Below, piece after piece: positions 1 to 64,000 of a stretch of 64,000 nucleotides of DNA; within the stretch, counting starts at the first letter, position 1, and the number at the start of each line of letters is the position of its first letter. The stretch covers positions 1 through 64,000 of the forward strand of contig CAVQRZ010000034.1 in the NCBI GenBank assembly GCA_963715335.1. The letters are read 5' to 3'. Source of the stretch: an uncultured delta proteobacterium. Its GTDB lineage: Bacteria > Desulfobacterota > Desulfuromonadia > Desulfuromonadales > BM103. The notes beneath the pieces were generated by a model that had not been told where the DNA came from, did no database searches, and was given only the letters and a program-made list of their open reading frames with translations. Both the position numbers and the translations under genes were made by a program.

Positions 1-652
1 GGGTCCAGTCGACCTTGTTGTAGTCCGCAAGCAGTGCCAAGGGGATGAACGTATCGAGTTCAGAAAAGCCTGTGCCGGTCAGCTGTTTGGTGAAGGTGCG
101 AAAAATGGAGACCTCCTCGGCGAACGCTTTCCGGAACCGCCATTTCAGGATATCTTCAGGCAACTCAAAAGGCGACCCTTTGTGCAGGGTGCAGACTGTC
201 CCGTCAAAATCTTCTCCTGAGCAGTCGATATTCGGCAGGCCGTGCAGTCGGCAGGTCAGGGGGCGGGAGGCGTATACCAGGCAAAAGCCCTCAGCATCGA
301 GGAGCGGGCAGGGGGTCTCGTCGTCCTCCGGCATCTCGGTCCATTCGTGGTCCGGTAAACCGTTAAGCAGGTAGGGGTGGCGCAGACCGGGCCAGCGCTG
401 CTGCAGCTCTTCCAGGCGCAGGTGGGATTTTTGCAGGACCTCTTCGCGAATGGCCGGTTTTAAAGAGCTGAAGGCGTTCTGCAGCAGAAAGGCATCGAGC
501 AGGGTGATGTCGAACAGCCCCCGGCAGCAGGCGCTGCAGCCGCCGCGGCATGAGAAGGCCGTACCGCCGGTTTCCAGGCAGCGGTTGAACCAGGCGTCAA
601 CATCGCCGAGCAGGCTGCGATATTCTCTCTCTATTTCAAGGTTGATTTTCAT
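1..652 (-). CDS. YkgJ-family cysteine-cluster (Zn/Fe-chelating) protein, 3' end runs off the window
   Basis: Manual translation from ATG at 652: MKINLEIEREYRSLLGDVDAWFNRCLE...CRGGCSACCRGLFDITLLDA...CPLL...YASRPLTCR, the CxxGCxxCC / CPLL / YxxRPxxCR pattern. Confidence 0.8.
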   Translation of the reverse strand, partial: MKINLEIEREYRSLLGDVDAWFNRCLETGGTAFSCRGGCSACCRGLFDITLLDAFLLQNAFSSLKPAIREEVLQKSHLRLEELQQRWPGLRHPYLLNGLPDHEWTEMPEDDETPCPLLDAEGFCLVYASRPLTCRLHGLPNIDCSGEDFDGTVCTLHKGSPFELPEDILKWRFRKAFAEEVSIFRTFTKQLTGTGFSELDTFIPLALLADYNKVDWT

Positions 653-785
653 GTCGTCACGATAAGCCTAACCGGCGTCAGTGACAAGCGAATCCCTGTC
701 TCTCGCATAAACTTGTTTCGAAAATTGCGTGTTCATTGTTAAACTGTAATCGCTTATCACTTGAATGAAAGGCAAAGGTATAAGT

Positions 786-1184
786 ATGACAGGCTCCTGT
801 TTGTGTGGCGCGGTGAAATATGCGACCAGCTCCGAATTCGAGATGGTTGGGAACTGTCATTGCAATACCTGCAGAAAAAGCACCGGTAGCGCTTTCGAAG
901 TTTTTGCCGTCATCGACCGAGCGAGTTTTACCTTGTTGGCAAGTGAAGATTCGCTGGTGAAATACAAAATCTCGCGGAAGGTGAAAAAGTATTTTTGTGG
1001 CACTTGTGGAACGCCGGTTTTCAACCAGCACAGGCTGGCACCGGGCAAGCTGATTTTGCACGTGGGGACGCTTGATGAACCGGCTCGAATCACGCCGGCT
1101 GTCAACCTGTATTGCGAAAGCATGTTGCCGTGGCTGGCGGAGGTAACGTCGCTAAAAAACTTTGAGCAGGGATTTACCAGGTAA
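786..1184 (+). CDS. GFA (glutathione-dependent formaldehyde-activating / CENP-V) family protein
   Basis: GSCLCGAV, CHCNTCRK and FCGTCGTP zinc motifs. Confidence 0.9.
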   Translation: MTGSCLCGAVKYATSSEFEMVGNCHCNTCRKSTGSAFEVFAVIDRASFTLLASEDSLVKYKISRKVKKYFCGTCGTPVFNQHRLAPGKLILHVGTLDEPARITPAVNLYCESMLPWLAEVTSLKNFEQGFTR

Positions 1185-1196
1185 AGGCTTGTCGTT

Positions 1197-2051
1197 ATGT
1201 CTAGCTCTCGTGAAGCAACCAGAAACTGGGTCGAATCGGTAATCCGCGAATTCTGCGCCTCGGCACAGAATTCATTACAGATGTCGACCGGTGAACCGGC
1301 CTGGGCCGAGCCGCAGATCGCCTATGCCCGGGGCGACGACCCGCTTTTTGAACAGCTCAAAAAAGACATCGGCCCCTTCTACTGGACGCCCCTGGAAGCG
1401 TTGCAGCTGGCATGGCCGGATCTGGACGCCAGTGCGGCCGAACTCGCCGTGATCGTCTACCTTCTGCCGCAGACCGAAGCGACCCGCCTCGATCAACGCG
1501 AGGCGACGGAAGTCCCTGCGGAACGATGGGCCCGTTCACGTTTCCATGGCGAAGAGTTCAACTGTGCCCTGCGCCTGCATCTGGCTGAGCAGTTGACGAA
1601 TGCCGGTCTCCCGGCCGTGGCTCCTGAGCGCCTGGCCGGTTTTGACTACCGCAACAGCGAGCGGTTCGGCCTCGCCTCCAACTGGTCGGAGCGTCACACC
1701 GCCTGGATTGCCGGCCTCGGCACCTTCGGTTTGTCGGACGGGTTGATCACCAGGGCGGGCAAGGCGGTGCGCTTCGGTTCCGTCGTCGCCAGGGTGGACC
1801 TGGAGGCGACCTCACGTTCCTATACAGGGCACCAGGACTGGTGCCTCTGGTATGCCAAAGGGACTTGCGGGATGTGCATGCAGCGCTGCCCGGTCGAGGC
1901 GATTACCGCAAACGGCCACGACAAGCCGGCCTGCTTCGATTATATCCGCAAGGTTACAACCCCGTACGTCCGCGACAACTATGGCACCGGGGCCACCCCC
2001 TGCGGGCTTTGCCAGGTAGGAATTCCCTGTGAAGCGAGGTCGCCGATATGA
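1197..2051 (+). CDS. Epoxyqueuosine reductase-like (QueG-related) 4Fe-4S protein
   Basis: SNWSERHTAWIAGLGTFGLSDGLIT, CGMCMQRCPVEAI, CGLCQVGIPC. Confidence 0.75.
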   Translation: MSSSREATRNWVESVIREFCASAQNSLQMSTGEPAWAEPQIAYARGDDPLFEQLKKDIGPFYWTPLEALQLAWPDLDASAAELAVIVYLLPQTEATRLDQREATEVPAERWARSRFHGEEFNCALRLHLAEQLTNAGLPAVAPERLAGFDYRNSERFGLASNWSERHTAWIAGLGTFGLSDGLITRAGKAVRFGSVVARVDLEATSRSYTGHQDWCLWYAKGTCGMCMQRCPVEAITANGHDKPACFDYIRKVTTPYVRDNYGTGATPCGLCQVGIPCEARSPI

Positions 2052-2114
2052 TAAAAAATAACGGTGACCAAACAAAATCATGTCACCGCATCCTCGGACA
2101 GTCATCCCCTCTTC

Positions 2115-2363
2115 TTATTCACCAATCGCTTCCCTGGTTTTGTGTATCATTTCGTCCTTCTGCTTCGACCCACTGCCAACGGTTTCAGCCAGCAACGTCA
2201 TCAAATAAAATCCGACCACCAGTAGCAGGCAGAACCCCAGCAGCCTGAACATATCTTTCGGCCTGAAGTAAAACAGCGCCAGTACCACAACGGCAACACC
2301 GATGCCGATGACCGGGTTCCCCTGGACGAGTGCGATGGTGTTCTGCAAATGCTCCTCAAACAT
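2115..2363 (-). CDS. Small two-TM hypothetical membrane protein
   Basis: 82 aa ORF with two hydrophobic segments, directly downstream of the oxidoreductase on the same strand. Confidence 0.7.
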   Translation of the reverse strand: MFEEHLQNTIALVQGNPVIGIGVAVVVLALFYFRPKDMFRLLGFCLLLVVGFYLMTLLAETVGSGSKQKDEMIHKTREAIGE

Positions 2364-2387
2364 GTGTCCTCATATTCCCTTGCCGGA

Positions 2388-4529
2388 TTATCCCCGACGC
2401 CAGCTGTGAAATTTTTCCACCCAGCCGAGCAACTTCTCGGGGGCATGGGCTTTTTTCCATTCGCCCGCAGCCGCTTTGTTCGCCTCTGACATCGTCGGGT
2501 AGGTGTGGATGGTGCCAAGGATCTTGTTCAGGCCGAGGCCGTGTTTCATGGCCAGGACGTATTCGGCAAGCAGGTCGCCGGCATGGCTGCCGACAATGGT
2601 GACGCCGAGCAGCTTGTCGCTGCCGGGCTTGGTAAGCACCTTGACCCAGCCGTGATCCTCGGAGTCGGCAATCGCGCGGTCGAGGTCATCGATGTCGTAT
2701 CGGGTGACTTCATAGGCAGTGCCCGTGGCTTTGGCTTCCTCTTCGGAAAGGCCGACCCTGGCAACCTCGGGATCGGTGAAGGTTGCCCAGGGGATCACGC
2801 TGTAGTCGACCTTGAATGACTTCAGACTGCCGAACAGGGCATTCACCGCGGCATACCAGGCCATGTGCGAAGCGGTGTGGGTGAACTGGTAGGGACCGGC
2901 CACGTCACCGACGGCGAAGATGTTTGGAAAGTTGGTGCGCAGCAGCGGGTCGACGGCGATTGTGCCGCGGTCACTGATTTTTATACCGAGCTCCTCGAGA
3001 CCGAAACCGCTGACATTGGGTCGTCGACCGACCGCTATGAGAATCTGGTCGAAGGGCACCCTGACCGTTTCTCCCCGGGCATTGCAGAGGAGAACCTTTT
3101 CGCCCTCTTCCAGGAGGACTTCCGTTGCCGTGTGGCCGGTCAGGACCCTGATCCCTTCCGCCTCGAACCGGGCCTGGATGTACGCGGAGACTTCCGGATC
3201 CTCACGGCCCATGATCCGCGGCGCCATTTCGACCTGGGTGACCGTGGCCCCGAGCCTGGCCATGGCCTGGGTCATCTCCGAGCCGATCGGGCCGCCACCA
3301 AGCACGACCAGCCGCCCGGGGGTCTCCCGCAACTGCCAGAGGTTATCCGAGGTCAGGTAGTCAATCTCCTCGATCCCCTTGATCGGCGGCACCAGCGGCC
3401 CCGCTCCGGTGGCGATGATGATGTTTCTGGCCGTCAAGGTTTCACCGTTGACCTCTACTGCCCATGGAGAGACGATTTTCGCGGCACCGGTAAAACACTC
3501 GACGCCGAGCTCGGTGTACCGCTCGATCGAATCATGGGGCTCGACCTTCTTAATAACCCTTTGCACCCGCTCCATGACCTCGGCAAAGTCGAAGTCGACC
3601 TGTCCCGATTTAAAGCCGAAATCCCGGGCACGCTGCGCGTAGGAGACCATCTTAGCCGAACAAATCAGGGCCTTGCTCGGTACGCAGCCGGTGTTGAGGC
3701 AGTCGCCGCCCATCCGGTCTTTTTCGATCAGTGCCACTTTTGCTTTGACGGCGGCGGCGATGTAGGCGGAGACCAGGCCACCGGCGCCCGCGCCGATTGC
3801 GATCAGGTTGTAATCGAACCGGTCCGGCATGACCCAGCCGGAAAAAGCCTTGCGGCGATTGACCATGTCGATAATCCGCTTGGCGATCAGTGGGAAAATC
3901 CCGAGGAGGACGAAAGACAAGATAATCCCGGGAGAGAGTATCCCCGCGGCGCTTTCAATCTGGCCCAGCTGGGTGCCGGCATTGACGTAGACGGCAGTAC
4001 CGGGGAGCATGCCGACCTGGCTGACCCAGTAGTAAGCCAGGGTGCGCATCGGCGTCAGCCCCATCACCAGGTTAATTACGAAGAAGGGGAAAAGCGGCAC
4101 CAGTCGCAGGGTGAAGAGGTAAAAAGGCCCTTCTTTCTCAAAGCCATCGTTGATGGACTTAAGCTTGTCGCCGAATTTAGCCTGAACCCAGTCACGCAAC
4201 AGGAAGCGTGAAGCGAGGAATGCCAGGGTGGCGCCGAGGGTGCTGGCAAAAGAAACCGTTACCAGGGCCACCCAGAAGCCGAGCAGCGCACCTCCGGCCA
4301 GGGTCATGACGGCAGCGCCGGGTAACGACAGCGCAGTGACCACCACGTAGAGGCTGAAATAGATGGCGATGGTCAGGGCTCGATTGGCAGAATAAAAGTC
4401 GGCAAATGCCTGATGACGGTCCTTGAGGTATTCAAGGGTCAGGAAACGATGCAGGTCAAACGCAAAAAAGGCGACGATCAGGACGATGATTGTCGCAACC
4501 AGAACGATCCTGGCATATCGTGATTTCAT
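2388..4529 (-). CDS. VTT/DedA (TVP38/TMEM64) membrane domain fused to a class I pyridine nucleotide-disulfide oxidoreductase (MerA/LpdA-like)
   Basis: N-terminal LSLPGA...LRLVPLFPFFVINL (VTT); GAGAGG, GGDCLNTGCVPSK, GGGPIG, IHTYPTMSE. Start could also be 4580. Confidence 0.9.
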   Translation of the reverse strand: MKSRYARIVLVATIIVLIVAFFAFDLHRFLTLEYLKDRHQAFADFYSANRALTIAIYFSLYVVVTALSLPGAAVMTLAGGALLGFWVALVTVSFASTLGATLAFLASRFLLRDWVQAKFGDKLKSINDGFEKEGPFYLFTLRLVPLFPFFVINLVMGLTPMRTLAYYWVSQVGMLPGTAVYVNAGTQLGQIESAAGILSPGIILSFVLLGIFPLIAKRIIDMVNRRKAFSGWVMPDRFDYNLIAIGAGAGGLVSAYIAAAVKAKVALIEKDRMGGDCLNTGCVPSKALICSAKMVSYAQRARDFGFKSGQVDFDFAEVMERVQRVIKKVEPHDSIERYTELGVECFTGAAKIVSPWAVEVNGETLTARNIIIATGAGPLVPPIKGIEEIDYLTSDNLWQLRETPGRLVVLGGGPIGSEMTQAMARLGATVTQVEMAPRIMGREDPEVSAYIQARFEAEGIRVLTGHTATEVLLEEGEKVLLCNARGETVRVPFDQILIAVGRRPNVSGFGLEELGIKISDRGTIAVDPLLRTNFPNIFAVGDVAGPYQFTHTASHMAWYAAVNALFGSLKSFKVDYSVIPWATFTDPEVARVGLSEEEAKATGTAYEVTRYDIDDLDRAIADSEDHGWVKVLTKPGSDKLLGVTIVGSHAGDLLAEYVLAMKHGLGLNKILGTIHTYPTMSEANKAAAGEWKKAHAPEKLLGWVEKFHSWRRG

Positions 4530-4664
4530 GGCGGCGGCCTTTCGAAGAGGTCCGGTCAGCTTGTCAGCCTGAGACGTCAAACCTGAAGATGATAACAGTC
4601 TACCACACCAGGTTGGCGGGGAGGCGCGGCCAGGGCCGGGCCGTCAGGTTTTGACTGCTGGAAG

Positions 4665-4883
4665 TCAATCCTTTTGCTTGCCCAAATGACGGCTTTGCTC
4701 AGAATCGGCTTTGTCCTGCGGATTGGTGCGGTTGATCTGCTCGAACAGGGCGACCTGCTCGGCCATGGATAATTTTTTCCGACAGTCACCGGGGCTGCGC
4801 AGACAGAGACGACAACGCTCATCAGAGCACCATTGGCACTGGCGGCAGTCCGGGCAGGGATGTTTCTGGTCAGAGGCTTCCAT
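4665..4883 (-). CDS. Small Cys-rich hypothetical protein
   Basis: KHPCPDCRQCQWCSDERCRLC; overlaps the stop of the upstream gene, operon-like. Confidence 0.6.
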   Translation of the reverse strand: MEASDQKHPCPDCRQCQWCSDERCRLCLRSPGDCRKKLSMAEQVALFEQINRTNPQDKADSEQSRHLGKQKD

Positions 4884-6201
4884 GCCTACAGTGTACGCTG
4901 TCATTGCCAAGCGGGACAAGCCCGCGCCCTTCGAGCAGGCGGCTGCGCTGTCGGTACAGGTAGCCAGCCTCGCAGAATTCAGCGGCGAGCAACAGCAAGA
5001 TGGCGATGGCTATTCCCGGTAGCGGCAACTGCATCATGGTGATCAATGGCCAGAGAATCAGCATCAGGAGTGCCTTGTAGAGGGTGGAGAGCCCCAGTCG
5101 ACCGGTCAGGTGTGCGCCGGCAAACCAGCCGCGCAAAAGGTTGGCGGCGCCGTACAGGAGCGGGAAGAGTGCGCAGGCTGTCAACGGCCAGGTGATGTAA
5201 TGGCGCATGTTGTCATCGAGGCCCATGATGGTGCCGAACACCGGCTGGTTCAGCGGCCAGGCGATTATCAACATGATCAGGGCCATGCCGATGCTGACCC
5301 CGATAAAAAAACGGATCAGGACGTTGTAATCACTGTCCTGGCGCACCAGGGTCAGGTAGGCCTGCTGCAAGTTGCGCATTGGCCCGGCGAGCATGAAGAG
5401 GAAGCCGCGAATGACGCCAAAGGCTGCCAGCGCCAGGGTGCCATCGGGCAGGCGGCTGATTATGGCGTTGATCAGCAGCGGCACGGCCTGCTGCAGCCCT
5501 GACGAGTAGGCCAGCGGCAGCCCGTAGCGGAGAATTTCGACAAAGCTCTTGGTATCATCATCCACCGCGGGAAGTCTGACCCGCCAGGCGAAGTAGGCGA
5601 TGACCAGGGTCTCGGTGCCAACACAGCCGAGCAGGGCGAAGGCCGCGACGCGAGTCCCGGAAAACCACAACTGCCCCAGCCAGAGATAGGCAAACAGTAT
5701 GGCAATTCGCACCACTGTGGCAAACGAGACCAGGCCGGTGCGCCGGGCGCGGATCACCAATCCCTGGAAAAGGCCACGAAGGCCGGTAATGAAAGGGAGA
5801 AACACCAGCAGGCCAAGCGCGTCACGGGCGCCTTGCGCCACTTCAGGAGAAACGCCGAGGATCCGGTCTAAAACGAAAGTACCAACCGAACTGAAGGCGA
5901 GCAGGGCGAGCAGGATGGATACCCAGGTCGCAAGCAGGAAGACAAAAATCGTTGTGTTGAGCAGGGATTTGCGCCCACGGACCATGGCAATTGTAATGGT
6001 ATGGTTCTGGTAAGACGGCGACGCGACGAACAGGTGCAGGACCATGGCTACGGAAAAGCCAGCGAGGATCACGACGGCGTCTTCGAGCCGGGCGAGCCCG
6101 GCGTTGATCACTGAGTGGGAGACGCTCATCAGCTGGACGTTGAGCAGCAGTGGGAAGAAGAAGAGCGCAACGTCCTTCTGGGTCAGGCGGGGTTCGCTCA
6201 A
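4870..6201 (-). CDS. MATE/MOP-superfamily (ANKH-like) multi-TM transporter
   Basis: About 12 hydrophobic segments with an internal repeat (VINAGLARL / LINAIISRL); RGLFQGLVIRARRTG. Confidence 0.7.
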   Translation of the reverse strand: MSEPRLTQKDVALFFFPLLLNVQLMSVSHSVINAGLARLEDAVVILAGFSVAMVLHLFVASPSYQNHTITIAMVRGRKSLLNTTIFVFLLATWVSILLALLAFSSVGTFVLDRILGVSPEVAQGARDALGLLVFLPFITGLRGLFQGLVIRARRTGLVSFATVVRIAILFAYLWLGQLWFSGTRVAAFALLGCVGTETLVIAYFAWRVRLPAVDDDTKSFVEILRYGLPLAYSSGLQQAVPLLINAIISRLPDGTLALAAFGVIRGFLFMLAGPMRNLQQAYLTLVRQDSDYNVLIRFFIGVSIGMALIMLIIAWPLNQPVFGTIMGLDDNMRHYITWPLTACALFPLLYGAANLLRGWFAGAHLTGRLGLSTLYKALLMLILWPLITMMQLPLPGIAIAILLLLAAEFCEAGYLYRQRSRLLEGRGLVPLGNDSVHCRHGSL

Positions 6202-6839
6202 GGTCGGCGGCTTCCTGGAAAAATTGTCGGCAGATCTGTGGTGGTGATGGCCACGAAATCTGCCTGCAAACCATCATCATGGCCGAGACCCCAGGCACAA
6301 AAACAGGATTTGACTCCTGCTGCACGAGCGGCGCGCAGGTCGACATGGTGATCACCGAACAGCACGGTCTGCTCCGGCGCGCAAACCAGGCCCCTCAAAG
6401 CATGGTGGACCATGGCCGGATGCGGTTTCCTCTGCAGGTCGAGTTCGGCTCCGATCACATCGGCAAAGAAGGGCGCCAGCCCGAGGCGGTCGACGATCAT
6501 GTCGGCCAGATGCTGGGGCTTGTTGGTGACCACAGCCATAGGTTTATCGCGGTGCATGTCGAGGAATTCGAAGATGCCGGGATAGACGATCGTTTCGTCG
6601 GTCAGGTGTTCGGTATAGATTTCCATGAAGCGTTTGCGCTGGTCTGTACTGAACAGCTCTTCCGGTAGCGCCCGTTGCAGCAGCAGGCCAACCCCGTCAC
6701 CGACATAGGTGCGGACCTGACCGCTGGAGATGTCTGCCAGGCCGAGCTCATTGCGCAACAGGTTGACGGCCCTGGTCAGATCGGGGATCGAATCAACCAG
6801 GGTGCCGTCCAGATCGAAAAGAAATGCTTTTACGGGCAT
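6198..6839 (-). CDS. gph: HAD hydrolase, phosphoglycolate phosphatase-like
   Basis: FDLDGTLVDS, VVTNKP, KPHP, GDHHVD. Confidence 0.85.
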   Translation of the reverse strand: MPVKAFLFDLDGTLVDSIPDLTRAVNLLRNELGLADISSGQVRTYVGDGVGLLLQRALPEELFSTDQRKRFMEIYTEHLTDETIVYPGIFEFLDMHRDKPMAVVTNKPQHLADMIVDRLGLAPFFADVIGAELDLQRKPHPAMVHHALRGLVCAPEQTVLFGDHHVDLRAARAAGVKSCFCAWGLGHDDGLQADFVAITTTDLPTIFPGSRRP

Positions 6840-6976
6840 AGGAGAACCGGGGGCTCGTGGCGCACGGCGAGATAAAGTGTCACAGATCAGTCATCTAGTC
6901 GCAAAAAGGTTGCAAAGGCTTGCGCCTGGGCAATCACGCCGCTTTGCGCCATTGCGCCTGTGTGGCAATTATTTGT

Positions 6977-7669
6977 TTACCTGGCGCCGAAGATGGCGGT
7001 GCCAATCCGGACCATGGTGGCGCCTTCTTCGATGGCTGCGGCAAAGTCGTGGCTCATGCCCATGGAGAGCTCTTGCATTTTGACATTCGGCAATCTCATT
7101 GCCTCAATCTGCCACGCAAGCTCCCTAAGTTGTCGGAAATAAGGGCGGGCAGCTTCCGGGTCCTCCGCCCACGGCGGCAGGGCCATCAGCCCCCTGATCC
7201 GAAGGTGTTTGAACTGCGCGAGCTGACTCACCAGCTTAAGCAGTTCGTCCGCGGTCGTTCCAGACTTCGTTTCTTCCTCGCCGAGATTAACCTGAATGAG
7301 TATGTCTACAACAGAATTGAGCTTTCCCCATTGGCGGTCGATTTCCTCGGCCAGAGAGAGACGGTCGACCGAGTGGATCATCACCACCTTGCCGGCCAGG
7401 GCCTTGACCTTGTTGCTTTGCAGGCTGCCGATGAAATGCCATTCGGCGGCAGATTCGACTTCATCGATTTTGGCAACACACTCCTGGACATAGCTTTCTC
7501 CGAACAGCGTCTGGCCGGCAGCGATGGCTGCTTCAATATCTGACGCCGGTTTTTTCTTCGACACCGCAACCAGGCGAACGTCTGCCGGGTCGCGGCCGCA
7601 ATCAGCGCATACAGAAGCGATCTGCTGGCGAATTTGCGAGATGTTGGCGGCAATATCCATGGCGTTCAC
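6977..7669 (-). CDS. yggS: YggS pyridoxal-phosphate homeostasis protein
   Basis: LVAVSK, FGESYVQE, WHFIGSLQSNK, LSMGMSHD, MVRIGTAIFG. Confidence 0.95.
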   Translation of the reverse strand: MNAMDIAANISQIRQQIASVCADCGRDPADVRLVAVSKKKPASDIEAAIAAGQTLFGESYVQECVAKIDEVESAAEWHFIGSLQSNKVKALAGKVVMIHSVDRLSLAEEIDRQWGKLNSVVDILIQVNLGEEETKSGTTADELLKLVSQLAQFKHLRIRGLMALPPWAEDPEAARPYFRQLRELAWQIEAMRLPNVKMQELSMGMSHDFAAAIEEGATMVRIGTAIFGAR

Positions 7670-8268
7670 TGGTCGAAAAGTTCAATCGCGCCCAGCTCTT
7701 CCAGCGCGGCGATAACCTCGCAGAGCGGCAGGCCGACCACGTTGGTATAGCTGCCTTCGATCCTGGGAATCATGAATGAGCCGATCCCCTGTATGGCGTA
7801 GGCCCCGGCCTTGTCAAAAGGCTCGTCGGTAGCAATGTACCCCTCGATTTCACGGCTTGTCAATTCCTTGAAAAAGACCCTTGTGACGGCAACGCCACTG
7901 ATCGTGTGGCCGCTGTTGCGATCGTGGACAGCGTAGCCGGAAATCACCCGGTGACTGCGGCCAGAGAGGCTGGTGAGCATCTCCCTGGCCTCTGCCGCAT
8001 CGGCGGGTTTGCCGAGGATCGCACCGTCACGCACGACCACCGTATCGCTGCCGATGAACCAGCGACCGTCAACGGCCTGCCGACCGGCAACTTCGAGAGC
8101 CTTGTCACGACTGAGCCGGGCTGCGTGGTCTTCTGCGGTTTCATCGGCAATGAGCGCTTCGTCAGCGTCGCTTGGTATGACCTGGAAGCGGATTCCGATC
8201 CGTTCCAAAAGCTCGCTTCGGCGCGGCGACGCCGAGGCAAGCACTATGCCCTGAGATGTTTCCTGCAT
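7666..8268 (-). CDS. maf: Maf-family nucleotide pyrophosphatase
   Basis: LASASPRR, GSDTVV, DKAGAYAIQG, GSYTNVVGLP. Confidence 0.95.
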   Translation of the reverse strand: MQETSQGIVLASASPRRSELLERIGIRFQVIPSDADEALIADETAEDHAARLSRDKALEVAGRQAVDGRWFIGSDTVVVRDGAILGKPADAAEAREMLTSLSGRSHRVISGYAVHDRNSGHTISGVAVTRVFFKELTSREIEGYIATDEPFDKAGAYAIQGIGSFMIPRIEGSYTNVVGLPLCEVIAALEELGAIELFDQ

Positions 8269-8295
8269 GATAGATTCCGGTGGCGGATCGGCTTG

Positions 8296-10392
8296 TCAGC
8301 CTCGCATGGCTGCCTGGGCCTTGTCTTCCAGGGATGGTTCGTAGAGAACCAGTCGATTGCGACCCATGGCCTTGGCCTGGTAAAGGGCCAAGTCGGAGGC
8401 ATGAATCAATTCGTTTGCAGTGACGCCGTCGGCAGGGAAAGAAGCAATGCCGAGGCTGATGGTCAGCCGGCCGAGCGGCAGGTGGCTCTCGCCGGGAAAG
8501 CTCTCCATTTCAATGGCTCTGCGCATGCGCTCAGCGACAAACAGGGACTCTTTTTTACCGGTACCGGGCAGGACGATACAGAACTCCTCGCCGCCATAGC
8601 GGGAGACCACATCCATATCTCGTGCGGTGCGCCGCAACAGGCTGGCCACCTTGCAGAGAACCCTGTCGCCGGCGAGATGGCCGCAGATGTCGTTGTACAT
8701 CTTGAAGTGGTCGAGATCGGCAAGAATAATACAGAAGTTCTGTTTATGCCGTCCGCTGCGACTGAATTCCTCCTGCAGGCGGTCTTCGAGGAAGCGTCGA
8801 TTGTAAAGTCCGGTCAAAGGATCGGTGATAGCGAGTTGTTCGAATTTTCCTACTTTTTCCAATGTAGCGGCGCGGTCGATCATCGGCACGGCATAGCCGG
8901 TGAAGGTCTTTACGCGGTTCAGGTCTTTCTCTGTAAAACTGCTGCCATTAGCCTTGTCTGCGAGGTTGAGGACTCCGATCAGCCGACCCTCTGATTCAAG
9001 GGGCAGGCTGATGAACGATTTGGTTTTGAAGCGCGGTCGATTCCTGTAGGCAACACGCTTGTCCCGTTCGATGTCGTTCACCAGCATCGGAAAGCCACTT
9101 TTGGCGACATGCCCGGCAATCCCCTCACCGAATCTAACCGACATGGCTTTGGCCAGTGCCGGGTTCATCCCCTTTGCCGTTTCGATTTTCAGAGTCCCGT
9201 CCGCTGCGTTGAGCAACATCAGCGAACCGCTGGATGCCGAAAGCAGCTCTGCTGACATCTCGAGAATCTGCTGATAGAGCTCTTTGCTGCTCCTGACCAG
9301 CGAGAGACTGCTGATCATCGAGATCAGACGCGCCGAGAATTCACACTCCTGCTTGTGACTCGCCGCGGTTTCGAGGCTTTCCAGCCGGGTCGCAAGACCG
9401 TTAACCAGAAGTTCGATCATGGCCTGGTCGCGGCTGTGTAAATCAAGATCGAGGATGACTATGATGCCGAGCCGAAACTCCTTGCTGCCGATCGGGAAGA
9501 GATGTGCGGAGCGCGTCTCCAAGCCATAGAAAAGCGTGGTTAACTCTTCGCCGGGCAGGACCTTGGGTTGGCAGGGCGAACTGTCCAGGTAGTCGGCGAG
9601 ACGACTCTGGTCCAATTGAAAGGAGCCCGGGTCAAGTCCGAGGGTCGAATGGACCGTCATGGCTTGTCCCGGTTTCTGCAGGACGATCAGGATCCGGGGG
9701 AGATTGAACAGGACGACCAGCGCTTCGCTGACGAGGTCCAATGCCTGGCCAACGTCGGTACAATCCGACAGGTCGCGGTTCAATTTCTGCACAGCCTCTA
9801 GCCTTTGCGTCGTGCGGCTCAGGCTGAGCGGATGGATCTGCCGGTCGATAAGCTGCGGCAGGATGCGGGATATCTCCCTGATCGCCAATTCCGCTTCGGG
9901 GGCACTTACAGGCCGGGGGCGCTGTTTTGCTTTGGCTACGGGCGGTTCTGTCCCCCCAACGGCCTGAGCACGTGCGACATGAGTGATCCGCCCCTGGTGT
10001 TCGAAGGCGACGCAGCCAATCAGGTAACTCGGCAGGTTCTTGTTCTCGGGAAGAGGGATCACAAAACAGAGGAAACCATGTGTACAGGATCTGACCGATG
10101 GTTGCTTTAACAGAAACATCCGGGAAAAGTTCTCTTCCCATTTGTGGTAGCAGTCTGGCGTGCAGGCGGTGTTGCCGTCAAGAGGGATGCAAATCTTACG
10201 AATCGCATCCATCAAGCCCTTGCGACCATGTTGTTCAGAGTAGAAGGCAAGGTTGAACGGCGCCATCAGCGGATGCTGCTGCAACATTTCGAGAAGATCG
10301 CGCGGGTCGATCAGTTTGTCTGATAAGCCGGTTGTGACCAACTCTGTTCCTCTCTGTGGCAAGCCAGCCTCTAAGCAAAGCGAATGGTACAA
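8296..10392 (-). CDS. Sensor diguanylate cyclase (possible PocR-like N-terminus, GAF, GGDEF)
   Basis: TDPLTGLYNRR, DLDHFK, RDMD I-site before RYGGEEF; GAF (GEGIAGHVA...FISLPL). Start uncertain. Confidence 0.9.
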   Translation of the reverse strand: MYHSLCLEAGLPQRGTELVTTGLSDKLIDPRDLLEMLQQHPLMAPFNLAFYSEQHGRKGLMDAIRKICIPLDGNTACTPDCYHKWEENFSRMFLLKQPSVRSCTHGFLCFVIPLPENKNLPSYLIGCVAFEHQGRITHVARAQAVGGTEPPVAKAKQRPRPVSAPEAELAIREISRILPQLIDRQIHPLSLSRTTQRLEAVQKLNRDLSDCTDVGQALDLVSEALVVLFNLPRILIVLQKPGQAMTVHSTLGLDPGSFQLDQSRLADYLDSSPCQPKVLPGEELTTLFYGLETRSAHLFPIGSKEFRLGIIVILDLDLHSRDQAMIELLVNGLATRLESLETAASHKQECEFSARLISMISSLSLVRSSKELYQQILEMSAELLSASSGSLMLLNAADGTLKIETAKGMNPALAKAMSVRFGEGIAGHVAKSGFPMLVNDIERDKRVAYRNRPRFKTKSFISLPLESEGRLIGVLNLADKANGSSFTEKDLNRVKTFTGYAVPMIDRAATLEKVGKFEQLAITDPLTGLYNRRFLEDRLQEEFSRSGRHKQNFCIILADLDHFKMYNDICGHLAGDRVLCKVASLLRRTARDMDVVSRYGGEEFCIVLPGTGKKESLFVAERMRRAIEMESFPGESHLPLGRLTISLGIASFPADGVTANELIHASDLALYQAKAMGRNRLVLYEPSLEDKAQAAMRG

Positions 10393-10434
10393 CGCTCAAG
10401 TCTAAACCCTACCAGTTATTTGGCTTTCTGGCAA

Positions 10435-11757
10435 TCATGTTGATGGTCTTGCCGCACCGCTGAACCAGTCTTGAATGTCCTGCAGAGCACGATCTGCCAA
10501 AGCCTGACGCCGGTCACGGCGTTTGCGTATCCGTTGCTCGAGAGGCGGGAAGAGCCCGTAGGTAATGTTCATCGGCTGGTAGTTCTCCGCGGAGGCTGTC
10601 GTGGGGTAGCTGAGCAGGGCGCCAAGGGCCGTGGTCGGCGGGGGTGAATTGAAAGCGTTCCCATTACAGAGCGCCACGGCAACCAGCCCGGCGAGAAAGC
10701 CGCTGGCGGCAGATTCGACATAACCTTCGACGCCGGTAATCTGTCCGGCAAAGATCAGGTTTGGCCTGCCTCTGAACTGCAGAAATTGATTCAGACAGGC
10801 GGGGCCATTGATGAAGGTGTTGCGGTGCATGCTGCCCAGACGGGCAAAAGTGGCGTTCGCCAGGCCGGGAATGGTGCGGAAGATCCGCCGCTGTTCCGGG
10901 TGGGTCAGCTTGGTTTGAAAGCCGACCAGGTTGTAGAGGTTGGCATGGCGGTCATCCTGGCGTAGCTGAACCACGGCGTGTGGCTCGCGTCCGGTGCGCG
11001 GGTCCGGCAACCCGACCGGCTTCATCGGCCCGAAGGCCAGGGTCATCTCGCCACGTTCAGCCAGGACTTCTATCGGCATGCAGCCCTCGAAGTGGAGCAC
11101 TTTCTCGAACTGGTGGGGCGCGACTTTTTCGCCCTGGCAGAGAGCTTCGACAAAGGCCAGGTATTGCTCCCTGTCGAACGGACAATTGAGATAATCAGCG
11201 CCACCGCGACCGTATCGGGAGGCAGCATAGACCAGGCTGTGATCGATCGAGTCTGTTTCGATAATCGGGGCGATCGCATCGTAGAAGTAGAGATGCTCCT
11301 GGCCGGTCAGGGCGGCAATTTCTGCCGCGAGGGTGTCCGATGTCAACGGACCGCTGGCAATAATGACCAGCCGGTCGTCGGGGATTGCGGTGATCTCCTG
11401 ACGGTGCAGGGTGATCATGGGATGTTCCTCTATCGCCCGGGTCAGGTGACCGGCAAACCCGTCCCGGTCGACGGCCAGTGCTCCACCGGCCGGAACCGCG
11501 TGGGTGTCAGCGGCTTCGATGAAGAGGCTGTTGCAGCGCCGCAGCTCCTCTTTCAGCAAGCCGACCGCGTTGTGCATGCCGGTGCCGCGCAAACTGTTGG
11601 AACAGACCAATTCCCCAAGCTGTCCGCCATGGTGGGCAGGCGTCATGCGCTGCGGGCGCATCTCGAAGAGATCGACCGGAATGCCCCTTTGCGCAATCTG
11701 CCAGGCCGCTTCAGTGCCGGCCAGGCCGGCGCCAATGATTTGAATTTTTGTTGTCAT
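10435..11757 (-). CDS. trmFO: Folate/FAD-dependent tRNA (uracil-54-C5)-methyltransferase
   Basis: [45 protein letters not shown]; follows topA as is typical. Confidence 0.97.
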
Positions 11758-11806
11758 AGGAAATTATTATCCGTTTTTTGTCTTAAGTATACAGGAACAG
11801 CACAGA

Positions 11807-11834
11807 AAGGGCCGGGCAATCTGCCCGGCCGTTT
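11807..11834 (-). terminator. GC hairpin GGCCGGGC-aatct-GCCCGGCC at the left edge of repeat copy E
   Basis: 8-bp perfect stem; near-identical hairpin at 12635-12659. Confidence 0.5.
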
Positions 11835-12630
11835 CTGGCTGCTGGCAAGGTTCAGCAGGAATTCATGATAGCGAGGGCAACAGATGGTTAATCTGTTGCC
11901 CTTAATTTCTTCTTTAAATTCTTAAAAGAAAAACCGGCGGATCGCCTCTCACCTATGCCTTACTTTATTTGTTTACAAGGAAAAGAGTTTTACGTTGATT
12001 CATTTCGCACGATGCAATTAAAGGCCACCGGGTCAAGAAAACAGTACCGTGAGGCCCCCTGCAACGGGCCGGCTCCCGTACACAGAAGCCATTAGAAACC
12101 ACGGCAATCCTGCGGACGTCTATGCCCAGCGCAGCGCAGGCCCTTTTCTGCTGACTCTTTTGGGCCAGCAAAAGAGTCAGGCGCCGTCGGGGGGCGCCAC
12201 CCCCGGGTTTTGCTTTTGCTTGCTTTATGTATTTAAACATGATTCAAAAGATCGAGAACCAGAACCGGCGGGTCGCGTCCCGCCGGACGCCATACTTTTG
12301 TCCGGCAACAAAAGTATGCAAAAGTGCCTTCTCCTAGCGGAGGGCATAGACGTTCGCGCAGGATCTAAGGCGTTCAGGAACAACGCAGGAGACGAGCCGG
12401 CCCGTTACAGGGGGCCTCGCCATAATGATGTCAATATGGGGTGGCAGGATCACACTGATGAGACAACTTGCGCCCGCAGGGACGGAACTTAAAACCCTTC
12501 TTCTCTGAAGTCCAGTGGACTATCAAAAGGGCAACAGATTAACCATCTGTTGCCCTTAACTTTAAATGAATTCCACGTACAATGTAAAAAAACAAAACCC
12601 GCATCACGTGCGGGCTTTGTTAAGAATCTG
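11835..12630. repeat. Rearranged copy (E) of the hairpin-rich intergenic repeat (MITE/REPIN-like)
   Basis: Leader ctggctgctggcaag; GGGCAACAGAT..ATCTGTTGCCC palindromes at 11874-11902 and 12527-12557; both arm modules present back-to-back at about 12120-12350. Confidence 0.85.
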
Positions 12631-12660
12631 AAACGGCCGGGCAAGCCGCCCGGCCGTTTC
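12631..12660 (-). terminator. Rho-independent terminator of topA
   Basis: AAACGGCCGGGC-aagcc-GCCCGGCCGTTT, about 20 nt past the topA stop. Confidence 0.75.
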
Positions 12661-12682
12661 GTTCGTATATGTCGAGCCTGCT

Positions 12683-15022
12683 TCAGGCTTTCTTCTTGAC
12701 GGTTTTCTTGGCCGTAGCTTTCTTGGCGGGCGCCTTCTGCTCCGGCTCGACCAGGGTCACCTGGTAGTCGCATCCCTCCTCGGGGCATTTCTGGACGGTT
12801 CCGTAACGCTTGGTGACCTTCACTACGGTCAGCGGGAAGGCACATTTCGGACAGGGCTCCTCTTGCGGTTCGTCCCAGAGGGCGTATTTGCATTTCGGGT
12901 AACGATTGCAGGAGTAGAAGATTTTGCCGTAACGGCTCTTCTTCTCCATGATTTCACCTTCTTTGCAGGACGGGCAGCCGATGTCGAGTGATTTCGGTTT
13001 AATCAGGGGTTGATTGTTTTTGCACTCGGGATAGGCAGAACAGGCAAGGTACTTGCCGTAGCGTCCTTCCTTGAACTGCATCAGCGCACCGCACTTCTCG
13101 CATTTCTCATCGGAGAGGACCGGCTCGTCATTGCGTTCGCCGTTGATCGGGCGGGTGTATTTACACTCCGGGTAGCCGTTGCAGGCAATGAAGTAGCCGT
13201 TGCGGCCAAACTTCTTGGAAAGCTGTTCCTGGCACTCCGGGCACTTTTCGTCAAGAGGTTCACCGACGAACCGGACCTCTTTGACCCCCTCGACCTCCTG
13301 TTTGAACGGGACCCAGAACTCTCTCAGGAAAGATTTCCATTCACCTTTGCCCAGAGAGATGGCATCGAGGTCGTCTTCCATGTTGGCGGTGAACTGGTAG
13401 TCGACATACTTGTCGAAACACTGCATCAGGAAGCGGATGACTTCGCGACCGAGATCTTGCGGGTAAAAGACCCGCTTGATCAGCTGCACGTAGTTGCGCT
13501 CTACCAGGGTGTTCATGGTGGCCGCGTAAGTCGATGGTCGGCCGATACCATATTCTTCCAGGGTCTTGACCAGCGAAGCTTCCGTGTAGCGTGGGGGTGG
13601 TTGGGTCGTGTGCTCCTCGCCGATGAGTTCAGCAAAGCTTAAGGCCTCTTGCTCGTTCAGGTTGGGCAGGAGCCCTGCGACCTCTTCGCTCTCGGTGTCC
13701 TGGCCTTCGATATAGACCTTCATGAAGCCGGGGAACCGGACCACCTGACCCGAAGCGCGGAACTGGAACTTTTCTCCGGCGAGGATGTCAATCGTGGTCG
13801 CATCGAGCAGGGCATCGGCCATCTGCGAGGCAATTGTCCGTTCCCAGATCAGTTTGTAAAGCCTTAGTTCATCACGATCGAGCACCGTGTTGAGCTTTTC
13901 CGGGTGGCGTGCCAGACCGGTGGGGCGGATCGCCTCATGAGCCTCCTGGGCATTCTTGGCCTTGCTCTTGTAGACGCGGGGCCTGGCAGGAACGTATTCC
14001 TTGCCGTAGCGTTCATCGATGACCTGCCGGGCCTCATCGATCGCCAGATTGGAGAGGGTGACCGAGTCGGTTCGCATGTAAGTGATCAGGCCAACGGGGC
14101 CCTCGCCTGTGTCGACGCCTTCGTAGAGCCTCTGGGCCAACGACATGGTCTTGCGCGCCGAGAAGCCGAGCTTGCGGTTGGCCTCCTGCTGCAGGGTGCT
14201 GGTGGTAAAGGGGGCGGCCGGACGGCGTTTCTTCTCTGTCCGATTGACTGTCGACACCTGCAGCGGCAGGGGCCTGATTTCCTCGACCAGTTGCTCGGCC
14301 GCCTGCCGATCGGCAATCACCTGATAGGTCGCAGCTTCCAGATGCTTGGCGCTGGCAGCGACCTTCTGGCCGTCGATCGAATGCAGTCGCGCCGCAAACG
14401 TGGCTTTCTCCGTGTTGGCCATGGCGGCTTCGATGGTCCAGTACTCCTGGGCCTTGAACGCTTCGATCTCTGCCTCGCGCTCACAGATCAGCCGCAGGGC
14501 AACCGACTGTACGCGGCCGGCCGAGCGGCTGCCGGGAATCTTGCGCCAGAGGACCGGGGAAAGATTGAACCCGACCAGGTAGTCGAGGATCCGTCTTGCC
14601 TGCTGGGCATCGACCAGTTCCGTTGATATCTTGCGTGGCTTGGCCATGGCTTCGGCAATCGCGGTTTTGGTGATCTCGTGAAACACGACCCTGCTGACCT
14701 TGGGAGAGTCCCCTTTTTCGTCAACCCCGAGGGCTTCCAGCAGGTGCCAGGCAATCGCTTCGCCTTCACGGTCCGGGTCAGTCGCAAGGACCAGCTCGTC
14801 GACGCCCTTGAGGGCCTTCTTCAGAAGGGCCAGCTGTTTTTTGGCTTTTGCCGAGACGATGTACTTGGGGAGGAAATCGTTTTCGACATCGACCGAGCCA
14901 TCCTTGCTCGGCAGGTCGCGAACGTGTCCGTAGGAGGCGAGGACGTGGTAGCCCTTGCCGAGAAATTTTTCGATGGTTTTGGCCTTGGCAGGCGATTCAA
15001 CAATAACCAGGGAATTAGCCAT
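12683..15022 (-). CDS. topA: DNA topoisomerase I
   Basis: IVESPAKAKTI, ATDPDREGE, SAGRVQS, LITYMRTDS, AHEAIRPT, C-terminal C4 zinc ribbons and Lys/Ala tail. Confidence 0.98.
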   Translation of the reverse strand: MANSLVIVESPAKAKTIEKFLGKGYHVLASYGHVRDLPSKDGSVDVENDFLPKYIVSAKAKKQLALLKKALKGVDELVLATDPDREGEAIAWHLLEALGVDEKGDSPKVSRVVFHEITKTAIAEAMAKPRKISTELVDAQQARRILDYLVGFNLSPVLWRKIPGSRSAGRVQSVALRLICEREAEIEAFKAQEYWTIEAAMANTEKATFAARLHSIDGQKVAASAKHLEAATYQVIADRQAAEQLVEEIRPLPLQVSTVNRTEKKRRPAAPFTTSTLQQEANRKLGFSARKTMSLAQRLYEGVDTGEGPVGLITYMRTDSVTLSNLAIDEARQVIDERYGKEYVPARPRVYKSKAKNAQEAHEAIRPTGLARHPEKLNTVLDRDELRLYKLIWERTIASQMADALLDATTIDILAGEKFQFRASGQVVRFPGFMKVYIEGQDTESEEVAGLLPNLNEQEALSFAELIGEEHTTQPPPRYTEASLVKTLEEYGIGRPSTYAATMNTLVERNYVQLIKRVFYPQDLGREVIRFLMQCFDKYVDYQFTANMEDDLDAISLGKGEWKSFLREFWVPFKQEVEGVKEVRFVGEPLDEKCPECQEQLSKKFGRNGYFIACNGYPECKYTRPINGERNDEPVLSDEKCEKCGALMQFKEGRYGKYLACSAYPECKNNQPLIKPKSLDIGCPSCKEGEIMEKKSRYGKIFYSCNRYPKCKYALWDEPQEEPCPKCAFPLTVVKVTKRYGTVQKCPEEGCDYQVTLVEPEQKAPAKKATAKKTVKKKA

Positions 15023-15089
15023 AAGTCCAGTTCAAGCCATTTCGTGAGAAATGAAAAAGGCCGCAGGTTTTCCCGCAGCCTGTTGCACA

Positions 15090-15563
15090 TCAGTTCAGCA
15101 ACCGCGGCCAGTCATCTTCCAGCAGGCAGTCGTATTCGCGGCGCCATTCATTGTGAGAGTTGGCAAACATTGCCAGAACCGTAATCGTTTTGATCTCTTT
15201 TAGAGAGACTTCGTCGTCCGCAACCTGCAGGGCCTTGGAGATGACCTCTTCCTGTACTTCGGCGTCGAGTATGCCCATGCCCCGCAGACGAGTCAGGAAC
15301 CCGCGGGCTTCGCCGGAGAGAATTCGGCTTTCCTCGGCGGAGAAGACCCTGTGGCTGGCAGGCGGATTGCCCAGCTTAATGTCGCTTCCGGCGGGAGAAC
15401 AGATGGTCTGGCTCTCCATCCAGCAGAAGGCGGCGTCAATCTCTTCAGCCTCGAAACCGACGGCGAGCAACTCCTCAACGAGATCACTTTCTGTCATCAA
15501 ATCCTGATCGTCGAGGAAGTATTGAGCGATGAAACTGACAATCGCCAGGACTCGTTCTCTCAA
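15090..15563 (-). CDS. smg: Smg / DUF494 family protein
   Basis: Lies between dprA and topA; GFEAEEIDAAFCW, RVFSAEE, EARGFL. Confidence 0.85.
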   Translation of the reverse strand: MRERVLAIVSFIAQYFLDDQDLMTESDLVEELLAVGFEAEEIDAAFCWMESQTICSPAGSDIKLGNPPASHRVFSAEESRILSGEARGFLTRLRGMGILDAEVQEEVISKALQVADDEVSLKEIKTITVLAMFANSHNEWRREYDCLLEDDWPRLLN

Positions 15564-15587
15564 GAAGTCTCCGTTGGTCCGTTAGGA

Positions 15588-16679
15588 TTAAAGCGCCCGG
15601 CGACTGCGGACGTACCGTCCGCCGGGCAACTTTTCTGCGTACCCTTGCAGTTCTAGGTGCAGTAAAATAACGGAAAGCTCCATAGGTGTCAACCCACTTT
15701 CCATGGCGAGTTCATCGCTGTGGCGGGGGGTTAGGTCGAGAGCGCCCAGAACCCTTCTGGCGGGTTCTGGCAGATCAACGCCGCCGCTTGCCAAGTTGGT
15801 ATGCCTCGTGCTGTGAATCGCCGACAGACCGAGGACCTCGAGGATCTCTGCCGCCTCCGTGACCGGATGGGCGCCCTGCTTGATCAGGCGGTTCGGACCG
15901 TAGCTGGTCTTGCGGTCGACACTACCGGGGACCGCCATGACTTCACGCCCCTGTTCGAGGGCGAATTCAGCGGTAATTAAGGAGCCGCTGTTACGGCAGG
16001 CTTCGACCACCAGGGTCCCCAGGCTGAGCGCGCTAATAATGCGGTTGCGCCCGGGAAAGTGTCCTGGCAGGGGTTCGCTGCCGGGGGGGTATTCGGACAA
16101 CAGCGCCCCATTGTCGATGATTTGCTTGTACAGCCCGGCATTCTCCGGTGGGTAGATGCGATCGATCCCGCAGCCGAGGACGGCTACGGTTTTACCCCCC
16201 TCTTCGAGGGCGCCACGGTGCGCCGCGGAGTCTATGCCGCGGGCCATGCCGCTGACAATAACGATGCCGGCCGCAGCCATTTCCCCGGCCAGTTTTTTCG
16301 TGAACATCCTGCCAAAGTCGGTCGGATGACGGGTCCCGACGATGGCGACGGCCGGTTCAGTCGGCAGTTCACCACAACAGTAGAGAAGCGCTGGTGGGTC
16401 GTCTATCTGTCTGAGCCTTTGCGGGTAGTCTGCGTCCCAGATAGTCAGAAGTCGACCGTTCAGCTCGTCCAGTCGCTCGCAGGCCATCTGGATTTTGCGG
16501 TCTGTCGCTGCCGGGATTCCCTGTGTCAGGCCGTTACGCACCCCGGCCAACTGCCAGCCAGGTCCGGCGCTGTCAATGGCTTTTTCTGGGGTTTTGAAGT
16601 GTTCGATCAGGCGCATCAGGCCGACGCGGCCAAGGCCCGGTGTAAGCTGCAGGCGCAACCATGGCGACAGGTCTTGCAT
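15588..16679 (-). CDS. dprA: DNA-processing protein DprA
   Basis: AIVGTR, IVSGMARGIDSAAH, FPGRNRIIS, SGSLITA. Confidence 0.97.
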   Translation of the reverse strand: MQDLSPWLRLQLTPGLGRVGLMRLIEHFKTPEKAIDSAGPGWQLAGVRNGLTQGIPAATDRKIQMACERLDELNGRLLTIWDADYPQRLRQIDDPPALLYCCGELPTEPAVAIVGTRHPTDFGRMFTKKLAGEMAAAGIVIVSGMARGIDSAAHRGALEEGGKTVAVLGCGIDRIYPPENAGLYKQIIDNGALLSEYPPGSEPLPGHFPGRNRIISALSLGTLVVEACRNSGSLITAEFALEQGREVMAVPGSVDRKTSYGPNRLIKQGAHPVTEAAEILEVLGLSAIHSTRHTNLASGGVDLPEPARRVLGALDLTPRHSDELAMESGLTPMELSVILLHLELQGYAEKLPGGRYVRSRRAL

Positions 16680-16712
16680 AGGGTCCCCCCATAAATAATG
16701 TGTTCATTGCAT

Positions 16713-16743
16713 AAAAAGGGATGGGCCGATAACAGCCCATCCC
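16713..16743 (-). terminator. Terminator after the LysM gene
   Basis: GGGATGGGC/GCCCATCCC stem followed by a U-tract on the minus strand. Confidence 0.7.
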
Positions 16744-16778
16744 GAAAAAAATCAAAGGTTCGGGAAGCCTCCCGGAGT

Positions 16779-17798
16779 CTACCTGGTTTTTGTCCTGATC
16801 TGGTCGCCGCGGTAGATCGGCAGGTTGGTCGTACGGGTGATCAACGCTTCGGCGAACCCCCTGCGTACCTCCAGAACAATGGCGTCGCCGAGATCGATAT
16901 CCGGCAGGACCAGCACCTTGTCCTTGTCAACCACATCGGTCGCTTCACGTTTGCGGTAGATATCCAGCTCGTGACCAACCAGCAGGCCGCTTTCTTCTCC
17001 CACGTCGATGAGGATGACTTCCCACTGGCCCATGGCAAGGTTGCCGACGTCATTGGCGAGGATGTAGCCCTCGAGCACATGGTCTGCGAACAGGCGCTGA
17101 ACCCGGCTGGGGATCGCTTTGTAGGGGCGCAGTTTTGAGCCCCTCTCGATTTCCCGCATGGCATGGGTAATGGTCGCTACGGCAACGGTCGGAGTGACTT
17201 TTGTAACCTCGACGGTGCCAAGCTGGATGATCTGGTAACCAAGAATTGCATCTTCTCTCTGGTGACCCCACTTGCCCTCGGCAAGAGGATGAATGATTGC
17301 CCGCCCCGTTTCGATTATTTCATAGATGTCGCCGGGCCTGGTCGCAGAGAGGTCATTCATTTCGAGGAAAACCGTGTCTCCGGTGGTGACCATCAGGCGA
17401 TTGTCGACGGTGTCGACCAAAGTCCCCAGGGTCTGCACCTCTTCGTCGCTGATGAAGCTCTGGGCTCCGCCGAAAGTGGGGATCAGCAGGATTTCATCGG
17501 CAGTCATATATGCGGCACCGATTGCACCGTTGCCTTCGCCGACCGGGATGATCTCGATGCGCCCGTCGTAGATGCGCAGCTTCTGGCCCGGATAGATCAG
17601 GTGCGGATTACCGATCACCGGGTTGTTGGACCAGAGGTTTGGCCAATAGTACGGGTCCTTTATGAAGCGCTGGGAGATGTCCCACAGAGTGTCGCCCTGC
17701 TTGACCGTGTAGATGATCGGTTCTTCCTTGGCGATGGCAGCGCCAGGCCAGATCATGAAGAGTAAACAGGCAGTCAGAATAGTGCGTTTGAGATTCAT
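16779..17798 (-). CDS. LysM peptidoglycan-binding protein
   Basis: Signal peptide, YTVKQGDTLWDIS...WPNLW...NPHLIYPGQ; conserved position upstream of dprA. Confidence 0.92.
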   Translation of the reverse strand: MNLKRTILTACLLFMIWPGAAIAKEEPIIYTVKQGDTLWDISQRFIKDPYYWPNLWSNNPVIGNPHLIYPGQKLRIYDGRIEIIPVGEGNGAIGAAYMTADEILLIPTFGGAQSFISDEEVQTLGTLVDTVDNRLMVTTGDTVFLEMNDLSATRPGDIYEIIETGRAIIHPLAEGKWGHQREDAILGYQIIQLGTVEVTKVTPTVAVATITHAMREIERGSKLRPYKAIPSRVQRLFADHVLEGYILANDVGNLAMGQWEVILIDVGEESGLLVGHELDIYRKREATDVVDKDKVLVLPDIDLGDAIVLEVRRGFAEALITRTTNLPIYRGDQIRTKTR

Positions 17799-17821
17799 GT
17801 CTCCCCCTTGATGGCAACCGG

Positions 17822-18517
17822 TTAGGGTATCACCAGTTCCTGGGCCTTTTGGGTTGCTGGACTTTTCGGATAACGTTGGTTCAGTGTGTCAATCGCCTGG
17901 CGGGCTGCATCCGTTGCCCCCAGTTGCAGCTGGGCGATGGCAATTTTGTAGAGGGCTTCCGGGCTTTTCGGTGCGCCCGAATACTCGTTGATGACGCGCT
18001 CGAACTCCCTGATTGCCATGGGGTATTGCTGTTGATTGAAATAGCAGTCCGCAAGCCAGAACTGTGCGTTGCTAGCATAGCTGTTGTTCGGGAAACGCCT
18101 CAGGAAGGCCTCAAAGCCGTGTAGTGCGGATTGGTAGCGGCCAGAGGCATAGTCGCCGAATGCCTGCAGGTAAACTTCGGTTGGCGAGCCATCACCTTGC
18201 GCCTGCGCGGCAGTGGTTTCGGCAGTGCGCGGTAGCGCTGCGGTCGGGTAAGCCCCTTCCGCCGTCAATGGGCCCCGCATAAGCTGATTGATTTGCTGGG
18301 CCTGTGCCTGCTGTTGGTTCTGCAGCTCGGCCAGTTGCCGTGAGACACTCTGCAGCTCTTGCTCCTGTCTGTCTAGCGTCTCCTGCAGGCGGCTCATGTC
18401 ATGGGGAAGGTTGCCGGATTGCATGCCTCTCGGCGGCGGAGCGCACGAAGCCAGCAGGCTGAGCAGGCCCACAACTGCCAGATATCGGTATGCCATATGT
18501 CTGTCGGGGATAGTCAT
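17822..18517 (-). CDS. cpoB: Tol-Pal associated CpoB/YbgF lipoprotein (coiled coil + TPR)
   Basis: LLASC lipobox, coiled coil, NAQFWLADCYF, KSPEALYKIA. Confidence 0.85.
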   Translation of the reverse strand: MTIPDRHMAYRYLAVVGLLSLLASCAPPPRGMQSGNLPHDMSRLQETLDRQEQELQSVSRQLAELQNQQQAQAQQINQLMRGPLTAEGAYPTAALPRTAETTAAQAQGDGSPTEVYLQAFGDYASGRYQSALHGFEAFLRRFPNNSYASNAQFWLADCYFNQQQYPMAIREFERVINEYSGAPKSPEALYKIAIAQLQLGATDAARQAIDTLNQRYPKSPATQKAQELVIP

Positions 18518-18682
18518 GTCGTCAAGTTACAGTAGTATCCAGAATTGAAATTTCCTAAAAATTATAGGCTTTTTCGTTACTTGTCAAGCATCATGGCTGG
18601 TCGCACGATAATCTGGCCTTGCATGAAATATGCCTCGTTGTGATAGAGTAAACGGCGATATCAGAACACACAAGGTTACCGA

Positions 18683-19900
18683 ATGATCCCCGAGCTCCTG
18701 GCGCCTGCCGGAAACATGGAAAAACTGGAAACCGCCCTGCGTTACGGGGCGGACGCTGTTTACTGCGGTATCGAGCGGTTCAGCTTGCGTGCGTTGGCCG
18801 GTAATCTCACCATACCGGAACTGTCGCGGGGCTGTGAATTGGCCCATTCTCTGGGTAAACGCCTTTACCTGACATTGAATGCCTACCTGCGCCCGGACGA
18901 GGAACCAATTGCCCGCCAACTGCTACGGGAGCTTCTGCAGGTTCCGGTCGATGCCTATATTCTGGCTGATCCGGGGATGTTGTCCCTGGTCAGACAGATT
19001 GATCCCGACAGGGAAGTCCATCTCTCCACCCAGGCCAACACCACGAGCGCGGCAGCAGCTTATTTTTGGCAGTCGCAGGGCGTCAAACGGCTGAATCTTG
19101 CCCGCGAGCTGAACCTGACTGAAATCAAGGAAATCAGGGCAAATTCGGAAGTCGAACTGGAAGTCTTCGTGCATGGGGCCATGTGCATGGCCTATTCGGG
19201 GCGCTGCCTGCTCTCGGCAGGGTTGTCCGGGCGCAGCGCCAATCGTGGCGCCTGCAGTCATCCCTGTCGGTGGAAATACTCCCTGCAGGAGGAGACCCGG
19301 CCGGGTGAATACCTGCCGATCGAAGAGGATGACCGGGGCACTTATATCTTCAACAGCCGTGACCTCTGCCTGATCGAGTATCTGCCGGAGTTGATCGGGG
19401 CTGGAGTCGACAGCTTGAAGATTGAAGGCCGGATGAAAAGCCTCTATTACGTCGCGGCCGTAACCAGGGTTTATCGAGCGGCCCTGGATGCCTGGCGCGA
19501 CAATCCCGACAACTGTCAGGTTGACCCTCTGTGGCTCAGGGAGCTTGAAGCGGTCAGTCACCGACCTTACGGGACAGGTTTCCTGTTTGACCACGACCAC
19601 GCCTTCGTACACGCAGAGGACAGCCTCTATAGTCGTGATTGCGATTTCGTCGGGATCGTCCGTGAAGTCTCGCCGGAAGGGGTCTCGCTGGTTGAGGGGC
19701 GCAACCGCATCCGGAATGGAGACAGTCTGGAGATCATCGGACCGGCAATGCGCCGGTCAGAGCTGGCGTTTGCAGGGGCCTTCGATGCCCAGGGCGGCAA
19801 AATCGAGACCGTGCAGCCAAATGCCGTGGTGCATATGAAATTGCCGGACGGAACCCGAGCCGGGGACCTGCTGCGCCGCTGGCGTGAGCCGGGCAGGTAA
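18683..19900 (+). CDS. U32 family peptidase-like protein (TrhP/YegQ-type Fe-S RNA hydroxylation family)
   Basis: PELLAPAG, HLSTQAN, FVHGAMCMAYSGRCLLS, NRGACSHPCR, SLKIEGRMK. Confidence 0.9.
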   Translation: MIPELLAPAGNMEKLETALRYGADAVYCGIERFSLRALAGNLTIPELSRGCELAHSLGKRLYLTLNAYLRPDEEPIARQLLRELLQVPVDAYILADPGMLSLVRQIDPDREVHLSTQANTTSAAAAYFWQSQGVKRLNLARELNLTEIKEIRANSEVELEVFVHGAMCMAYSGRCLLSAGLSGRSANRGACSHPCRWKYSLQEETRPGEYLPIEEDDRGTYIFNSRDLCLIEYLPELIGAGVDSLKIEGRMKSLYYVAAVTRVYRAALDAWRDNPDNCQVDPLWLRELEAVSHRPYGTGFLFDHDHAFVHAEDSLYSRDCDFVGIVREVSPEGVSLVEGRNRIRNGDSLEIIGPAMRRSELAFAGAFDAQGGKIETVQPNAVVHMKLPDGTRAGDLLRRWREPGR

Positions 19901-19907
19901 TCGCTGG

Positions 19908-20555
19908 TCAAACCTGCCAGGTCCGCAGGGAGATCACGTCGCAACAGGTGAGTCGGCGGCCGTAGACGCAGCCGGTATCGACGCCTATCCTGTGACCGCC
20001 AAGCAGAGGCTCTTCGCGCGGAGTGTGGCCGTAGACCACGGTTTTGCCCCAGTCGTAGTTCGATTCGAGGAACTCGTGGCGAATCCAGAGCATGTCGAAG
20101 TCAGTTTGTCCTGCCAGGGGGATTCCCGGCCGCAGACCGGCGTGGACAAAGATGTGCTGCGCCGATTCGAAATAATGCCGTAGCGATTCAAGGAAGCGGC
20201 GATGGCTTGAGGGTAAGGGCCACAGCCCGCAATCGCGGTAACTGTCCAGGGTTTGCCGGCCGCCGTTGATGAGGAACATGGCCGGATCCTGTCCGTCGAG
20301 GTAATCGAGAAACATCTGTTCATGATTGCCGCGCAAAAAGACGGTTTGCGGAAAGGCCGCGGCGAATTCAATCAGGTAATCAATCACCCCGGCGCTGTCC
20401 GGACCGCGATCGACATAGTCGCCGAGGAACACGATCCTGTCGGCGGCAGCAGGGTTGACCAGCGCCATGAGCCCGGTCAATTGGGCCAGACATCCGTGGA
20501 TGTCGCCTATGGCAAGCAATCGGCCCTCTGACGGTTTTGTCTCCATCTGCGTCAT
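19908..20555 (-). CDS. Metallophosphoesterase (PPP/ApaH-like Ser/Thr phosphatase)
   Basis: GDIHG, GDYVDRG, RGNHE, FVHAG, GHTP, DTG. Confidence 0.93.
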   Translation of the reverse strand: MTQMETKPSEGRLLAIGDIHGCLAQLTGLMALVNPAAADRIVFLGDYVDRGPDSAGVIDYLIEFAAAFPQTVFLRGNHEQMFLDYLDGQDPAMFLINGGRQTLDSYRDCGLWPLPSSHRRFLESLRHYFESAQHIFVHAGLRPGIPLAGQTDFDMLWIRHEFLESNYDWGKTVVYGHTPREEPLLGGHRIGVDTGCVYGRRLTCCDVISLRTWQV

Positions 20556-20670
20556 CTCTTCATTCTAACCTGTTCTGACGTCCTGTGCAGGCCGGGAAAG
20601 GGTTGTTTCCAAGCCATGTTCACGGCATACTGTGACGGTTTGCGGAGTTCTTTTCTGACATGAGGCGATA

Positions 20671-21579
20671 ATGCGAGTCAAGTTGATAGCCAACCCGGTC
20701 AGCGGTGGTGATGCCCGACCACGCATCCGGCTTGCCCTGGAGACCTTGCAGGGCCTGGGCGCTGAAGTCGACCTCTGCCTGACGACAGCGCGGGGCGACG
20801 CCCGGCTTGCCGCATCACGGGCCGTGTCGGAAGGCTTTGACCGGGTTGTTGCCGCCGGCGGAGACGGCACTCTCAATGAAGTCGTCAACGGGATTGCTTC
20901 ACCGGATCTGCCGGTGGCGTTTCTGCCTCTCGGTACGGTGAATGTCTTTGCCCTCGAGGCCGGAATCCCGTTGCAGATCGACAAGGCCTGTGCCGTCGCC
21001 ATGCGGGGAATTCCGCGGGCGATAACGCTTGGCAGAATCAATGGTGAACTGTTCCTGCTCATGGCCAGCGCCGGCTGGGACGCCGCGGCGGTGGCGAACG
21101 TGCGGCCCACTTTGAAAAGGCTGCTTGGCCGGTTGGCCTATGCGGTCAGTGCTGTCGAAACCCTCTTGTTCAGGCCCTCGCCAGCCCTGGAGCTGCAACT
21201 GCGGGATGGGCGTCGTCTCAAAGGGTTTGGCGTAGTCGTCAGCAACTGCCGTTACTATGGTGGCCGCTACGTGGTGACCCCTGCCGCCTCCATGTTCAAG
21301 GACGATCTTGAGGTCTGTCTCCTGTGCCAGGGCGGGCGTATCGCACAGCTGCGTTTCGCTTTGTCCCTGGCACTGAAACGGCCATTGCGCGCGCCGCTTG
21401 CACAGTTTCTGAGCGTGGATGAAATCAGGGTGGACGGGACCGCTGTCGCCATCCAGGTCGATGGCGATGATTTCGGCGTTCTACCGGCCATGATCGAAGC
21501 GGTGCCGCGGGCCGTCACCGTGGTGTTGCCCGCAACACTTTTTGAAAGGTCTTTTGATGTCGTCTCTCAAATCACGTGA
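20671..21579 (+). CDS. Diacylglycerol/lipid kinase family (YegS-like)
   Basis: NPVSG, AAGGDGTLNEV, PLGTVNVFA, QVDGD. Confidence 0.92.
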   Translation: MRVKLIANPVSGGDARPRIRLALETLQGLGAEVDLCLTTARGDARLAASRAVSEGFDRVVAAGGDGTLNEVVNGIASPDLPVAFLPLGTVNVFALEAGIPLQIDKACAVAMRGIPRAITLGRINGELFLLMASAGWDAAAVANVRPTLKRLLGRLAYAVSAVETLLFRPSPALELQLRDGRRLKGFGVVVSNCRYYGGRYVVTPAASMFKDDLEVCLLCQGGRIAQLRFALSLALKRPLRAPLAQFLSVDEIRVDGTAVAIQVDGDDFGVLPAMIEAVPRAVTVVLPATLFERSFDVVSQIT

Positions 21580-22093
21580 TAAGGTCTTTGTCGGCCGGGT
21601 TCTCGACGTTGGTGTCGAGGTGCATGAAATGCCCGATCTCCGACGCTCGGAGTTTGAAATTATCCGCCATCCCGGAGGGGCTGCAATCCTGCCGGTTCTC
21701 CCTGATGGCAGGGTGCTCCTGATCCGGCAGTTCCGGCCGGCGATCGGCGAGATGGTCTATGAAATCCCGGCCGGGCGCCTGGAACCGGGAGAATCTCCCG
21801 GAAGTTGTGCCGCGCGCGAATTGACCGAAGAGGCGGGCTATGCGGCGGCGGAGATCCTGCCGCTTGGCAGCTTCTGGAGCACTGTGGGCTTTTGTGATGA
21901 ACGGGTTTACCTCTTTCTCGGCAGGGCGCTCTCGGCAGTTGAACAGCAGCTTGAAGCGGACGAGGTGATCATTCTCTGCCCCATGTCAATCGACGAGGCC
22001 CTGAACAAAATCAGTAGTGGCGAGATCCTTGACAGCAAAACGCAGCTGGCCCTGTTGCAATACCGGCGCATCTGCGAGGAGGGTAACGCGTGA
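21557..22093 (+). CDS. NUDIX hydrolase, ADP-ribose pyrophosphatase-like
   Basis: RHPGGAAI, EIPAGRLEPGE..AARELTEEAG Nudix box. Confidence 0.9.
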   Translation: MSSLKSRDKVFVGRVLDVGVEVHEMPDLRRSEFEIIRHPGGAAILPVLPDGRVLLIRQFRPAIGEMVYEIPAGRLEPGESPGSCAARELTEEAGYAAAEILPLGSFWSTVGFCDERVYLFLGRALSAVEQQLEADEVIILCPMSIDEALNKISSGEILDSKTQLALLQYRRICEEGNA

Positions 22094-22947
22094 CGGCCCT
22101 GCCCGAAACCTATGCCTCACCCCTCCATCTGCCTTTCAACCGGGCCTGCCTGGATCAGCAGTTCAAGCTGCTGAGTCCGCAAGCGGATTCGGGCGGACCG
22201 GGTTACGGCGTGTTGTTGCATGGCAGCAAAATGCTCGTGACAAGAGCGCAGGACAGGTTCGATCTACCTTTTGGAGAGTGGCCAGAGGCTCCATCCCTTC
22301 ACCTTGGTTACTGGCAGGGGAAACCTTGCCGCCTGGTTGAATTCGGCCAGCTTGACAGGCTGCCGAAGAATCTTGAAATGCTCGGGCTTCTGGATGAAAA
22401 GCCGCTGCTGCCGATCGACCTGCTGAGTCTCGGCGGCCTGGGCCGCATGATCCTGCACTGGCAGGAACGTAGCCGTTACTGTGGCTACTGCGGAGAGCCG
22501 ACAGCCTGGCTGGCAGGGGAATGGGGGAGGGGGTGCTCATCGTGCAAGGCCCATGCTTACCCGGCCATTCACCCATGCGCCATCGTCCTTGTGACCCGTC
22601 CCGGTGAAGTACTGCTGACCCGCAAAGCGACCTGGGCCGCCAACCGTTACAGCCTGGTGGCAGGGTTCCAGGAGTTTGGCGAATCACTTGAAGAGGCCGC
22701 GATCCGGGAGATCGCTGAGGAAACCGGTGTGATCGCCGACAATGTTCGCTACGTCGGCAGCCAGTGCTGGCCATTTCCCAGCCAGGTGATGGTAGGCTTC
22801 GTCGCGGACTTTGTCAGCGGGGAGATCGAGGTTGACACGCGGGAGTTGGAGGCCGCGCGCTGGTTCCCTGTTGACGCACTGCCGCAGTTACCGCCCAAGC
22901 GCAGCATCGCACGCTACATCCTCGATACAACCCTGAAGCTGTCGTGA
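22090..22947 (+). CDS. nudC: NAD(H) diphosphatase
   Basis: YCGYCG..CSSC zinc finger, AGFQEFGESLE..REIAEETG, SQCWPFPSQ. Confidence 0.93.
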   Translation: MTALPETYASPLHLPFNRACLDQQFKLLSPQADSGGPGYGVLLHGSKMLVTRAQDRFDLPFGEWPEAPSLHLGYWQGKPCRLVEFGQLDRLPKNLEMLGLLDEKPLLPIDLLSLGGLGRMILHWQERSRYCGYCGEPTAWLAGEWGRGCSSCKAHAYPAIHPCAIVLVTRPGEVLLTRKATWAANRYSLVAGFQEFGESLEEAAIREIAEETGVIADNVRYVGSQCWPFPSQVMVGFVADFVSGEIEVDTRELEAARWFPVDALPQLPPKRSIARYILDTTLKLS

Positions 22948-22951
22948 CCGG

Positions 22952-23206
22952 GTGGGGACGATGAGCGCAGAGATCTTCAGCAAACGATATTTCCAGTTGC
23001 CGCGCGCCGAGATCGGCCAGCTGCGCTTTATCCTGGAGAGTTACGATGGTCTGGCCTTTGCGCGGACCCTGGACAGCCACGCCGGCCTGGTCGAAATTGC
23101 CTGCTCGGCGAGCCGTACTGCAGATGTCGATGCCCTGCTCATGGCGCTTGGCGAAGAGCTCGGCCTTCGGGAAGTCCCGGTGCCGGAGGCTATCCCCCAG
23201 CTTTAG
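22952..23206 (+). CDS. DUF4911-like small protein
   Basis: IGQLRFILESYDGLAFARTLD pattern. Confidence 0.75.
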   Translation: MGTMSAEIFSKRYFQLPRAEIGQLRFILESYDGLAFARTLDSHAGLVEIACSASRTADVDALLMALGEELGLREVPVPEAIPQL

Positions 23207-23589
23207 ACGGTCACCAGCTCGATCTCCGGCGGATCGTCCAGCACTTTTTTCACCGCGCACTGGTCGGTGGCACGAACAATCGCCCCGCGGTACTTCTCCG
23301 GGAACCCTTCCGGCAGGTTCAAAGTGATCTCAATGCGGTCCAGCCGCTTGGTTTCCGGGTTGCGCTCGGTGGCCAACGACAGGCGCATCCCCTCGGTGGC
23401 CAGTTCGCGCTGCTGGCAAAAGCGCAGGGCGTAAAACCCGGCACAGGTGCCCAGTGAAACCAGGAAGAGGTCCAGTGGTGCCGGTGCCGTGTTCTCACCG
23501 CCGTTTTTTTCAGGTTGATCGGTGGCTGTCTCAAAGCCTTTGAACTGAGCGTTGACCCGTACACCGCCCGGAAATGTGATTTCCATCAT
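23203..23589 (-). CDS. OsmC family protein
   Basis: TDQP..GG..APAPLDLFLVSLGTC, DQCAVK. Confidence 0.9.
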   Translation of the reverse strand: MMEITFPGGVRVNAQFKGFETATDQPEKNGGENTAPAPLDLFLVSLGTCAGFYALRFCQQRELATEGMRLSLATERNPETKRLDRIEITLNLPEGFPEKYRGAIVRATDQCAVKKVLDDPPEIELVTV

Positions 23590-23684
23590 GTTGCATTCCT
23601 CCAATGTCGTTGCGCATGGGAGACGTCCCCCAGCATCTGAAATTTACAAGTCAAGCCTGACGGTTCCGGTGCGGCAGCAACCTG

Positions 23685-24812
23685 TCACCACTTTTCATCC
23701 TCCGGCTCCAGTTTCACCAGGTTATAACTGCGTATCCCCAGGCCAATTTTTTCACCGTGCTCCAGCTGCACTTCCCAGTTGATTTTCGGATAGACGCCGC
23801 GGAACTTGTCAAAGCCGGGCTCATGGCCGCTCTGCATGGCCGTGCCGGGCAGGCCGCGGGCCTGGTTGACAAGGTCGGCACAGGCCTGGTCGAGTGCGAC
23901 CGGGTCGGTGGCAGCAAGAATGCCGATGTCGGGGACGATCGGTGCGTCGGAGTGTCCGTAACAGTCACAGGCCGGAGAAACCTGGGTGATGAAATTGATG
24001 AACAGCACTTTCCCGGTTTTACCGGATACGGCACCGAGAGCGTACTCGGCCATTTTCTTCATCACCAGCGAGGACTCCTCGTTCCAGTTGATGCGAATCG
24101 CCTGGGGCTCGCAGATAGTGATGCAGCGCCCGCACCCGGTGCAGCGTGCGGCATCGATGACCGCCCTGCCGCTGTCGAGGTCGATCGCGTTGTGGGCGCA
24201 GGCCGTGAGGCAGGCGCCACAGGCTGTGCAATGGTTTACTGAGATACTGGGGGCCACAGTGGAGTGCTGCTCGAGCTTGCCTTCACGGCTTGAACAGCCC
24301 ATGGCGAGATTCTTGATCGCACCACCGAAACCGGTCAACTCATGGCACTTGAAATGACTCAGTACGATCATGGCGTCGGCCTCGAGGATTTCCTGGCCGA
24401 TATCAACCTCACGCAGGAGCTCTCCGGGGACTGCAACGCGGCGTGCCGAATGGCCGCGTAAGCCGTCGCTCATGATCAGCGGGGCATTGACCACGGCATA
24501 GGCAAAACCGTTCTCAATCGCGCAGGTCAGGGCGGAAACGGCTTCTTTGCGCTCGCCCGGGTAAAGGGTGCTAGAATCGGTCAAAAAAGGCTTGCCACCG
24601 GCGTTCTTGACCTGGTCGACAATCCGCCGCACGAAGGTCGGCCGGATGTAGGCATGGCCGCCTCTCTCACCGAAGTGCATCTTGATGGCGACCAGTCCAC
24701 CTGGTTTGACGATCCCGTACAGGCCGGCCCGATCCGCCAATCTCTCCAGCTTGGTGTGCAGGTTCTCCCGCATTCCTGTCCGCATGTCAGCAAAAAAAAC
24801 CTGTTCAGCCAT
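23685..24812 (-). CDS. DUF362 protein with two 4Fe-4S ferredoxin motifs
   Basis: AIKMHFGE, SHFKCHELTGFGGAIKN, CTACGACLTAC, CTGCGRCITIC. Confidence 0.9.
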   Translation of the reverse strand: MAEQVFFADMRTGMRENLHTKLERLADRAGLYGIVKPGGLVAIKMHFGERGGHAYIRPTFVRRIVDQVKNAGGKPFLTDSSTLYPGERKEAVSALTCAIENGFAYAVVNAPLIMSDGLRGHSARRVAVPGELLREVDIGQEILEADAMIVLSHFKCHELTGFGGAIKNLAMGCSSREGKLEQHSTVAPSISVNHCTACGACLTACAHNAIDLDSGRAVIDAARCTGCGRCITICEPQAIRINWNEESSLVMKKMAEYALGAVSGKTGKVLFINFITQVSPACDCYGHSDAPIVPDIGILAATDPVALDQACADLVNQARGLPGTAMQSGHEPGFDKFRGVYPKINWEVQLEHGEKIGLGIRSYNLVKLEPEDEKW

Positions 24813-24969
24813 GGTCCTCTCCCGTCTGCATCGATCTCAACCAAGCAGAATTAGCGCGTCCCCCAGCTCCGGGCCAATCTGGCCTAACAGGCAAAGGCCC
24901 TCGCCGGGCCCCTGTTGTTGCGGCGCGAAACGCACGCCGGGTAGCCAGGATTGTGTCCAGGTGAGTGGC

Positions 24970-25239
24970 TCACTGCGGTTGCTCAGCCTGCTTGCCGAGC
25001 TGTCCATAAGATTCGACCTTGCCGTTGACGATGTGGATATAGTAGCGTTCCCAGAAACGGTTGACCGGTGTGTACCAGAGGTATTCCTCGTTACCGCTGC
25101 CGGAGGCGTTGTTCGGTTTCCCCATCTGCTGCAGGACCTCGGCCTTGGTCATGCCGGGCTCTACGTTATGGATGCCGATCCACGGAGCACAGCCACCGAC
25201 AAGCGTCGCCAGGACAGCCATTATGATCCATTTGCGCAT
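24970..25239 (-). CDS. Small lipoprotein, SmpA/BamE-like domain
   Basis: LVGGC lipobox; GMTKAEVLQQMGKP. Confidence 0.75.
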   Translation of the reverse strand: MRKWIIMAVLATLVGGCAPWIGIHNVEPGMTKAEVLQQMGKPNNASGSGNEEYLWYTPVNRFWERYYIHIVNGKVESYGQLGKQAEQPQ

Positions 25240-25286
25240 TGTAATCCTCCCGGGGGCTCCCTCTCTTCAAAACATAACTGTTACGG

Positions 25287-26387
25287 CTAGCCGGGAATCG
25301 CGGCGGCCGTCTCAGGGTCGTCTTGCCTGATGTAGACGGTGGTGCTGGGGAAAGCGATCTCCAGCCCCAGCGCTTCCAGGGTGTCCATGATCTTGAGACA
25401 GACGTCCTCGCGCGCCTCAAGGTATTCGCCCCATACCGTCGTCGTGGTGAAACAGTAAACCATGATGTCCAGCGATGAAGCACCGAAGTCGGTGAAATTG
25501 ACCAGGAAGAACTCCTGGTCGATGGCCGGATGGGTTTGCAGAAGTTCGCGGATCTTTTTTACGGCTTCGCGCATCTGTGACGGAGACGTGTCATAGGTGA
25601 CACCGACCGTGAGTCGGATGCGCCGCTTCGGCATGCGGCTGTAATTGTCCAGGGCCATGTTGGCGATGATGTTGTTCGGTACGGAAATCAGGGTCTTGGC
25701 AAAGGTGCGAATCTTGGTCGAGCGGAAACCGATTTCCTCGACGGTGCCTTCCATGTCGCCGGCCTTGATCCAGTCGCCGATGTGGAAAGGGCGATCGAAG
25801 ATGATCATCAGCGAGCCGAAGATGTTGGAGACGGTGTCCTTGGCAGCCAGGGCAAAAGCCAGGCCACCAATGCCGAGCGAGGCCAGGATCCCGGTAATCG
25901 GGTAGCCGAAGGATTGGACCGCCATCAGTCCGGCCATGACGACGATGAAAACCCGCAGGGTCTTGCGGACCAGTGGTACCAGCTGGTCATCCAGGACGGA
26001 TTCGGTGCGAACCGCCCATTTGGTCAGGTAATGGTCGACCATGTCGACCATGTTGAAGAAGAACCAGGCGACATCCAGGATCAGCAAAGCCTTGAGCAGA
26101 GTCGAGACGAGTTTCTCCAGGTTGTACGGTTCAACGGGAAGTCGCAGAAATTCCGCGGCAACAAAAAGACCGATCAGAAAAACCAGAAATTCTAATGGCT
26201 TATGCAGGCAGGCCAGGAGGCGGTCGTCAAGCTCTTTGCTGCTCTTCTGTGCCAGGGGCATGATGGCCCTGGTGAAGAAGAAGGCGAAGATTTTTTTGGC
26301 AATCAAGGCGATCAGGACAATGCCAACTGCCGTAATGTAGCGGCCGATGGTAATCCCCAGAATTTCATTGTTCATCCATTCGGTCAT
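25287..26387 (-). CDS. MscS-family mechanosensitive channel
   Basis: SLGIGGLAFALAAKDT, RPFHIGDWI, GTVEEIGFRST, FGASSLD. Confidence 0.93.
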   Translation of the reverse strand: MTEWMNNEILGITIGRYITAVGIVLIALIAKKIFAFFFTRAIMPLAQKSSKELDDRLLACLHKPLEFLVFLIGLFVAAEFLRLPVEPYNLEKLVSTLLKALLILDVAWFFFNMVDMVDHYLTKWAVRTESVLDDQLVPLVRKTLRVFIVVMAGLMAVQSFGYPITGILASLGIGGLAFALAAKDTVSNIFGSLMIIFDRPFHIGDWIKAGDMEGTVEEIGFRSTKIRTFAKTLISVPNNIIANMALDNYSRMPKRRIRLTVGVTYDTSPSQMREAVKKIRELLQTHPAIDQEFFLVNFTDFGASSLDIMVYCFTTTTVWGEYLEAREDVCLKIMDTLEALGLEIAFPSTTVYIRQDDPETAAAIPG

Positions 26388-26577
26388 TGGGCTCTCTCCT
26401 GGCAACAGGGCTGCCAAACAATGCTTTAAGCTAGCAGATGAAAAAGGCAAAAGCAAGGTCATGGGCGGCCTGCGGGAAAAATCCGCGGAGCGAAGTGATT
26501 CTGCCAGTTTATGGTAAAATGTATCAGACTGATAGACGGGTAGACAAAAGAACATAAATGTTTAAGGAGATGTACCG

Positions 26578-29247
26578 ATGAGTATAGAAAGTATGAACAG
26601 CTTTGCGACCAGGAAAACTATGGATGTCGCCGGTGTGACGTATGAATATTTCAGCCTCGCAGAATATGCTGGGACGCATCAGGATGTGAGCCGTCTGCCC
26701 CTGACCCTGAAGGTGCTGCTCGAGAACCTGCTACGCAACGAAGATGGTGATTCGGTCACCGCAGAGGATATCAACGCGGTTGTCGCCTGGCTGGATAAGC
26801 GCACCTCCGATCATGAAATTGCCTTTCGTCCGGCCCGGGTGTTGATGCAGGACTTCACCGGCGTGCCCGCCGTTGTCGATCTCGCTGCGATGCGCGACGC
26901 CGTGACCCGAGCCGGCGGCGATCCGCAGAAGATCAACCCGCAGATCCCTGTCGACCTGGTCATCGACCACTCGGTCATGGTCGACAAATATGCCATGCCG
27001 GAAGCTTTCGCCTATAACGTCGACAGGGAGATGGAGCGCAACCGGGAGCGCTATGCCTTTTTGCGCTGGGGGCAGCTGGCTTTCGACAATTTCCGCGTCG
27101 TGCCTCCGGGAACCGGTATCTGCCACCAGGTGAACCTCGAATACCTGGCCCGCACAGTCTGGGCCTCCAGTGAGAATGGCCGGCCGGTCGCCTACCCGGA
27201 CACCCTGGTCGGGACTGACAGCCATACCACGATGATCAACGGCCTGGCTGTGCTCGGCTGGGGCGTGGGGGGCATCGAAGCCGAAGCCGCCATGCTCGGG
27301 CAGCCGGTTTCGATGATCATCCCCGAGGTCATCGGCTTCCGCCTGACCGGTAAACTCCGGGAAGGGGTGACCGCCACCGACCTGGTCCTGACCGTGACCC
27401 AGATGCTGCGCAAGTTCGGCGTGGTCGGCAAATTCGTCGAGTTCTTCGGTGACGGTCTGGGCAAACTGCCGCTTGCGGACCGGGCGACGATCGCCAACAT
27501 GGCGCCGGAGTACGGCGCGACCTGCGGCTGGTTCCCGATTGACGAGGTCACGCTCGATTACCTGCGCCTCTCCGGGCGAGATGACGCCACGGTTGCTCTG
27601 GTCGAGGCCTACGCCAAAGAACAGGGCTTATGGCGTTTTGATGGCATGACAGACCCGGAGTACACGGCTGTCCTGGAACTTGACCTGGGTACCGTCAAGC
27701 CGAGCCTGGCCGGGCCGAAACGCCCGCAGGACCGGGTCGATCTCGAAGCGATGAAAGAGGCGACGAAGGCGGCCATCCCTGCCGATGCTGCTAATCGTAC
27801 TGCTGCAGTGGCCGGCAGCGACTATGCGCTGAACCAGGGGGATGTCGTCATCGCCGCGATCACCTCCTGCACCAACACCTCCAACCCGGCAGTCATGATG
27901 GGCGCCGGTCTGGTGGCAAAAAAGGCGGTTGAAAAAGGACTCGTGCAGAAGCCGTGGGTGAAAACCTCGCTGGCCCCGGGCTCCAAGGTTGTTACAGACT
28001 ACCTGGAGAAAGCCGGCCTGCAGAGATATCTCGATCAGATTGGTTTCCATGTGGTCGGCTATGGCTGTACCACCTGTATCGGCAACTCCGGGCCTTTGAC
28101 CGGGCCGATCGCCGATGCGATCACGGACCAGGATATGGTGGTCTGTTCCGTGCTTTCCGGAAACCGCAACTTCGAGGGGCGGGTGCACTCCCACACCAAG
28201 GCCAACTGGCTGGCGTCCCCGCCGCTGGTCGTCGCCTATGCCCTCGCCGGCAGCACCTGTATCGACCTGACCTCAGAACCCCTCGGCAAGGATCCGCAGG
28301 GCAAGGACGTCTATCTCAAGGATATCTGGCCGAGCGACGAAGAGGTCGCCGAAATGGTCAAACTGGTCTCGGCTGACATGTTCAGGGAAAAATATGCCGA
28401 CGTCTTTGCCGGTGAGGAGAGCTGGCGCAATCTGCCGGTCCCCGAAGGCCAGACCTATGACTGGGACGACAGCTCGACTTACGTCAAGGAGCCCTCCTTC
28501 TTCGAGGTGCGTGAGGCCGCGGCAAACTGCCTGACGGGGTTTTCCGGAGCCCGCCTGCTCGCCCTGCTGGGAGATTCGATTACCACCGACCACATCTCTC
28601 CGGCCGGCTCGATTCTGGCCAGCAGTCCGGCCGGAGTCTATTTGCGGGAACATGGGGTCGGCCCGGCGGACTTCAACTCCTACGGCTCACGACGCGGCAA
28701 CCACGAGATCATGATGCGCGGGACCTTCGCCAACATCCGTCTGAAAAATGAGCTGGTCGCCGGGGTCGAAGGCGGCTTCACCAGGGAACTGCCCAACGGC
28801 GGACAGGCGAGTATTTTCGATGCTGCGGTCAGGTACGCAGACCAGGGTACGCCTCTGGTGATCATGGCGGGCAAAGAGTACGGCACCGGTTCGAGCCGTG
28901 ACTGGGCGGCGAAAGGCACTCTGCTGCTTGGGGTAAAGGCCGTGGTCGCCGAGAGCTTCGAGCGAATCCATCGTTCCAACCTGGTCGGGATGGGGATCCT
29001 GCCGTTACAGTTCAAGGCCGGCGATGATCGCAAGTCGCTTGGTATCGACGGCAGCGAAACCTTCGACCTGATCGGTCAGGCCGGCGCCATCGAGCCGGGG
29101 CAGGATATCGTCCTGCGGATCAATCGTGCCGACGGCAGCAGCCAGGAACTGGTTGTCGCTTGCCGTATCGATACCGCCAACGAGGTCCAGTATTTCCTGA
29201 GCGGCGGGATCCTGAATTACGTGTTGCGGAACCTGATGGAACAATGA
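26578..29247 (+). CDS. acnA: Aconitate hydratase AcnA
   Basis: [50 protein letters not shown]. Confidence 0.98.
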
Positions 29248-29291
29248 AAAAGCACAGCAGAGAATAAAGAACCCTGTCTAAGAAAGGGACT

Positions 29292-29862
29292 CAGGCTGCT
29301 GACAAAGTTCAATTAGAGTTCATGATGGAAAGGGCAACAGATGGTTCATCTGTTGCCCTTTTTCATTGTATCCTGGAATTTAGAGACAAAAGCAAAATCC
29401 GGGGGTCTCGCCCCCCGACGGCGCCATACTCTTTTACTGGCCTAAAAGAGTATGCAGAAAAGGGCCTGCGCTGCGCTGGGCATGTCTGGCTCGGCAGGGC
29501 GGCAACCTCAATCCAGATCGTTTTAGACGATCAGGAGCCTGCGCTTCCCCCGCAGGAGCCGAGGCTCTTGAGAGCCTCTCCTGCTGTGGAGGCTTGCGTC
29601 GGTAGGAGTTGTTTTGGCTTTTCCCTTGTAAATCACACGGCAAGGTCAGGCCCTTTGACACAGGGCCGGATCCCCATCAGTAAAGGTTGTTGAAGTCACA
29701 GACATCCGGCAAAGGAGATGCCCTCCGCAAGGAGAAGGCATTTTTGCATACTTTTGTTGCCGGACAAAAGTATGGCGTCGGGCGGGACGCGACCCGCCGG
29801 TTCTGTGTTTAAGCATTTTAAGAATAAAGAACAAGGACAACAGTTTAACCCTCTGTTGCCCC
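29292..29862 (+). repeat. Copy A of the hairpin-rich intergenic repeat
   Basis: Leader caggctgctgacaaa, palindromes at 29329-29361 and 29835-29860, near-identical core shared with copies B, C and D. Confidence 0.92.
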
Positions 29863-29971
29863 AGGTTGTTTTCATGACAGCCACCCTCAACCATCTCTCC
29901 ATATCAAGGTCTCCCGAAAGGTTCTTTCGGATAAAAGCCTTGATATTGTAAATCTTCACATCGTCTTGCAT
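29863..29971 (-). pseudogene. Possible 5' gene remnant (MQDDVKIYNIKAFIRKNLSGDLD...) running into repeat copy A
   Basis: AGGGG RBS 6 nt before ATG 29971 and TATAAT on the minus strand at 30037-30042; frame continues into repeat sequence. Confidence 0.35.
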
Positions 29972-30061
29972 GCGCAACCCCTGAAGCGTGCGTTAACGTC
30001 CTGGTTGGCATCAACTACCAGGCCGGCCTGAAGGGCATTATACCCAGGGATGTGCCGTTGG

Positions 30062-30631
30062 CTATTTGAGCTGCTGGTAACGAAAACAGTCAGTCGTATG
30101 ATCGTTGACCATACCGACGGCCTGCATGAAGGCATAACAGATGGTTGGCCCGACAAAATTGAAGCCGCGGTTTTTCAGCTCTTTGCTCATTTTTTCTGAT
30201 GTGGTCGTTCTGGAGGGGATGTCGCTGAGGGTCTGCCGATGATTGATGATCGGCGTACCATCAACGAAAGCCCAGAGATAAGTCGAGAAGGAATCGTGCT
30301 CGTTTCGGATCTGCAGGTAGCCCTGGGCATTCCTGATTGCGGCTTTAATTTTGAGACGATTGCGGACAATGCCACTGTCCAGTAGCAACCGGTCAATATC
30401 CCTGTCCCCATAACGGGCAATCCGTTCCGGGTCGAACTGGTGAAATGCCTGCCGATAGTTGTCGCGTTTTTTCAGGATCGTCAGCCAGTTCAGGCCGGCC
30501 TGGGCCCCTTCGAGGATCAACATCTCGAAAAGCTTTCGATCGTCTTGCTCGGGCACGCCCCACTCATGATCGTGATAAGCGACGTAAAGAGGGTCGTTGC
30601 TGCACCAGCCGCAACGTCTGATCATAGGCAA
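30062..30631 (-). CDS. tag: DNA-3-methyladenine glycosylase I
   Basis: RCGW, YHDHEWG, LEGAQAGLNW, IVRNRLKI, FVGPTICYAFMQAVGMVNDH. Confidence 0.97.
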   Translation of the reverse strand: MPMIRRCGWCSNDPLYVAYHDHEWGVPEQDDRKLFEMLILEGAQAGLNWLTILKKRDNYRQAFHQFDPERIARYGDRDIDRLLLDSGIVRNRLKIKAAIRNAQGYLQIRNEHDSFSTYLWAFVDGTPIINHRQTLSDIPSRTTTSEKMSKELKNRGFNFVGPTICYAFMQAVGMVNDHTTDCFRYQQLK

Positions 30632-30726
30632 CGCTCCTTAAAGAGAGTGATAATGTTGTATAATGACACGGTTTAAAGCTTAATACGAATCGTACCGAAG
30701 GCAATTAAAGTCAGAGATGGGGCCAG

Positions 30727-32328
30727 ATGAACCAGCAGACACATCGCGATGGCAATCGAACGACCGCTCTGGAAGTGCTTGCTGAGAGGGCTTATTCCTC
30801 CATCGCTTCAGCGTTCCCTGTCTGTGCCTGCAGTGATGAATTCTACTTCTTCCCGCAGATTGTGCAAACAGACCAGCCCTGGAACGCCTGGGATGATTTC
30901 TCCGCGCAGAAAGTTGCTGCCGTTGCAGATGTTTTGCGAGGGTATGAAAGAGACCTGTCGAAACTCGCTGTAGAGGATATGCCCGATGCCGATCAGATTG
31001 ACTTCGACCTTTTGCTGCAGGTGTTGCGGACTCTGTGCGAGCAGTTGACCGAGGTTGGGCCGCATCAATCGCAGCCGACATTTCACCTGACCGTCATCGC
31101 GGCCGGCCTTGCCGAAGCGCTGGCTTCACCATCGCCGCAGGCCTGGTCTGCGCGAGTGGCCGGGGTGCCGGCTTTTCTCCAGCGTGCGGCAGAGTGTCTG
31201 AGTGAAGTTCCCGAACTGTTTCACACCCTCGGCGTCGGGATGCTGCACGATGTGCAGCGATGGATCGAGCGTCTGCAGGTCGATGGTTTTGATACAGGTG
31301 AAATGCCGGGGGCCTTGCGAGGTTTCCGGGACGCGATGAAGCGGGTTGATGTCGTCGCAAGCCCTCTTCTGCCCGGAGAGGTCCTGGACCGCCTGATTGC
31401 TGAACATCTTGGCTGTGGGATGAGCATCGATTCCCTCGAGCCACTGCTACGGGACGAATTGGCCATGATGGAAGAGGTTCTGGCGCAGGAAGCCGCACAA
31501 CTCGCTCCAGGTAAAAGTTGGATAGAGGCCGGGCAGATTATTCCTTTCGCGGAAGCGGCGGGCGATGACCTGCTGGCACTCTATCGTCGCGAACTCGAGG
31601 TTGCCGAAGCCCACTGTCGCAGACAGGGGCTGGTTCCCGGCGGCGCGCCTGCGGCGGGGCCTCTCGTCATTGCCAAGGTCCCTGATTATCTGGCCGCAAT
31701 CCGGGCTGCGGATGCCTATGCGGCGATCCCCGGATATCCGCCGCGTGGGGGTACTTTTTTTGTCATGGAGGATGGACGGCCTTGTCATCACAGGCAGGGG
31801 CGTTCTCTCGAGTATCGGATGACTGCCGCTCACGAAGCCTGGCCGGGGCACCACCTGCTCGACTCATGTCGCTGGAATCTGGATCGTCCTCTGCGACGAC
31901 CGGTCGAGTCGCCCTTGTTTTATGAAGGCTGGGCTTGTCTTGCCGAGGAGTTGATGGCCCGGACCGGTTATTTCGATGGCCCGTGGGATCGCTTCCTGCT
32001 GGCCAAGCGACGGGCTGAGCGGGCCGCTCGTGGCCTGATCGATCTTGGCCTGCAGAGTGGGCGGATGACGATCGTGCAGGCGTATGAGCTTCTCCTGCGG
32101 GTAGGGTACAGTTCTACAACTGCCGATGCAGTCGTGCCGAAGTACCTTTTACGGCCAGGCTACCAGGTATGCTACACTCTTGGCTTGAAGCAGGGCCTGG
32201 ACCTGCTCGACAGGTTCGGTGGCCATGATATCGGTCTTTTTGTCCGCACCCTTCTCAGCCAGGGCGAAATCGGGTTTTCCCGGCTGGCGAAAATTCTGCC
32301 TGCAGCTTTGCAAAGGAGTCAACCGTGA
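30727..32328 (+). CDS. DUF885 family protein (metallopeptidase-like HExxPGHH)
   Basis: AHEAWPGHHL, FYEGWACLAEELM, RAARGLIDLGL, PGYQVCYTLG. Confidence 0.85.
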   Translation: MNQQTHRDGNRTTALEVLAERAYSSIASAFPVCACSDEFYFFPQIVQTDQPWNAWDDFSAQKVAAVADVLRGYERDLSKLAVEDMPDADQIDFDLLLQVLRTLCEQLTEVGPHQSQPTFHLTVIAAGLAEALASPSPQAWSARVAGVPAFLQRAAECLSEVPELFHTLGVGMLHDVQRWIERLQVDGFDTGEMPGALRGFRDAMKRVDVVASPLLPGEVLDRLIAEHLGCGMSIDSLEPLLRDELAMMEEVLAQEAAQLAPGKSWIEAGQIIPFAEAAGDDLLALYRRELEVAEAHCRRQGLVPGGAPAAGPLVIAKVPDYLAAIRAADAYAAIPGYPPRGGTFFVMEDGRPCHHRQGRSLEYRMTAAHEAWPGHHLLDSCRWNLDRPLRRPVESPLFYEGWACLAEELMARTGYFDGPWDRFLLAKRRAERAARGLIDLGLQSGRMTIVQAYELLLRVGYSSTTADAVVPKYLLRPGYQVCYTLGLKQGLDLLDRFGGHDIGLFVRTLLSQGEIGFSRLAKILPAALQRSQP

Positions 32329-33713
32329 AGGAATTTTGGGGGTATCATTCGGAATGGAATCTGGGCAGTCCCGGTGGCTGGGATTACCAGCGCATCACCC
32401 AGATTATCGGCAAGGCGATCTGGAAGCGTGTCAATCGAATCCGTCCGACCGGTATCGTTCTCGATTTTGACCATCCGCTGCTTTATCCGATCGATGGGTT
32501 CGTGCAGATGCTCCTGGCTGGCCATCGCCGTCTTGCGGGGAACAATCCTGGTCTGATGGCAGTGATTGCCGAGCAAGAGACTCTCGAGGATGTCACCGAG
32601 AATATCAACCTGGCCAAACGCCTTGACGCAATCGACGGGGTCAGCAGCGCATTGATGGCGCCCCATGAACTGGAATTGAGACAGGGTCGGGCCTGCTACC
32701 GGGGAACGCCGGTCTCGATTGCGTTCGTTGATTTTAACACCGACATCCTGCTCAATCTGCATCGCAAGCACAATCTGACGCCGCTTCTGCAACTGGTCAG
32801 CGAGGGTCGGGTCGTCAACCCGCGCGGCACTGAGCCGATCAACGTAAAAAGCATGTTCGAGGTGCTGACCTCCGCAGGCAACGATCGTTTCAGCCGCGCA
32901 TCGGTCGAACGCACACCGTGGACCCGACGGTTTTTACCCGGCCGGACGATCGGCCCCGACGGTGAGCCGATCCACGATCTGATTGAATGGACGCGTAAGA
33001 ACTGGAACGAACTGGTACTCAAGCCGGAGCGTGGCTACTCGGGGTTCGGGGTCCGGGTCGGGTGCGTCAACCCGGATGCTGATGAAGCGGTCGGTTTAGC
33101 TCTTGAGAAGGGCCAGTATATCGTCCAGGAGAAGATTCCCCTGCACCTCTGGGCAGAAGAATGCGTCAGCTATGATGCGCTGGCGGGCGTTGAGCTGACC
33201 CGCTACCAGACCGATTTCCGCTGTCTGTTTGGCCGGGACGGCCTGTTCGGATTCCTGGTGCGTTACGGGGGCGTGCCAACCAACGTTGGCAGCGGCGGCG
33301 GTGTCCAACCCCTGGCGTTGTTGCGCTCGAACCTGACAACCGCAGAGGCCGCCAAACGGATCAACGATGCCCTGATGAGCATTGATCCTGATGAGTTGCG
33401 CGGGGTACTTGAAATGCAGCAGCAAATGGCACTGGACCACCGGTTCACTTACCTGCTCGGCCCGATCCGCATTGCTTTGCGGCCGCGCCTGATTGTCGAG
33501 CCCCATCTTGACCAGTTACGTAAATATACCGAAGCGGTCTGGAGCGATTGCCTGCTCCTCGAAAAAATGTATCTCGAAGGTGCATTGAAGGAGATGATAG
33601 ACATCGAGGACGAAGAACTGAGCATCTCCCGGTCACAACCCTGGGGCGGTGCGGCGGCTATCTTTGCCTCGGACGGCCTGTTCAGTTTCGGCGCCCATCC
33701 GGAGGCGCCATGA
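32325..33713 (+). CDS. ATP-grasp-like amide ligase (circularly permuted / glutathionylspermidine-synthase-like)
   Basis: LVLKPERGYSGFGV, YIVQEKI, TDFR, TNVGSGGG, N-terminal EWNLGSPGG; GTGA overlap with the upstream stop. Confidence 0.7.
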   Translation: MKEFWGYHSEWNLGSPGGWDYQRITQIIGKAIWKRVNRIRPTGIVLDFDHPLLYPIDGFVQMLLAGHRRLAGNNPGLMAVIAEQETLEDVTENINLAKRLDAIDGVSSALMAPHELELRQGRACYRGTPVSIAFVDFNTDILLNLHRKHNLTPLLQLVSEGRVVNPRGTEPINVKSMFEVLTSAGNDRFSRASVERTPWTRRFLPGRTIGPDGEPIHDLIEWTRKNWNELVLKPERGYSGFGVRVGCVNPDADEAVGLALEKGQYIVQEKIPLHLWAEECVSYDALAGVELTRYQTDFRCLFGRDGLFGFLVRYGGVPTNVGSGGGVQPLALLRSNLTTAEAAKRINDALMSIDPDELRGVLEMQQQMALDHRFTYLLGPIRIALRPRLIVEPHLDQLRKYTEAVWSDCLLLEKMYLEGALKEMIDIEDEELSISRSQPWGGAAAIFASDGLFSFGAHPEAP

Positions 33714-34507
33714 AAATCGATGTCGACCCGGACTGGTGGAAGACGCTGTTCGACGATGTTTACCTGATGACCGATGCCCGAACGGTGTGCGACGATGAGA
33801 TCACCCGCCGCGAGGTCGATGCGGTTTGCAGCCTTCTGCCAATGGCGAAAAACGATGCCATCCTCGACCTTTGTGGCGGCCAGGGCCGTCACAGCCTCGA
33901 ACTGGCAAGCCGTGGGTACGAGCATTGCACCGTGCTCGATTATTCACATGTCCTGCTCGAACACGGTCGTTCAAGCGCCCTGAAGTCGGAGCTCTCGGTT
34001 GACTTTGTGCAAGGCGATGCCGCCGCAACCGGCCTGCCGGACCAGGCTTTTGACCACGTCCTGATTCTGGGGAATTCCCTTGGCTACATGCCGGAGTCTT
34101 CGGCGGATCTGCAGATCATGCAGGAGGTCATGCGGATGCTGAAACCCGGTGGCCATCTGCTGCTCGATGTCACCGATGGCGCCTTGGTGCGGGAGAATTT
34201 CAATCCGAATGCCTGGCATGAAATTGACGAAAAAATCGTCGTTTGTCGGCAGAGACAGCTTGATAAGGATTTGATTCGTGCCCGCGAAGTTGTGATCTGC
34301 AAGGAGCAGGGAATGATGCGAGACCAGGCTTATGCCATCCGACTTTTCCTGCCGGAGGCTCTTGAGGCCCTGGTCGGCGACGCCGGATTTGTCGAGGTTT
34401 GCATGCAGCGGGGGTTCTCTGCGCATGAAAAAGCAGGCGATTATGGCTTTATGAATCACCGCCTGCTGGTCGTGGCCAGAAAGCCTGAACCGGGAGTAAA
34501 ACTCTAG
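33710..34507 (+). CDS. Class I SAM-dependent methyltransferase
   Basis: ILDLCGGQGRH, VLDYS, QGDA, LKPGG; ATGA overlap with the upstream stop and GGAGG RBS. Confidence 0.92.
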   Translation: MKIDVDPDWWKTLFDDVYLMTDARTVCDDEITRREVDAVCSLLPMAKNDAILDLCGGQGRHSLELASRGYEHCTVLDYSHVLLEHGRSSALKSELSVDFVQGDAAATGLPDQAFDHVLILGNSLGYMPESSADLQIMQEVMRMLKPGGHLLLDVTDGALVRENFNPNAWHEIDEKIVVCRQRQLDKDLIRAREVVICKEQGMMRDQAYAIRLFLPEALEALVGDAGFVEVCMQRGFSAHEKAGDYGFMNHRLLVVARKPEPGVKL

Positions 34508-35025
34508 CGCTGCTGCCTCTCCCACAAGCCGACACCCGCCTGTTTCGCCTGTGCTTCGGCGGCGAGAAAATCCTGTTTCATTCTGAAGGTGAATTTCCGG
34601 TAGACGACGGCCAGCCCCTGTTCAAGCAGCATGCGGTTGAGGAGACGGCCGTCCGGCAGGTAAACGTAGGCCAGCAGGCGCCCGTAACGGTCGCGCGGCG
34701 GGTGATCGAACGACAGGGAGATGGTTTGTCCCTTGACATGCCTGATGTTGAACGCCTTGGCGTTTTGATAGATCTCTCGTTGCCTTGGGGCCGGAATGCC
34801 CTGTTTCTCCAGGAACGTGTCACGAGGGGAATCCTCGCGCTCCGGCGTATCGATGCCGATCAGGCGGACCTTGCCAAGGGTGTCGATTTCAAGGGTGTCG
34901 CCGTCGTGGACCCAGGCAACGGTTCCCTGCAGGGTGTCCGTCGGTTCATCGGCGCAGGCTGGCAGGACCAGGATAAGCCCGGCGAGGAGAGCCAGGCAAA
35001 AGCGCACAATCAACCGCGTCCCCAC
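34504..35025 (-). CDS. Thermonuclease (SNase) family protein
   Basis: DGDT, VRLIGIDTPE, DRYGRLLAYV, LEQGLA, GLW. Confidence 0.93.
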   Translation of the reverse strand: MGTRLIVRFCLALLAGLILVLPACADEPTDTLQGTVAWVHDGDTLEIDTLGKVRLIGIDTPEREDSPRDTFLEKQGIPAPRQREIYQNAKAFNIRHVKGQTISLSFDHPPRDRYGRLLAYVYLPDGRLLNRMLLEQGLAVVYRKFTFRMKQDFLAAEAQAKQAGVGLWERQQR

Positions 35026-35435
35026 AGGATCCGGCAGAACACACCGGTGAAGAACCCCCAGACCAGGTTGTAGAGTAAAACAAACAAGGGTGTGAACTGC
35101 CCCAGGTCCAGGCCCAGCATGTCATGACTGGTCAGCTGTGGATAGACAAACAGGAGCTGGAAGAGCGTGGGCAGGAGGCTTATCCAGAGGCCCTTGCGGA
35201 CCCAATGGCGGCGCGACTTGAGTGGCCCGACGGCGAGAAAGTAGGCCAGACCCCACACCCCGCCCCAAATCAGGCGCGAGTAAAGCCATGGCAGGGTCAA
35301 CGCTGGCGACATGCGGACATCAAGCATTGCGGGCAAGCCCAGCTGACCGGCTTTCCAGGTAACCAGGCTGCTGCAGAGAGCGCCAAGTACGCCGGCACAG
35401 AAACAAACGGTCATCAGGACTGTGGTGCGTGTCAT
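35010..35435 (-). CDS. Hypothetical four-TM membrane protein
   Basis: 141 aa hydrophobic ORF with GGAG RBS, co-oriented with larE. Confidence 0.75.
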   Translation of the reverse strand: MTRTTVLMTVCFCAGVLGALCSSLVTWKAGQLGLPAMLDVRMSPALTLPWLYSRLIWGGVWGLAYFLAVGPLKSRRHWVRKGLWISLLPTLFQLLFVYPQLTSHDMLGLDLGQFTPLFVLLYNLVWGFFTGVFCRILWGRG

Positions 35436-35456
35436 GGCTCCTCCAGGGGGTGTGGC

Positions 35457-36278
35457 TCAGCTCTTGTCCAGGGCTGTCCCCTCGTTCATACTGCCGGTCC
35501 GATACCCCTGCAAGTCCAGGGCGACATAGGTGAACCCGGCATCCTTGAATTCGGTCAGAATCTTCTCTCGCCTCTCATCATCAATGATTCTGGCTAGTTC
35601 GTCAAGACCAACCTCGATGCGGGCGGTATCGCCATGGTAACGGACCCGAAAGGTGTGAAAACCGTTTTCACGCATGAACGTTTCGCAGCGATCGATCTGC
35701 TGCAGGCGTTCCGCGGTGATGCGTGTGCCGTACGGAAACCGTGATGCGAGGCAGGCAAATGGCTGCTTGTCGGCGGTCGACAGGCCATTCCTCCGGCTTA
35801 AGGTGCGGATGTCCTTCTTGGTCAGTCCGGCCTCGAGAAGGGGCGAGCGGATTTTGAGCTCGGTGGCCGCTTGCCGGCCGGGGCGATAGTCGTCGAGGTC
35901 GTCGAGGTTGGAGCCATCCAGGACGACCGCATAACCGAGCTCTTTGGCCTTGCCCAGACAGATATCGAACAGCTCCTTCTTGCAATGGTAGCAGCGCTGC
36001 GGCGGATTATCGGCAAAGCCCGGGATTTCCAGTTCATTGCTGTCAACGACAACCTGGCGGACACCGAGTTCGCGAGCCAGTCGGACGCTTTCATTGAATT
36101 CGTGACTGGGGTAGGTCGGTGACGTGGCTGTCAGGGCAACCACCTTGTCGGCGCCGAGGACCTGCCGGGCCATGTACAGGAGAAAGGTCGAGTCTACGCC
36201 GCCGGAAAAGGCGACGACGACCGAGCCCAGTTCTGTGAGCAGCTCTTCCAACTTCTGGTTTTTTGATTCAATAGACAT
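35457..36278 (-). CDS. larE: LarE-family ATP-dependent sulfur transferase
   Basis: VAFSGGVDS PP-loop, RCYHCKK, DDLDDYRPG, ACLASRFPYG, DLQGYRTGSMN. Confidence 0.92.
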   Translation of the reverse strand: MSIESKNQKLEELLTELGSVVVAFSGGVDSTFLLYMARQVLGADKVVALTATSPTYPSHEFNESVRLARELGVRQVVVDSNELEIPGFADNPPQRCYHCKKELFDICLGKAKELGYAVVLDGSNLDDLDDYRPGRQAATELKIRSPLLEAGLTKKDIRTLSRRNGLSTADKQPFACLASRFPYGTRITAERLQQIDRCETFMRENGFHTFRVRYHGDTARIEVGLDELARIIDDERREKILTEFKDAGFTYVALDLQGYRTGSMNEGTALDKS

Positions 36279-36288
36279 AGGATTAAAG

Positions 36289-36318
36289 AAGGCCTCCTGC
36301 CTTCGGGCCGGAGGCCTT
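36289..36318 (-). terminator. Hairpin between cysK and larE
   Basis: AAGGCCTCC/GGAGGCCTT stem. Confidence 0.55.
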
Positions 36319-36345
36319 ATGACCTTTCGCTTAGCGGGTTACTGC

Positions 36346-37257
36346 TTAATCAAAGATGTTGGTCGAGAGATAGCGTTCGCCGGTATCACAGAGGATCGTC
36401 ACCACGTTCTGTCCCGGTTTCAATTGTGCAGCGACCTGCCGGGCAGCGAAAACGTTGGCTCCCGCCGAAATGCCGACGAAGATTCCTTCCGTGCGGGCCA
36501 GTTGCCGGGCTGTCTGCATCGCGTCTTCATTGCTGACCGTGATGATCCGTGCATAGATCCCCGTGTTGAGGACATCCGGGACAAACCCGGCACCGATTCC
36601 CTGGATCTTGTGCGGCCCGGGTTCACCACCGGAGAGTACCGCCGAATCAGCCGGTTCGACGGCAACGATCAGGGCTTCCGGGTTTTGATTTTTAATTGCC
36701 TGGCCGACACCGGTAATCGTCCCGCCGGTCCCGACACCGGCGACCAGCGCATCAACCTGGTTGTCGAGGGCGCGCAATATTTCTGGCCCGGTCGTCTCCA
36801 GATGCACCTTGGGGTTGGCGGGGTTGCAGAACTGCTGCGGCATGAAGGCTTGGCGTTCAGCTGCAATCTCCTCAGCTTTTTCGATCGCCCCGCGCATCCC
36901 CTTCGCCCCGGGGGTGAGAATCAGCTCGGCACCGAAAGCCCCCAGTAAACGACGCCTTTCCATGGACATGGTGTCAGGCATTGTCAGGACCACCTGGTAG
37001 CCCTTGATCGTGCCGACCAGGGATATGCCGATACCGGTGTTGCCGCTGGTAGGCTCGACAATCACGTCGCCGGGCTTGATGAGACCGTCTTTCTCGGCCT
37101 GTTCGATCATGGCTTTGGCGATGCGATCCTTGACACTGCCGCCCGGGTTGGCGCTTTCAAGCTTTCCCCAGAGGGTCGCTGAGCCTTTCGGGGTGTTGAT
37201 TCTTACCAGTGGAGTGTTGCCGATGCGGTCAAGCTCTGAGGAGAATTTATCAGCCAT
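36346..37257 (-). CDS. cysK: Cysteine synthase A
   Basis: [49 protein letters not shown]. Confidence 0.96.
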
Positions 37258-37285
37258 TGTGAGACCTCTCTGGAGGGTGTTGCAG

Positions 37286-37753
37286 CTAGATGAAATACAT
37301 GAAACGATGGTCCAGTTCTTTTTCCATGCCCATGGCTTTTGCATCGTCGCAAAGGTCTTTCAGCGTCACGGAGCCCAGGTAGTCATTCAGGCGCTTGCTT
37401 GCCTCCAACCAGACTTTCTGAGTGACACATTCATTGTCGAATTCACAGGTTTTTTTGCACCCCTTGCCGGACTTGACACAATCGACCAGGGCCATTTCGC
37501 CTTCTGCTGCCATAATGATCTGGCTGGCGGTGATTTCATCCGGTTTACGGGAGAGGAAGTACCCTCCCTGCGGGCCTCTCCGGCTTTTCAGAAGCCCGCC
37601 GCGTTTGAGGTCCTGAAATATCTGTTCCAGATAGCGTGGCGAGATGTTTTGACGACGGCTGATGTCCTTGATTTGTGCCGGCAGCGTACCGGCATGATAG
37701 GCCATGTCAAAGAGAGCCCGCAATCCGTAGCGGCTTTTGGTGGATAAGCGCAT
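37286..37753 (-). CDS. Rrf2-family regulator (IscR/CymR-like) with Cys cluster
   Basis: [39 protein letters not shown]. Confidence 0.93.
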
Positions 37754-37892
37754 GAGTAATCTCCTAAAACTTAGTTGGTATGATATTTATTAAAGTCTAT
37801 TTTGTTTGTCAAGAATTAAGTTGCCGCTAACCGGCCCTCCCGGCAGAAAATGTTTTATAGTATTTAATGCAATCTGCATGATAGGCTTCGTC

Positions 37893-38402
37893 ATGGTAGA
37901 GACTGATTACGCAATCAAGGCTCCTGTTTCATGGTTGCCGGCCGGGTTGATCAGCTGGTACTCACCTGATGGCATCTCCGTTGCCATGGTGACTTCGTGG
38001 GTCGCCCTGATCGGCGGTGATGCCCTCCGCATCAAAACGGCATGGTATGGACGACACAGCCCCCTGTCGCGATTATGGACGGGTGGAGACTTTGTTTTCA
38101 ATGTTCCGTCCGAATCAGGGTTGAAAGCTGTCCGTGATCTGATCAGACAGGGCCAGGTCTGTCTGGATGCTCAGGCCGACCTGCGGCAAACGTGTGCAAG
38201 AGGGGATTCTGTCTGGGCTCCCCGCCTGACCGATTGTGCTGTGCAACTCGAATGTGTTGGTGGGGCGCTGTCCGATTCGGGTTACGACACCGAGTTGAGC
38301 GGCGATGTGGTTCGCCTGCACAGGGGGAGGGCCACCATGGCAGTCGCCGGGGGTGAGGACCTCTGTGCGATTCAACCGTTAAGCCCGTTATCGTGCGAGT
38401 GA
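37893..38402 (+). CDS. Flavin-reductase-like (split-barrel) protein, divergent
   Basis: MVTSWV, GGDFVFNVP, APRLTDCAVQLEC, GDVV. Confidence 0.6.
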   Translation: MVETDYAIKAPVSWLPAGLISWYSPDGISVAMVTSWVALIGGDALRIKTAWYGRHSPLSRLWTGGDFVFNVPSESGLKAVRDLIRQGQVCLDAQADLRQTCARGDSVWAPRLTDCAVQLECVGGALSDSGYDTELSGDVVRLHRGRATMAVAGGEDLCAIQPLSPLSCE

Positions 38403-38460
38403 GTTTGTGCTGCGGGTGGGCCACACGACATAGACCGCAATAAGGGTGTTGAAGCTGACC

Positions 38461-39025
38461 CAAGCGCTGACAACGTTCAGCTTTGATGTTTAGAAGGGCA
38501 ACAGATGGTTCATCTGTTGCCCTTTGCTGTTGTTCTCTGGAAAACAAAGACAAAAACAGAACCCGGGGGTTGCGCCCCCCGACTGCGCCTTACTCTTTTG
38601 CTGGCCCAAAAGAGTAAGCAGAAAAAGGCCTGCGCTGCGCTGGGCATGTCTGGCTCGGAGTGGCGGCGACCTCAATCCGGATCGTTCTAAACGATCAAAA
38701 GCCTACGCTTCCCCCGCAGGAGCCGAGGCTCTTGAGAGCCTCTCCTGCTGTGGAGGCTTGCGTCGGTAGAGGTTGTTTTGGCTTTTCCCATGTAAATCAC
38801 ACGGCAAGGTCAGGCCCTTTGACACAGGGCCGGATCCCCATCACAGCAGGTTCTTGAAGTCACAGACATCCGGCAAAGGAGATGCCCTCCGCAAGGAGAA
38901 GGCACTTTTGCATACTTTTGTTGCCGGACAAAAGTATGGCGTCGGGCGGGACGCGACCCGCCGGTTTTGCTTTTAAGTATTTCAAGAAAAGGAAAAAGGG
39001 CAACAGATTAACCATCTGTTGCCTA
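38461..39025 (+). repeat. Copy B of the hairpin-rich intergenic repeat
   Basis: Palindromes at 38494-38524 and 38999-39023; core matches copies A and D. Confidence 0.92.
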
Positions 39026-39045
39026 AATTTCACAAAAACTCCTAG

Positions 39046-39087
39046 AAAAAACTAAAGGGCCAGCTGATGCCGGCCCTTTAGTTTTTA
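39046..39087. terminator. Bidirectional terminator
   Basis: AAAAACTAAAGGGCC...GGCCCTTTAGTTTTT. Confidence 0.8.
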
Positions 39088-39100
39088 TGAATAGCTTGAA

Positions 39101-39574
39101 TTACTCGTCTTCGCTGGGCCAATGCAGGTTGTCAACGAAAGAGGAGATGCCGAAGGTAACCAGGAATACAACCGTTGACACGGCCAGGCTGGCGCTGAAG
39201 GGTATCAGGAACATTTTGTGTCCCAGGTACTCCCAGCAGAACATGATGCCGGCAATCCAGCCAAGGGTGAAGCTGACACCGACCACATGTTTGATAAGCT
39301 CGAGGTAGATAACAAAGGTGTAGATCATGTCGCCGGCCGTTTCGGCACAGCAGCCTTCCAGCTCAAGGCGACGGTTGAGACTGGTCGCGAACAGGCGGCA
39401 GGCGATCCACATGCAGAGGAAAAAGATGCCGGTGTAGATACCGTGGCGAGCGAGAAGGCTGGCCTGTGCATCAATTTTCTGAATGCCGACGGCGAAAAAA
39501 AGCGATGTCATGAATCCGGCGAGGTAAACCGGGCGGGTGTTCTTGATAACTGCAACTCTGATTTTCTGGAACAT
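39101..39574 (-). CDS. Hypothetical membrane protein
   Basis: 157 aa, several TM segments, AGGAG RBS, own terminator. Confidence 0.75.
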   Translation of the reverse strand: MFQKIRVAVIKNTRPVYLAGFMTSLFFAVGIQKIDAQASLLARHGIYTGIFFLCMWIACRLFATSLNRRLELEGCCAETAGDMIYTFVIYLELIKHVVGVSFTLGWIAGIMFCWEYLGHKMFLIPFSASLAVSTVVFLVTFGISSFVDNLHWPSEDE

Positions 39575-39659
39575 ATCAATCTCCTGAATCGATTGGCTGG
39601 TCCATGATCCCTCTAATGAGTGAGTATATTCTCTCCGTTTCGCGGTTGTCAGTCCAGTT

Positions 39660-39805
39660 AGAAATGTATAATTTAATCTTGTTTAATTTGGGGATTAAAA
39701 TTAAAATAAACCAATATAATTAGATGGTTAGCTTCGTAACTAACTGATTTTAATCCGCATTTAAATTAAAGATTAAAATTATTTTTCGCTAATTTTAATC
39801 TTTGG
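39660..39805. promoter_or_regulatory. AT-rich regulatory region with repeated GATTAAAAT half-sites
   Basis: Perfect 14-bp inverted repeat 39768-39781/39790-39803 and 10-bp inverted pair 39692-39701/39747-39756. Confidence 0.55.
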
Positions 39806-39838
39806 GGTTTCTTGCTGCTCCAGGAGGGGCGCTTTGTC

Positions 39839-40556
39839 TCAGGAGCAGGGCTTAAGGCGTCCGAGCAGTGCGGGAACTGCCGTTTCGACCCGGAGCGGTC
39901 GCGGACCGAGGTGGACGGGCTTCAGCCCCGCTTCCTCCAGTTTCTTCGATTTCATAGGGTGTAAACCCACCTTCCGGGCCGATTGCCAGGGTGACGGTCT
40001 CGTTCAGGTTGGCTGGACAGGGGCGAGCAGCGTGCGGGTGTGCGACGAGGGCGCAGGTCCCGTTTGCAATTGATGGGAGGTCATCTTCGACGAAGGGTTT
40101 GAAGCGTTGCTGGATTTCCACTATGGGGAGAATTGTGTCTCGTGCCTGTTCCAGCCCGAGAAACAGCTGCTCCCGCAAATTTTCCGCTGTCAGGATCGGA
40201 CTCTGCCAGTAGCTTTTATCGACGTGCCAGCTGTTTAGCAGAACGATCCGCTTTACTCCCATGGCAGTTATGCCTTGCAGGACACGCCTGAGAACCTTGG
40301 GCCGCGGCAGTGCCATGATGAGAGTGGCCGGCACAGCATATGGAGGCTCCTGTGTCAGGATGACCGTCAGTTCTACCGCGTCCTTGGCAACGAGAGAAAC
40401 GGTCCCTGTGCCGATTTTCCCGCCGAGCAGACCAACCTGAAAACATTTCCCCGGCACGGCGGAGAGAATGTCGCGAATATGTGTAAAACGACGGCCGTGC
40501 AACCTGACGCGGTCGTCTCTTACAAAATCTTCCCTGTGCAGTAGAATGAGATTCAT
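39839..40556 (-). CDS. rsmE: 16S rRNA m3U1498 methyltransferase RsmE, +1 frameshift near 39945
   Basis: LPRPKVL, GLEQARDT, IGPEGGF; shifted frame gives KLEEAGLKPVHLGPRPLRVETAVPALLGRL. Confidence 0.88.
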
Positions 40557-40665
40557 GCTTCTGTCTGATGTCGGAGAGGTTTGCCCAGGTCGCCGTCATG
40601 GCGGGGGCTGCCGTTGCATTTGGCCAACCTTTCGGCAGACGAGGCCCTCCTGCAGAGCTGACGGT

Positions 40666-41343
40666 TTAATCGAGCGGTTCCCAGTTGATAACCTGGTTCT
40701 CGAAATCAATCCGGTACGGGTGATTTTTCAGAAAATCCATGCCGAGCATACCGTCAAACGGGGGCTGCTTGCCTGTCGTGTTGATGACCATGGCAGATGC
40801 TTTTTTGATGTGGAATGGGCCGACATTGATGTGCCGGAACGTGATCCTGGTCGAGTTGACGATGCCGCCACCGGCAACCCTTGCCTTGTAAGGCCTGCCG
40901 CTTGGCAGGTCCAGTCCGCTGATCGACGCGCGGTGCAGGACGGTGGTTGATGCTCCGGTGTCCAGCAGCAGTGACAGTTCGGCGACCCGGTTGCCAAGGG
41001 CAACTTCAACGGGTATCAGCACCCGGTTGCCTTTTATGACAACGGGAGTTTGATACTTTTGCGGTGCCCCGCTTCTCGATGTTTTGTCAGATGCTTCGTC
41101 CCCCTGGATGGCCGGGGTTGTGTTTGCCTCGCCATTGTCGGGAGAATCGAAGGCCCCGAGGGCCGCGTCGCCCTCCCAAATCGATTCCGTACTGTCTCGA
41201 TACTCTGCCGGTATCTTGTTTTCATCGTCGACAAAATTAAGGCGGCCATCCTGGTCGCGGTATTTGTAAATCTCGGCAGAACCGGTGAGCGGGGTTGCCA
41301 GAAGGACGAGGACGATCAGCAATGTATGAAACTGACCAGTCAT
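40666..41343 (-). CDS. DUF4124 + retropepsin-like aspartyl protease
   Basis: Signal peptide, IYKYRDQDG, LLDTGAS, DGMLGMDFL. Confidence 0.88.
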   Translation of the reverse strand: MTGQFHTLLIVLVLLATPLTGSAEIYKYRDQDGRLNFVDDENKIPAEYRDSTESIWEGDAALGAFDSPDNGEANTTPAIQGDEASDKTSRSGAPQKYQTPVVIKGNRVLIPVEVALGNRVAELSLLLDTGASTTVLHRASISGLDLPSGRPYKARVAGGGIVNSTRITFRHINVGPFHIKKASAMVINTTGKQPPFDGMLGMDFLKNHPYRIDFENQVINWEPLD

Positions 41344-41520
41344 AGGTCTCTCATCGGTACGGAGCCCCGGCGGGATATCGGAGTGTAAGGCTTTTCACCT
41401 CCGCCAGAACCGCGCCGGGCTTCGATCGTGGCCCCGCCTTTTGTCGATACGGTTATGCGGCCGGGTTAACGGGCCGGCCGTTGCCTGTCAGCAGAACACA
41501 GGTGCGGCTGCAACGTCTGT

Positions 41521-42781
41521 TTACGCACGAAACGCGTCAGCTGTGAAATCCAGAGTCCGGAAATAGTCTGCAACGGTTTCGGCACGGCGAATCAATTCAA
41601 CCGACCCATCTGTGCGTAACAGGAGTTCCTTGGGACGAAGTCGGCCATTGTACTGAAAGCCCATTGAATGGCCGTGTGCCCCCGTGTCGTGGATTGCGAG
41701 CAGGTCGCCTTCATGGATCCGGGGCAGGCTGCGTTGGACAGCAAATTTGTCATTATTCTCACAGAGAGAGCCGACCACGTCGTAGACTTCCGATTTGCCC
41801 TGGCCGGTTTTACCGATTACGTCGATGTGGTGATAGGCTTCATACATCCCCGGACGCATCAGGGACGACATGCAGGCGTCAACCCCGACGTACTGCCGAT
41901 AAATGTTTTTGTGGTTGATCGCCCTGGTTATGAGTGCACCGTGCGGTCCCGTGATCCAGCGGCCGCTTTCCATGTACATGCGCGGCGCAAAGCCATGTGT
42001 CGATTTGAACTCGGCGAAGATCCCGACGATCTCCTTGGCCATGGTCGCCAGGTCGAGAGGCTGGTCCTCCGGTCGATAGGGAATTCCCAGGCCGCCGCCG
42101 ATATTGAGGAATTCAAAGCGAATGCCTAATTCACCTTCCACCATTTCGGCAAGCTGCAGAAGCATGCGTGCGGTTTCGACGATATAGGTGTAATCCCGTT
42201 CGTTGGAGGCCACCATGGTGTGGATACCGAACCGCTTTGGCCCCTCTTTCCTGCGCAAGCTTGTATGCGGCGACAACCTGGTCATGGGTGATGCCGTACT
42301 TGGCCTCGACCGGGTTGCCGATAATCACGTTGCCGGTACGACGTGGCCCGGGATTGTAGCGGAAGCAGACCAGCTCGGGGAATTCCGGCACTTTTGCGAC
42401 CAGTGAGATATCATCGAGGTTCAGGATGCAGCCGCCTTCTGCCGCCGCCATCTGGAACTCTTCCAGGGTCGTGTTGTTGGAGGTGAACATGATGTCCTCA
42501 CCACGACCGCCAACCTGACGGCTGGAGATCAATTCCGGGATGGAGCTGCAATCAAAGCCAAACCCGAGGTCCTTCATGATCGCCAGGATGCGTGGGTTCG
42601 GTAGCGCCTTGACGGCATAGTATTCGCGAAAGCCGCCAATGGCTGAGAAGGCCTGGTTAAGCTGATTACCTGTTGCGCGGATGCCGGCCTCATCATAAAT
42701 GTGGAATGGAGTGCCGTAATGTTTGGCAAGGTCTTCTGCTATGGGAAACAGGCGATCCTGGAAAGACTGCGACATGGGCAT
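41521..42781 (-). CDS. lysA: Diaminopimelate decarboxylase, split by a +1 frameshift near 42237
   Basis: YGTPFHIYDE, YAVKALPN, AKYG in ORF 42131-42781; GIHTM, NIGGGLG, ESGR, GSLCENND, GAHG in ORF 41521-42285. Confidence 0.92.
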
Positions 42782-42925
42782 GGTGAAGACTCCTTACATC
42801 AGATATTGGTTCAAGGCGAATTTAATAATTGGGGGTGCGGGTACGCACTGCGGATCAAGTTGCAAGATATAAACGATCAGACCGGAAAAGACAAGAGGCG
42901 CGAAACAATCTGTCGGTCTGGTGCG

Positions 42926-44167
42926 TTATCCTGGATATTTGCCAAACCATCGGCCTCGACCGATCGCGAGAAAATACCAGCAGGCCCCTGCCAGCTGCAG
43001 GATGGTCACCAGGCCGAAACTGCAGCTGTAGCCGGCCGCACTGTAGCCGCCTGAAGCGGTTTGCGGCCAGAGATCAATGATCAGGCCGATTGCCCACTGC
43101 GCAGCGAAGGCGGCAATAAAGACCAGCAGATTCAACCCGGTATTGACTCGCCCGGCGAGGTGTCGTGAAAAATTTTGCGAGAGAGCGGCATAGGGGAGAA
43201 TGCACGCCGTGCCGAAGAATCCGAACAGCAGCCAGATGAACAGGGTCATGTTCACCATCTGCAGGACAATCATGCCTTGTACGACAATGAAGCAGAGCAT
43301 TCCCGATGCTGCGACAGCCATCGGTTGTATGCCTCGTCGGGCCAGGCGTTCGGCAAGAGAGCCAAAAGCGAAGTAACCGGCAATCATGGCGATTGAAATC
43401 CCCATCAGCGTATTGGCCGCGGTCATCCGGTCATAACCCGCGATGTCGCGCAGCCAGGGGCCTGACCAGAGCCCGGCGATCGAAAGGTAAGCGGCCTGGG
43501 CTGCAACGGCCCACGGGGCGATTGACCAGAATGTCCTGCTGGTAAAGACCTGCCTGATCCCCTGCAACTGTTCACGCAGCGTCTCGCCCGAACGGGACTC
43601 CTGTTTTTCCGGGACAATCAGGAAAATGCATATGGCCGCGGCCACCGTCAATCCGGCGAGGATGAGAAAGACGCCCCGCCAGTCCGTGAATTTGAGTGAC
43701 AGTTCGACGGGGGTTGACGCGGCGAGGGCCCCGACGCCGCCGGAGACCATCTGGATCCCGTTGGCCAGCGGCAGTTTCTCGGCCGGGAACCAGAGGGTAA
43801 AAGCCTTGAATGCTGCCATCAGACAGGCAGAGACGCCAAGTCCGATCAGGGCGCGGCCAATCATCAATCCCGTGAGCGATTCGGCACGGGCGAAGGTGAA
43901 GGCACCGACTGCCGCAACCAGCAGCAGTGCAGCCTCGACCCGCCGCGGACCGTAGCGGTCAAGTAAAACACCGAGAGGGAGCTGGAACGCGGCAAACGCT
44001 AGGAAATAGGCTGAAGTCAGCAGGCCCAGGCTGGCCGGGTCGACATTGATATCGCGAACCAGGTCGGGTGCTATGACGGCATTGACAGAGCGAAACAGGT
44101 AAGAGAGAAAGTAGCCGAGGGCGAAGGGGAGGAAAACTCTCAGAAGCATGAAGGGTCGTAAAGTCAT
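42926..44167 (-). CDS. MFS transporter
   Basis: GVLLDRYGPRR motif A, GRALIGLG, about 12 TM segments. Confidence 0.92.
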   Translation of the reverse strand: MTLRPFMLLRVFLPFALGYFLSYLFRSVNAVIAPDLVRDINVDPASLGLLTSAYFLAFAAFQLPLGVLLDRYGPRRVEAALLLVAAVGAFTFARAESLTGLMIGRALIGLGVSACLMAAFKAFTLWFPAEKLPLANGIQMVSGGVGALAASTPVELSLKFTDWRGVFLILAGLTVAAAICIFLIVPEKQESRSGETLREQLQGIRQVFTSRTFWSIAPWAVAAQAAYLSIAGLWSGPWLRDIAGYDRMTAANTLMGISIAMIAGYFAFGSLAERLARRGIQPMAVAASGMLCFIVVQGMIVLQMVNMTLFIWLLFGFFGTACILPYAALSQNFSRHLAGRVNTGLNLLVFIAAFAAQWAIGLIIDLWPQTASGGYSAAGYSCSFGLVTILQLAGACWYFLAIGRGRWFGKYPG

Positions 44168-44177
44168 CCGCTCTGCC

Positions 44178-44909
44178 TTACAGGAGTACGGCTGTGGCCG
44201 CACCGATGATGCCGGCGTTATTGCGCAGGGCGGCAGGTTTGATTTCAGCCTTGATGTGCAGGTAGGGGAAGAATTCCTCGTGGTGCTGACTGATTTCTCC
44301 ACCGATGATAAACAGGTCAGGCCAGAAAAGACTCTCGAGGAGATTCAGGTAATCGTCGAAGCGTTCTGCCCACTCCTGGTAGGAAAGGTCCAATGCCGTG
44401 CGGATCGCGGCCGAAGCGAACTGTTCGGCGGCCTTGCCATGAAGTTGCAGGTGCCCGAGTTCAGTACTGGGGAACAGGGTTTGGTCATGGAATAGTGCCG
44501 TACCGAGTCCGGTGCCGGCGGTCACGACAATGGCTGTTCCGCTAAAGTCCCTGCCGGCGCCGAAGCGCATTTCCGCCAGCCCGGCGGCGTCAGCGTCATT
44601 GATGACCCTGAACTCCAGTCCGGTCCTTGCCGAAAACAGTTCAACAATATCAGTGCCGATCCAGCCAGGGTCAATGTTCGCGGCTGTGCAGGCTATGCCG
44701 TTGCGAACGACAGACGGCAGCCCGCAACCAACCGGCCCCGTCCAGCTGAAATGTTCAATGGCCTGAAAAACGACCTCAGCAACGGCTTCCGGTGTCGCAG
44801 GTTTTGGTGTCTCGACGCGCAGGCGCGCTGCCGTGAGAGTGCCACTGGCAGGATTGACGGGAGCAGCTTTCACGGCTGATCCACCGATGTCGATCCCGAG
44901 GATATCCAT
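44178..44909 (-). CDS. ppgK: ROK family polyphosphate glucokinase
   Basis: GIDIGGS, TAANID..W, INDADAAGLAE, GTGLGTA, TELGH, NNAGIIGAA. Confidence 0.88.
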   Translation of the reverse strand: MDILGIDIGGSAVKAAPVNPASGTLTAARLRVETPKPATPEAVAEVVFQAIEHFSWTGPVGCGLPSVVRNGIACTAANIDPGWIGTDIVELFSARTGLEFRVINDADAAGLAEMRFGAGRDFSGTAIVVTAGTGLGTALFHDQTLFPSTELGHLQLHGKAAEQFASAAIRTALDLSYQEWAERFDDYLNLLESLFWPDLFIIGGEISQHHEEFFPYLHIKAEIKPAALRNNAGIIGAATAVLL

Positions 44910-44913
44910 CTGT

Positions 44914-46209
44914 CTAGTGGGCCGCGAAGCCGAACCATTCGGGGAAAATCACCAGGATGCAAAGAACGAATGTCTGCAAGGTGATGAACGGAATGACGCC
45001 GTAGTAGATGTCCGTGGTTCGCACCTCGGGCGGGGCGACCCCCTTCAGGTAGAACAGGCTGAAGCCAAATGGCGGGGTAAGAAATGAAGTCTGCAGGTTC
45101 ATGGCAACCAGGATCGCATACCAGATCGGGTTGATGCCAAGGTTGGCGGCGATCGGCGCGAGGATCGGCACAACGATGTAGGATATTTCAACGAAATCAA
45201 TGAAGAAGCCAAGGACCATGATAATCAGCATCGAGAGGATCAGGAAGCCCCATTTCTCGCCCGGCAGGCCCGTCATGAAGTCTTCAACAATCCAGTCTCC
45301 GCCAGTGTAGGTGAAGACCATCGAGAACGCTGTGGCGCCGATCAGGATGGCAAAGACCATGGCGCTAATCTTGACGGTTTCCAGCGAGCTATCCCAGATC
45401 ATTCTGAATGAGAACTGGCGATAGAGGATTGCCAGGGCGATTGCGCCGATGCCGCCAACCGATGAGGATTCGGTTGGGGTAGCAACTCCGGCCAGGATCG
45501 AACCCAGCACCAGGACAATCAGCACCAGTGGTGGGACGATGGCCTTGAGAGCCTGGAAAATCTGGTGTTTTTTAGATCCTGTCAGCTCTTCCAGGCGGAT
45601 CGGTGGGGCCAGGTCCTTCTTTATTATGGTGATGATGACGATATAGGCGACATAGAACAGAACCAGTGAAAGCCCGGGCCAGAGCGCCGCTTTGAACAGG
45701 TCGCCGACCGGTTCCTGGAAAACATCCCCGAGGATAATCAGGACGATTGACGGCGGGATGATCTGTCCCAGGGTCCCGGCGGCACAGATCGCACCTGAGG
45801 CGAGTCGCTTGTCGTAGTTGTACTTGAGCATGACCGGCAGCGAGATGACCCCCATGGCCACCACGCTGGCTCCGACTACGCCGGTGGATGCCGCCAGGAG
45901 GGCGCCGACCAGGACCGTCGAGATGGCGATGCCGCCCCGGATTTCACCGAACAGGAAGCCCATCGATTCGAGCAGACGTTCGGCGAGGTTCGATTTCTGC
46001 AGCACGATCCCCATGAAGATAAAGAGCGGGATGGCCATCAGAATGGTGTTGTTCATGATCGACCAGATGCGATGGGGCATCAGGGCGAAAATCTGGGTTC
46101 CCTCTGCGAACAGGCCGAAGAAGACGGCTACGCCGCCGAAAGTAAAGGCCACCGGAAAACCGGCCAGAAGCATGACCAGTGCGACGCCGAACATGATAAG
46201 ACCGATCAT
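44914..46209 (-). CDS. dctM: TRAP transporter large permease
   Basis: AIPLFIFMG, GTLGQIIPPS, GVATPTE, SFLTPPFG. Confidence 0.95.
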   Translation of the reverse strand: MIGLIMFGVALVMLLAGFPVAFTFGGVAVFFGLFAEGTQIFALMPHRIWSIMNNTILMAIPLFIFMGIVLQKSNLAERLLESMGFLFGEIRGGIAISTVLVGALLAASTGVVGASVVAMGVISLPVMLKYNYDKRLASGAICAAGTLGQIIPPSIVLIILGDVFQEPVGDLFKAALWPGLSLVLFYVAYIVIITIIKKDLAPPIRLEELTGSKKHQIFQALKAIVPPLVLIVLVLGSILAGVATPTESSSVGGIGAIALAILYRQFSFRMIWDSSLETVKISAMVFAILIGATAFSMVFTYTGGDWIVEDFMTGLPGEKWGFLILSMLIIMVLGFFIDFVEISYIVVPILAPIAANLGINPIWYAILVAMNLQTSFLTPPFGFSLFYLKGVAPPEVRTTDIYYGVIPFITLQTFVLCILVIFPEWFGFAAH

Positions 46210-46283
46210 ACTTTAATTACCTTTATGCGAGCGACCAGAGGTCGTAGGAAGCAAATTCATGATGGCAACCGTCAATCCGAGAA

Positions 46284-46823
46284 TCACAGGATGTCATCTT
46301 CAAGGTGATGCACAGGGGGGGCTTCGAGGCCTTTGAAAACGCTGATGTTGTGAATGACGAAACCGATCGCCGAAACGATCAGGAACACAAACGATGTCGG
46401 GATCACCGCCTTGATCAGCCAGCGCTGGGTCAGACCTCCCGGATCGCCGCTGATCTCGGCCGAAGTATACGCCTCGTGCACATACCAGATCGAGCCCTCT
46501 GTGATCAGAACACACAGGGGGATCAGAAAAAGCAGAGTGCCGCCGATGTTGACGATGGCTTTCCAGCGCGGGGAGAAATTGTCGTAGAGGATATCGACCC
46601 GGACATGGCCGTCCTCTTTCAGGGCAAATGCCATGCCGAACAGGAAAACCACTGCGAACAGGTGCCATTCCATCTCCTGCATGGCGATCGAACCGGTATT
46701 GAAGAAGTAGCGCATGATGGAGTCATAGAAAACATTGACCAGCATGACGATGTTGAGAAAACCGGCGATCCAACCCATCACGTTGGAGAATCGGTCAAAA
46801 AACTTTTCCAGTTTTAGCAGCAT
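46284..46823 (-). CDS. dctQ: TRAP transporter small permease
   Basis: EMEWHLF, GHVRVDILY, four TM segments. Confidence 0.93.
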   Translation of the reverse strand: MLLKLEKFFDRFSNVMGWIAGFLNIVMLVNVFYDSIMRYFFNTGSIAMQEMEWHLFAVVFLFGMAFALKEDGHVRVDILYDNFSPRWKAIVNIGGTLLFLIPLCVLITEGSIWYVHEAYTSAEISGDPGGLTQRWLIKAVIPTSFVFLIVSAIGFVIHNISVFKGLEAPPVHHLEDDIL

Positions 46824-46850
46824 AGGGGGCCTTGCATTGCCATAGATAGT

Positions 46851-46872
46851 GCTCCCGGCCGAAGCCGGGAGC
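46851..46872 (-). terminator. Hairpin between dctP and dctQ
   Basis: GCTCCCGGC-cgaa-GCCGGGAGC perfect 9-bp stem. Confidence 0.6.
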
Positions 46873-46883
46873 GAAGGTGTAAA

Positions 46884-48003
46884 TTATTCGAGGTTGTCCT
46901 TCAGGTAGGCGTAATCAGAGATCGCTGTCCACTTGCGGGCCATCTTCATGTAGGCCCTCTGGGACTCCAGGATCTCCTTGAAGGTTGCGTCACTGGCCGC
47001 GGCCTCCTGCCAGGAGTTCGTCGTTCGCCTTTTTCATGGCGGCTATGATTTTGGGGGAGAAGGTGCGGATCTTGACCTCCGGGTATTCCTTCTCGATCGA
47101 CGCCCAGTTGACGGCGCTCTCATGGTAGGAGCGTGCGTACATGTCATAGGCGGCATACTGCATGGCGATGGTCAGGATCTCCTGCAGGTGCTTCGGCAGT
47201 GCGTCGAACTTGGCCTTGTTGACCATGAACTGCAGTTCGGTAGCAGGCTCATGCCAGCCAGTGTAGTAGTAGGGGGCGATTTTCTGGAAGCCCATGTTCA
47301 GGTCAAGAGACGGGCCAACCCATTCCAGGGCATCGATGGTCCCGCGGTCAAGCGCCGTGTAGAGCTCGCCGGGCGGAATGTTGGTGACAACAACGCCGAG
47401 CTTGGAGAGGACTTCGCCGGCGAATCCGGGGATGCGCATCTTGAGGCCCTTGAAGTCATCCAGGGTGTTGATCTCTTTACGGAACCAGCCGCCCATCTGA
47501 TTGCTGGTGTTGCCGCCCGGGAAAGAGTAGACGCCATGCTTTTCATAGACTTTCTTCATCAGCTCCATGCCGCCGCCATAGTAGAACCAGGCATACTGCT
47601 CCGGGGCGATCATGCCGAAGGGCATGGTGGTGAAGAACATGGTGCTGACATCCTTGCCTTTCCAGTAGTAGGAGGCCGAGTGGCCCATTTCGTACTGGCC
47701 GGCATTGACCATGTCAAGGATGCCGAATGCCGCCTTGTGCTTGTTCGCTGAGTCGATGCGGATTTCCATCTCGCCGTTGGACATGGCCTTGACCATGTCG
47801 GCCATCTTGATGACTGCATCACCAAAGATCGGGAAGCCGGTCCCCCAGGTCTGGGCCAGTTTCCAGACGATGACCTCTTTTTCAGCTTGCTTGGCTTCCG
47901 CTTGCGGTGCCTGCTGCTGTTCGCCACAGGCTGTCAGTCCAAGGAACGCTACGAGGACTACCAACCCTGTGAGCAGTTTCAGGAAAGGCTTCAGTTGTTT
48001 CAT
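46884..48003 (-). CDS. dctP: TRAP substrate-binding lipoprotein (TakP-like), +1 frameshift near 47010
   Basis: LTAC lipobox, SYYWKGK, QMGGWFRKEI, KMRIPG, EWVGP; shifted frame gives EAAASDATFKEILESQRAYMKMARKWT...LE*. Confidence 0.92.
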
Positions 48004-48222
48004 CTCTTCCTCCTTGATGTGTAATGTTGCCGTCATTTGTCAGCCCGAAGCAGCTTCAGGCTCCGCCAGAGAAAACCCTCTTCATAAGCCTTAATATTGC
48101 CTGAAAGCAGGCAGATGTCAATCCCCGTACAATAATGTTTTCAGATGGTTGACGCCCTTTATGTGCTTGACGTTTGGGTCGATGATGATAACTTTTACGA
48201 AAACTTTGGCAGGAGGTCCGTG

Positions 48223-49200
48223 ATGAGCAAGGCGATTCGAATCCATAATACAGGCGGTCCCGAGGTGTTGTGCTGGGAAGAAACAGAAACTGCTCCCCCG
48301 GGTGCTGGTGTAGTGCTCCTCAGGCAGACGGCGGTCGGCCTGAACTTTATCGACGTCTATCATCGTACCGGGCTCTATCCCTTGGGAGATTTGCCGGCAA
48401 CGCCCGGGATGGAGGGAGCCGGCGTCGTGGTCGCGCTTGGCGAAGGGGTGGATGGCCTCGCGGTGGGTGACCGCGTTGCCTATGCTGGGCTGCCTCCGGG
48501 CGCCTATGCAGAGGAGCGTCTGATCCCCGCCCATCGCCTGGTTAAACTGCCCGATGGTATCAGCGACCGGCAGGCAGCCGGCATGATGCTGCAGGGCATG
48601 ACCGTACAATACCTGTTGCGCAGCACTTTTCACGTCAAGCCGGGAGACACGATCCTTTTTCACGCGGCGGCAGGAGGGGTCGGTCTGATTGCCTGCCAAT
48701 GGGCCAAGCACCTTGGCGCGACCGTCATCGGTACGGTCGGCAGCCCGGAGAAAGCTGAATTGGCCAAGGCCCACGGCTGCGACTACCCGTTGCTGTACCG
48801 TGACGAGGACTGGGTCGCTCGCGTTCGTGAAATCACCGACGGAGAAGGAGTCCCGGTGGTTTACGATTCCATTGGCAAAGACACTTTTATGAAATCTCTC
48901 GATTGCCTGCGGCCCCTTGGGCTAATGGTCAGTTTCGGCCAGGCTTCGGGACCGATCGGAGCTTTTGATGCAGGGGTGCTGGCGGCCAAGGGCTCGCTTT
49001 TCCTGACCCGTCCGACCTTGATGACCTATACGGCCAACCGGGAAGATCTCCTGGCCAGTGCCATGGAACTGTTTGATGTCGTCATGTCGGGAGCCGTGAA
49101 GATCGAGATCAAACAGACCTATCCCCTGGCGGAAGCTGCCCGGGCGCACCGGGACCTTGAGGCCCGCAGGACGACCGGATCCACCGTGCTGATACCGTAA
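48223..49200 (+). CDS. qor: NADPH:quinone oxidoreductase (zeta-crystallin type)
   Basis: GLNFIDVYHRTGLY, HAAAGGVG, VVYDSIG, GSLFLTRP. Confidence 0.93.
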   Translation: MSKAIRIHNTGGPEVLCWEETETAPPGAGVVLLRQTAVGLNFIDVYHRTGLYPLGDLPATPGMEGAGVVVALGEGVDGLAVGDRVAYAGLPPGAYAEERLIPAHRLVKLPDGISDRQAAGMMLQGMTVQYLLRSTFHVKPGDTILFHAAAGGVGLIACQWAKHLGATVIGTVGSPEKAELAKAHGCDYPLLYRDEDWVARVREITDGEGVPVVYDSIGKDTFMKSLDCLRPLGLMVSFGQASGPIGAFDAGVLAAKGSLFLTRPTLMTYTANREDLLASAMELFDVVMSGAVKIEIKQTYPLAEAARAHRDLEARRTTGSTVLIP

Positions 49201-49267
49201 CTGCAGAGGCGCGAAGGGGGAAGTGGGAAAAACAGGAAAGGGGCCCGAAAGTTGATTTCGGGCGTCT

Positions 49268-49864
49268 CAGGTTGATGACAAAGTTTAGTCAGAATTCATG
49301 ATAGGGAGGGCAACAGAGGGTTAATCTGTTGCCCTCTGTCATTTATTCTTGAAAGCTTAAAAGCAAAACCGGCGGGTCGCGTCCCGCCGACGCGCCATAC
49401 CTTTTGTCCGGCAACAAAAGTATGCAAAAGTGCCTTCTCCTTGCGGAGGGCATCTCCTCTGCCGGATGTCTGTGAGTTCAAAAACCTGCTGTGATGGGGA
49501 TCCGGCCCTGTGTCAAAGGGCCTGACCTTTCCGTGTGATTTACATGGGAAAAGCCAAAACAATCCCTACCGACGCAAGCCTCCACAGCAGGAGAGGCTCT
49601 CAAGAGCCTCGGTTCCTGCGGGGGAAGCGTAGGCTCCTGATCGGTTAGAAACATCCGGATTGAGGTCGCCGCCATTCCGCGCCAGGAGATGCCCAGCGCA
49701 GCGCAGGCCTTTTTCTGCTTACTCTTTTGTGGCCAGCAAAAGAGTAAGGCGCAGTCGGGGGGCGCGACCCCCGGTTTTGCTTTTTGCTTTTATCTTTGAA
49801 TTGCAAAGACAATAGCAAAGTGCAACAGATGAACCATCTGTTGCACTAAGAATCATAGATTTCC
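49268..49864 (-). repeat. Copy C of the intergenic repeat, interior inverted
   Basis: Leader caggttgatgacaaa on the left as in other copies; 49306-49847 is the reverse complement of the A/B/D interior. Confidence 0.92.
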
Positions 49865-49869
49865 ATCTC

Positions 49870-50829
49870 TCAGACTTTTGACTTGTGGTAGGTGAAGTAA
49901 ATTGTCCCGCCGGCCCCTTCGACCCCTTCAGCCCAGATCTGGCCGCCGAGTCTGTGCACAATCCTTTGCGCGCCTGCAAGCTTGATCGTGTCTTTTGGCA
50001 GGTTGTCATCCTGCGGGCTTTCGCGGAAGGCGTCGAAGAGTCGTTTCGCCTGGCCCTCGCTGAAGCCTGTGCCATTATCACGGACAAACAGCACTTTCTG
50101 TTCACCTCTGTGGTACATGCCCAATTCGATCCGCCCCTTGCGGCCGGCCGGGATAAAGTCCATGGCATTGCGGAACAGCTGGTGAATAACCAGTCGTATC
50201 ATCTGGCGGTCAGAAACAATCGTGATCCAGGGCCGGATCGTGAACTCAAGCTCCCGCTCCGGATGTTTGTGTTCCAGTTCTTCCTTGATCTCGATAGCAA
50301 GGGTGTCGATTTTGATCCGTTCCCGTCGTGGTCGACTCACCGGCAGTTCGACGAGCGCCCGGCTTGTCTCCAGCTGCCTGCTCAGCTTCTCGTTGCAGTT
50401 GGCAATCGATTCGAGAAAGAAGAGGGTCTTTTCCTCCAGCTCGTCCTCGCACTGGGCTTTGAGCAGGGCCATGGAGGTGTTGATCTCGGAGGCTGTGTTG
50501 CGCAGATGTTGCAGCATGTCGTGGTCGAAATCTTCAACATCCTTCCTGACCAGATCCAGGTCCTCGTTGGATTGCAGCAGGTTTTTTTCTCTCTGGGCCG
50601 TGTTTGCCAGGTAATGCATGCCAAGGTAGATTGCTGCAAGAATAAAGATGCTGAACAGGAACCGATTCGCCATTTCCTGGTAGGAAGGCGACAGGAGCTG
50701 TTGCGCCACAGTGCCCTTGCCGAACAGCGCGGCACCGAGGATGGCGTCTGCAACAGTGGCGAGCGGAATCAGGGCCAGACCCCACAGGAACAGGCGGAAT
50801 AAAGATTTTTGTGACAGGGTTTTCGGCAA
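49870..50829 (-). CDS. Membrane histidine-kinase-like protein with degenerate G2 box
   Basis: Two TM segments, HDM, QLFRNA, VRDNGTGF, LGGQIWAEG..G.GGTIYFT. Confidence 0.85.
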   Translation of the reverse strand: MPKTLSQKSLFRLFLWGLALIPLATVADAILGAALFGKGTVAQQLLSPSYQEMANRFLFSIFILAAIYLGMHYLANTAQREKNLLQSNEDLDLVRKDVEDFDHDMLQHLRNTASEINTSMALLKAQCEDELEEKTLFFLESIANCNEKLSRQLETSRALVELPVSRPRRERIKIDTLAIEIKEELEHKHPERELEFTIRPWITIVSDRQMIRLVIHQLFRNAMDFIPAGRKGRIELGMYHRGEQKVLFVRDNGTGFSEGQAKRLFDAFRESPQDDNLPKDTIKLAGAQRIVHRLGGQIWAEGVEGAGGTIYFTYHKSKV

Positions 50830-50862
50830 GACGGTGCAGGTCTCCTAAAGTATAGTGGGCAC

Positions 50863-50891
50863 ATTTTAATCACAAACGGCTAATGTCGCAA
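50863..50891 (-). promoter_or_regulatory. Putative sigma70 promoter of the kinase gene
   Basis: TTGCGA-17 nt-TAAAAT on the minus strand. Confidence 0.55.
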
Positions 50892-50920
50892 GAAATTCTT
50901 CCGTGAATCGTGTGGAAGAG

Positions 50921-50956
50921 AAATAAAAAACGGACGCATTGAAAATCGCGTCCGTT
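50921..50956 (-). terminator. Rho-independent terminator with no adjacent CDS
   Basis: AACGGACGC/GCGTCCGTT stem plus a minus-strand U-tract. Confidence 0.65.
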
Positions 50957-51079
50957 GTGTGACTCTTGTTTGCTGGAGAGCTCAGGCCATTTCCCTTCGG
51001 CCCGGTCCGGAATAATTTGCCTGACTGTGTGATGCTTTGAACAGGAAAGCAGTCCGGGGATGGTTGCCCCGGCCTGCTT

Positions 51080-51729
51080 TTGGATGCTGACAAATTTCAG
51101 CCAGACTTCAATGATAGGGAGGTCAACAAATGGTTCATCTGTTGACCTCCTAATTGGAGTTTGGAACTTTAAGTCAAAGCAAACCAGAACCCGGGGGTCG
51201 CGCCCCCCGACGGCGCCATACTCTTTTACTGGCCTAAAAGAGTATGCAGAAAAGGGCCTGCGCTGCGCTGGGCATGTCTGGCTCGGAATGGCGGCGACCT
51301 CAATGCAGAACGTTCTAAACGATCAAGAGGCTACGCTTCCCCCGCAGGAGCCGAGGCTCTTGAGAGCCTCTCCTTTCGTGGAGAGCTGTGCGTCGATAGA
51401 GGTTGTTTTGGCTTTTCCCTGGTAAATCACACGGCAAGGTCAGGCCCTTTGACACAGGGCCGGATCCCCATCACAGCAGGTTTTTGAAGTCACAGACATC
51501 CGGCAAAGGAGATGCCCTCCGCAAGGAGAAGGCACTTTTGCATACTTTTGTTGCCGGACAAAAGTATGGCGTCGGGCGGGACGCGACCCGCCGGTTTTGC
51601 ATTTAAGCTTTTAAGAATAAAGACAGAGTGCAACAGATTAACCCTCTGTTGACCGAGCTTCATAGAAACCGCATCTGCCAGTTAAAAAAAACAAACCCCG
51701 CATCACATGCAGGGTTTGTCAAAAATCTG
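51080..51729 (+). repeat. Copy D of the intergenic repeat (most complete ends)
   Basis: Leader ggatgctgacaaa, palindromes at 51118-51150 and about 51628-51654, tail cccgcatcacatgcagggtttgtcaaaaatctg shared with copy E. Confidence 0.92.
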
Positions 51730-51730
51730 C

Positions 51731-51763
51731 AGCAGGCCGGGAAAACCCTCCTGGCCTGCTTTT
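51731..51763 (-). terminator. Hairpin downstream of hisG
   Basis: AGCAGGCCGGGA..TCCTGGCCTGCT. Confidence 0.6.
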
Positions 51764-51784
51764 GTGAGCTTATGGCGATTGATT

Positions 51785-52660
51785 TCAAATAATTTTGTTC
51801 AGAGGGTATTCAACAATCCCTTCGGCGCCGAGTTCGAGAAGCTCTGAAACAATTTTGCGGACGTCGGTCTCGGACATAATGGTCTCGATGGAGACCCAGT
51901 CCGAATTGTACAGATGGGCGATCGTCGGCCGGTTGAGGCTCGGCAGCAGATTTGAGATTGCTTCAATCCGGTCGCCGGGGGCGTTCATCTTCAGGCCCAC
52001 CATCCCTTCTGCCCGTAACGCTGATTTCAACATCGTGTAAATTCGCTCGATTTTGGCCCGTTTCCACGGATCCTCCCAGGCTTCCTTGTTGGCGATCAGA
52101 ACCGGGACGGACTCCATCAGCTCACAAACGATGCGCAGGTTGTTGGCCTTGATCGTCGAACCAGTCTCGGTGACCTCGACAATTGCGTCGCAGAGCCCCT
52201 TGAGAATTTTCGCCTCTGTCGCTCCCCAGGAGAATTCGACATCGACCGGTATGTTCCTTTCCTCGAAGAACCGCTTGGTGAAACCGACCAGTTCCGTGGA
52301 AATGGTCGCCCCGGCGAGGTCTTCAGGTTTTTCCACGCTCGAGTCGGGACCTACGACCAGGACCCAGCGTGCCGGTCGGCGCGAGACCTTGGAATAGACC
52401 ATTTCACCAACCTCGACGACGTCGGAGTCGTTTTCCCTGACCCAGTCCCGGCCGGCGATGCCGACATCGAGTTTGCCGCGCTCGAGGACTTTGGCCATTT
52501 CCTGGGGGCGCACCAGGCTGCATTTCAACTCGTCATCATCGCTGGTCGGGAAGTAGCTGCGGGATGACACCTTAATTTTCCAGCCGGCCTTGGTGAACAG
52601 CTCAATCGTTGCCTGTTCCAGACTCCCCTTCGGAATGCCAAGCCTCAGTTCATTTGCCAT
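51785..52660 (-). CDS. hisG: ATP phosphoribosyltransferase (long form)
   Basis: [29 protein letters not shown]-terminal regulatory domain. Confidence 0.97.
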
Positions 52661-52676
52661 GATTAAACCTCGTAAC

Positions 52677-52756
52677 AGCTGAAAGCCATAAGCTGCCAGC
52701 AGTAAGTATCGTTAAAAGTTATCCTTAGAGCTAGGCTCTGAAAGCTGACAGCTCTA
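52677..52756. repeat. Short heptamer-periodic (AGCNNNN) imperfect palindrome between hisI and hisG
   Basis: agctgaa-agccata-agctgcc-agcagta ... agctagg-ctctgaa-agctgac-agctcta. Confidence 0.55.
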
Positions 52757-52758
52757 CC

Positions 52759-53145
52759 TTATTTCTTCTTGTAGACCTCATCAGGGTCGAAGAGGGGATT
52801 GGAATGTTCCACCCACTGCTTGTCTTCCCAGCGCACGTAGAAACAGCTGCGGTTGCCGGTGTGACAGGCGGCCGGGCCGTTTTGCTTTACTTTAATGACG
52901 ACGGTGTCCGCGTCGCAATCGGTCAGTATCTCAACAACGTCCTGGGTATTACCGGATTCTTCACCTTTCATCCAGTACTTGTTGCGGCTGCGACTGTAAA
53001 ACCAGGTCTTGCCGTCACGCAGGGTGTTGGCGAGGGTCTTCTCGTCCATGAAGGCGACCATCAGCACTTCGCCGTTTTCGTGGTCCTGAATTACGGCGGG
53101 GATCAATCCGCCCATTTTTTCGAAATTGATTTGTGTCACTTTCAT
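52759..53145 (-). CDS. hisI: Phosphoribosyl-AMP cyclohydrolase
   Basis: [37 protein letters not shown]. Confidence 0.97.
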
Positions 53146-53168
53146 GTACCTCCGGGGAAATTTGCGAA

Positions 53169-53197
53169 AGCCTACAACCTCGCCGGGACACTGTCAA
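53169..53197 (-). promoter_or_regulatory. Putative sigma70 promoter of hisI-hisG
   Basis: TTGACA-17 nt-TAGGCT on the minus strand. Confidence 0.6.
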
Positions 53198-53461
53198 CCG
53201 TTTGCTTAAGGCTCTCTGGGTGGCCGGCCTTCCGCTAGCGAGAGAATTGCCGGAGTCGCGGACCTGCGCTTGTTACTGTTCGTGTCGGCTATAATGGTGC
53301 TGCTTCAGGAGAGATTCTGGCAATGGAGGCCGCCTTAATCGGCGGCAAAGTTGCGTTGAGGGTTATGGGATGTCCTTGCAAACGGCATGTTCCGAGCATA
53401 CCACGGCACGCTGTTCTTTCCAGTTTAAGCAGTCAGAAGGGGAAGGGGGATTCCACTTAGT

Positions 53462-54592
53462 TCAGTCGGCACTGATGAATTGACCGTTGGCAATGCGGGC
53501 GAGATGGAGTCTCGGATGCCTGAGTTCACCGAAACGATCAAGGGCCAGGTTTGATTGCAGGCCTCTGAAGTCTTGCATGCCCAAAAGGAGGCTGCGAACC
53601 GCTTCCGGGTCGATGCTTTTCTGCATGGCCGTCAGGACCATGCGGGTTGCGTCGTATGCGTGCATGGCGGGGAAGTTCGGCATGGTACGGAAACGGTTTT
53701 CATAGCTTTTGACAAACTCCTGCATTGCCGCTCCAGGGTCCTGTGGGTCAGCGCTCTGGATAATGGTGAGCCCCTCAACGCTTTTGCCGCCGAACTGGAA
53801 CAGGTCGTCGGAATATGACCAGCCTGTTGCATAGCGCGGCGGCTCGGCACCCAGCTTGGTTAGCTGCTGGCAGATCATGGCCGTGTCGACAGCATTGGCG
53901 AGGAACAAAATCCCGTCCGACTTCGCTTCCACCGCTTTGCGTGCGAGATCGAGATAGAAGGTGTCTGTGCGGATGTCGAAAGGAATCCTGGTGATCTTGG
54001 AAAAGGAGTCCTTTTCGAGGACATCCTGAAAATATTGTACCCAGTCCTCGGTGTAGGCGCGATTGCCGAGATCGTAAATGACCACAATGTGGCGAGGCTG
54101 CCCTCCGGCGCTCAAATGTTTGGCGAGGAGTTGTGCCGCCTGGGCATTGGTGTAATACACTCGGAAAAAATAATCGTCGATCCCGCTCAATTCGTTGGTG
54201 CTGACCGTCGGGCTGACCAGGGGGATTTTCAGGCGGTTGATCGCTGGGCCGATTGTGACGGCTGTCTGACTGGTCATCGGCCCGATAATCGCCGCAACCT
54301 GTGCGTTGGCAAGCTCGTGGATGGCATGCAGGGCCGTCTCCTTGTGCATGCGGGCGTCGACAACCAGCCCTTCGACCTGACGGCCATTAATCCCGCCACG
54401 GGCGTTGGCTTCCTCGATGGCCAGAAGGAAGCCGTCGCGGCCGGATGTCGCCAGGCCTGCCGCACGAGTGGTCAATTCACCAATGAAGCCGATACGCACC
54501 GGCTTTGGCTCCTCGCAGCCTGACTGCAGGGCAAAAACCAGGGCCAGGGTCATGACGATGAGTGATCGAGAAATTGAGTTCGACAGGCTCAT
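53462..54592 (-). CDS. Branched-chain amino acid ABC-type substrate-binding protein (LivJ/K-like), orphan
   Basis: VRIGFIG, NARGGINGR, IIGPMTS, YFFRV, AYDA; lipobox-like QSGC. Confidence 0.88.
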   Translation of the reverse strand: MSLSNSISRSLIVMTLALVFALQSGCEEPKPVRIGFIGELTTRAAGLATSGRDGFLLAIEEANARGGINGRQVEGLVVDARMHKETALHAIHELANAQVAAIIGPMTSQTAVTIGPAINRLKIPLVSPTVSTNELSGIDDYFFRVYYTNAQAAQLLAKHLSAGGQPRHIVVIYDLGNRAYTEDWVQYFQDVLEKDSFSKITRIPFDIRTDTFYLDLARKAVEAKSDGILFLANAVDTAMICQQLTKLGAEPPRYATGWSYSDDLFQFGGKSVEGLTIIQSADPQDPGAAMQEFVKSYENRFRTMPNFPAMHAYDATRMVLTAMQKSIDPEAVRSLLLGMQDFRGLQSNLALDRFGELRHPRLHLARIANGQFISAD

Positions 54593-54704
54593 GCAGGAAA
54601 AAATACCATCTAGCGGGATTTTGTGCAAGATACTCCCATGGTTAACCGGAGTATAGCCGCTGCTGTAACAGCGCCCCCGGTTTGCTTAGCCGGTACCGCC
54701 GTGG

Positions 54705-55274
54705 TCAGAAAGCCTTTTCCAGCACGATGTAGATAAAAATGGTTGGGAAAAGCGTCAGACTGACGCCGACAAGAGCATTGAGGCCCATGCAGATATTCAT
54801 CAAGACCTTGTCCTTGAGAATCTCTTCGCCGGTGGCCAATTCCACATACCCGACCGGGAACGGGAACCCACAGTAAAGCCGAGACTTGCTGCCATGGTAG
54901 ATGTGTGTGGCCAGCTTGAAGCCGAGGATAAAGCCTGCTGCCATCGAACCGAAGGCGAGCAACAGCAGCAGCCCTTTGAAGCCGTGGTCGCCATGCAAGA
55001 TCCGGTACAGGCCGGTAACATTGAAATAGGTGACGATCAGGGCATTGAAAAGCGTTAACCTGCGGGCGGCGGCCCAGAAGTTGTAAGGACGCATCCATCG
55101 GCAACGTCGCCGCTGCAGTTTCTGCGCGATCTCTGCCCTGGTCAGGCCGCGCTCCAGAAGCACCCGGATGATCGATTCCGAATCAATATCATCGTTGTCG
55201 ACCATGAGATCGAGCAGATAGCTGGAGGGCAGGTCGCGAAGCTGGTCGAGATATTTCGGTTCAGCGCTAATCAC
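54705..55274 (-). CDS. Hypothetical membrane protein
   Basis: 189 aa with three hydrophobic segments, co-oriented with the HIT gene. Confidence 0.7.
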   Translation of the reverse strand: MISAEPKYLDQLRDLPSSYLLDLMVDNDDIDSESIIRVLLERGLTRAEIAQKLQRRRCRWMRPYNFWAAARRLTLFNALIVTYFNVTGLYRILHGDHGFKGLLLLLAFGSMAAGFILGFKLATHIYHGSKSRLYCGFPFPVGYVELATGEEILKDKVLMNICMGLNALVGVSLTLFPTIFIYIVLEKAF

Positions 55275-55293
55275 GGGTCCTCAAAAAACTCTC

Positions 55294-55740
55294 TCAGCAC
55301 ACTCTGGGCGCCACCGGGCCGTTGGCGTCGGGCACAAAGTCATGCAGGTGCTCGATCAGGTTGGCGCAGGTCTCCTGCAGGGCTCTCGGCGAGTAAGGTT
55401 GTGCCGGGAACAGCCCCCAGACAGGGTTCGGCCAGGCCTGGTCCGATCGGTAACGGACGATATGGTGGATATGCAGCTGCGGGACCATGTTGCCCAACGC
55501 TGCTATGTTGAGCTTGTCCGCCTCGAATATCCTGGCCAAGACCATGGCCAGCTGGGACGATTCCTTCAGCAGCTGGACCTGGTCGTTCTGTTCCAGTTCA
55601 AATATTTCGCGAATCTCGGCCCGGCGGGGGACCAGGATAAACCAGGGATAGCCGGTGTCGTTCATCAGCAGGAGGCGACTGAGCGGAAAGTCGCCGATAA
55701 CCAGAGTGTCCTGGGCCAGCTTTGGATGCAGTTCAAACAT
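55294..55740 (-). CDS. HIT family hydrolase
   Basis: MFELHPKLAQDT, YPWFILVP, LGNMVPQLHIHH, AWPNPVWG. Confidence 0.92.
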   Translation of the reverse strand: MFELHPKLAQDTLVIGDFPLSRLLLMNDTGYPWFILVPRRAEIREIFELEQNDQVQLLKESSQLAMVLARIFEADKLNIAALGNMVPQLHIHHIVRYRSDQAWPNPVWGLFPAQPYSPRALQETCANLIEHLHDFVPDANGPVAPRVC

Positions 55741-55757
55741 GTTTCGCCTTCCGTGAT

Positions 55758-56453
55758 TTACGTTGTGGGCAAAGATCCGGAGATGCGCAGCAGGAACTCT
55801 TGATCTAGTCGTTCTGTGGCCAGGATCTTCCTGGCCTGCCGTGCCGCGGCGACGCCGCGTTGGCTCAGTTGATACTTCTGCTCGAGCCAGACCATAGCGG
55901 CAAGGTTGCCCGATAGTGCCCAGCCTTGTTCCCGCTGCATGGTCTCGAGCCACTGGTCTTCCATGTCGCGCCCGAAGTCCTGTGTGGCGGCAACAAAATG
56001 GGTCGGCCAGGCAACGACCTGCGGATCAAGACTGCTTTCATACGCATGTTTGTCCCATGTGTCCAGCTCGGAAAAATCGACGGTACACCAGCTTGCAGGC
56101 CGTGTCGAAAGCAGCGCCCGGCAGGAAAGAGGCCGGATCGCGTAGATCGAGCAATTGTTCTGGCCATCGAGAAAAGGGCAAGGGCCGACAGATTGACGAT
56201 GACTTTTGAGATAGCCTCGCAGATCATTCACCGTCTGGAGCACTTGCTTCAGCCGACTGATATAGGCCGATAATTGCGTCGTCTGTGCTTGAGAGAGCTT
56301 GCCGGCGATCCGAACCGCCTCGGGAAACGTCGCATGCACTGCCAGCAGGCAGCAGCCGGCGCAGCCCGCGCGACAATAGATCGTCTTGCCGAGAGCACTG
56401 TAGTCTGTGAGCCACTGGTCAACGAACCTGTTGAATTGCCGATGTTGACGCAC
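55758..56453 (-). CDS. YkgJ-family cysteine-cluster protein
   Basis: CRAGCAGCC, CPFLD...CSIYAIRPLSCR; GTG start after GGAGG (start uncertain). Confidence 0.85.
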   Translation of the reverse strand: MRQHRQFNRFVDQWLTDYSALGKTIYCRAGCAGCCLLAVHATFPEAVRIAGKLSQAQTTQLSAYISRLKQVLQTVNDLRGYLKSHRQSVGPCPFLDGQNNCSIYAIRPLSCRALLSTRPASWCTVDFSELDTWDKHAYESSLDPQVVAWPTHFVAATQDFGRDMEDQWLETMQREQGWALSGNLAAMVWLEQKYQLSQRGVAAARQARKILATERLDQEFLLRISGSLPTT

Positions 56454-56818
56454 GCGAATTCCTCCGATTGCAATCTGGTCTGGCGGGCATTTTGGCAAAC
56501 GTCTGGAATATATGCTTATCCGTATTTTAAGTTAAGGAGAAAAGAGGTCAATAGGTGAAGTAAAAATCTCCGGTTTTGCCTGAGTCCTCGCGTAGCCTGT
56601 GGACTTAACCCTTGCAATTGGCCGAATAGCTGGTTTAATTAGGAAAATATCTCAGAAGTCTGTATCCGGTTATTTGGTTTGAAAAACAAGTTGAACAGAT
56701 AGCTTTGATGTCGCACCGCACAGGCAGTCGGGCCCGTGCGGTATTCTTGTTTTCAGGCAGGCTCTCCGGATACACCCAAACAGAGCTCAAAGGCTTGAGC
56801 AGAAAAAGGAGACGCAGC

Positions 56819-57019
56819 ATGGCTGAAGGTACTGTGAAATGGTTTAATGATGCTAAGGGGTTCGGGTTCATTTCCCAGGATAATGGGCCGGATGTTTTCG
56901 TTCATTTTTCCACAATTCAGGGGGATGGTTTCAAGTCTCTGGCTGAGGGTGAGCGCGTCACCTTCGACGTTGAAGACGGCCCCAAGGGGCTACAGGCTTC
57001 AAACGTTAAAAAAGCCTGA
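56819..57019 (+). CDS. cspA: Cold-shock protein
   Basis: [26 protein letters not shown]. Confidence 0.95.
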
Positions 57020-57039
57020 GCTTGTTGACCAATCAATTG

Positions 57040-57074
57040 AACGGGCCGCGCAGAGTTCTGCGCGGCCCGTTTTT
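57040..57074. terminator. Terminator between csp and pabBC
   Basis: AACGGGCCGCGCAGA-gt-TCTGCGCGGCCCGTT long perfect stem with T-tract. Confidence 0.85.
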
Positions 57075-57086
57075 ATGCCAGCCTTT

Positions 57087-58820
57087 TCAGTCAGGTAAAA
57101 GCTCCGCCCGTCGCCATTTCCGGACCGCATTGACCAGGTAGATACGGGCCGATTTCCCCAGGTCTTCTCTGCTGACAAGCTCTTCCTTGATTACCCCGCG
57201 CCGGAGCAGAAATCCGCGATAAGTCCCCGGCAACAGGCCGCATGTCACCGGCGGTGTAACCAGCGTGCCATTTTTTTCAACGATCAGGTTAGCCGTGCTG
57301 CATTCAGTTACCTCTCCCCGTTCGTTCCAGAGCACGACTTCATCAGCATCATCCAAGCCGGCCAGCGAGCTTTCGTAAATCTCGCGTCGGGTGGTCTTGT
57401 GGAAGAGCAGGATAGCTTGTGAATCAACAGCGTGCCGTGCGAAGCGTAGTTTTAGTGAGGCGGGCGGGACCACGTCAAGCGGCGTGCATGTTCCTTCCAG
57501 GCGCCCGTCCGAATGCAGCAAGAGCCTGACTCTCTGCGGTGCAGGAGGGAAGCCTTCGGCCAACTTCTGCAGGGTGCTGTTGACTCGTTCGGGTGAGCAG
57601 GGGTAACCGAAATACTCTGCGGAAGCCTGCAGGCGCGCCAGATGCTCAGGCAGGACAAAGTAGCCCTTGCCAGGGGCCCAACGCAAGGTTTCGATCAGGG
57701 CGAAATCCCGGTTCGGATGCGACAGGACGGCTGCCTTGTCGAGGCATTCCCGGTATTCGTCATCGCCAACTGAATCCCAGGTGATACCGGCCCCGACACC
57801 ATAGCTGGCCCGTCCGTGCTGACGGTCGAACAGCGCGGTGCGGATGGCAACGTTGAAGCGGGCCTGCCGCCCCGGTTTCAGCCAACCGATGGCCCCGGTG
57901 TAGATGCCGCGCGGTGCGGATTCGATGGCTGCGATGATCTCCATGGTCTTCGCCTTTGGTGCCCCGGTGATTGAGGCACAGGGGAACAGCGCCCGAAAAA
58001 TCTCCGCCAGTGAGGCCTCGCTGCGAGCTGTTGCCGTGGACGTCATCTGCCAGACCGTGGGGTACTTTTCCAGGGTGCAGATCGCCTCGGTGCGGACCTC
58101 TCCGGGCAGGGCCAGCCGTCCCAGGTCATTCCGCACCATGTCGAGGATCATGATGTTTTCCGCCCGGTTCTTGGCCGATTTGCCGAGGGCTATGGCTTGC
58201 AGGGCATCCTCTTCGGAAGTTCGGCCACGGCGCATGGTCCCCTTCATGGGCCGCATCGTCAGCTGTTCGCCGTGCCTGGCAAAGAACAGTTCCGGTGAGA
58301 CCGAGCAGATCGCCCAGCGGGTACTCTGCAGGAAGCCTGCGCCGCCGGCTCCCTGACCCCGGGCGAGTTGGAGAAAAAACTGCCATGGGTCGCCACTGAA
58401 TTCAGCAGACAGCGGAAAAGTAAGGTTGACCTGGTAGGTTTCGCCGCAGGCTATGGCGGCATGAATTTTATCGACTTTCGCGTTAAACTCTCCGGCGTCT
58501 TCTGGCGCCTGCCAGTAGAGCGGCTCCAGGGCTTTTTCCTGTGTCGGCAGTTCGATCGCTTCAAGCGATGCAAACAGACCAAAGCGCAAAAGGGGGAAAT
58601 CCTCCGGAGCCCTGGTCCGCAGGGCGTCATCAAATGCCGCCGCAGCCTCATAGCTGACGAAGCCGGCGGCGTAGAGGCCCTCTTCCTCGACGCGTTTGTC
58701 GAGGTAATCGATGGTCGGCAAGACCTTGTCCAGCGCGTGAACTTCGATCTCTTCAAGCAGATTGCCGAAACGCAGCCATTTGTCTGATTCAGGATCATAA
58801 AGAACTGCGAGCGAGGGCAT
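57087..58820 (-). CDS. pabB: Aminodeoxychorismate synthase component I fused to class IV aminotransferase (ADC lyase)
   Basis: GETYQVN, SPELF, PMKGT, SITGAPK; C-terminal HKTTRR, NERGEVTE, GLLPGT. Confidence 0.93.
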   Translation of the reverse strand: MPSLAVLYDPESDKWLRFGNLLEEIEVHALDKVLPTIDYLDKRVEEEGLYAAGFVSYEAAAAFDDALRTRAPEDFPLLRFGLFASLEAIELPTQEKALEPLYWQAPEDAGEFNAKVDKIHAAIACGETYQVNLTFPLSAEFSGDPWQFFLQLARGQGAGGAGFLQSTRWAICSVSPELFFARHGEQLTMRPMKGTMRRGRTSEEDALQAIALGKSAKNRAENIMILDMVRNDLGRLALPGEVRTEAICTLEKYPTVWQMTSTATARSEASLAEIFRALFPCASITGAPKAKTMEIIAAIESAPRGIYTGAIGWLKPGRQARFNVAIRTALFDRQHGRASYGVGAGITWDSVGDDEYRECLDKAAVLSHPNRDFALIETLRWAPGKGYFVLPEHLARLQASAEYFGYPCSPERVNSTLQKLAEGFPPAPQRVRLLLHSDGRLEGTCTPLDVVPPASLKLRFARHAVDSQAILLFHKTTRREIYESSLAGLDDADEVVLWNERGEVTECSTANLIVEKNGTLVTPPVTCGLLPGTYRGFLLRRGVIKEELVSREDLGKSARIYLVNAVRKWRRAELLPD

Positions 58821-58825
58821 GGTGA

Positions 58826-59482
58826 TTATTCGAACTGGGCCCTGAATTTACGAAACTGCTGGCGAACCTCTTCCAGCTCATTGCGCAGTTCGGCAACCTC
58901 TGACGCAAGTCTGGCAAGCCTGTCGTCTTCGGCCTGGACCTGGATGCGTGCGGCTTCCGGAGTCGGGGGCGCGGCCTGCCCGATGTCCGGCTCACCGGCC
59001 AGCAGGTGCGCATACCGGTGTTCCTTGCGTCCCGGCTGACGCGGCAGGCGCACGACCAGCGGTGCCTCCCGGTCGGCAAGGTGCTGCAGCAACTCTTCGA
59101 CCGCTTGCAGGTCGCCCACGGTACACATCCGCTCGGCACGGGTGCGCAGTTCGCCGACGGTCTGCGGGCCGCGCAGCAGCAATTCGGCAAGAATGGCCTG
59201 TTCCTCAGGGTCAAGTCGCAACAGGCCATCCAGGTTGTGGCAATACTTAGCGGCACGCACGCCTTCAGCGGACTGATGGGCCAGCTGCTTGCGCCTCAGG
59301 TTGTCGAGAGCGCGGACCACGTCGGTTTCCGCCATTTGCATGATCGGGTCGCGGTTGGATTTCTGGTTGCAGGCATTGGTCAGGGCGTTGAGTGTCAAAG
59401 GGTAGTACTCGGGGGTGGCAAGGTCTTTTTCCACCAGGCAGCCGAGGACCCTGGCTTCGGTCTGGGTCAGGTCGAGTTCCAT
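58826..59482 (-). CDS. YceH / DUF480 family protein
   Basis: EARVLGCLVEK..TPEYYPLTLNAL..ACNQKSNRDP, LLLRGPQT.GEL. Confidence 0.93.
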   Translation of the reverse strand: MELDLTQTEARVLGCLVEKDLATPEYYPLTLNALTNACNQKSNRDPIMQMAETDVVRALDNLRRKQLAHQSAEGVRAAKYCHNLDGLLRLDPEEQAILAELLLRGPQTVGELRTRAERMCTVGDLQAVEELLQHLADREAPLVVRLPRQPGRKEHRYAHLLAGEPDIGQAAPPTPEAARIQVQAEDDRLARLASEVAELRNELEEVRQQFRKFRAQFE

Positions 59483-59743
59483 GTTGTTGTCCTTGTTAAA
59501 AACCGATGTTGAGTGCCCGTGCGTTGAGTGCGATTGCGCTTTTGCAGGATATGCAAGCCCGGCCCTGGTTGCAAGCCTGTTCGGTGCTGGTGCGTGAGCT
59601 TGCAGACGAATTCCGCACGGGTGGCAAGGGTTTGCTTGACATTCATGCGGTATTCCTGCTACTGTCCGTCAACTGTTGTCAATTCTTATGGCTTGTACCG
59701 CCGACAACAGAATGCTGTTCCAGGATTATAACGTAGTTATCGT

Positions 59744-59772
59744 ACGCCCCGGACTGTTTCGGGGCGTTTTTT
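59744..59772 (+). terminator. Terminator-like hairpin in the helicase leader
   Basis: ACGCCCCG...CGGGGCGT followed by a T-tract, about 100 nt upstream of the helicase ATG. Confidence 0.65.
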
Positions 59773-59873
59773 GTGCGCCATACTTTATCGAGAGCGCCTG
59801 AGCCCGTCAACGATGACCTGTTCCCCTGCCACGGTCCACTTCAATCCCGACGGGTTTTAAGTACAAGGAAGAT

Positions 59874-61133
59874 ATGCAATTCACAGAGTTCAATTTCCAT
59901 CCCAAGGTTGCCGCCGGAGTTACGGCTGCCGGTTATGTTTCACCGACTCCGATCCAGGCTCGCGCCATTCCGCCGGTTCTCGCCGGCCGTGATGTCATGG
60001 GCCTGGCCCAGACCGGCACCGGCAAGACGGCGGCTTTTGCGCTACCGATCCTGCATCGCCTGATGAACGGCAGCCGCGGTCATGTGCGCGCCCTGGTTGT
60101 CGCGCCAACCCGCGAGCTGGCAGAACAGATCCACACCGCAATCAGTGAGCTGGGTCGCGAGACCGGCCTGCGCAGCATTACGGTTTACGGCGGCGTGGGA
60201 ATCAATCCGCAGATCGCCCGCCTGAAAAAGGGTGTCGAAATCGTCATCGCCTGTCCCGGCCGACTGCTTGACCACCTCAACCAGAAGACTATCGATCTGA
60301 GTCGTCTCGAAGTGCTGGTCCTCGACGAGGCCGACCAGATGTTCGACATGGGATTCCTGCCGGACATCCGCAGGCTGCTCAAGCAGCTGCCCGCACAACG
60401 CCAGACCCTGTTGTTCTCGGCGACCATGCCGCAGGAAATTCGCAACCTGTCCAAAGAGGTGCTACGCAACCCGGAGACCGTCCAGGTTGATCTTGTTGCC
60501 CCCGCGACAACCGTCAGCCACGCGCTGTACCCGGTCGAGGAAGCCCGCAAAACGGACCTGTTGTTCTCTCTTCTGAAAGACACCGGGACCGGCTCGGTGC
60601 TGGTTTTCACCCGCACCAAGCATCGCGCCAAACGCCTCGGCGAAAAACTCGCCAAGACGGGCTACCGCGCGGCTTCGCTGCAGGGCAACCTGTCGCAGAA
60701 CCGCCGGCAGGCCGCCCTCGATGGCTTTCGTGACGGCAGCCACCAGATCCTGGTAGCGACCGACATCGCCGCCCGCGGCATCGACGTCAGCCAGGTTTCG
60801 CATGTCATCAACTACGATATGCCGAACACCACCGACGCCTATATCCATCGCATCGGCCGGACCGGGCGCGCAGCCCGTAGCGGTGACGCCTTTACGCTGG
60901 TGACCGCTGACGATCGGGCGATGGAGAGGGCTATCGAAAAAGCGCTCGGTCGTCCGATTGAACGCCGCACCATCGAAGGCTTCGCGATCAGCACGGATAG
61001 CTCTGCCGCCAGTGCACAGCCATACCGGGCGAAACAGCCCGGGGGGAATGCGAACCCGGGTCGGACCAAGCACAACCGTGGCCGTCGCTTCTCCGGGCGT
61101 CCGGCAACCCCGACCGCTGCCGCGAGCAGGTAA
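59874..61133 (+). CDS. DEAD-box RNA helicase (RhlE-like)
   Basis: [35 protein letters not shown]. Confidence 0.96.
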
Positions 61134-61169
61134 TGCTTCCGGCCCGCGCGGCCAGACCATCTGCAAGGT

Positions 61170-61210
61170 AAAAAACACCCTGGACGGCGTATGCCATCCA
61201 GGGTGTTTTT
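61170..61210. terminator. Bidirectional terminator between the helicase and ygiQ
   Basis: AAAAACACCCTGGA...TCCAGGGTGTTTTT. Confidence 0.85.
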
Positions 61211-61235
61211 GTATGCGGGGTCCTAACCAGGAGGC

Positions 61236-63087
61236 TTATGTGCCACGTCGTTTTCGTTTCACCGCTCCCTTGCGTGAAACCTTCCTCGGCCCGCGTGGGT
61301 GTTTTGGTCAAAGCTTTGCTCGCGCCAAGCAGTCGCGCGCGGTCCGCTTCGCGGCCGGTCCGTCGCAAAGCTTCAAGGACCGCCGGGCGCTGTTCGGGGA
61401 GGTGATAGAGGAGCAGCGCCTTTTGCAGGCCCTTTTCCACCGGGTCACGCGGCACGTGAACGGCTTTACCCGTATCGGGGTCGCGTCCGGTGTGATAGAT
61501 GCAGGTGGCAAGGCTGCCGGGCGTCGGCGTGAATTCCTGGACCTGCTCGATGCGCAGGTTGTTTTCCTTGAGGAAGAGCGCAACGTCGATCATGTCGTCC
61601 AGGGTGCAGCCGGGGTGGGCGCTGATGAAGTACGGGACAACCGCCTGCTGCTTGCCGTGCGCACCGCTCTGCTGGCGAAAGCGCTGCAGAAACTTTTTGA
61701 AAACTTCCGGGCCAGGCTTGCGCATGACCCTGGTCACGCTGGCGCTGGTTGATTCGGGGGCCACTTTCAGCAGGCCGCCGACATGATGCTCGAGCAGGTC
61801 GGCAAAATAATCCGGCTGCCTGTCGAGCAGGTCAAAGCGGATCCCCGAGGCGACGAACAGATGCTTGACGGCCGGTTTCTCGCGAAGCTTGCGCAACAGC
61901 GTTACGGCCCGGTTGTCGCGGGTATCAAAATGTTTGCAGATCTGCGGGTAAAGGCAGCTCTCCCGGCGACAGGCTGCACGCGCCTCCGGGTTGCTGCAGC
62001 CCAGAGCATACATGTTTGCGGTCGGACCGCCGACGTCAGTGATCGTGCCGCGGAATTCCGGGTGGTGGCTCAGCCGGTCAACTTCATCCTCAATCGATTT
62101 GACCGAACGTGACTGGATGGCTTTGCCCTGGTGATGGGTGATGGCGCAGAAGGCGCATCCGCCGCCGCAGCCCCGGTGGCTGGTGATGGAGAAGCGGATC
62201 TGTGCATAGGCCGGGATTGTTTCCGTGTACATCGGATGGGGCTGTTTGACAAACGGCAGGGCGTAGATCCGGTCCAGTTCTGCCTCTGCGAGGGGCATGG
62301 CCGGAGGGTTGATCACGACCAGGCGCCCGGCATGAGGCTGCACGAGAATTTTGCCGCTGTACGGGTTGGCCTGCTCGGCGGCCAGCTTGAAAGCCCTGCT
62401 GTAAGCTTCGGTGCTGTCGGCGACACTTTCGTAAGCGGGCAGTTCAACGGCTTCTTCGGGGCGCTCCCTGGCGAGGTATGCCGTGCCGCGGAGATCGGAA
62501 ATCTCTGCGATGGTTTCGCCGGCCTGCATTCGTCTGGCCAGGCTGACTATGGCAGATTCCGCCATGCCGAAGAGCAGCAGGTCCGCTTTACTGTCCACCA
62601 GGATCGAGCGCCTGACCTTGTTGTCCCAGTAATCGTAATGGGCCAACCGCCGCAGGCTCGCTTCAATGCCGCCGATAACGGTCGGCAGCCCTTTGAAGGC
62701 GCCCTTGACCGCCGCCGTGTAGGCGATGACCGCACGATTCGGCCGGGCCCCGGCGCGGCCGCCCGGCGTGTAGGCATCATCGTTACGGACTTTTTTCGCC
62801 GCGGTGTAATGGTTGACCATCGAGTCCATGGCCCCGGCGGAGATCGCGGCAAACAGCCTTGGTCGGCCCATGATTTTGCAGCTCTCGGGATTTTGCCAGG
62901 CGGGCTGGGCGATGATGCCGACCCTGAAGCCTGCCGATTCGAGCAGGCGGGCCAGCAGGGGGGTGCCGAAAGACGGGTGGTCGACGTAGGCATCTCCGGT
63001 TATGAAGAGCACATCGAGCTCGTCCCAGCCGCGCCGGGCCATCTCCTCGCGGCTGCAGGGGATGAACATGTCTTTCGTCTCAGTCAA
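61236..63087 (-). CDS. ygiQ: YgiQ-family radical SAM protein; probable +1 frameshift near the 3' end
   Basis: [47 protein letters not shown]; shifted frame ends [22 protein letters not shown] just before the terminator. Confidence 0.9.
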
Positions 63088-63099
63088 GGTCTGCTCTAC

Positions 63100-63711
63100 T
63101 TACCGTTGCGCCTCTCCTATCACCTCATAAACAGCCTCGGCCATCAGGCGATAACCGGTCGCGTTGGGGTGAATGGGGTCGCTTTTCATGTCGCTGTCGC
63201 CGAGCAGTTCGAGAAGAATGCTGCTCTCGTACGGCACCTGGTTCTGTTCTGCAATGGCCGCGTAGAATTCCGGCACGTCTAGACCAAAGCCGAGTTTCGG
63301 TACGCCGATCAGGATGATGTCCGCACCCCGTTCGCGGATCAGGCCGATCATGCTGCCGAGGTTGCGCTTCGTCTCCTCCTGGTTATGGCGGCGCAGGAAA
63401 TCATTGCCGCCATGGCAGAGGATGACCAGTGTCGGGTTGTACTCGTCCAGCACCGCGGGCAAGCGTTTGAGACCTTCGGCGGTCACCTCGCCGGGGATCC
63501 CAAGGTTGACGATGCGTTGCCCAAGCATCCGGCCCAGGACCGCCGGGTAGGATTGCTCTGCCGCAGCTCCGGTGCCGTGGGTCAGACTGTCGCCGAAGGC
63601 AAGGATGACAGAATTCCGGTCGATCGGTGTGATCCCCGGTCCGGCATCACAGCCGGTAAGCAGCAAGCCGGGAAAAAAGATCAATGAGATGATGAAAATG
63701 TTTCGAAGCAT
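63100..63711 (-). CDS. GDSL/SGNH arylesterase-like lipoprotein
   Basis: LTGC lipobox, FGDSLT, GGND, DPIHPN. Confidence 0.93.
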   Translation of the reverse strand: MLRNIFIISLIFFPGLLLTGCDAGPGITPIDRNSVILAFGDSLTHGTGAAAEQSYPAVLGRMLGQRIVNLGIPGEVTAEGLKRLPAVLDEYNPTLVILCHGGNDFLRRHNQEETKRNLGSMIGLIRERGADIILIGVPKLGFGLDVPEFYAAIAEQNQVPYESSILLELLGDSDMKSDPIHPNATGYRLMAEAVYEVIGEAQR

Positions 63712-63790
63712 ATGCCTCTCGTGTCAAGATGATGAAGTCGGCAACTCACTACATAATGGCATATTTACCCGGTTAAAGGAATGCTCGCAT

Positions 63791-64000
63791 TTGGAGTCGT
63801 GGCTGCTTGAAAATGGTTATCCGGCGCTGTTCCTGCTCAGTTTCCTGGCATCAACCCTGGTGCCGCTCGGCAGTGAATGGCTGTTGGCCGTTCTGCTGAT
63901 CAACCATTTCGACCCGACAATCGTCGTTTTAGTGGCCACGGTCGGCAATACCTTGGGCGCTCTGGCCACCTATGCCATCGGCTTGTGGGGCGGTCCTTAC
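63791..64000 (+). CDS. YqaA/DedA-family membrane protein, partial
   Basis: Manual translation: MESWLLENGYPALFLLSFLASTLVPLGSEW...ATVGNTLGA. Confidence 0.85.
   Translation, partial: MESWLLENGYPALFLLSFLASTLVPLGSEWLLAVLLINHFDPTIVVLVATVGNTLGALATYAIGLWGGPY

Follow-up and report, generated by a model that had tools for sequence, protein, structure and literature searches.

Nested intergenic repeats in an uncultured Desulfuromonadales bacterium: an outer element with IS1182-type ends and a BIME-like inner cassette

The five repeated blocks in the analyzed window (the whole 64,000-nt stretch at positions 1 to 64,000 of contig CAVQRZ010000034.1, assembly GCA_963715335.1, from an uncultured delta proteobacterium) each consist of two nested gene-free elements, namely an outer ~140-bp MITE and an inner BIME-like cassette. 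The outer layer is very probably an IS1182-family MITE that inserts at terminator hairpins, and we hold with equally high confidence that the cassette turns over independently of this outer shell. The observations concern the identity of the ends, hairpin targets, empty alleles, cassette-free copies of the shell, random cassette direction, lost orthology, and covarying stems. For the whole, we slightly favor a reading in which the MITE shell is moved by an IS1182 transposase and the BIME-like cassette is flipped or replaced, likely by a single-strand enzyme of the HUH/Y1 type. Taken by itself, the proposition that an enzyme reads the arms of the cassette is more tentative and falls a little short of even chances.

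Repeat family and organization of the blocks

In the genome of the window (G000), the repeat family has 83 loci that occupy 43.9 kb of 3.30 Mb, which corresponds to 1.3% of the genome and one locus per ~40 kb. The sequence-only reading had considered that a density of about one copy per 13 kb might hold genome-wide; the copy number extrapolated in this way is approximately three times too high. A few of the 83 loci are probably allelic duplicates, and the genome has a contamination of 6.9%. The same reading had found no ORF conserved across the copies, and the genome-wide comparison agrees: the commonest ORF has 17 codons and is present in 39 of 55 units, and its ATG is found in just eight of 32 arms collected across the order. 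A small toxin ORF or toxin-antitoxin pair was ruled out because this start codon is not conserved. Plasmid and phage collections contained no match to the element, and carriage by phages or plasmids was rejected. A literature search found no paper describing the repeat family, with the supplements of G. metallireducens covered in part, such that overlap with a family described there is possible.

The five blocks (A–E) sit at the positions proposed earlier from the sequence alone (Table 1), and a scan of the window with an arm model found exactly ten arms, two per copy. The inner units of A–D are 92–96% identical to one another. The proposed order of leader, palindrome P, arm L, core, arm R, and second P describes A, B, and D. 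Block C carries its inner unit the other way round, with arm R first, and in E the arms point outward and are accompanied by two other cores. The sequences that had been termed leader and tail of the block are real, and they represent the left and right termini of a distinct MITE of ~140 bp, which can also stand by itself with a single P. The relatives compared were G001–G004 and G006, with G002 as the main congener comparison. The hairpin at site E is present once only in G001, G004, and G006. At site C, arm L comes first in G002 and arm R comes first in the genome of the window.

Table 1. Coordinates of the repeat features in the window.
Block	Feature	Position	Strand	Remarks
E	Left copy of duplicated terminator-like hairpin	11805–11834		Between topA and trmFO; 31-nt repeat
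E	MITE left end (leader)	11835–11874	+	First 15 nt are IS1182-type IRL
E	Palindrome P	11875–11901		11-5-11
E	Inner unit, outward-facing type	11902–12528		Order: decayed arm, core x, arm L (12122–12212, −), AT spacer, arm R (12260–12347, +), core y; G002 has the standard type at the same site
E	Second P	12529–12555		Exact reverse complement of first P
E	MITE right end	12556–12630	+	Subterminal hairpin and IRR (12616–12630)
E	Right copy of duplicated hairpin	12631–12660		
A	MITE left end and P (29332–29358)	29292–29358	+	After acnA
A	Cassette	29359–29834	+	Arm L 29393–29483 (+), core, arm R 29718–29805 (−)
A	Second P	29835–29861		MITE right end lost
B	Decayed MITE left end and P (38496–38522)	38461–38522	+	
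B	Cassette	38523–38997	+	Arm L 38557–38647 (+), core, arm R 38882–38969 (−)
B	Second P (38998–39024) and right-end remnant	38998–39053		Ahead of terminator hairpin
C	MITE left end and P (49308–49334)	49268–49334	+	
C	Cassette, opposite direction	49335–49819	−	Arm R 49364–49453 (+), core, arm L 49689–49779 (−)
C	Second P	49820–49846		Right end and ~0.9 kb found in G002 are missing here
D	Left copy of terminator hairpin, inverted form	51045–51079		Behind hisG; single hairpin in G002
D	MITE left end and P (51121–51147)	51080–51147	+	
D	Cassette	51148–51627	+	Arm L 51185–51275 (+), ~235-nt core, arm R 51512–51599 (−)
D	Second P (51628–51654), subterminal hairpin, and IRR (51715–51729)	51628–51729	+	
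D	Right copy of terminator hairpin	51730–51761		Element absent at this site in G002, G003, and G004

Ends and hairpin targets of the outer element

The leader corresponds to the IRL of one IS1182 clade and the tail to its IRR plus subterminal hairpin, as matched across 83 distinct loci of this clade; the earlier guess of an IS1182 transposase was therefore a good one. The L035 ORF of this clade passes NF033551 with 487 bits (cut-off 270). The absence of a transposase from the window extends to the whole of G000 in that no intact transposase of the clade was found there, and congener G003 has a fragment of such an element at a contig end (L052). Across the order, transposases of the clade were detected at E < 1e-100 in just six of 233 genomes. 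Bare copies of the MITE are 136–141 bp long, and the MITE occurs alone with one P at C23:86488 and C30:60414 of G000 as well as in G001 at site B. MITE ends are lacking at 31 of the 83 loci of the repeat family. The idea of a non-autonomous element mobilized in trans is thus supported for the outer shell by the IS1182 ends and the empty alleles described below, and does not apply to the whole block because the cassette turns over separately. A reading of the block as a single MITE, in which P serves as terminal repeat or plain target duplication, was rejected, since the two P face opposite ways in 23 of 26 loci and the shell is also found bare. An IS5-type element at C6 that begins with similar letters was also rejected, given that it has only a 3–4-bp AT duplication.

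The flanks of the IS1182-clade elements have a stem of at least 7 bp at their start in 113 of 141 cases (0.6% in shuffles). Among the 59 IS loci with both flanks, 11 have a direct duplication of an 18–31-bp hairpin, and the other 48 are flanked by two different hairpins, which we take as joins across copies in the assemblies. For MITE copies with both ends, the likeness of the two flanks exceeds the 99th percentile of the null in 17 of 34. About half of the MITE target copies look inverted (18 vs. 13), unlike those at IS insertions. Inverted duplication by the IS1182 enzyme itself was rejected, as all 11 matched IS footprints are direct (two of these are perfect palindromes and uninformative). 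By crude gene calls, 38 of 75 loci lie between convergent ORFs, compared with 241 of 1408 gaps (p = 6e-12).

Empty alleles, which the earlier reading had named as a check on mobility, were found in relatives for sites E, B, and D. Site B is empty in G002 and G004, has a minimal MITE in G001, and carries other cargo in G006. The extra 4.8-kb DNA at site B in G002 resembles a transporter block without arms. For the 36 copies of G002 with syntenic flanks, the corresponding sites in G000 comprise eight without the element, one with a bare MITE, and 27 that are filled; a bare single-P allele at a shared site is found at L184. These patterns are consistent with a process in which a visiting IS1182 transposase, present only now and then, would move the MITE in trans and insert it at terminator hairpins, duplicating them. 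Shell and cassette would usually jump together, and template switching after insertion may account for the inverted target copies.

Structure of the inner cassette

The inner cassette of ~420 bases comprises a pair of ~92-nt three-hairpin arms and a ~235-nt linker, and lies mostly between two inverted 27-bp P. The linker is 233–239 nt long in 46 of 57 cases. Arm L is paired with arm R in 50 of 56 head-to-head pairs and in 13 of 14 tail-to-tail joints, and long P-free arm arrays are present in another bacterial family (L323). In an alignment of 32 hand-picked arms, 93% of the cells are paired (~50% in slid controls), with 72 double changes compared with 20.5 after shuffling. The h1 and h2 stems have 71 double and two single changes, with few wobble intermediates. 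In the outward-to-inward strand, G-U accounts for all variation of the third hairpin and of a possible loop-loop pairing. The arm fold is kept in 13 of 17 families and, more weakly, beyond the order, and 186 of the 419 columns are near-invariant, including many outside perfect stems. The covarying arm structure fits a structured ncRNA and a single-stranded DNA structure equally well.

Cassette turnover at shared sites

Among the 22 sites shared with congener G002, the cassette is flipped in 11. In a separate count, the leader was adjoined by arm L 16 times and by arm R 15 times. The identity of a cassette to its orthologue (0.866) is close to that of random pairs (0.863; p = 0.13). The 30 nt flanking P on the outside ranked the orthologue first in 15 of 26 cases and those on the inside in three of 26, and linkage among 51 copies decays within ~25 nt. 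Same-direction sites keep spacer orthology in nine of 22 comparisons, indicating that turnover is patchy; at flipped sites it is kept weakly (six of 22, p = 0.07). None of the sequencing runs had more than 0.24 of the words, all in contigs, and the joints found there were mixtures of copies that pointed to no defined site of excision or inversion. Shared variants were too few to place a crossover inside P, with only five shared changes in 25 comparisons.

Candidate enzymes and mechanisms

The search turned up no enzyme for the cassette. For Y1/RAYT enzymes, none of the 61 best-scoring loci from 49 genomes had a convincing arm (one weak match, E = 0.02), none of 31 Y1 loci had a convincing P beside it, and a survey of 80 loci found no Y1 gene at 1.5 kb or less from P. 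Y1 matches were absent in G001–G003 and only sub-threshold in G004, yet G002 holds many turned-over cassettes. The GTAG tag of classical REPs is absent from the arm alignment. At several P-less sites, the slot by the spacer holds a degenerate hairpin that by eye resembles those flanking RAYT-like genes here; a strict search over 20 cases found no such RAYT-type hairpin at 120 nt or less from an arm, so this link depends on visual reading of degenerate copies. The pair of RAYT-like genes in G000 was rejected as the mover, as they are flanked by hairpins other than P and the arms. An autonomous cassette with a gene between the arms was also rejected, since the six arm pairs located 1.4–2.3 kb apart enclose what appear by eye to be ordinary host ORFs. 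Other rejected movers are IS110 (absent from G000; the one beside a G002 cassette is inserted into arm L), reverse transcriptases (none of five congeners), and resolvases (two of five congeners, not including G000). The only candidate enzymes common to the five congeners are two XerC/D-sized tyrosine recombinases.

With an arm-reading enzyme, the arms would direct cutting in the AT spacers or P, after which the cassette could be excised, re-inserted, and extended in tandem, in line with proposals for the BIMEs of E. coli, and gene conversion would mix the cores. A bolder and unlikely extension takes the 92-nt arm to be the end recognized by an enzyme outside the families searched. The arm would then belong to an undescribed class of single-stranded elements that spread by themselves and predate the order; such an element would shuttle whole cassettes either way among dozens of fixed chromosomal docks and, in this genus, would have come to new terminators aboard an IS1182 mini-transposon.

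A close competitor of the arm-reading enzyme is inversion by the host combined with gene conversion, although as a full account we judge it somewhat unlikely. The same IS1182 shell would carry as its passenger a cassette that at present has no enzyme of its own; the cassette would be flipped when the host switches templates or recombines inverted repeats (P-P or arm-arm), lost when slippage joins the two P, and homogenized by RecA gene conversion among the ~70 copies. Consistent with this, the congeners share no candidate beyond the two tyrosine recombinases, the variation is mosaic with short linkage, P is lacking at two of the 11 flipped sites (L203 and L221), and none of the 36 mapped sites is a rearrangement breakpoint. 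Inverted target hairpins, P-centered fold-backs (L108 and L149), and the few one-sided stem changes also fit template switching, which the available portion of PMC8604942 describes as homogenizing arms and inverting spacers. However, a passive cassette leaves unexplained the loci without MITE ends, the P-free arrays in other families, the near-invariant columns, and the fold that is kept in most families (weakly beyond the order). Moreover, plain inversion would carry the spacers along, whereas flipped sites keep spacer orthology only weakly.

It is very unlikely that arms and core together form a structured RNA encoded in many copies, or a device for termination and mRNA stability, that is under selection and whose DNA turnover is a side effect of being repeated. 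Such a role would suit the fold of the unit (z = −9.3 and −5.6 for the two strands), the hairpin plus T-run that ends each arm in outward reading, the fixed linker length, the restriction of third-hairpin variation to G-U, and a nominal excess of G-T over A-C types (22 to 12). However, the multicopy ncRNA proposed earlier is disfavored by the Rfam 15 search over the copies, in which no family reached the gathering score and all 12 E-value matches (in C and D) were far below it, and by h1 and h2 stems that change almost only by double substitutions. Relative to genes, the arms are covered no more deeply in two RNA-library assemblies than in two DNA runs, a weak comparison that is limited to contigs, and promoter-like matches number one against 0.5 expected. 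The random direction at shared sites and the many sites that are empty in relatives also argue against this explanation.

Still less likely, P may be the site of a site-specific recombinase (11-bp arms with a 5-bp directional spacer) at which cassettes are inverted, excised, and exchanged. Where a site has P, the exchange point falls there, the two P are mostly inverted, a bare single-P allele exists (L184), and P has an invariant stem with a loop that varies by genus and is restricted to one family (24 of 233 genomes). Against this, cassettes are also flipped at sites lacking P, and within a cassette the fifth base of the loop is often not the same in the two P (C in 19 of 28 on the L side, A in 19 of 29 on the R side; p = 0.017). 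No rearrangement joins different loci, no recombinase gene was found beside P, P had no match in the viral collection, and the distribution of reverse transcriptases, resolvases, and IS110 given above also speaks against it.

Comparison with known systems

The IS1182 clade shares with IS1272/TnSha1 of staphylococci the transposase family (NF033551), terminator-hairpin targets without sequence consensus, and insertion in either orientation at one target. According to the available portion of PMC4923244, IS1272/TnSha1 removes a portion of the hairpin and leaves no duplication, unlike the clade described here, which duplicates the whole 18–31-bp hairpin. The copies in the window further differ from IS1272 in that they are non-autonomous and carry a second element. 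In the part of the bioRxiv preprint 10.1101/2025.07.22.666184 that was available, no IS1182 footprint data were found. Chunjie of Geobacter uraniireducens is also a MITE in the same order, and the descriptions available in PMC10969869 and PMC3184786 give it a length of 178–235 bp, a 21-bp TIR, and a 9-bp direct repeat, unlike the MITE here. The repeat family is an abundant, uncatalogued intergenic repeat tied to a named transposase family, whose clade recognizes terminators by shape and copies the whole hairpin. With such copying, both neighboring genes would keep a terminator, and hairpin-duplicating insertion is a structure-directed and probably harmless way of adding DNA.

In Pelobacter carbinolicus, the multicopy sequences Pcar_R1001–R1028 and R1107/08/11 end, by eye, in a clear homologue of arm L, and some are arranged tail to tail or in tandem (PMC3543383). 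Their core differs from that of the cassette, and the portion of the article available presents them without function or mechanism; P and leader motifs were not found in six of its supplement files. The intergenic mosaic elements of neisseriae (dRS3/RS), as portrayed in the available part of PMC9778887, resemble the cassette in having interchangeable units between short palindromes with a variable center. This likeness is one of design, with no sequence relation expected, and dRS3 is a phage integration site whereas P had no match in the viral collection.

As far as the available portions of PMC3333891, PMC3116915, and PMC5581495 describe them, the REP/BIME repeats of E. coli and the REPINs of Pseudomonas are similar to the cassette in having two inverse-oriented repeat types, a long linker that is conserved, flanking spacers that vary, tandem arrays, and differences between genomes at a locus. 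In comparison, the arms here have ~92 nt and three hairpins, whereas REPs have 30–40 nt and one; the cassette also has no GTAG tag and a ~235-nt linker, and no RAYT gene was found with such arms at its flanks. The cassette poses the question familiar from REPs and BIMEs, namely what spreads and reshuffles the repeats, in a larger and more structured form, for which the direction at shared sites provides a read-out.

Genomic abundance and distribution of the repeat family

The five repeat blocks of the window (E, A, B, C and D) exist and lie where the sequence-only reading had placed them. In the source genome (G000), iterated BLAST recovered 83 loci of this family, which occupy 43.9 kb of 3.30 Mb. 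The window is therefore about three times denser than the genome average, and the extrapolation of its density to the whole genome does not hold. Some of the 83 loci are probably allelic duplicates, as a flank is common to one locus on contig C13 and one on C6, and likewise to loci on C15 and C28. In the C13/C6 pair, which has an identical flanking terminator, the MITE is oppositely oriented on the two contigs and the cargo differs; the pair probably represents two strains within the assembly. DNA matches to the repeat were found in 34 of the 41 genomes sampled (G000 counted) and in 13 of 17 families. Outside the genus, these matches are mostly arms of ~90 nt, and the nameable loci belong mostly to Desulfuromonadales or unclassified Deltaproteobacteria. 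An Rfam search over the repeat copies returned no family. Elsewhere in the window, Rfam identified a cspA thermoregulator (Table).

The blocks had been described as copies of a single unit. The unit is real, but it comprises two elements, an outer shell and an inner cassette, because bare shells (leader, one P palindrome and tail; 136-141 bp) occur at two G000 loci and at site B in the relative G001, and because one site common to G000 and its congener G002 (L184) holds a bare shell in the former and the same shell with P-cassette-P in the latter. Among the 83 loci, 24 have both outer ends, 22 the leader only, 6 the tail only, and 31 neither.

Table. Locations of features discussed in the text
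Feature	Locus	Coordinates	Score or model
Repeat blocks E, A, B, C, D	window	11835..51729	
cspA thermoregulator (Rfam)	window	56673-57072 (+)	87.4 bits (gathering score 78)
Pair with identical flanking terminator	G000	C13:9640; C6:117778	
RAYT-like Y1 gene	L001	G000 C10:40073	76.7 bits (cut-off 80)
RAYT-like Y1 gene	L002	G000 C9:68347	81.5 bits (cut-off 80)
IS110-family element	L225 (G002:C20)	290-1620	NF033542
G000 counterpart of L225	G000	C2:80193	
IS1182-clade fragment	L052	G003:C55:11250-11581	
P-centred fold-back	L108	1-230	
P-centred fold-back	L149	1380-1620	
4.8-kb block adjoining site B	L022	G002:C29:9500-14300	
Second unit family	L122, L135, L148, L154, L164; L356-L374; G000	C9:144009-144300 (G000)	
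P behind the same two genes	L101, L122, L154, L157; L095, L145, L152, L161, L012		

The outer shell and its targets

The outer layer is very probably a MITE belonging to an IS1182 clade whose insertion duplicates terminator hairpins. A search of 44 genomes of the family for IS1182 yielded elements with ends matching the shell, and the protein of one member (L035) scores 487 bits against the NF033551 cut-off of 270; for the shell, the earlier suggestion of IS1182 was thus correct. Across 83 distinct clade loci, taken from both the order and metagenomes, ~19 nt of the left end agree with the leader, and the right end (a subterminal hairpin and a T-rich run) matches the tail. A stem of ≥7 bp opens 113 of 141 clade flanks, compared to 0.6% in shuffles. 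Among the 59 loci having both flanks, a hairpin of 18-31 bp is directly duplicated in 11; the remaining 48 have two different hairpins and are taken as assembly joins across copies. The footprint of the shell is the same, with a 31-nt hairpin on either side of site E in G000 that is single in G001, G004, and G006. Empty sites, which had been proposed as a check, were found for E, for B (in G002 and G004), and for D (in G002-G004). Of the best 41 G002 copies by BLAST, 36 have syntenic flanks, and at these sites G000 has 27 filled, 8 without the element, and one bare shell. Based on crude ORF calls, 38 of 75 loci lie between convergent ORFs (vs. 241 of 1408 gaps).

No transposase of this clade is present in G000, and one was detected at E<1e-100 in 6 of 233 genomes of the order; the congener G003 has a clade fragment at a contig end (L052). 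The shell would likely be mobilised in trans by an IS1182-clade transposase. The L052 fragment sits in a hairpin that, at site A of G002 (L017), is part of another short repeat, and such intergenic spots gather nested insertions. A 4.8-kb block, which we take to resemble an ABC transporter for compatible solutes, adjoins site B in G002; G000 and G004 lack it.

Among 34 old shell copies, the two target copies look inverted relative to each other in 18 and direct in 13. Template switching after insertion probably produced the inverted copies, and long P-centred fold-back palindromes at two loci, in which one flank is recopied inversely across P, point the same way. These fold-backs are either real template-switch products or assembly artefacts.

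Anatomy of the inner cassette

A profile search found 150 arms in G000. Head-to-head pairs combine L with R in 50 of 56 cases, and tail-to-tail joints do so in 13 of 14; the head-to-head gap is 233-239 nt in 46 of 57 cases. P lies on both sides of 26 of the 49 inward-facing clusters, on one side of 17, and on neither side of 6. In the two-P clusters, P is inverted in 23, direct in two, and unclear in one. P (62 copies in G000) is limited to a single family, being present in 24 of 233 genomes; its stem is invariant, and its loop is characteristic of each genus. The arms are more widespread, forming long P-free arrays in another family, and weak relatives, present singly, were detected in 5 of 120 additional genomes from the phylum.

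In 32 arms that we picked from the order, the arm structure has 93% paired cells (~50% pairing when slid) and 72 double changes (20.5 when shuffled). In hairpins 1 and 2, double changes (71) far outnumber single ones (2). On the strand read from outside to inside, G-U pairs are frequent in hairpin 3, and a possible loop-loop interaction varies solely via G-U. Among 97 distinct units, 186 of 419 columns vary by <2%.

A second unit family (~230-300 nt) has the A/T hairpin of the arm in common and a different core; it lies between P in relatives and as single copies in distant phylum members. In several genomes, P also recurs behind the same two genes, which presumably encode a MetX-like hydrolase and a multi-haem cytochrome; its cargo there varies or is absent.

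Cassette turnover and its possible causes

Cassette turnover is patchy. The cassette is flipped at 11 of 22 sites with a full cassette in both G000 and G002, and it is no more similar to its orthologue than to a random copy (identity 0.866 vs. 0.863; p 0.13); within G000, the value is 0.902. Decayed, site-specific shell sequence is common to both genomes as far as P. By the outer 30 nt, the orthologue was the top-ranked copy in 15 of 26 comparisons, and by the inner 30 nt in 3 of 26; the fifth loop base of P tends to go with arm type (p 0.017). Spacer orthology is kept in 9 of 22 comparisons at same-direction sites and 6 of 22 at flipped sites. No joining of flanks from separate places was seen at any of the 36 mapped sites. 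In G002, arm L of one cassette contains an IS110-family element with short subterminal inverted repeats (L225), which the G000 counterpart lacks; arms can serve as IS110 targets.

Tentatively, we favor movement of the cassette by a single-strand transposase reading the arms over three other explanations. The only positive hint of such an enzyme is that degenerate hairpins resembling those beside local RAYT-like genes occupy the slot of P in several loci, although a strict hairpin pattern recovered none there (0/20). The two RAYT-like Y1 genes of G000 are flanked by their own hairpin family (20 in the genome by the strict pattern). No convincing arm was found beside Y1 genes at 61 Y1 loci, none of 80 P loci had a Y1 gene nearby, and Y1 is absent from G001-G003. 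Reverse transcriptases were not found in five congeners, neither resolvase nor IS110 in G000, and no match in phage, plasmid, and viral collections. The congeners have only two recombinases in common, of a size that we take to be XerC/D.

Alternatively, passive inversion plus gene conversion may reshuffle the cassette. Linkage among 51 G000 copies decays within ~25 nt, and the four-gamete test fails for 62-84% of column pairs. Gene conversion would leave this pattern, to which recurrent mutation also contributes. This explanation is less favored, as is an RNA role. Both strands of the repeat fold well, and the arm-to-gene depth in two RNA libraries is at or below that in two DNA runs, a contig-only comparison that is weak either way. 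The random direction of the element and its frequent absence at individual sites speak against site-specific regulation. A P-specific recombinase exchanging cassettes is likewise less favored, since two flips at sites without P indicate that P is not required.

Comparison with known systems

IS1272 of the IS1182 family is described as targeting hairpins and deleting them without duplication (PMC4923244). Both it and the clade reported here target hairpins; the clade duplicates them, and its footprint is thus a variant. In Pelobacter carbinolicus, members of the Pcar_R1001-28 family, which are listed there without interpretation (PMC3543383, supplement 2), end in a homologue of arm L. The cassette works like a BIME/REPIN, yet neither a short GTAG-tagged single hairpin nor a RAYT gene flanked by arms was found. 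As outlined in PMC3333891, E. coli BIMEs combine two repeat types in inverse orientation with a conserved long linker, variable spacers, and arrays; compared with that outline, the cassette has a matching grammar but is larger and lacks the GTAG tag.
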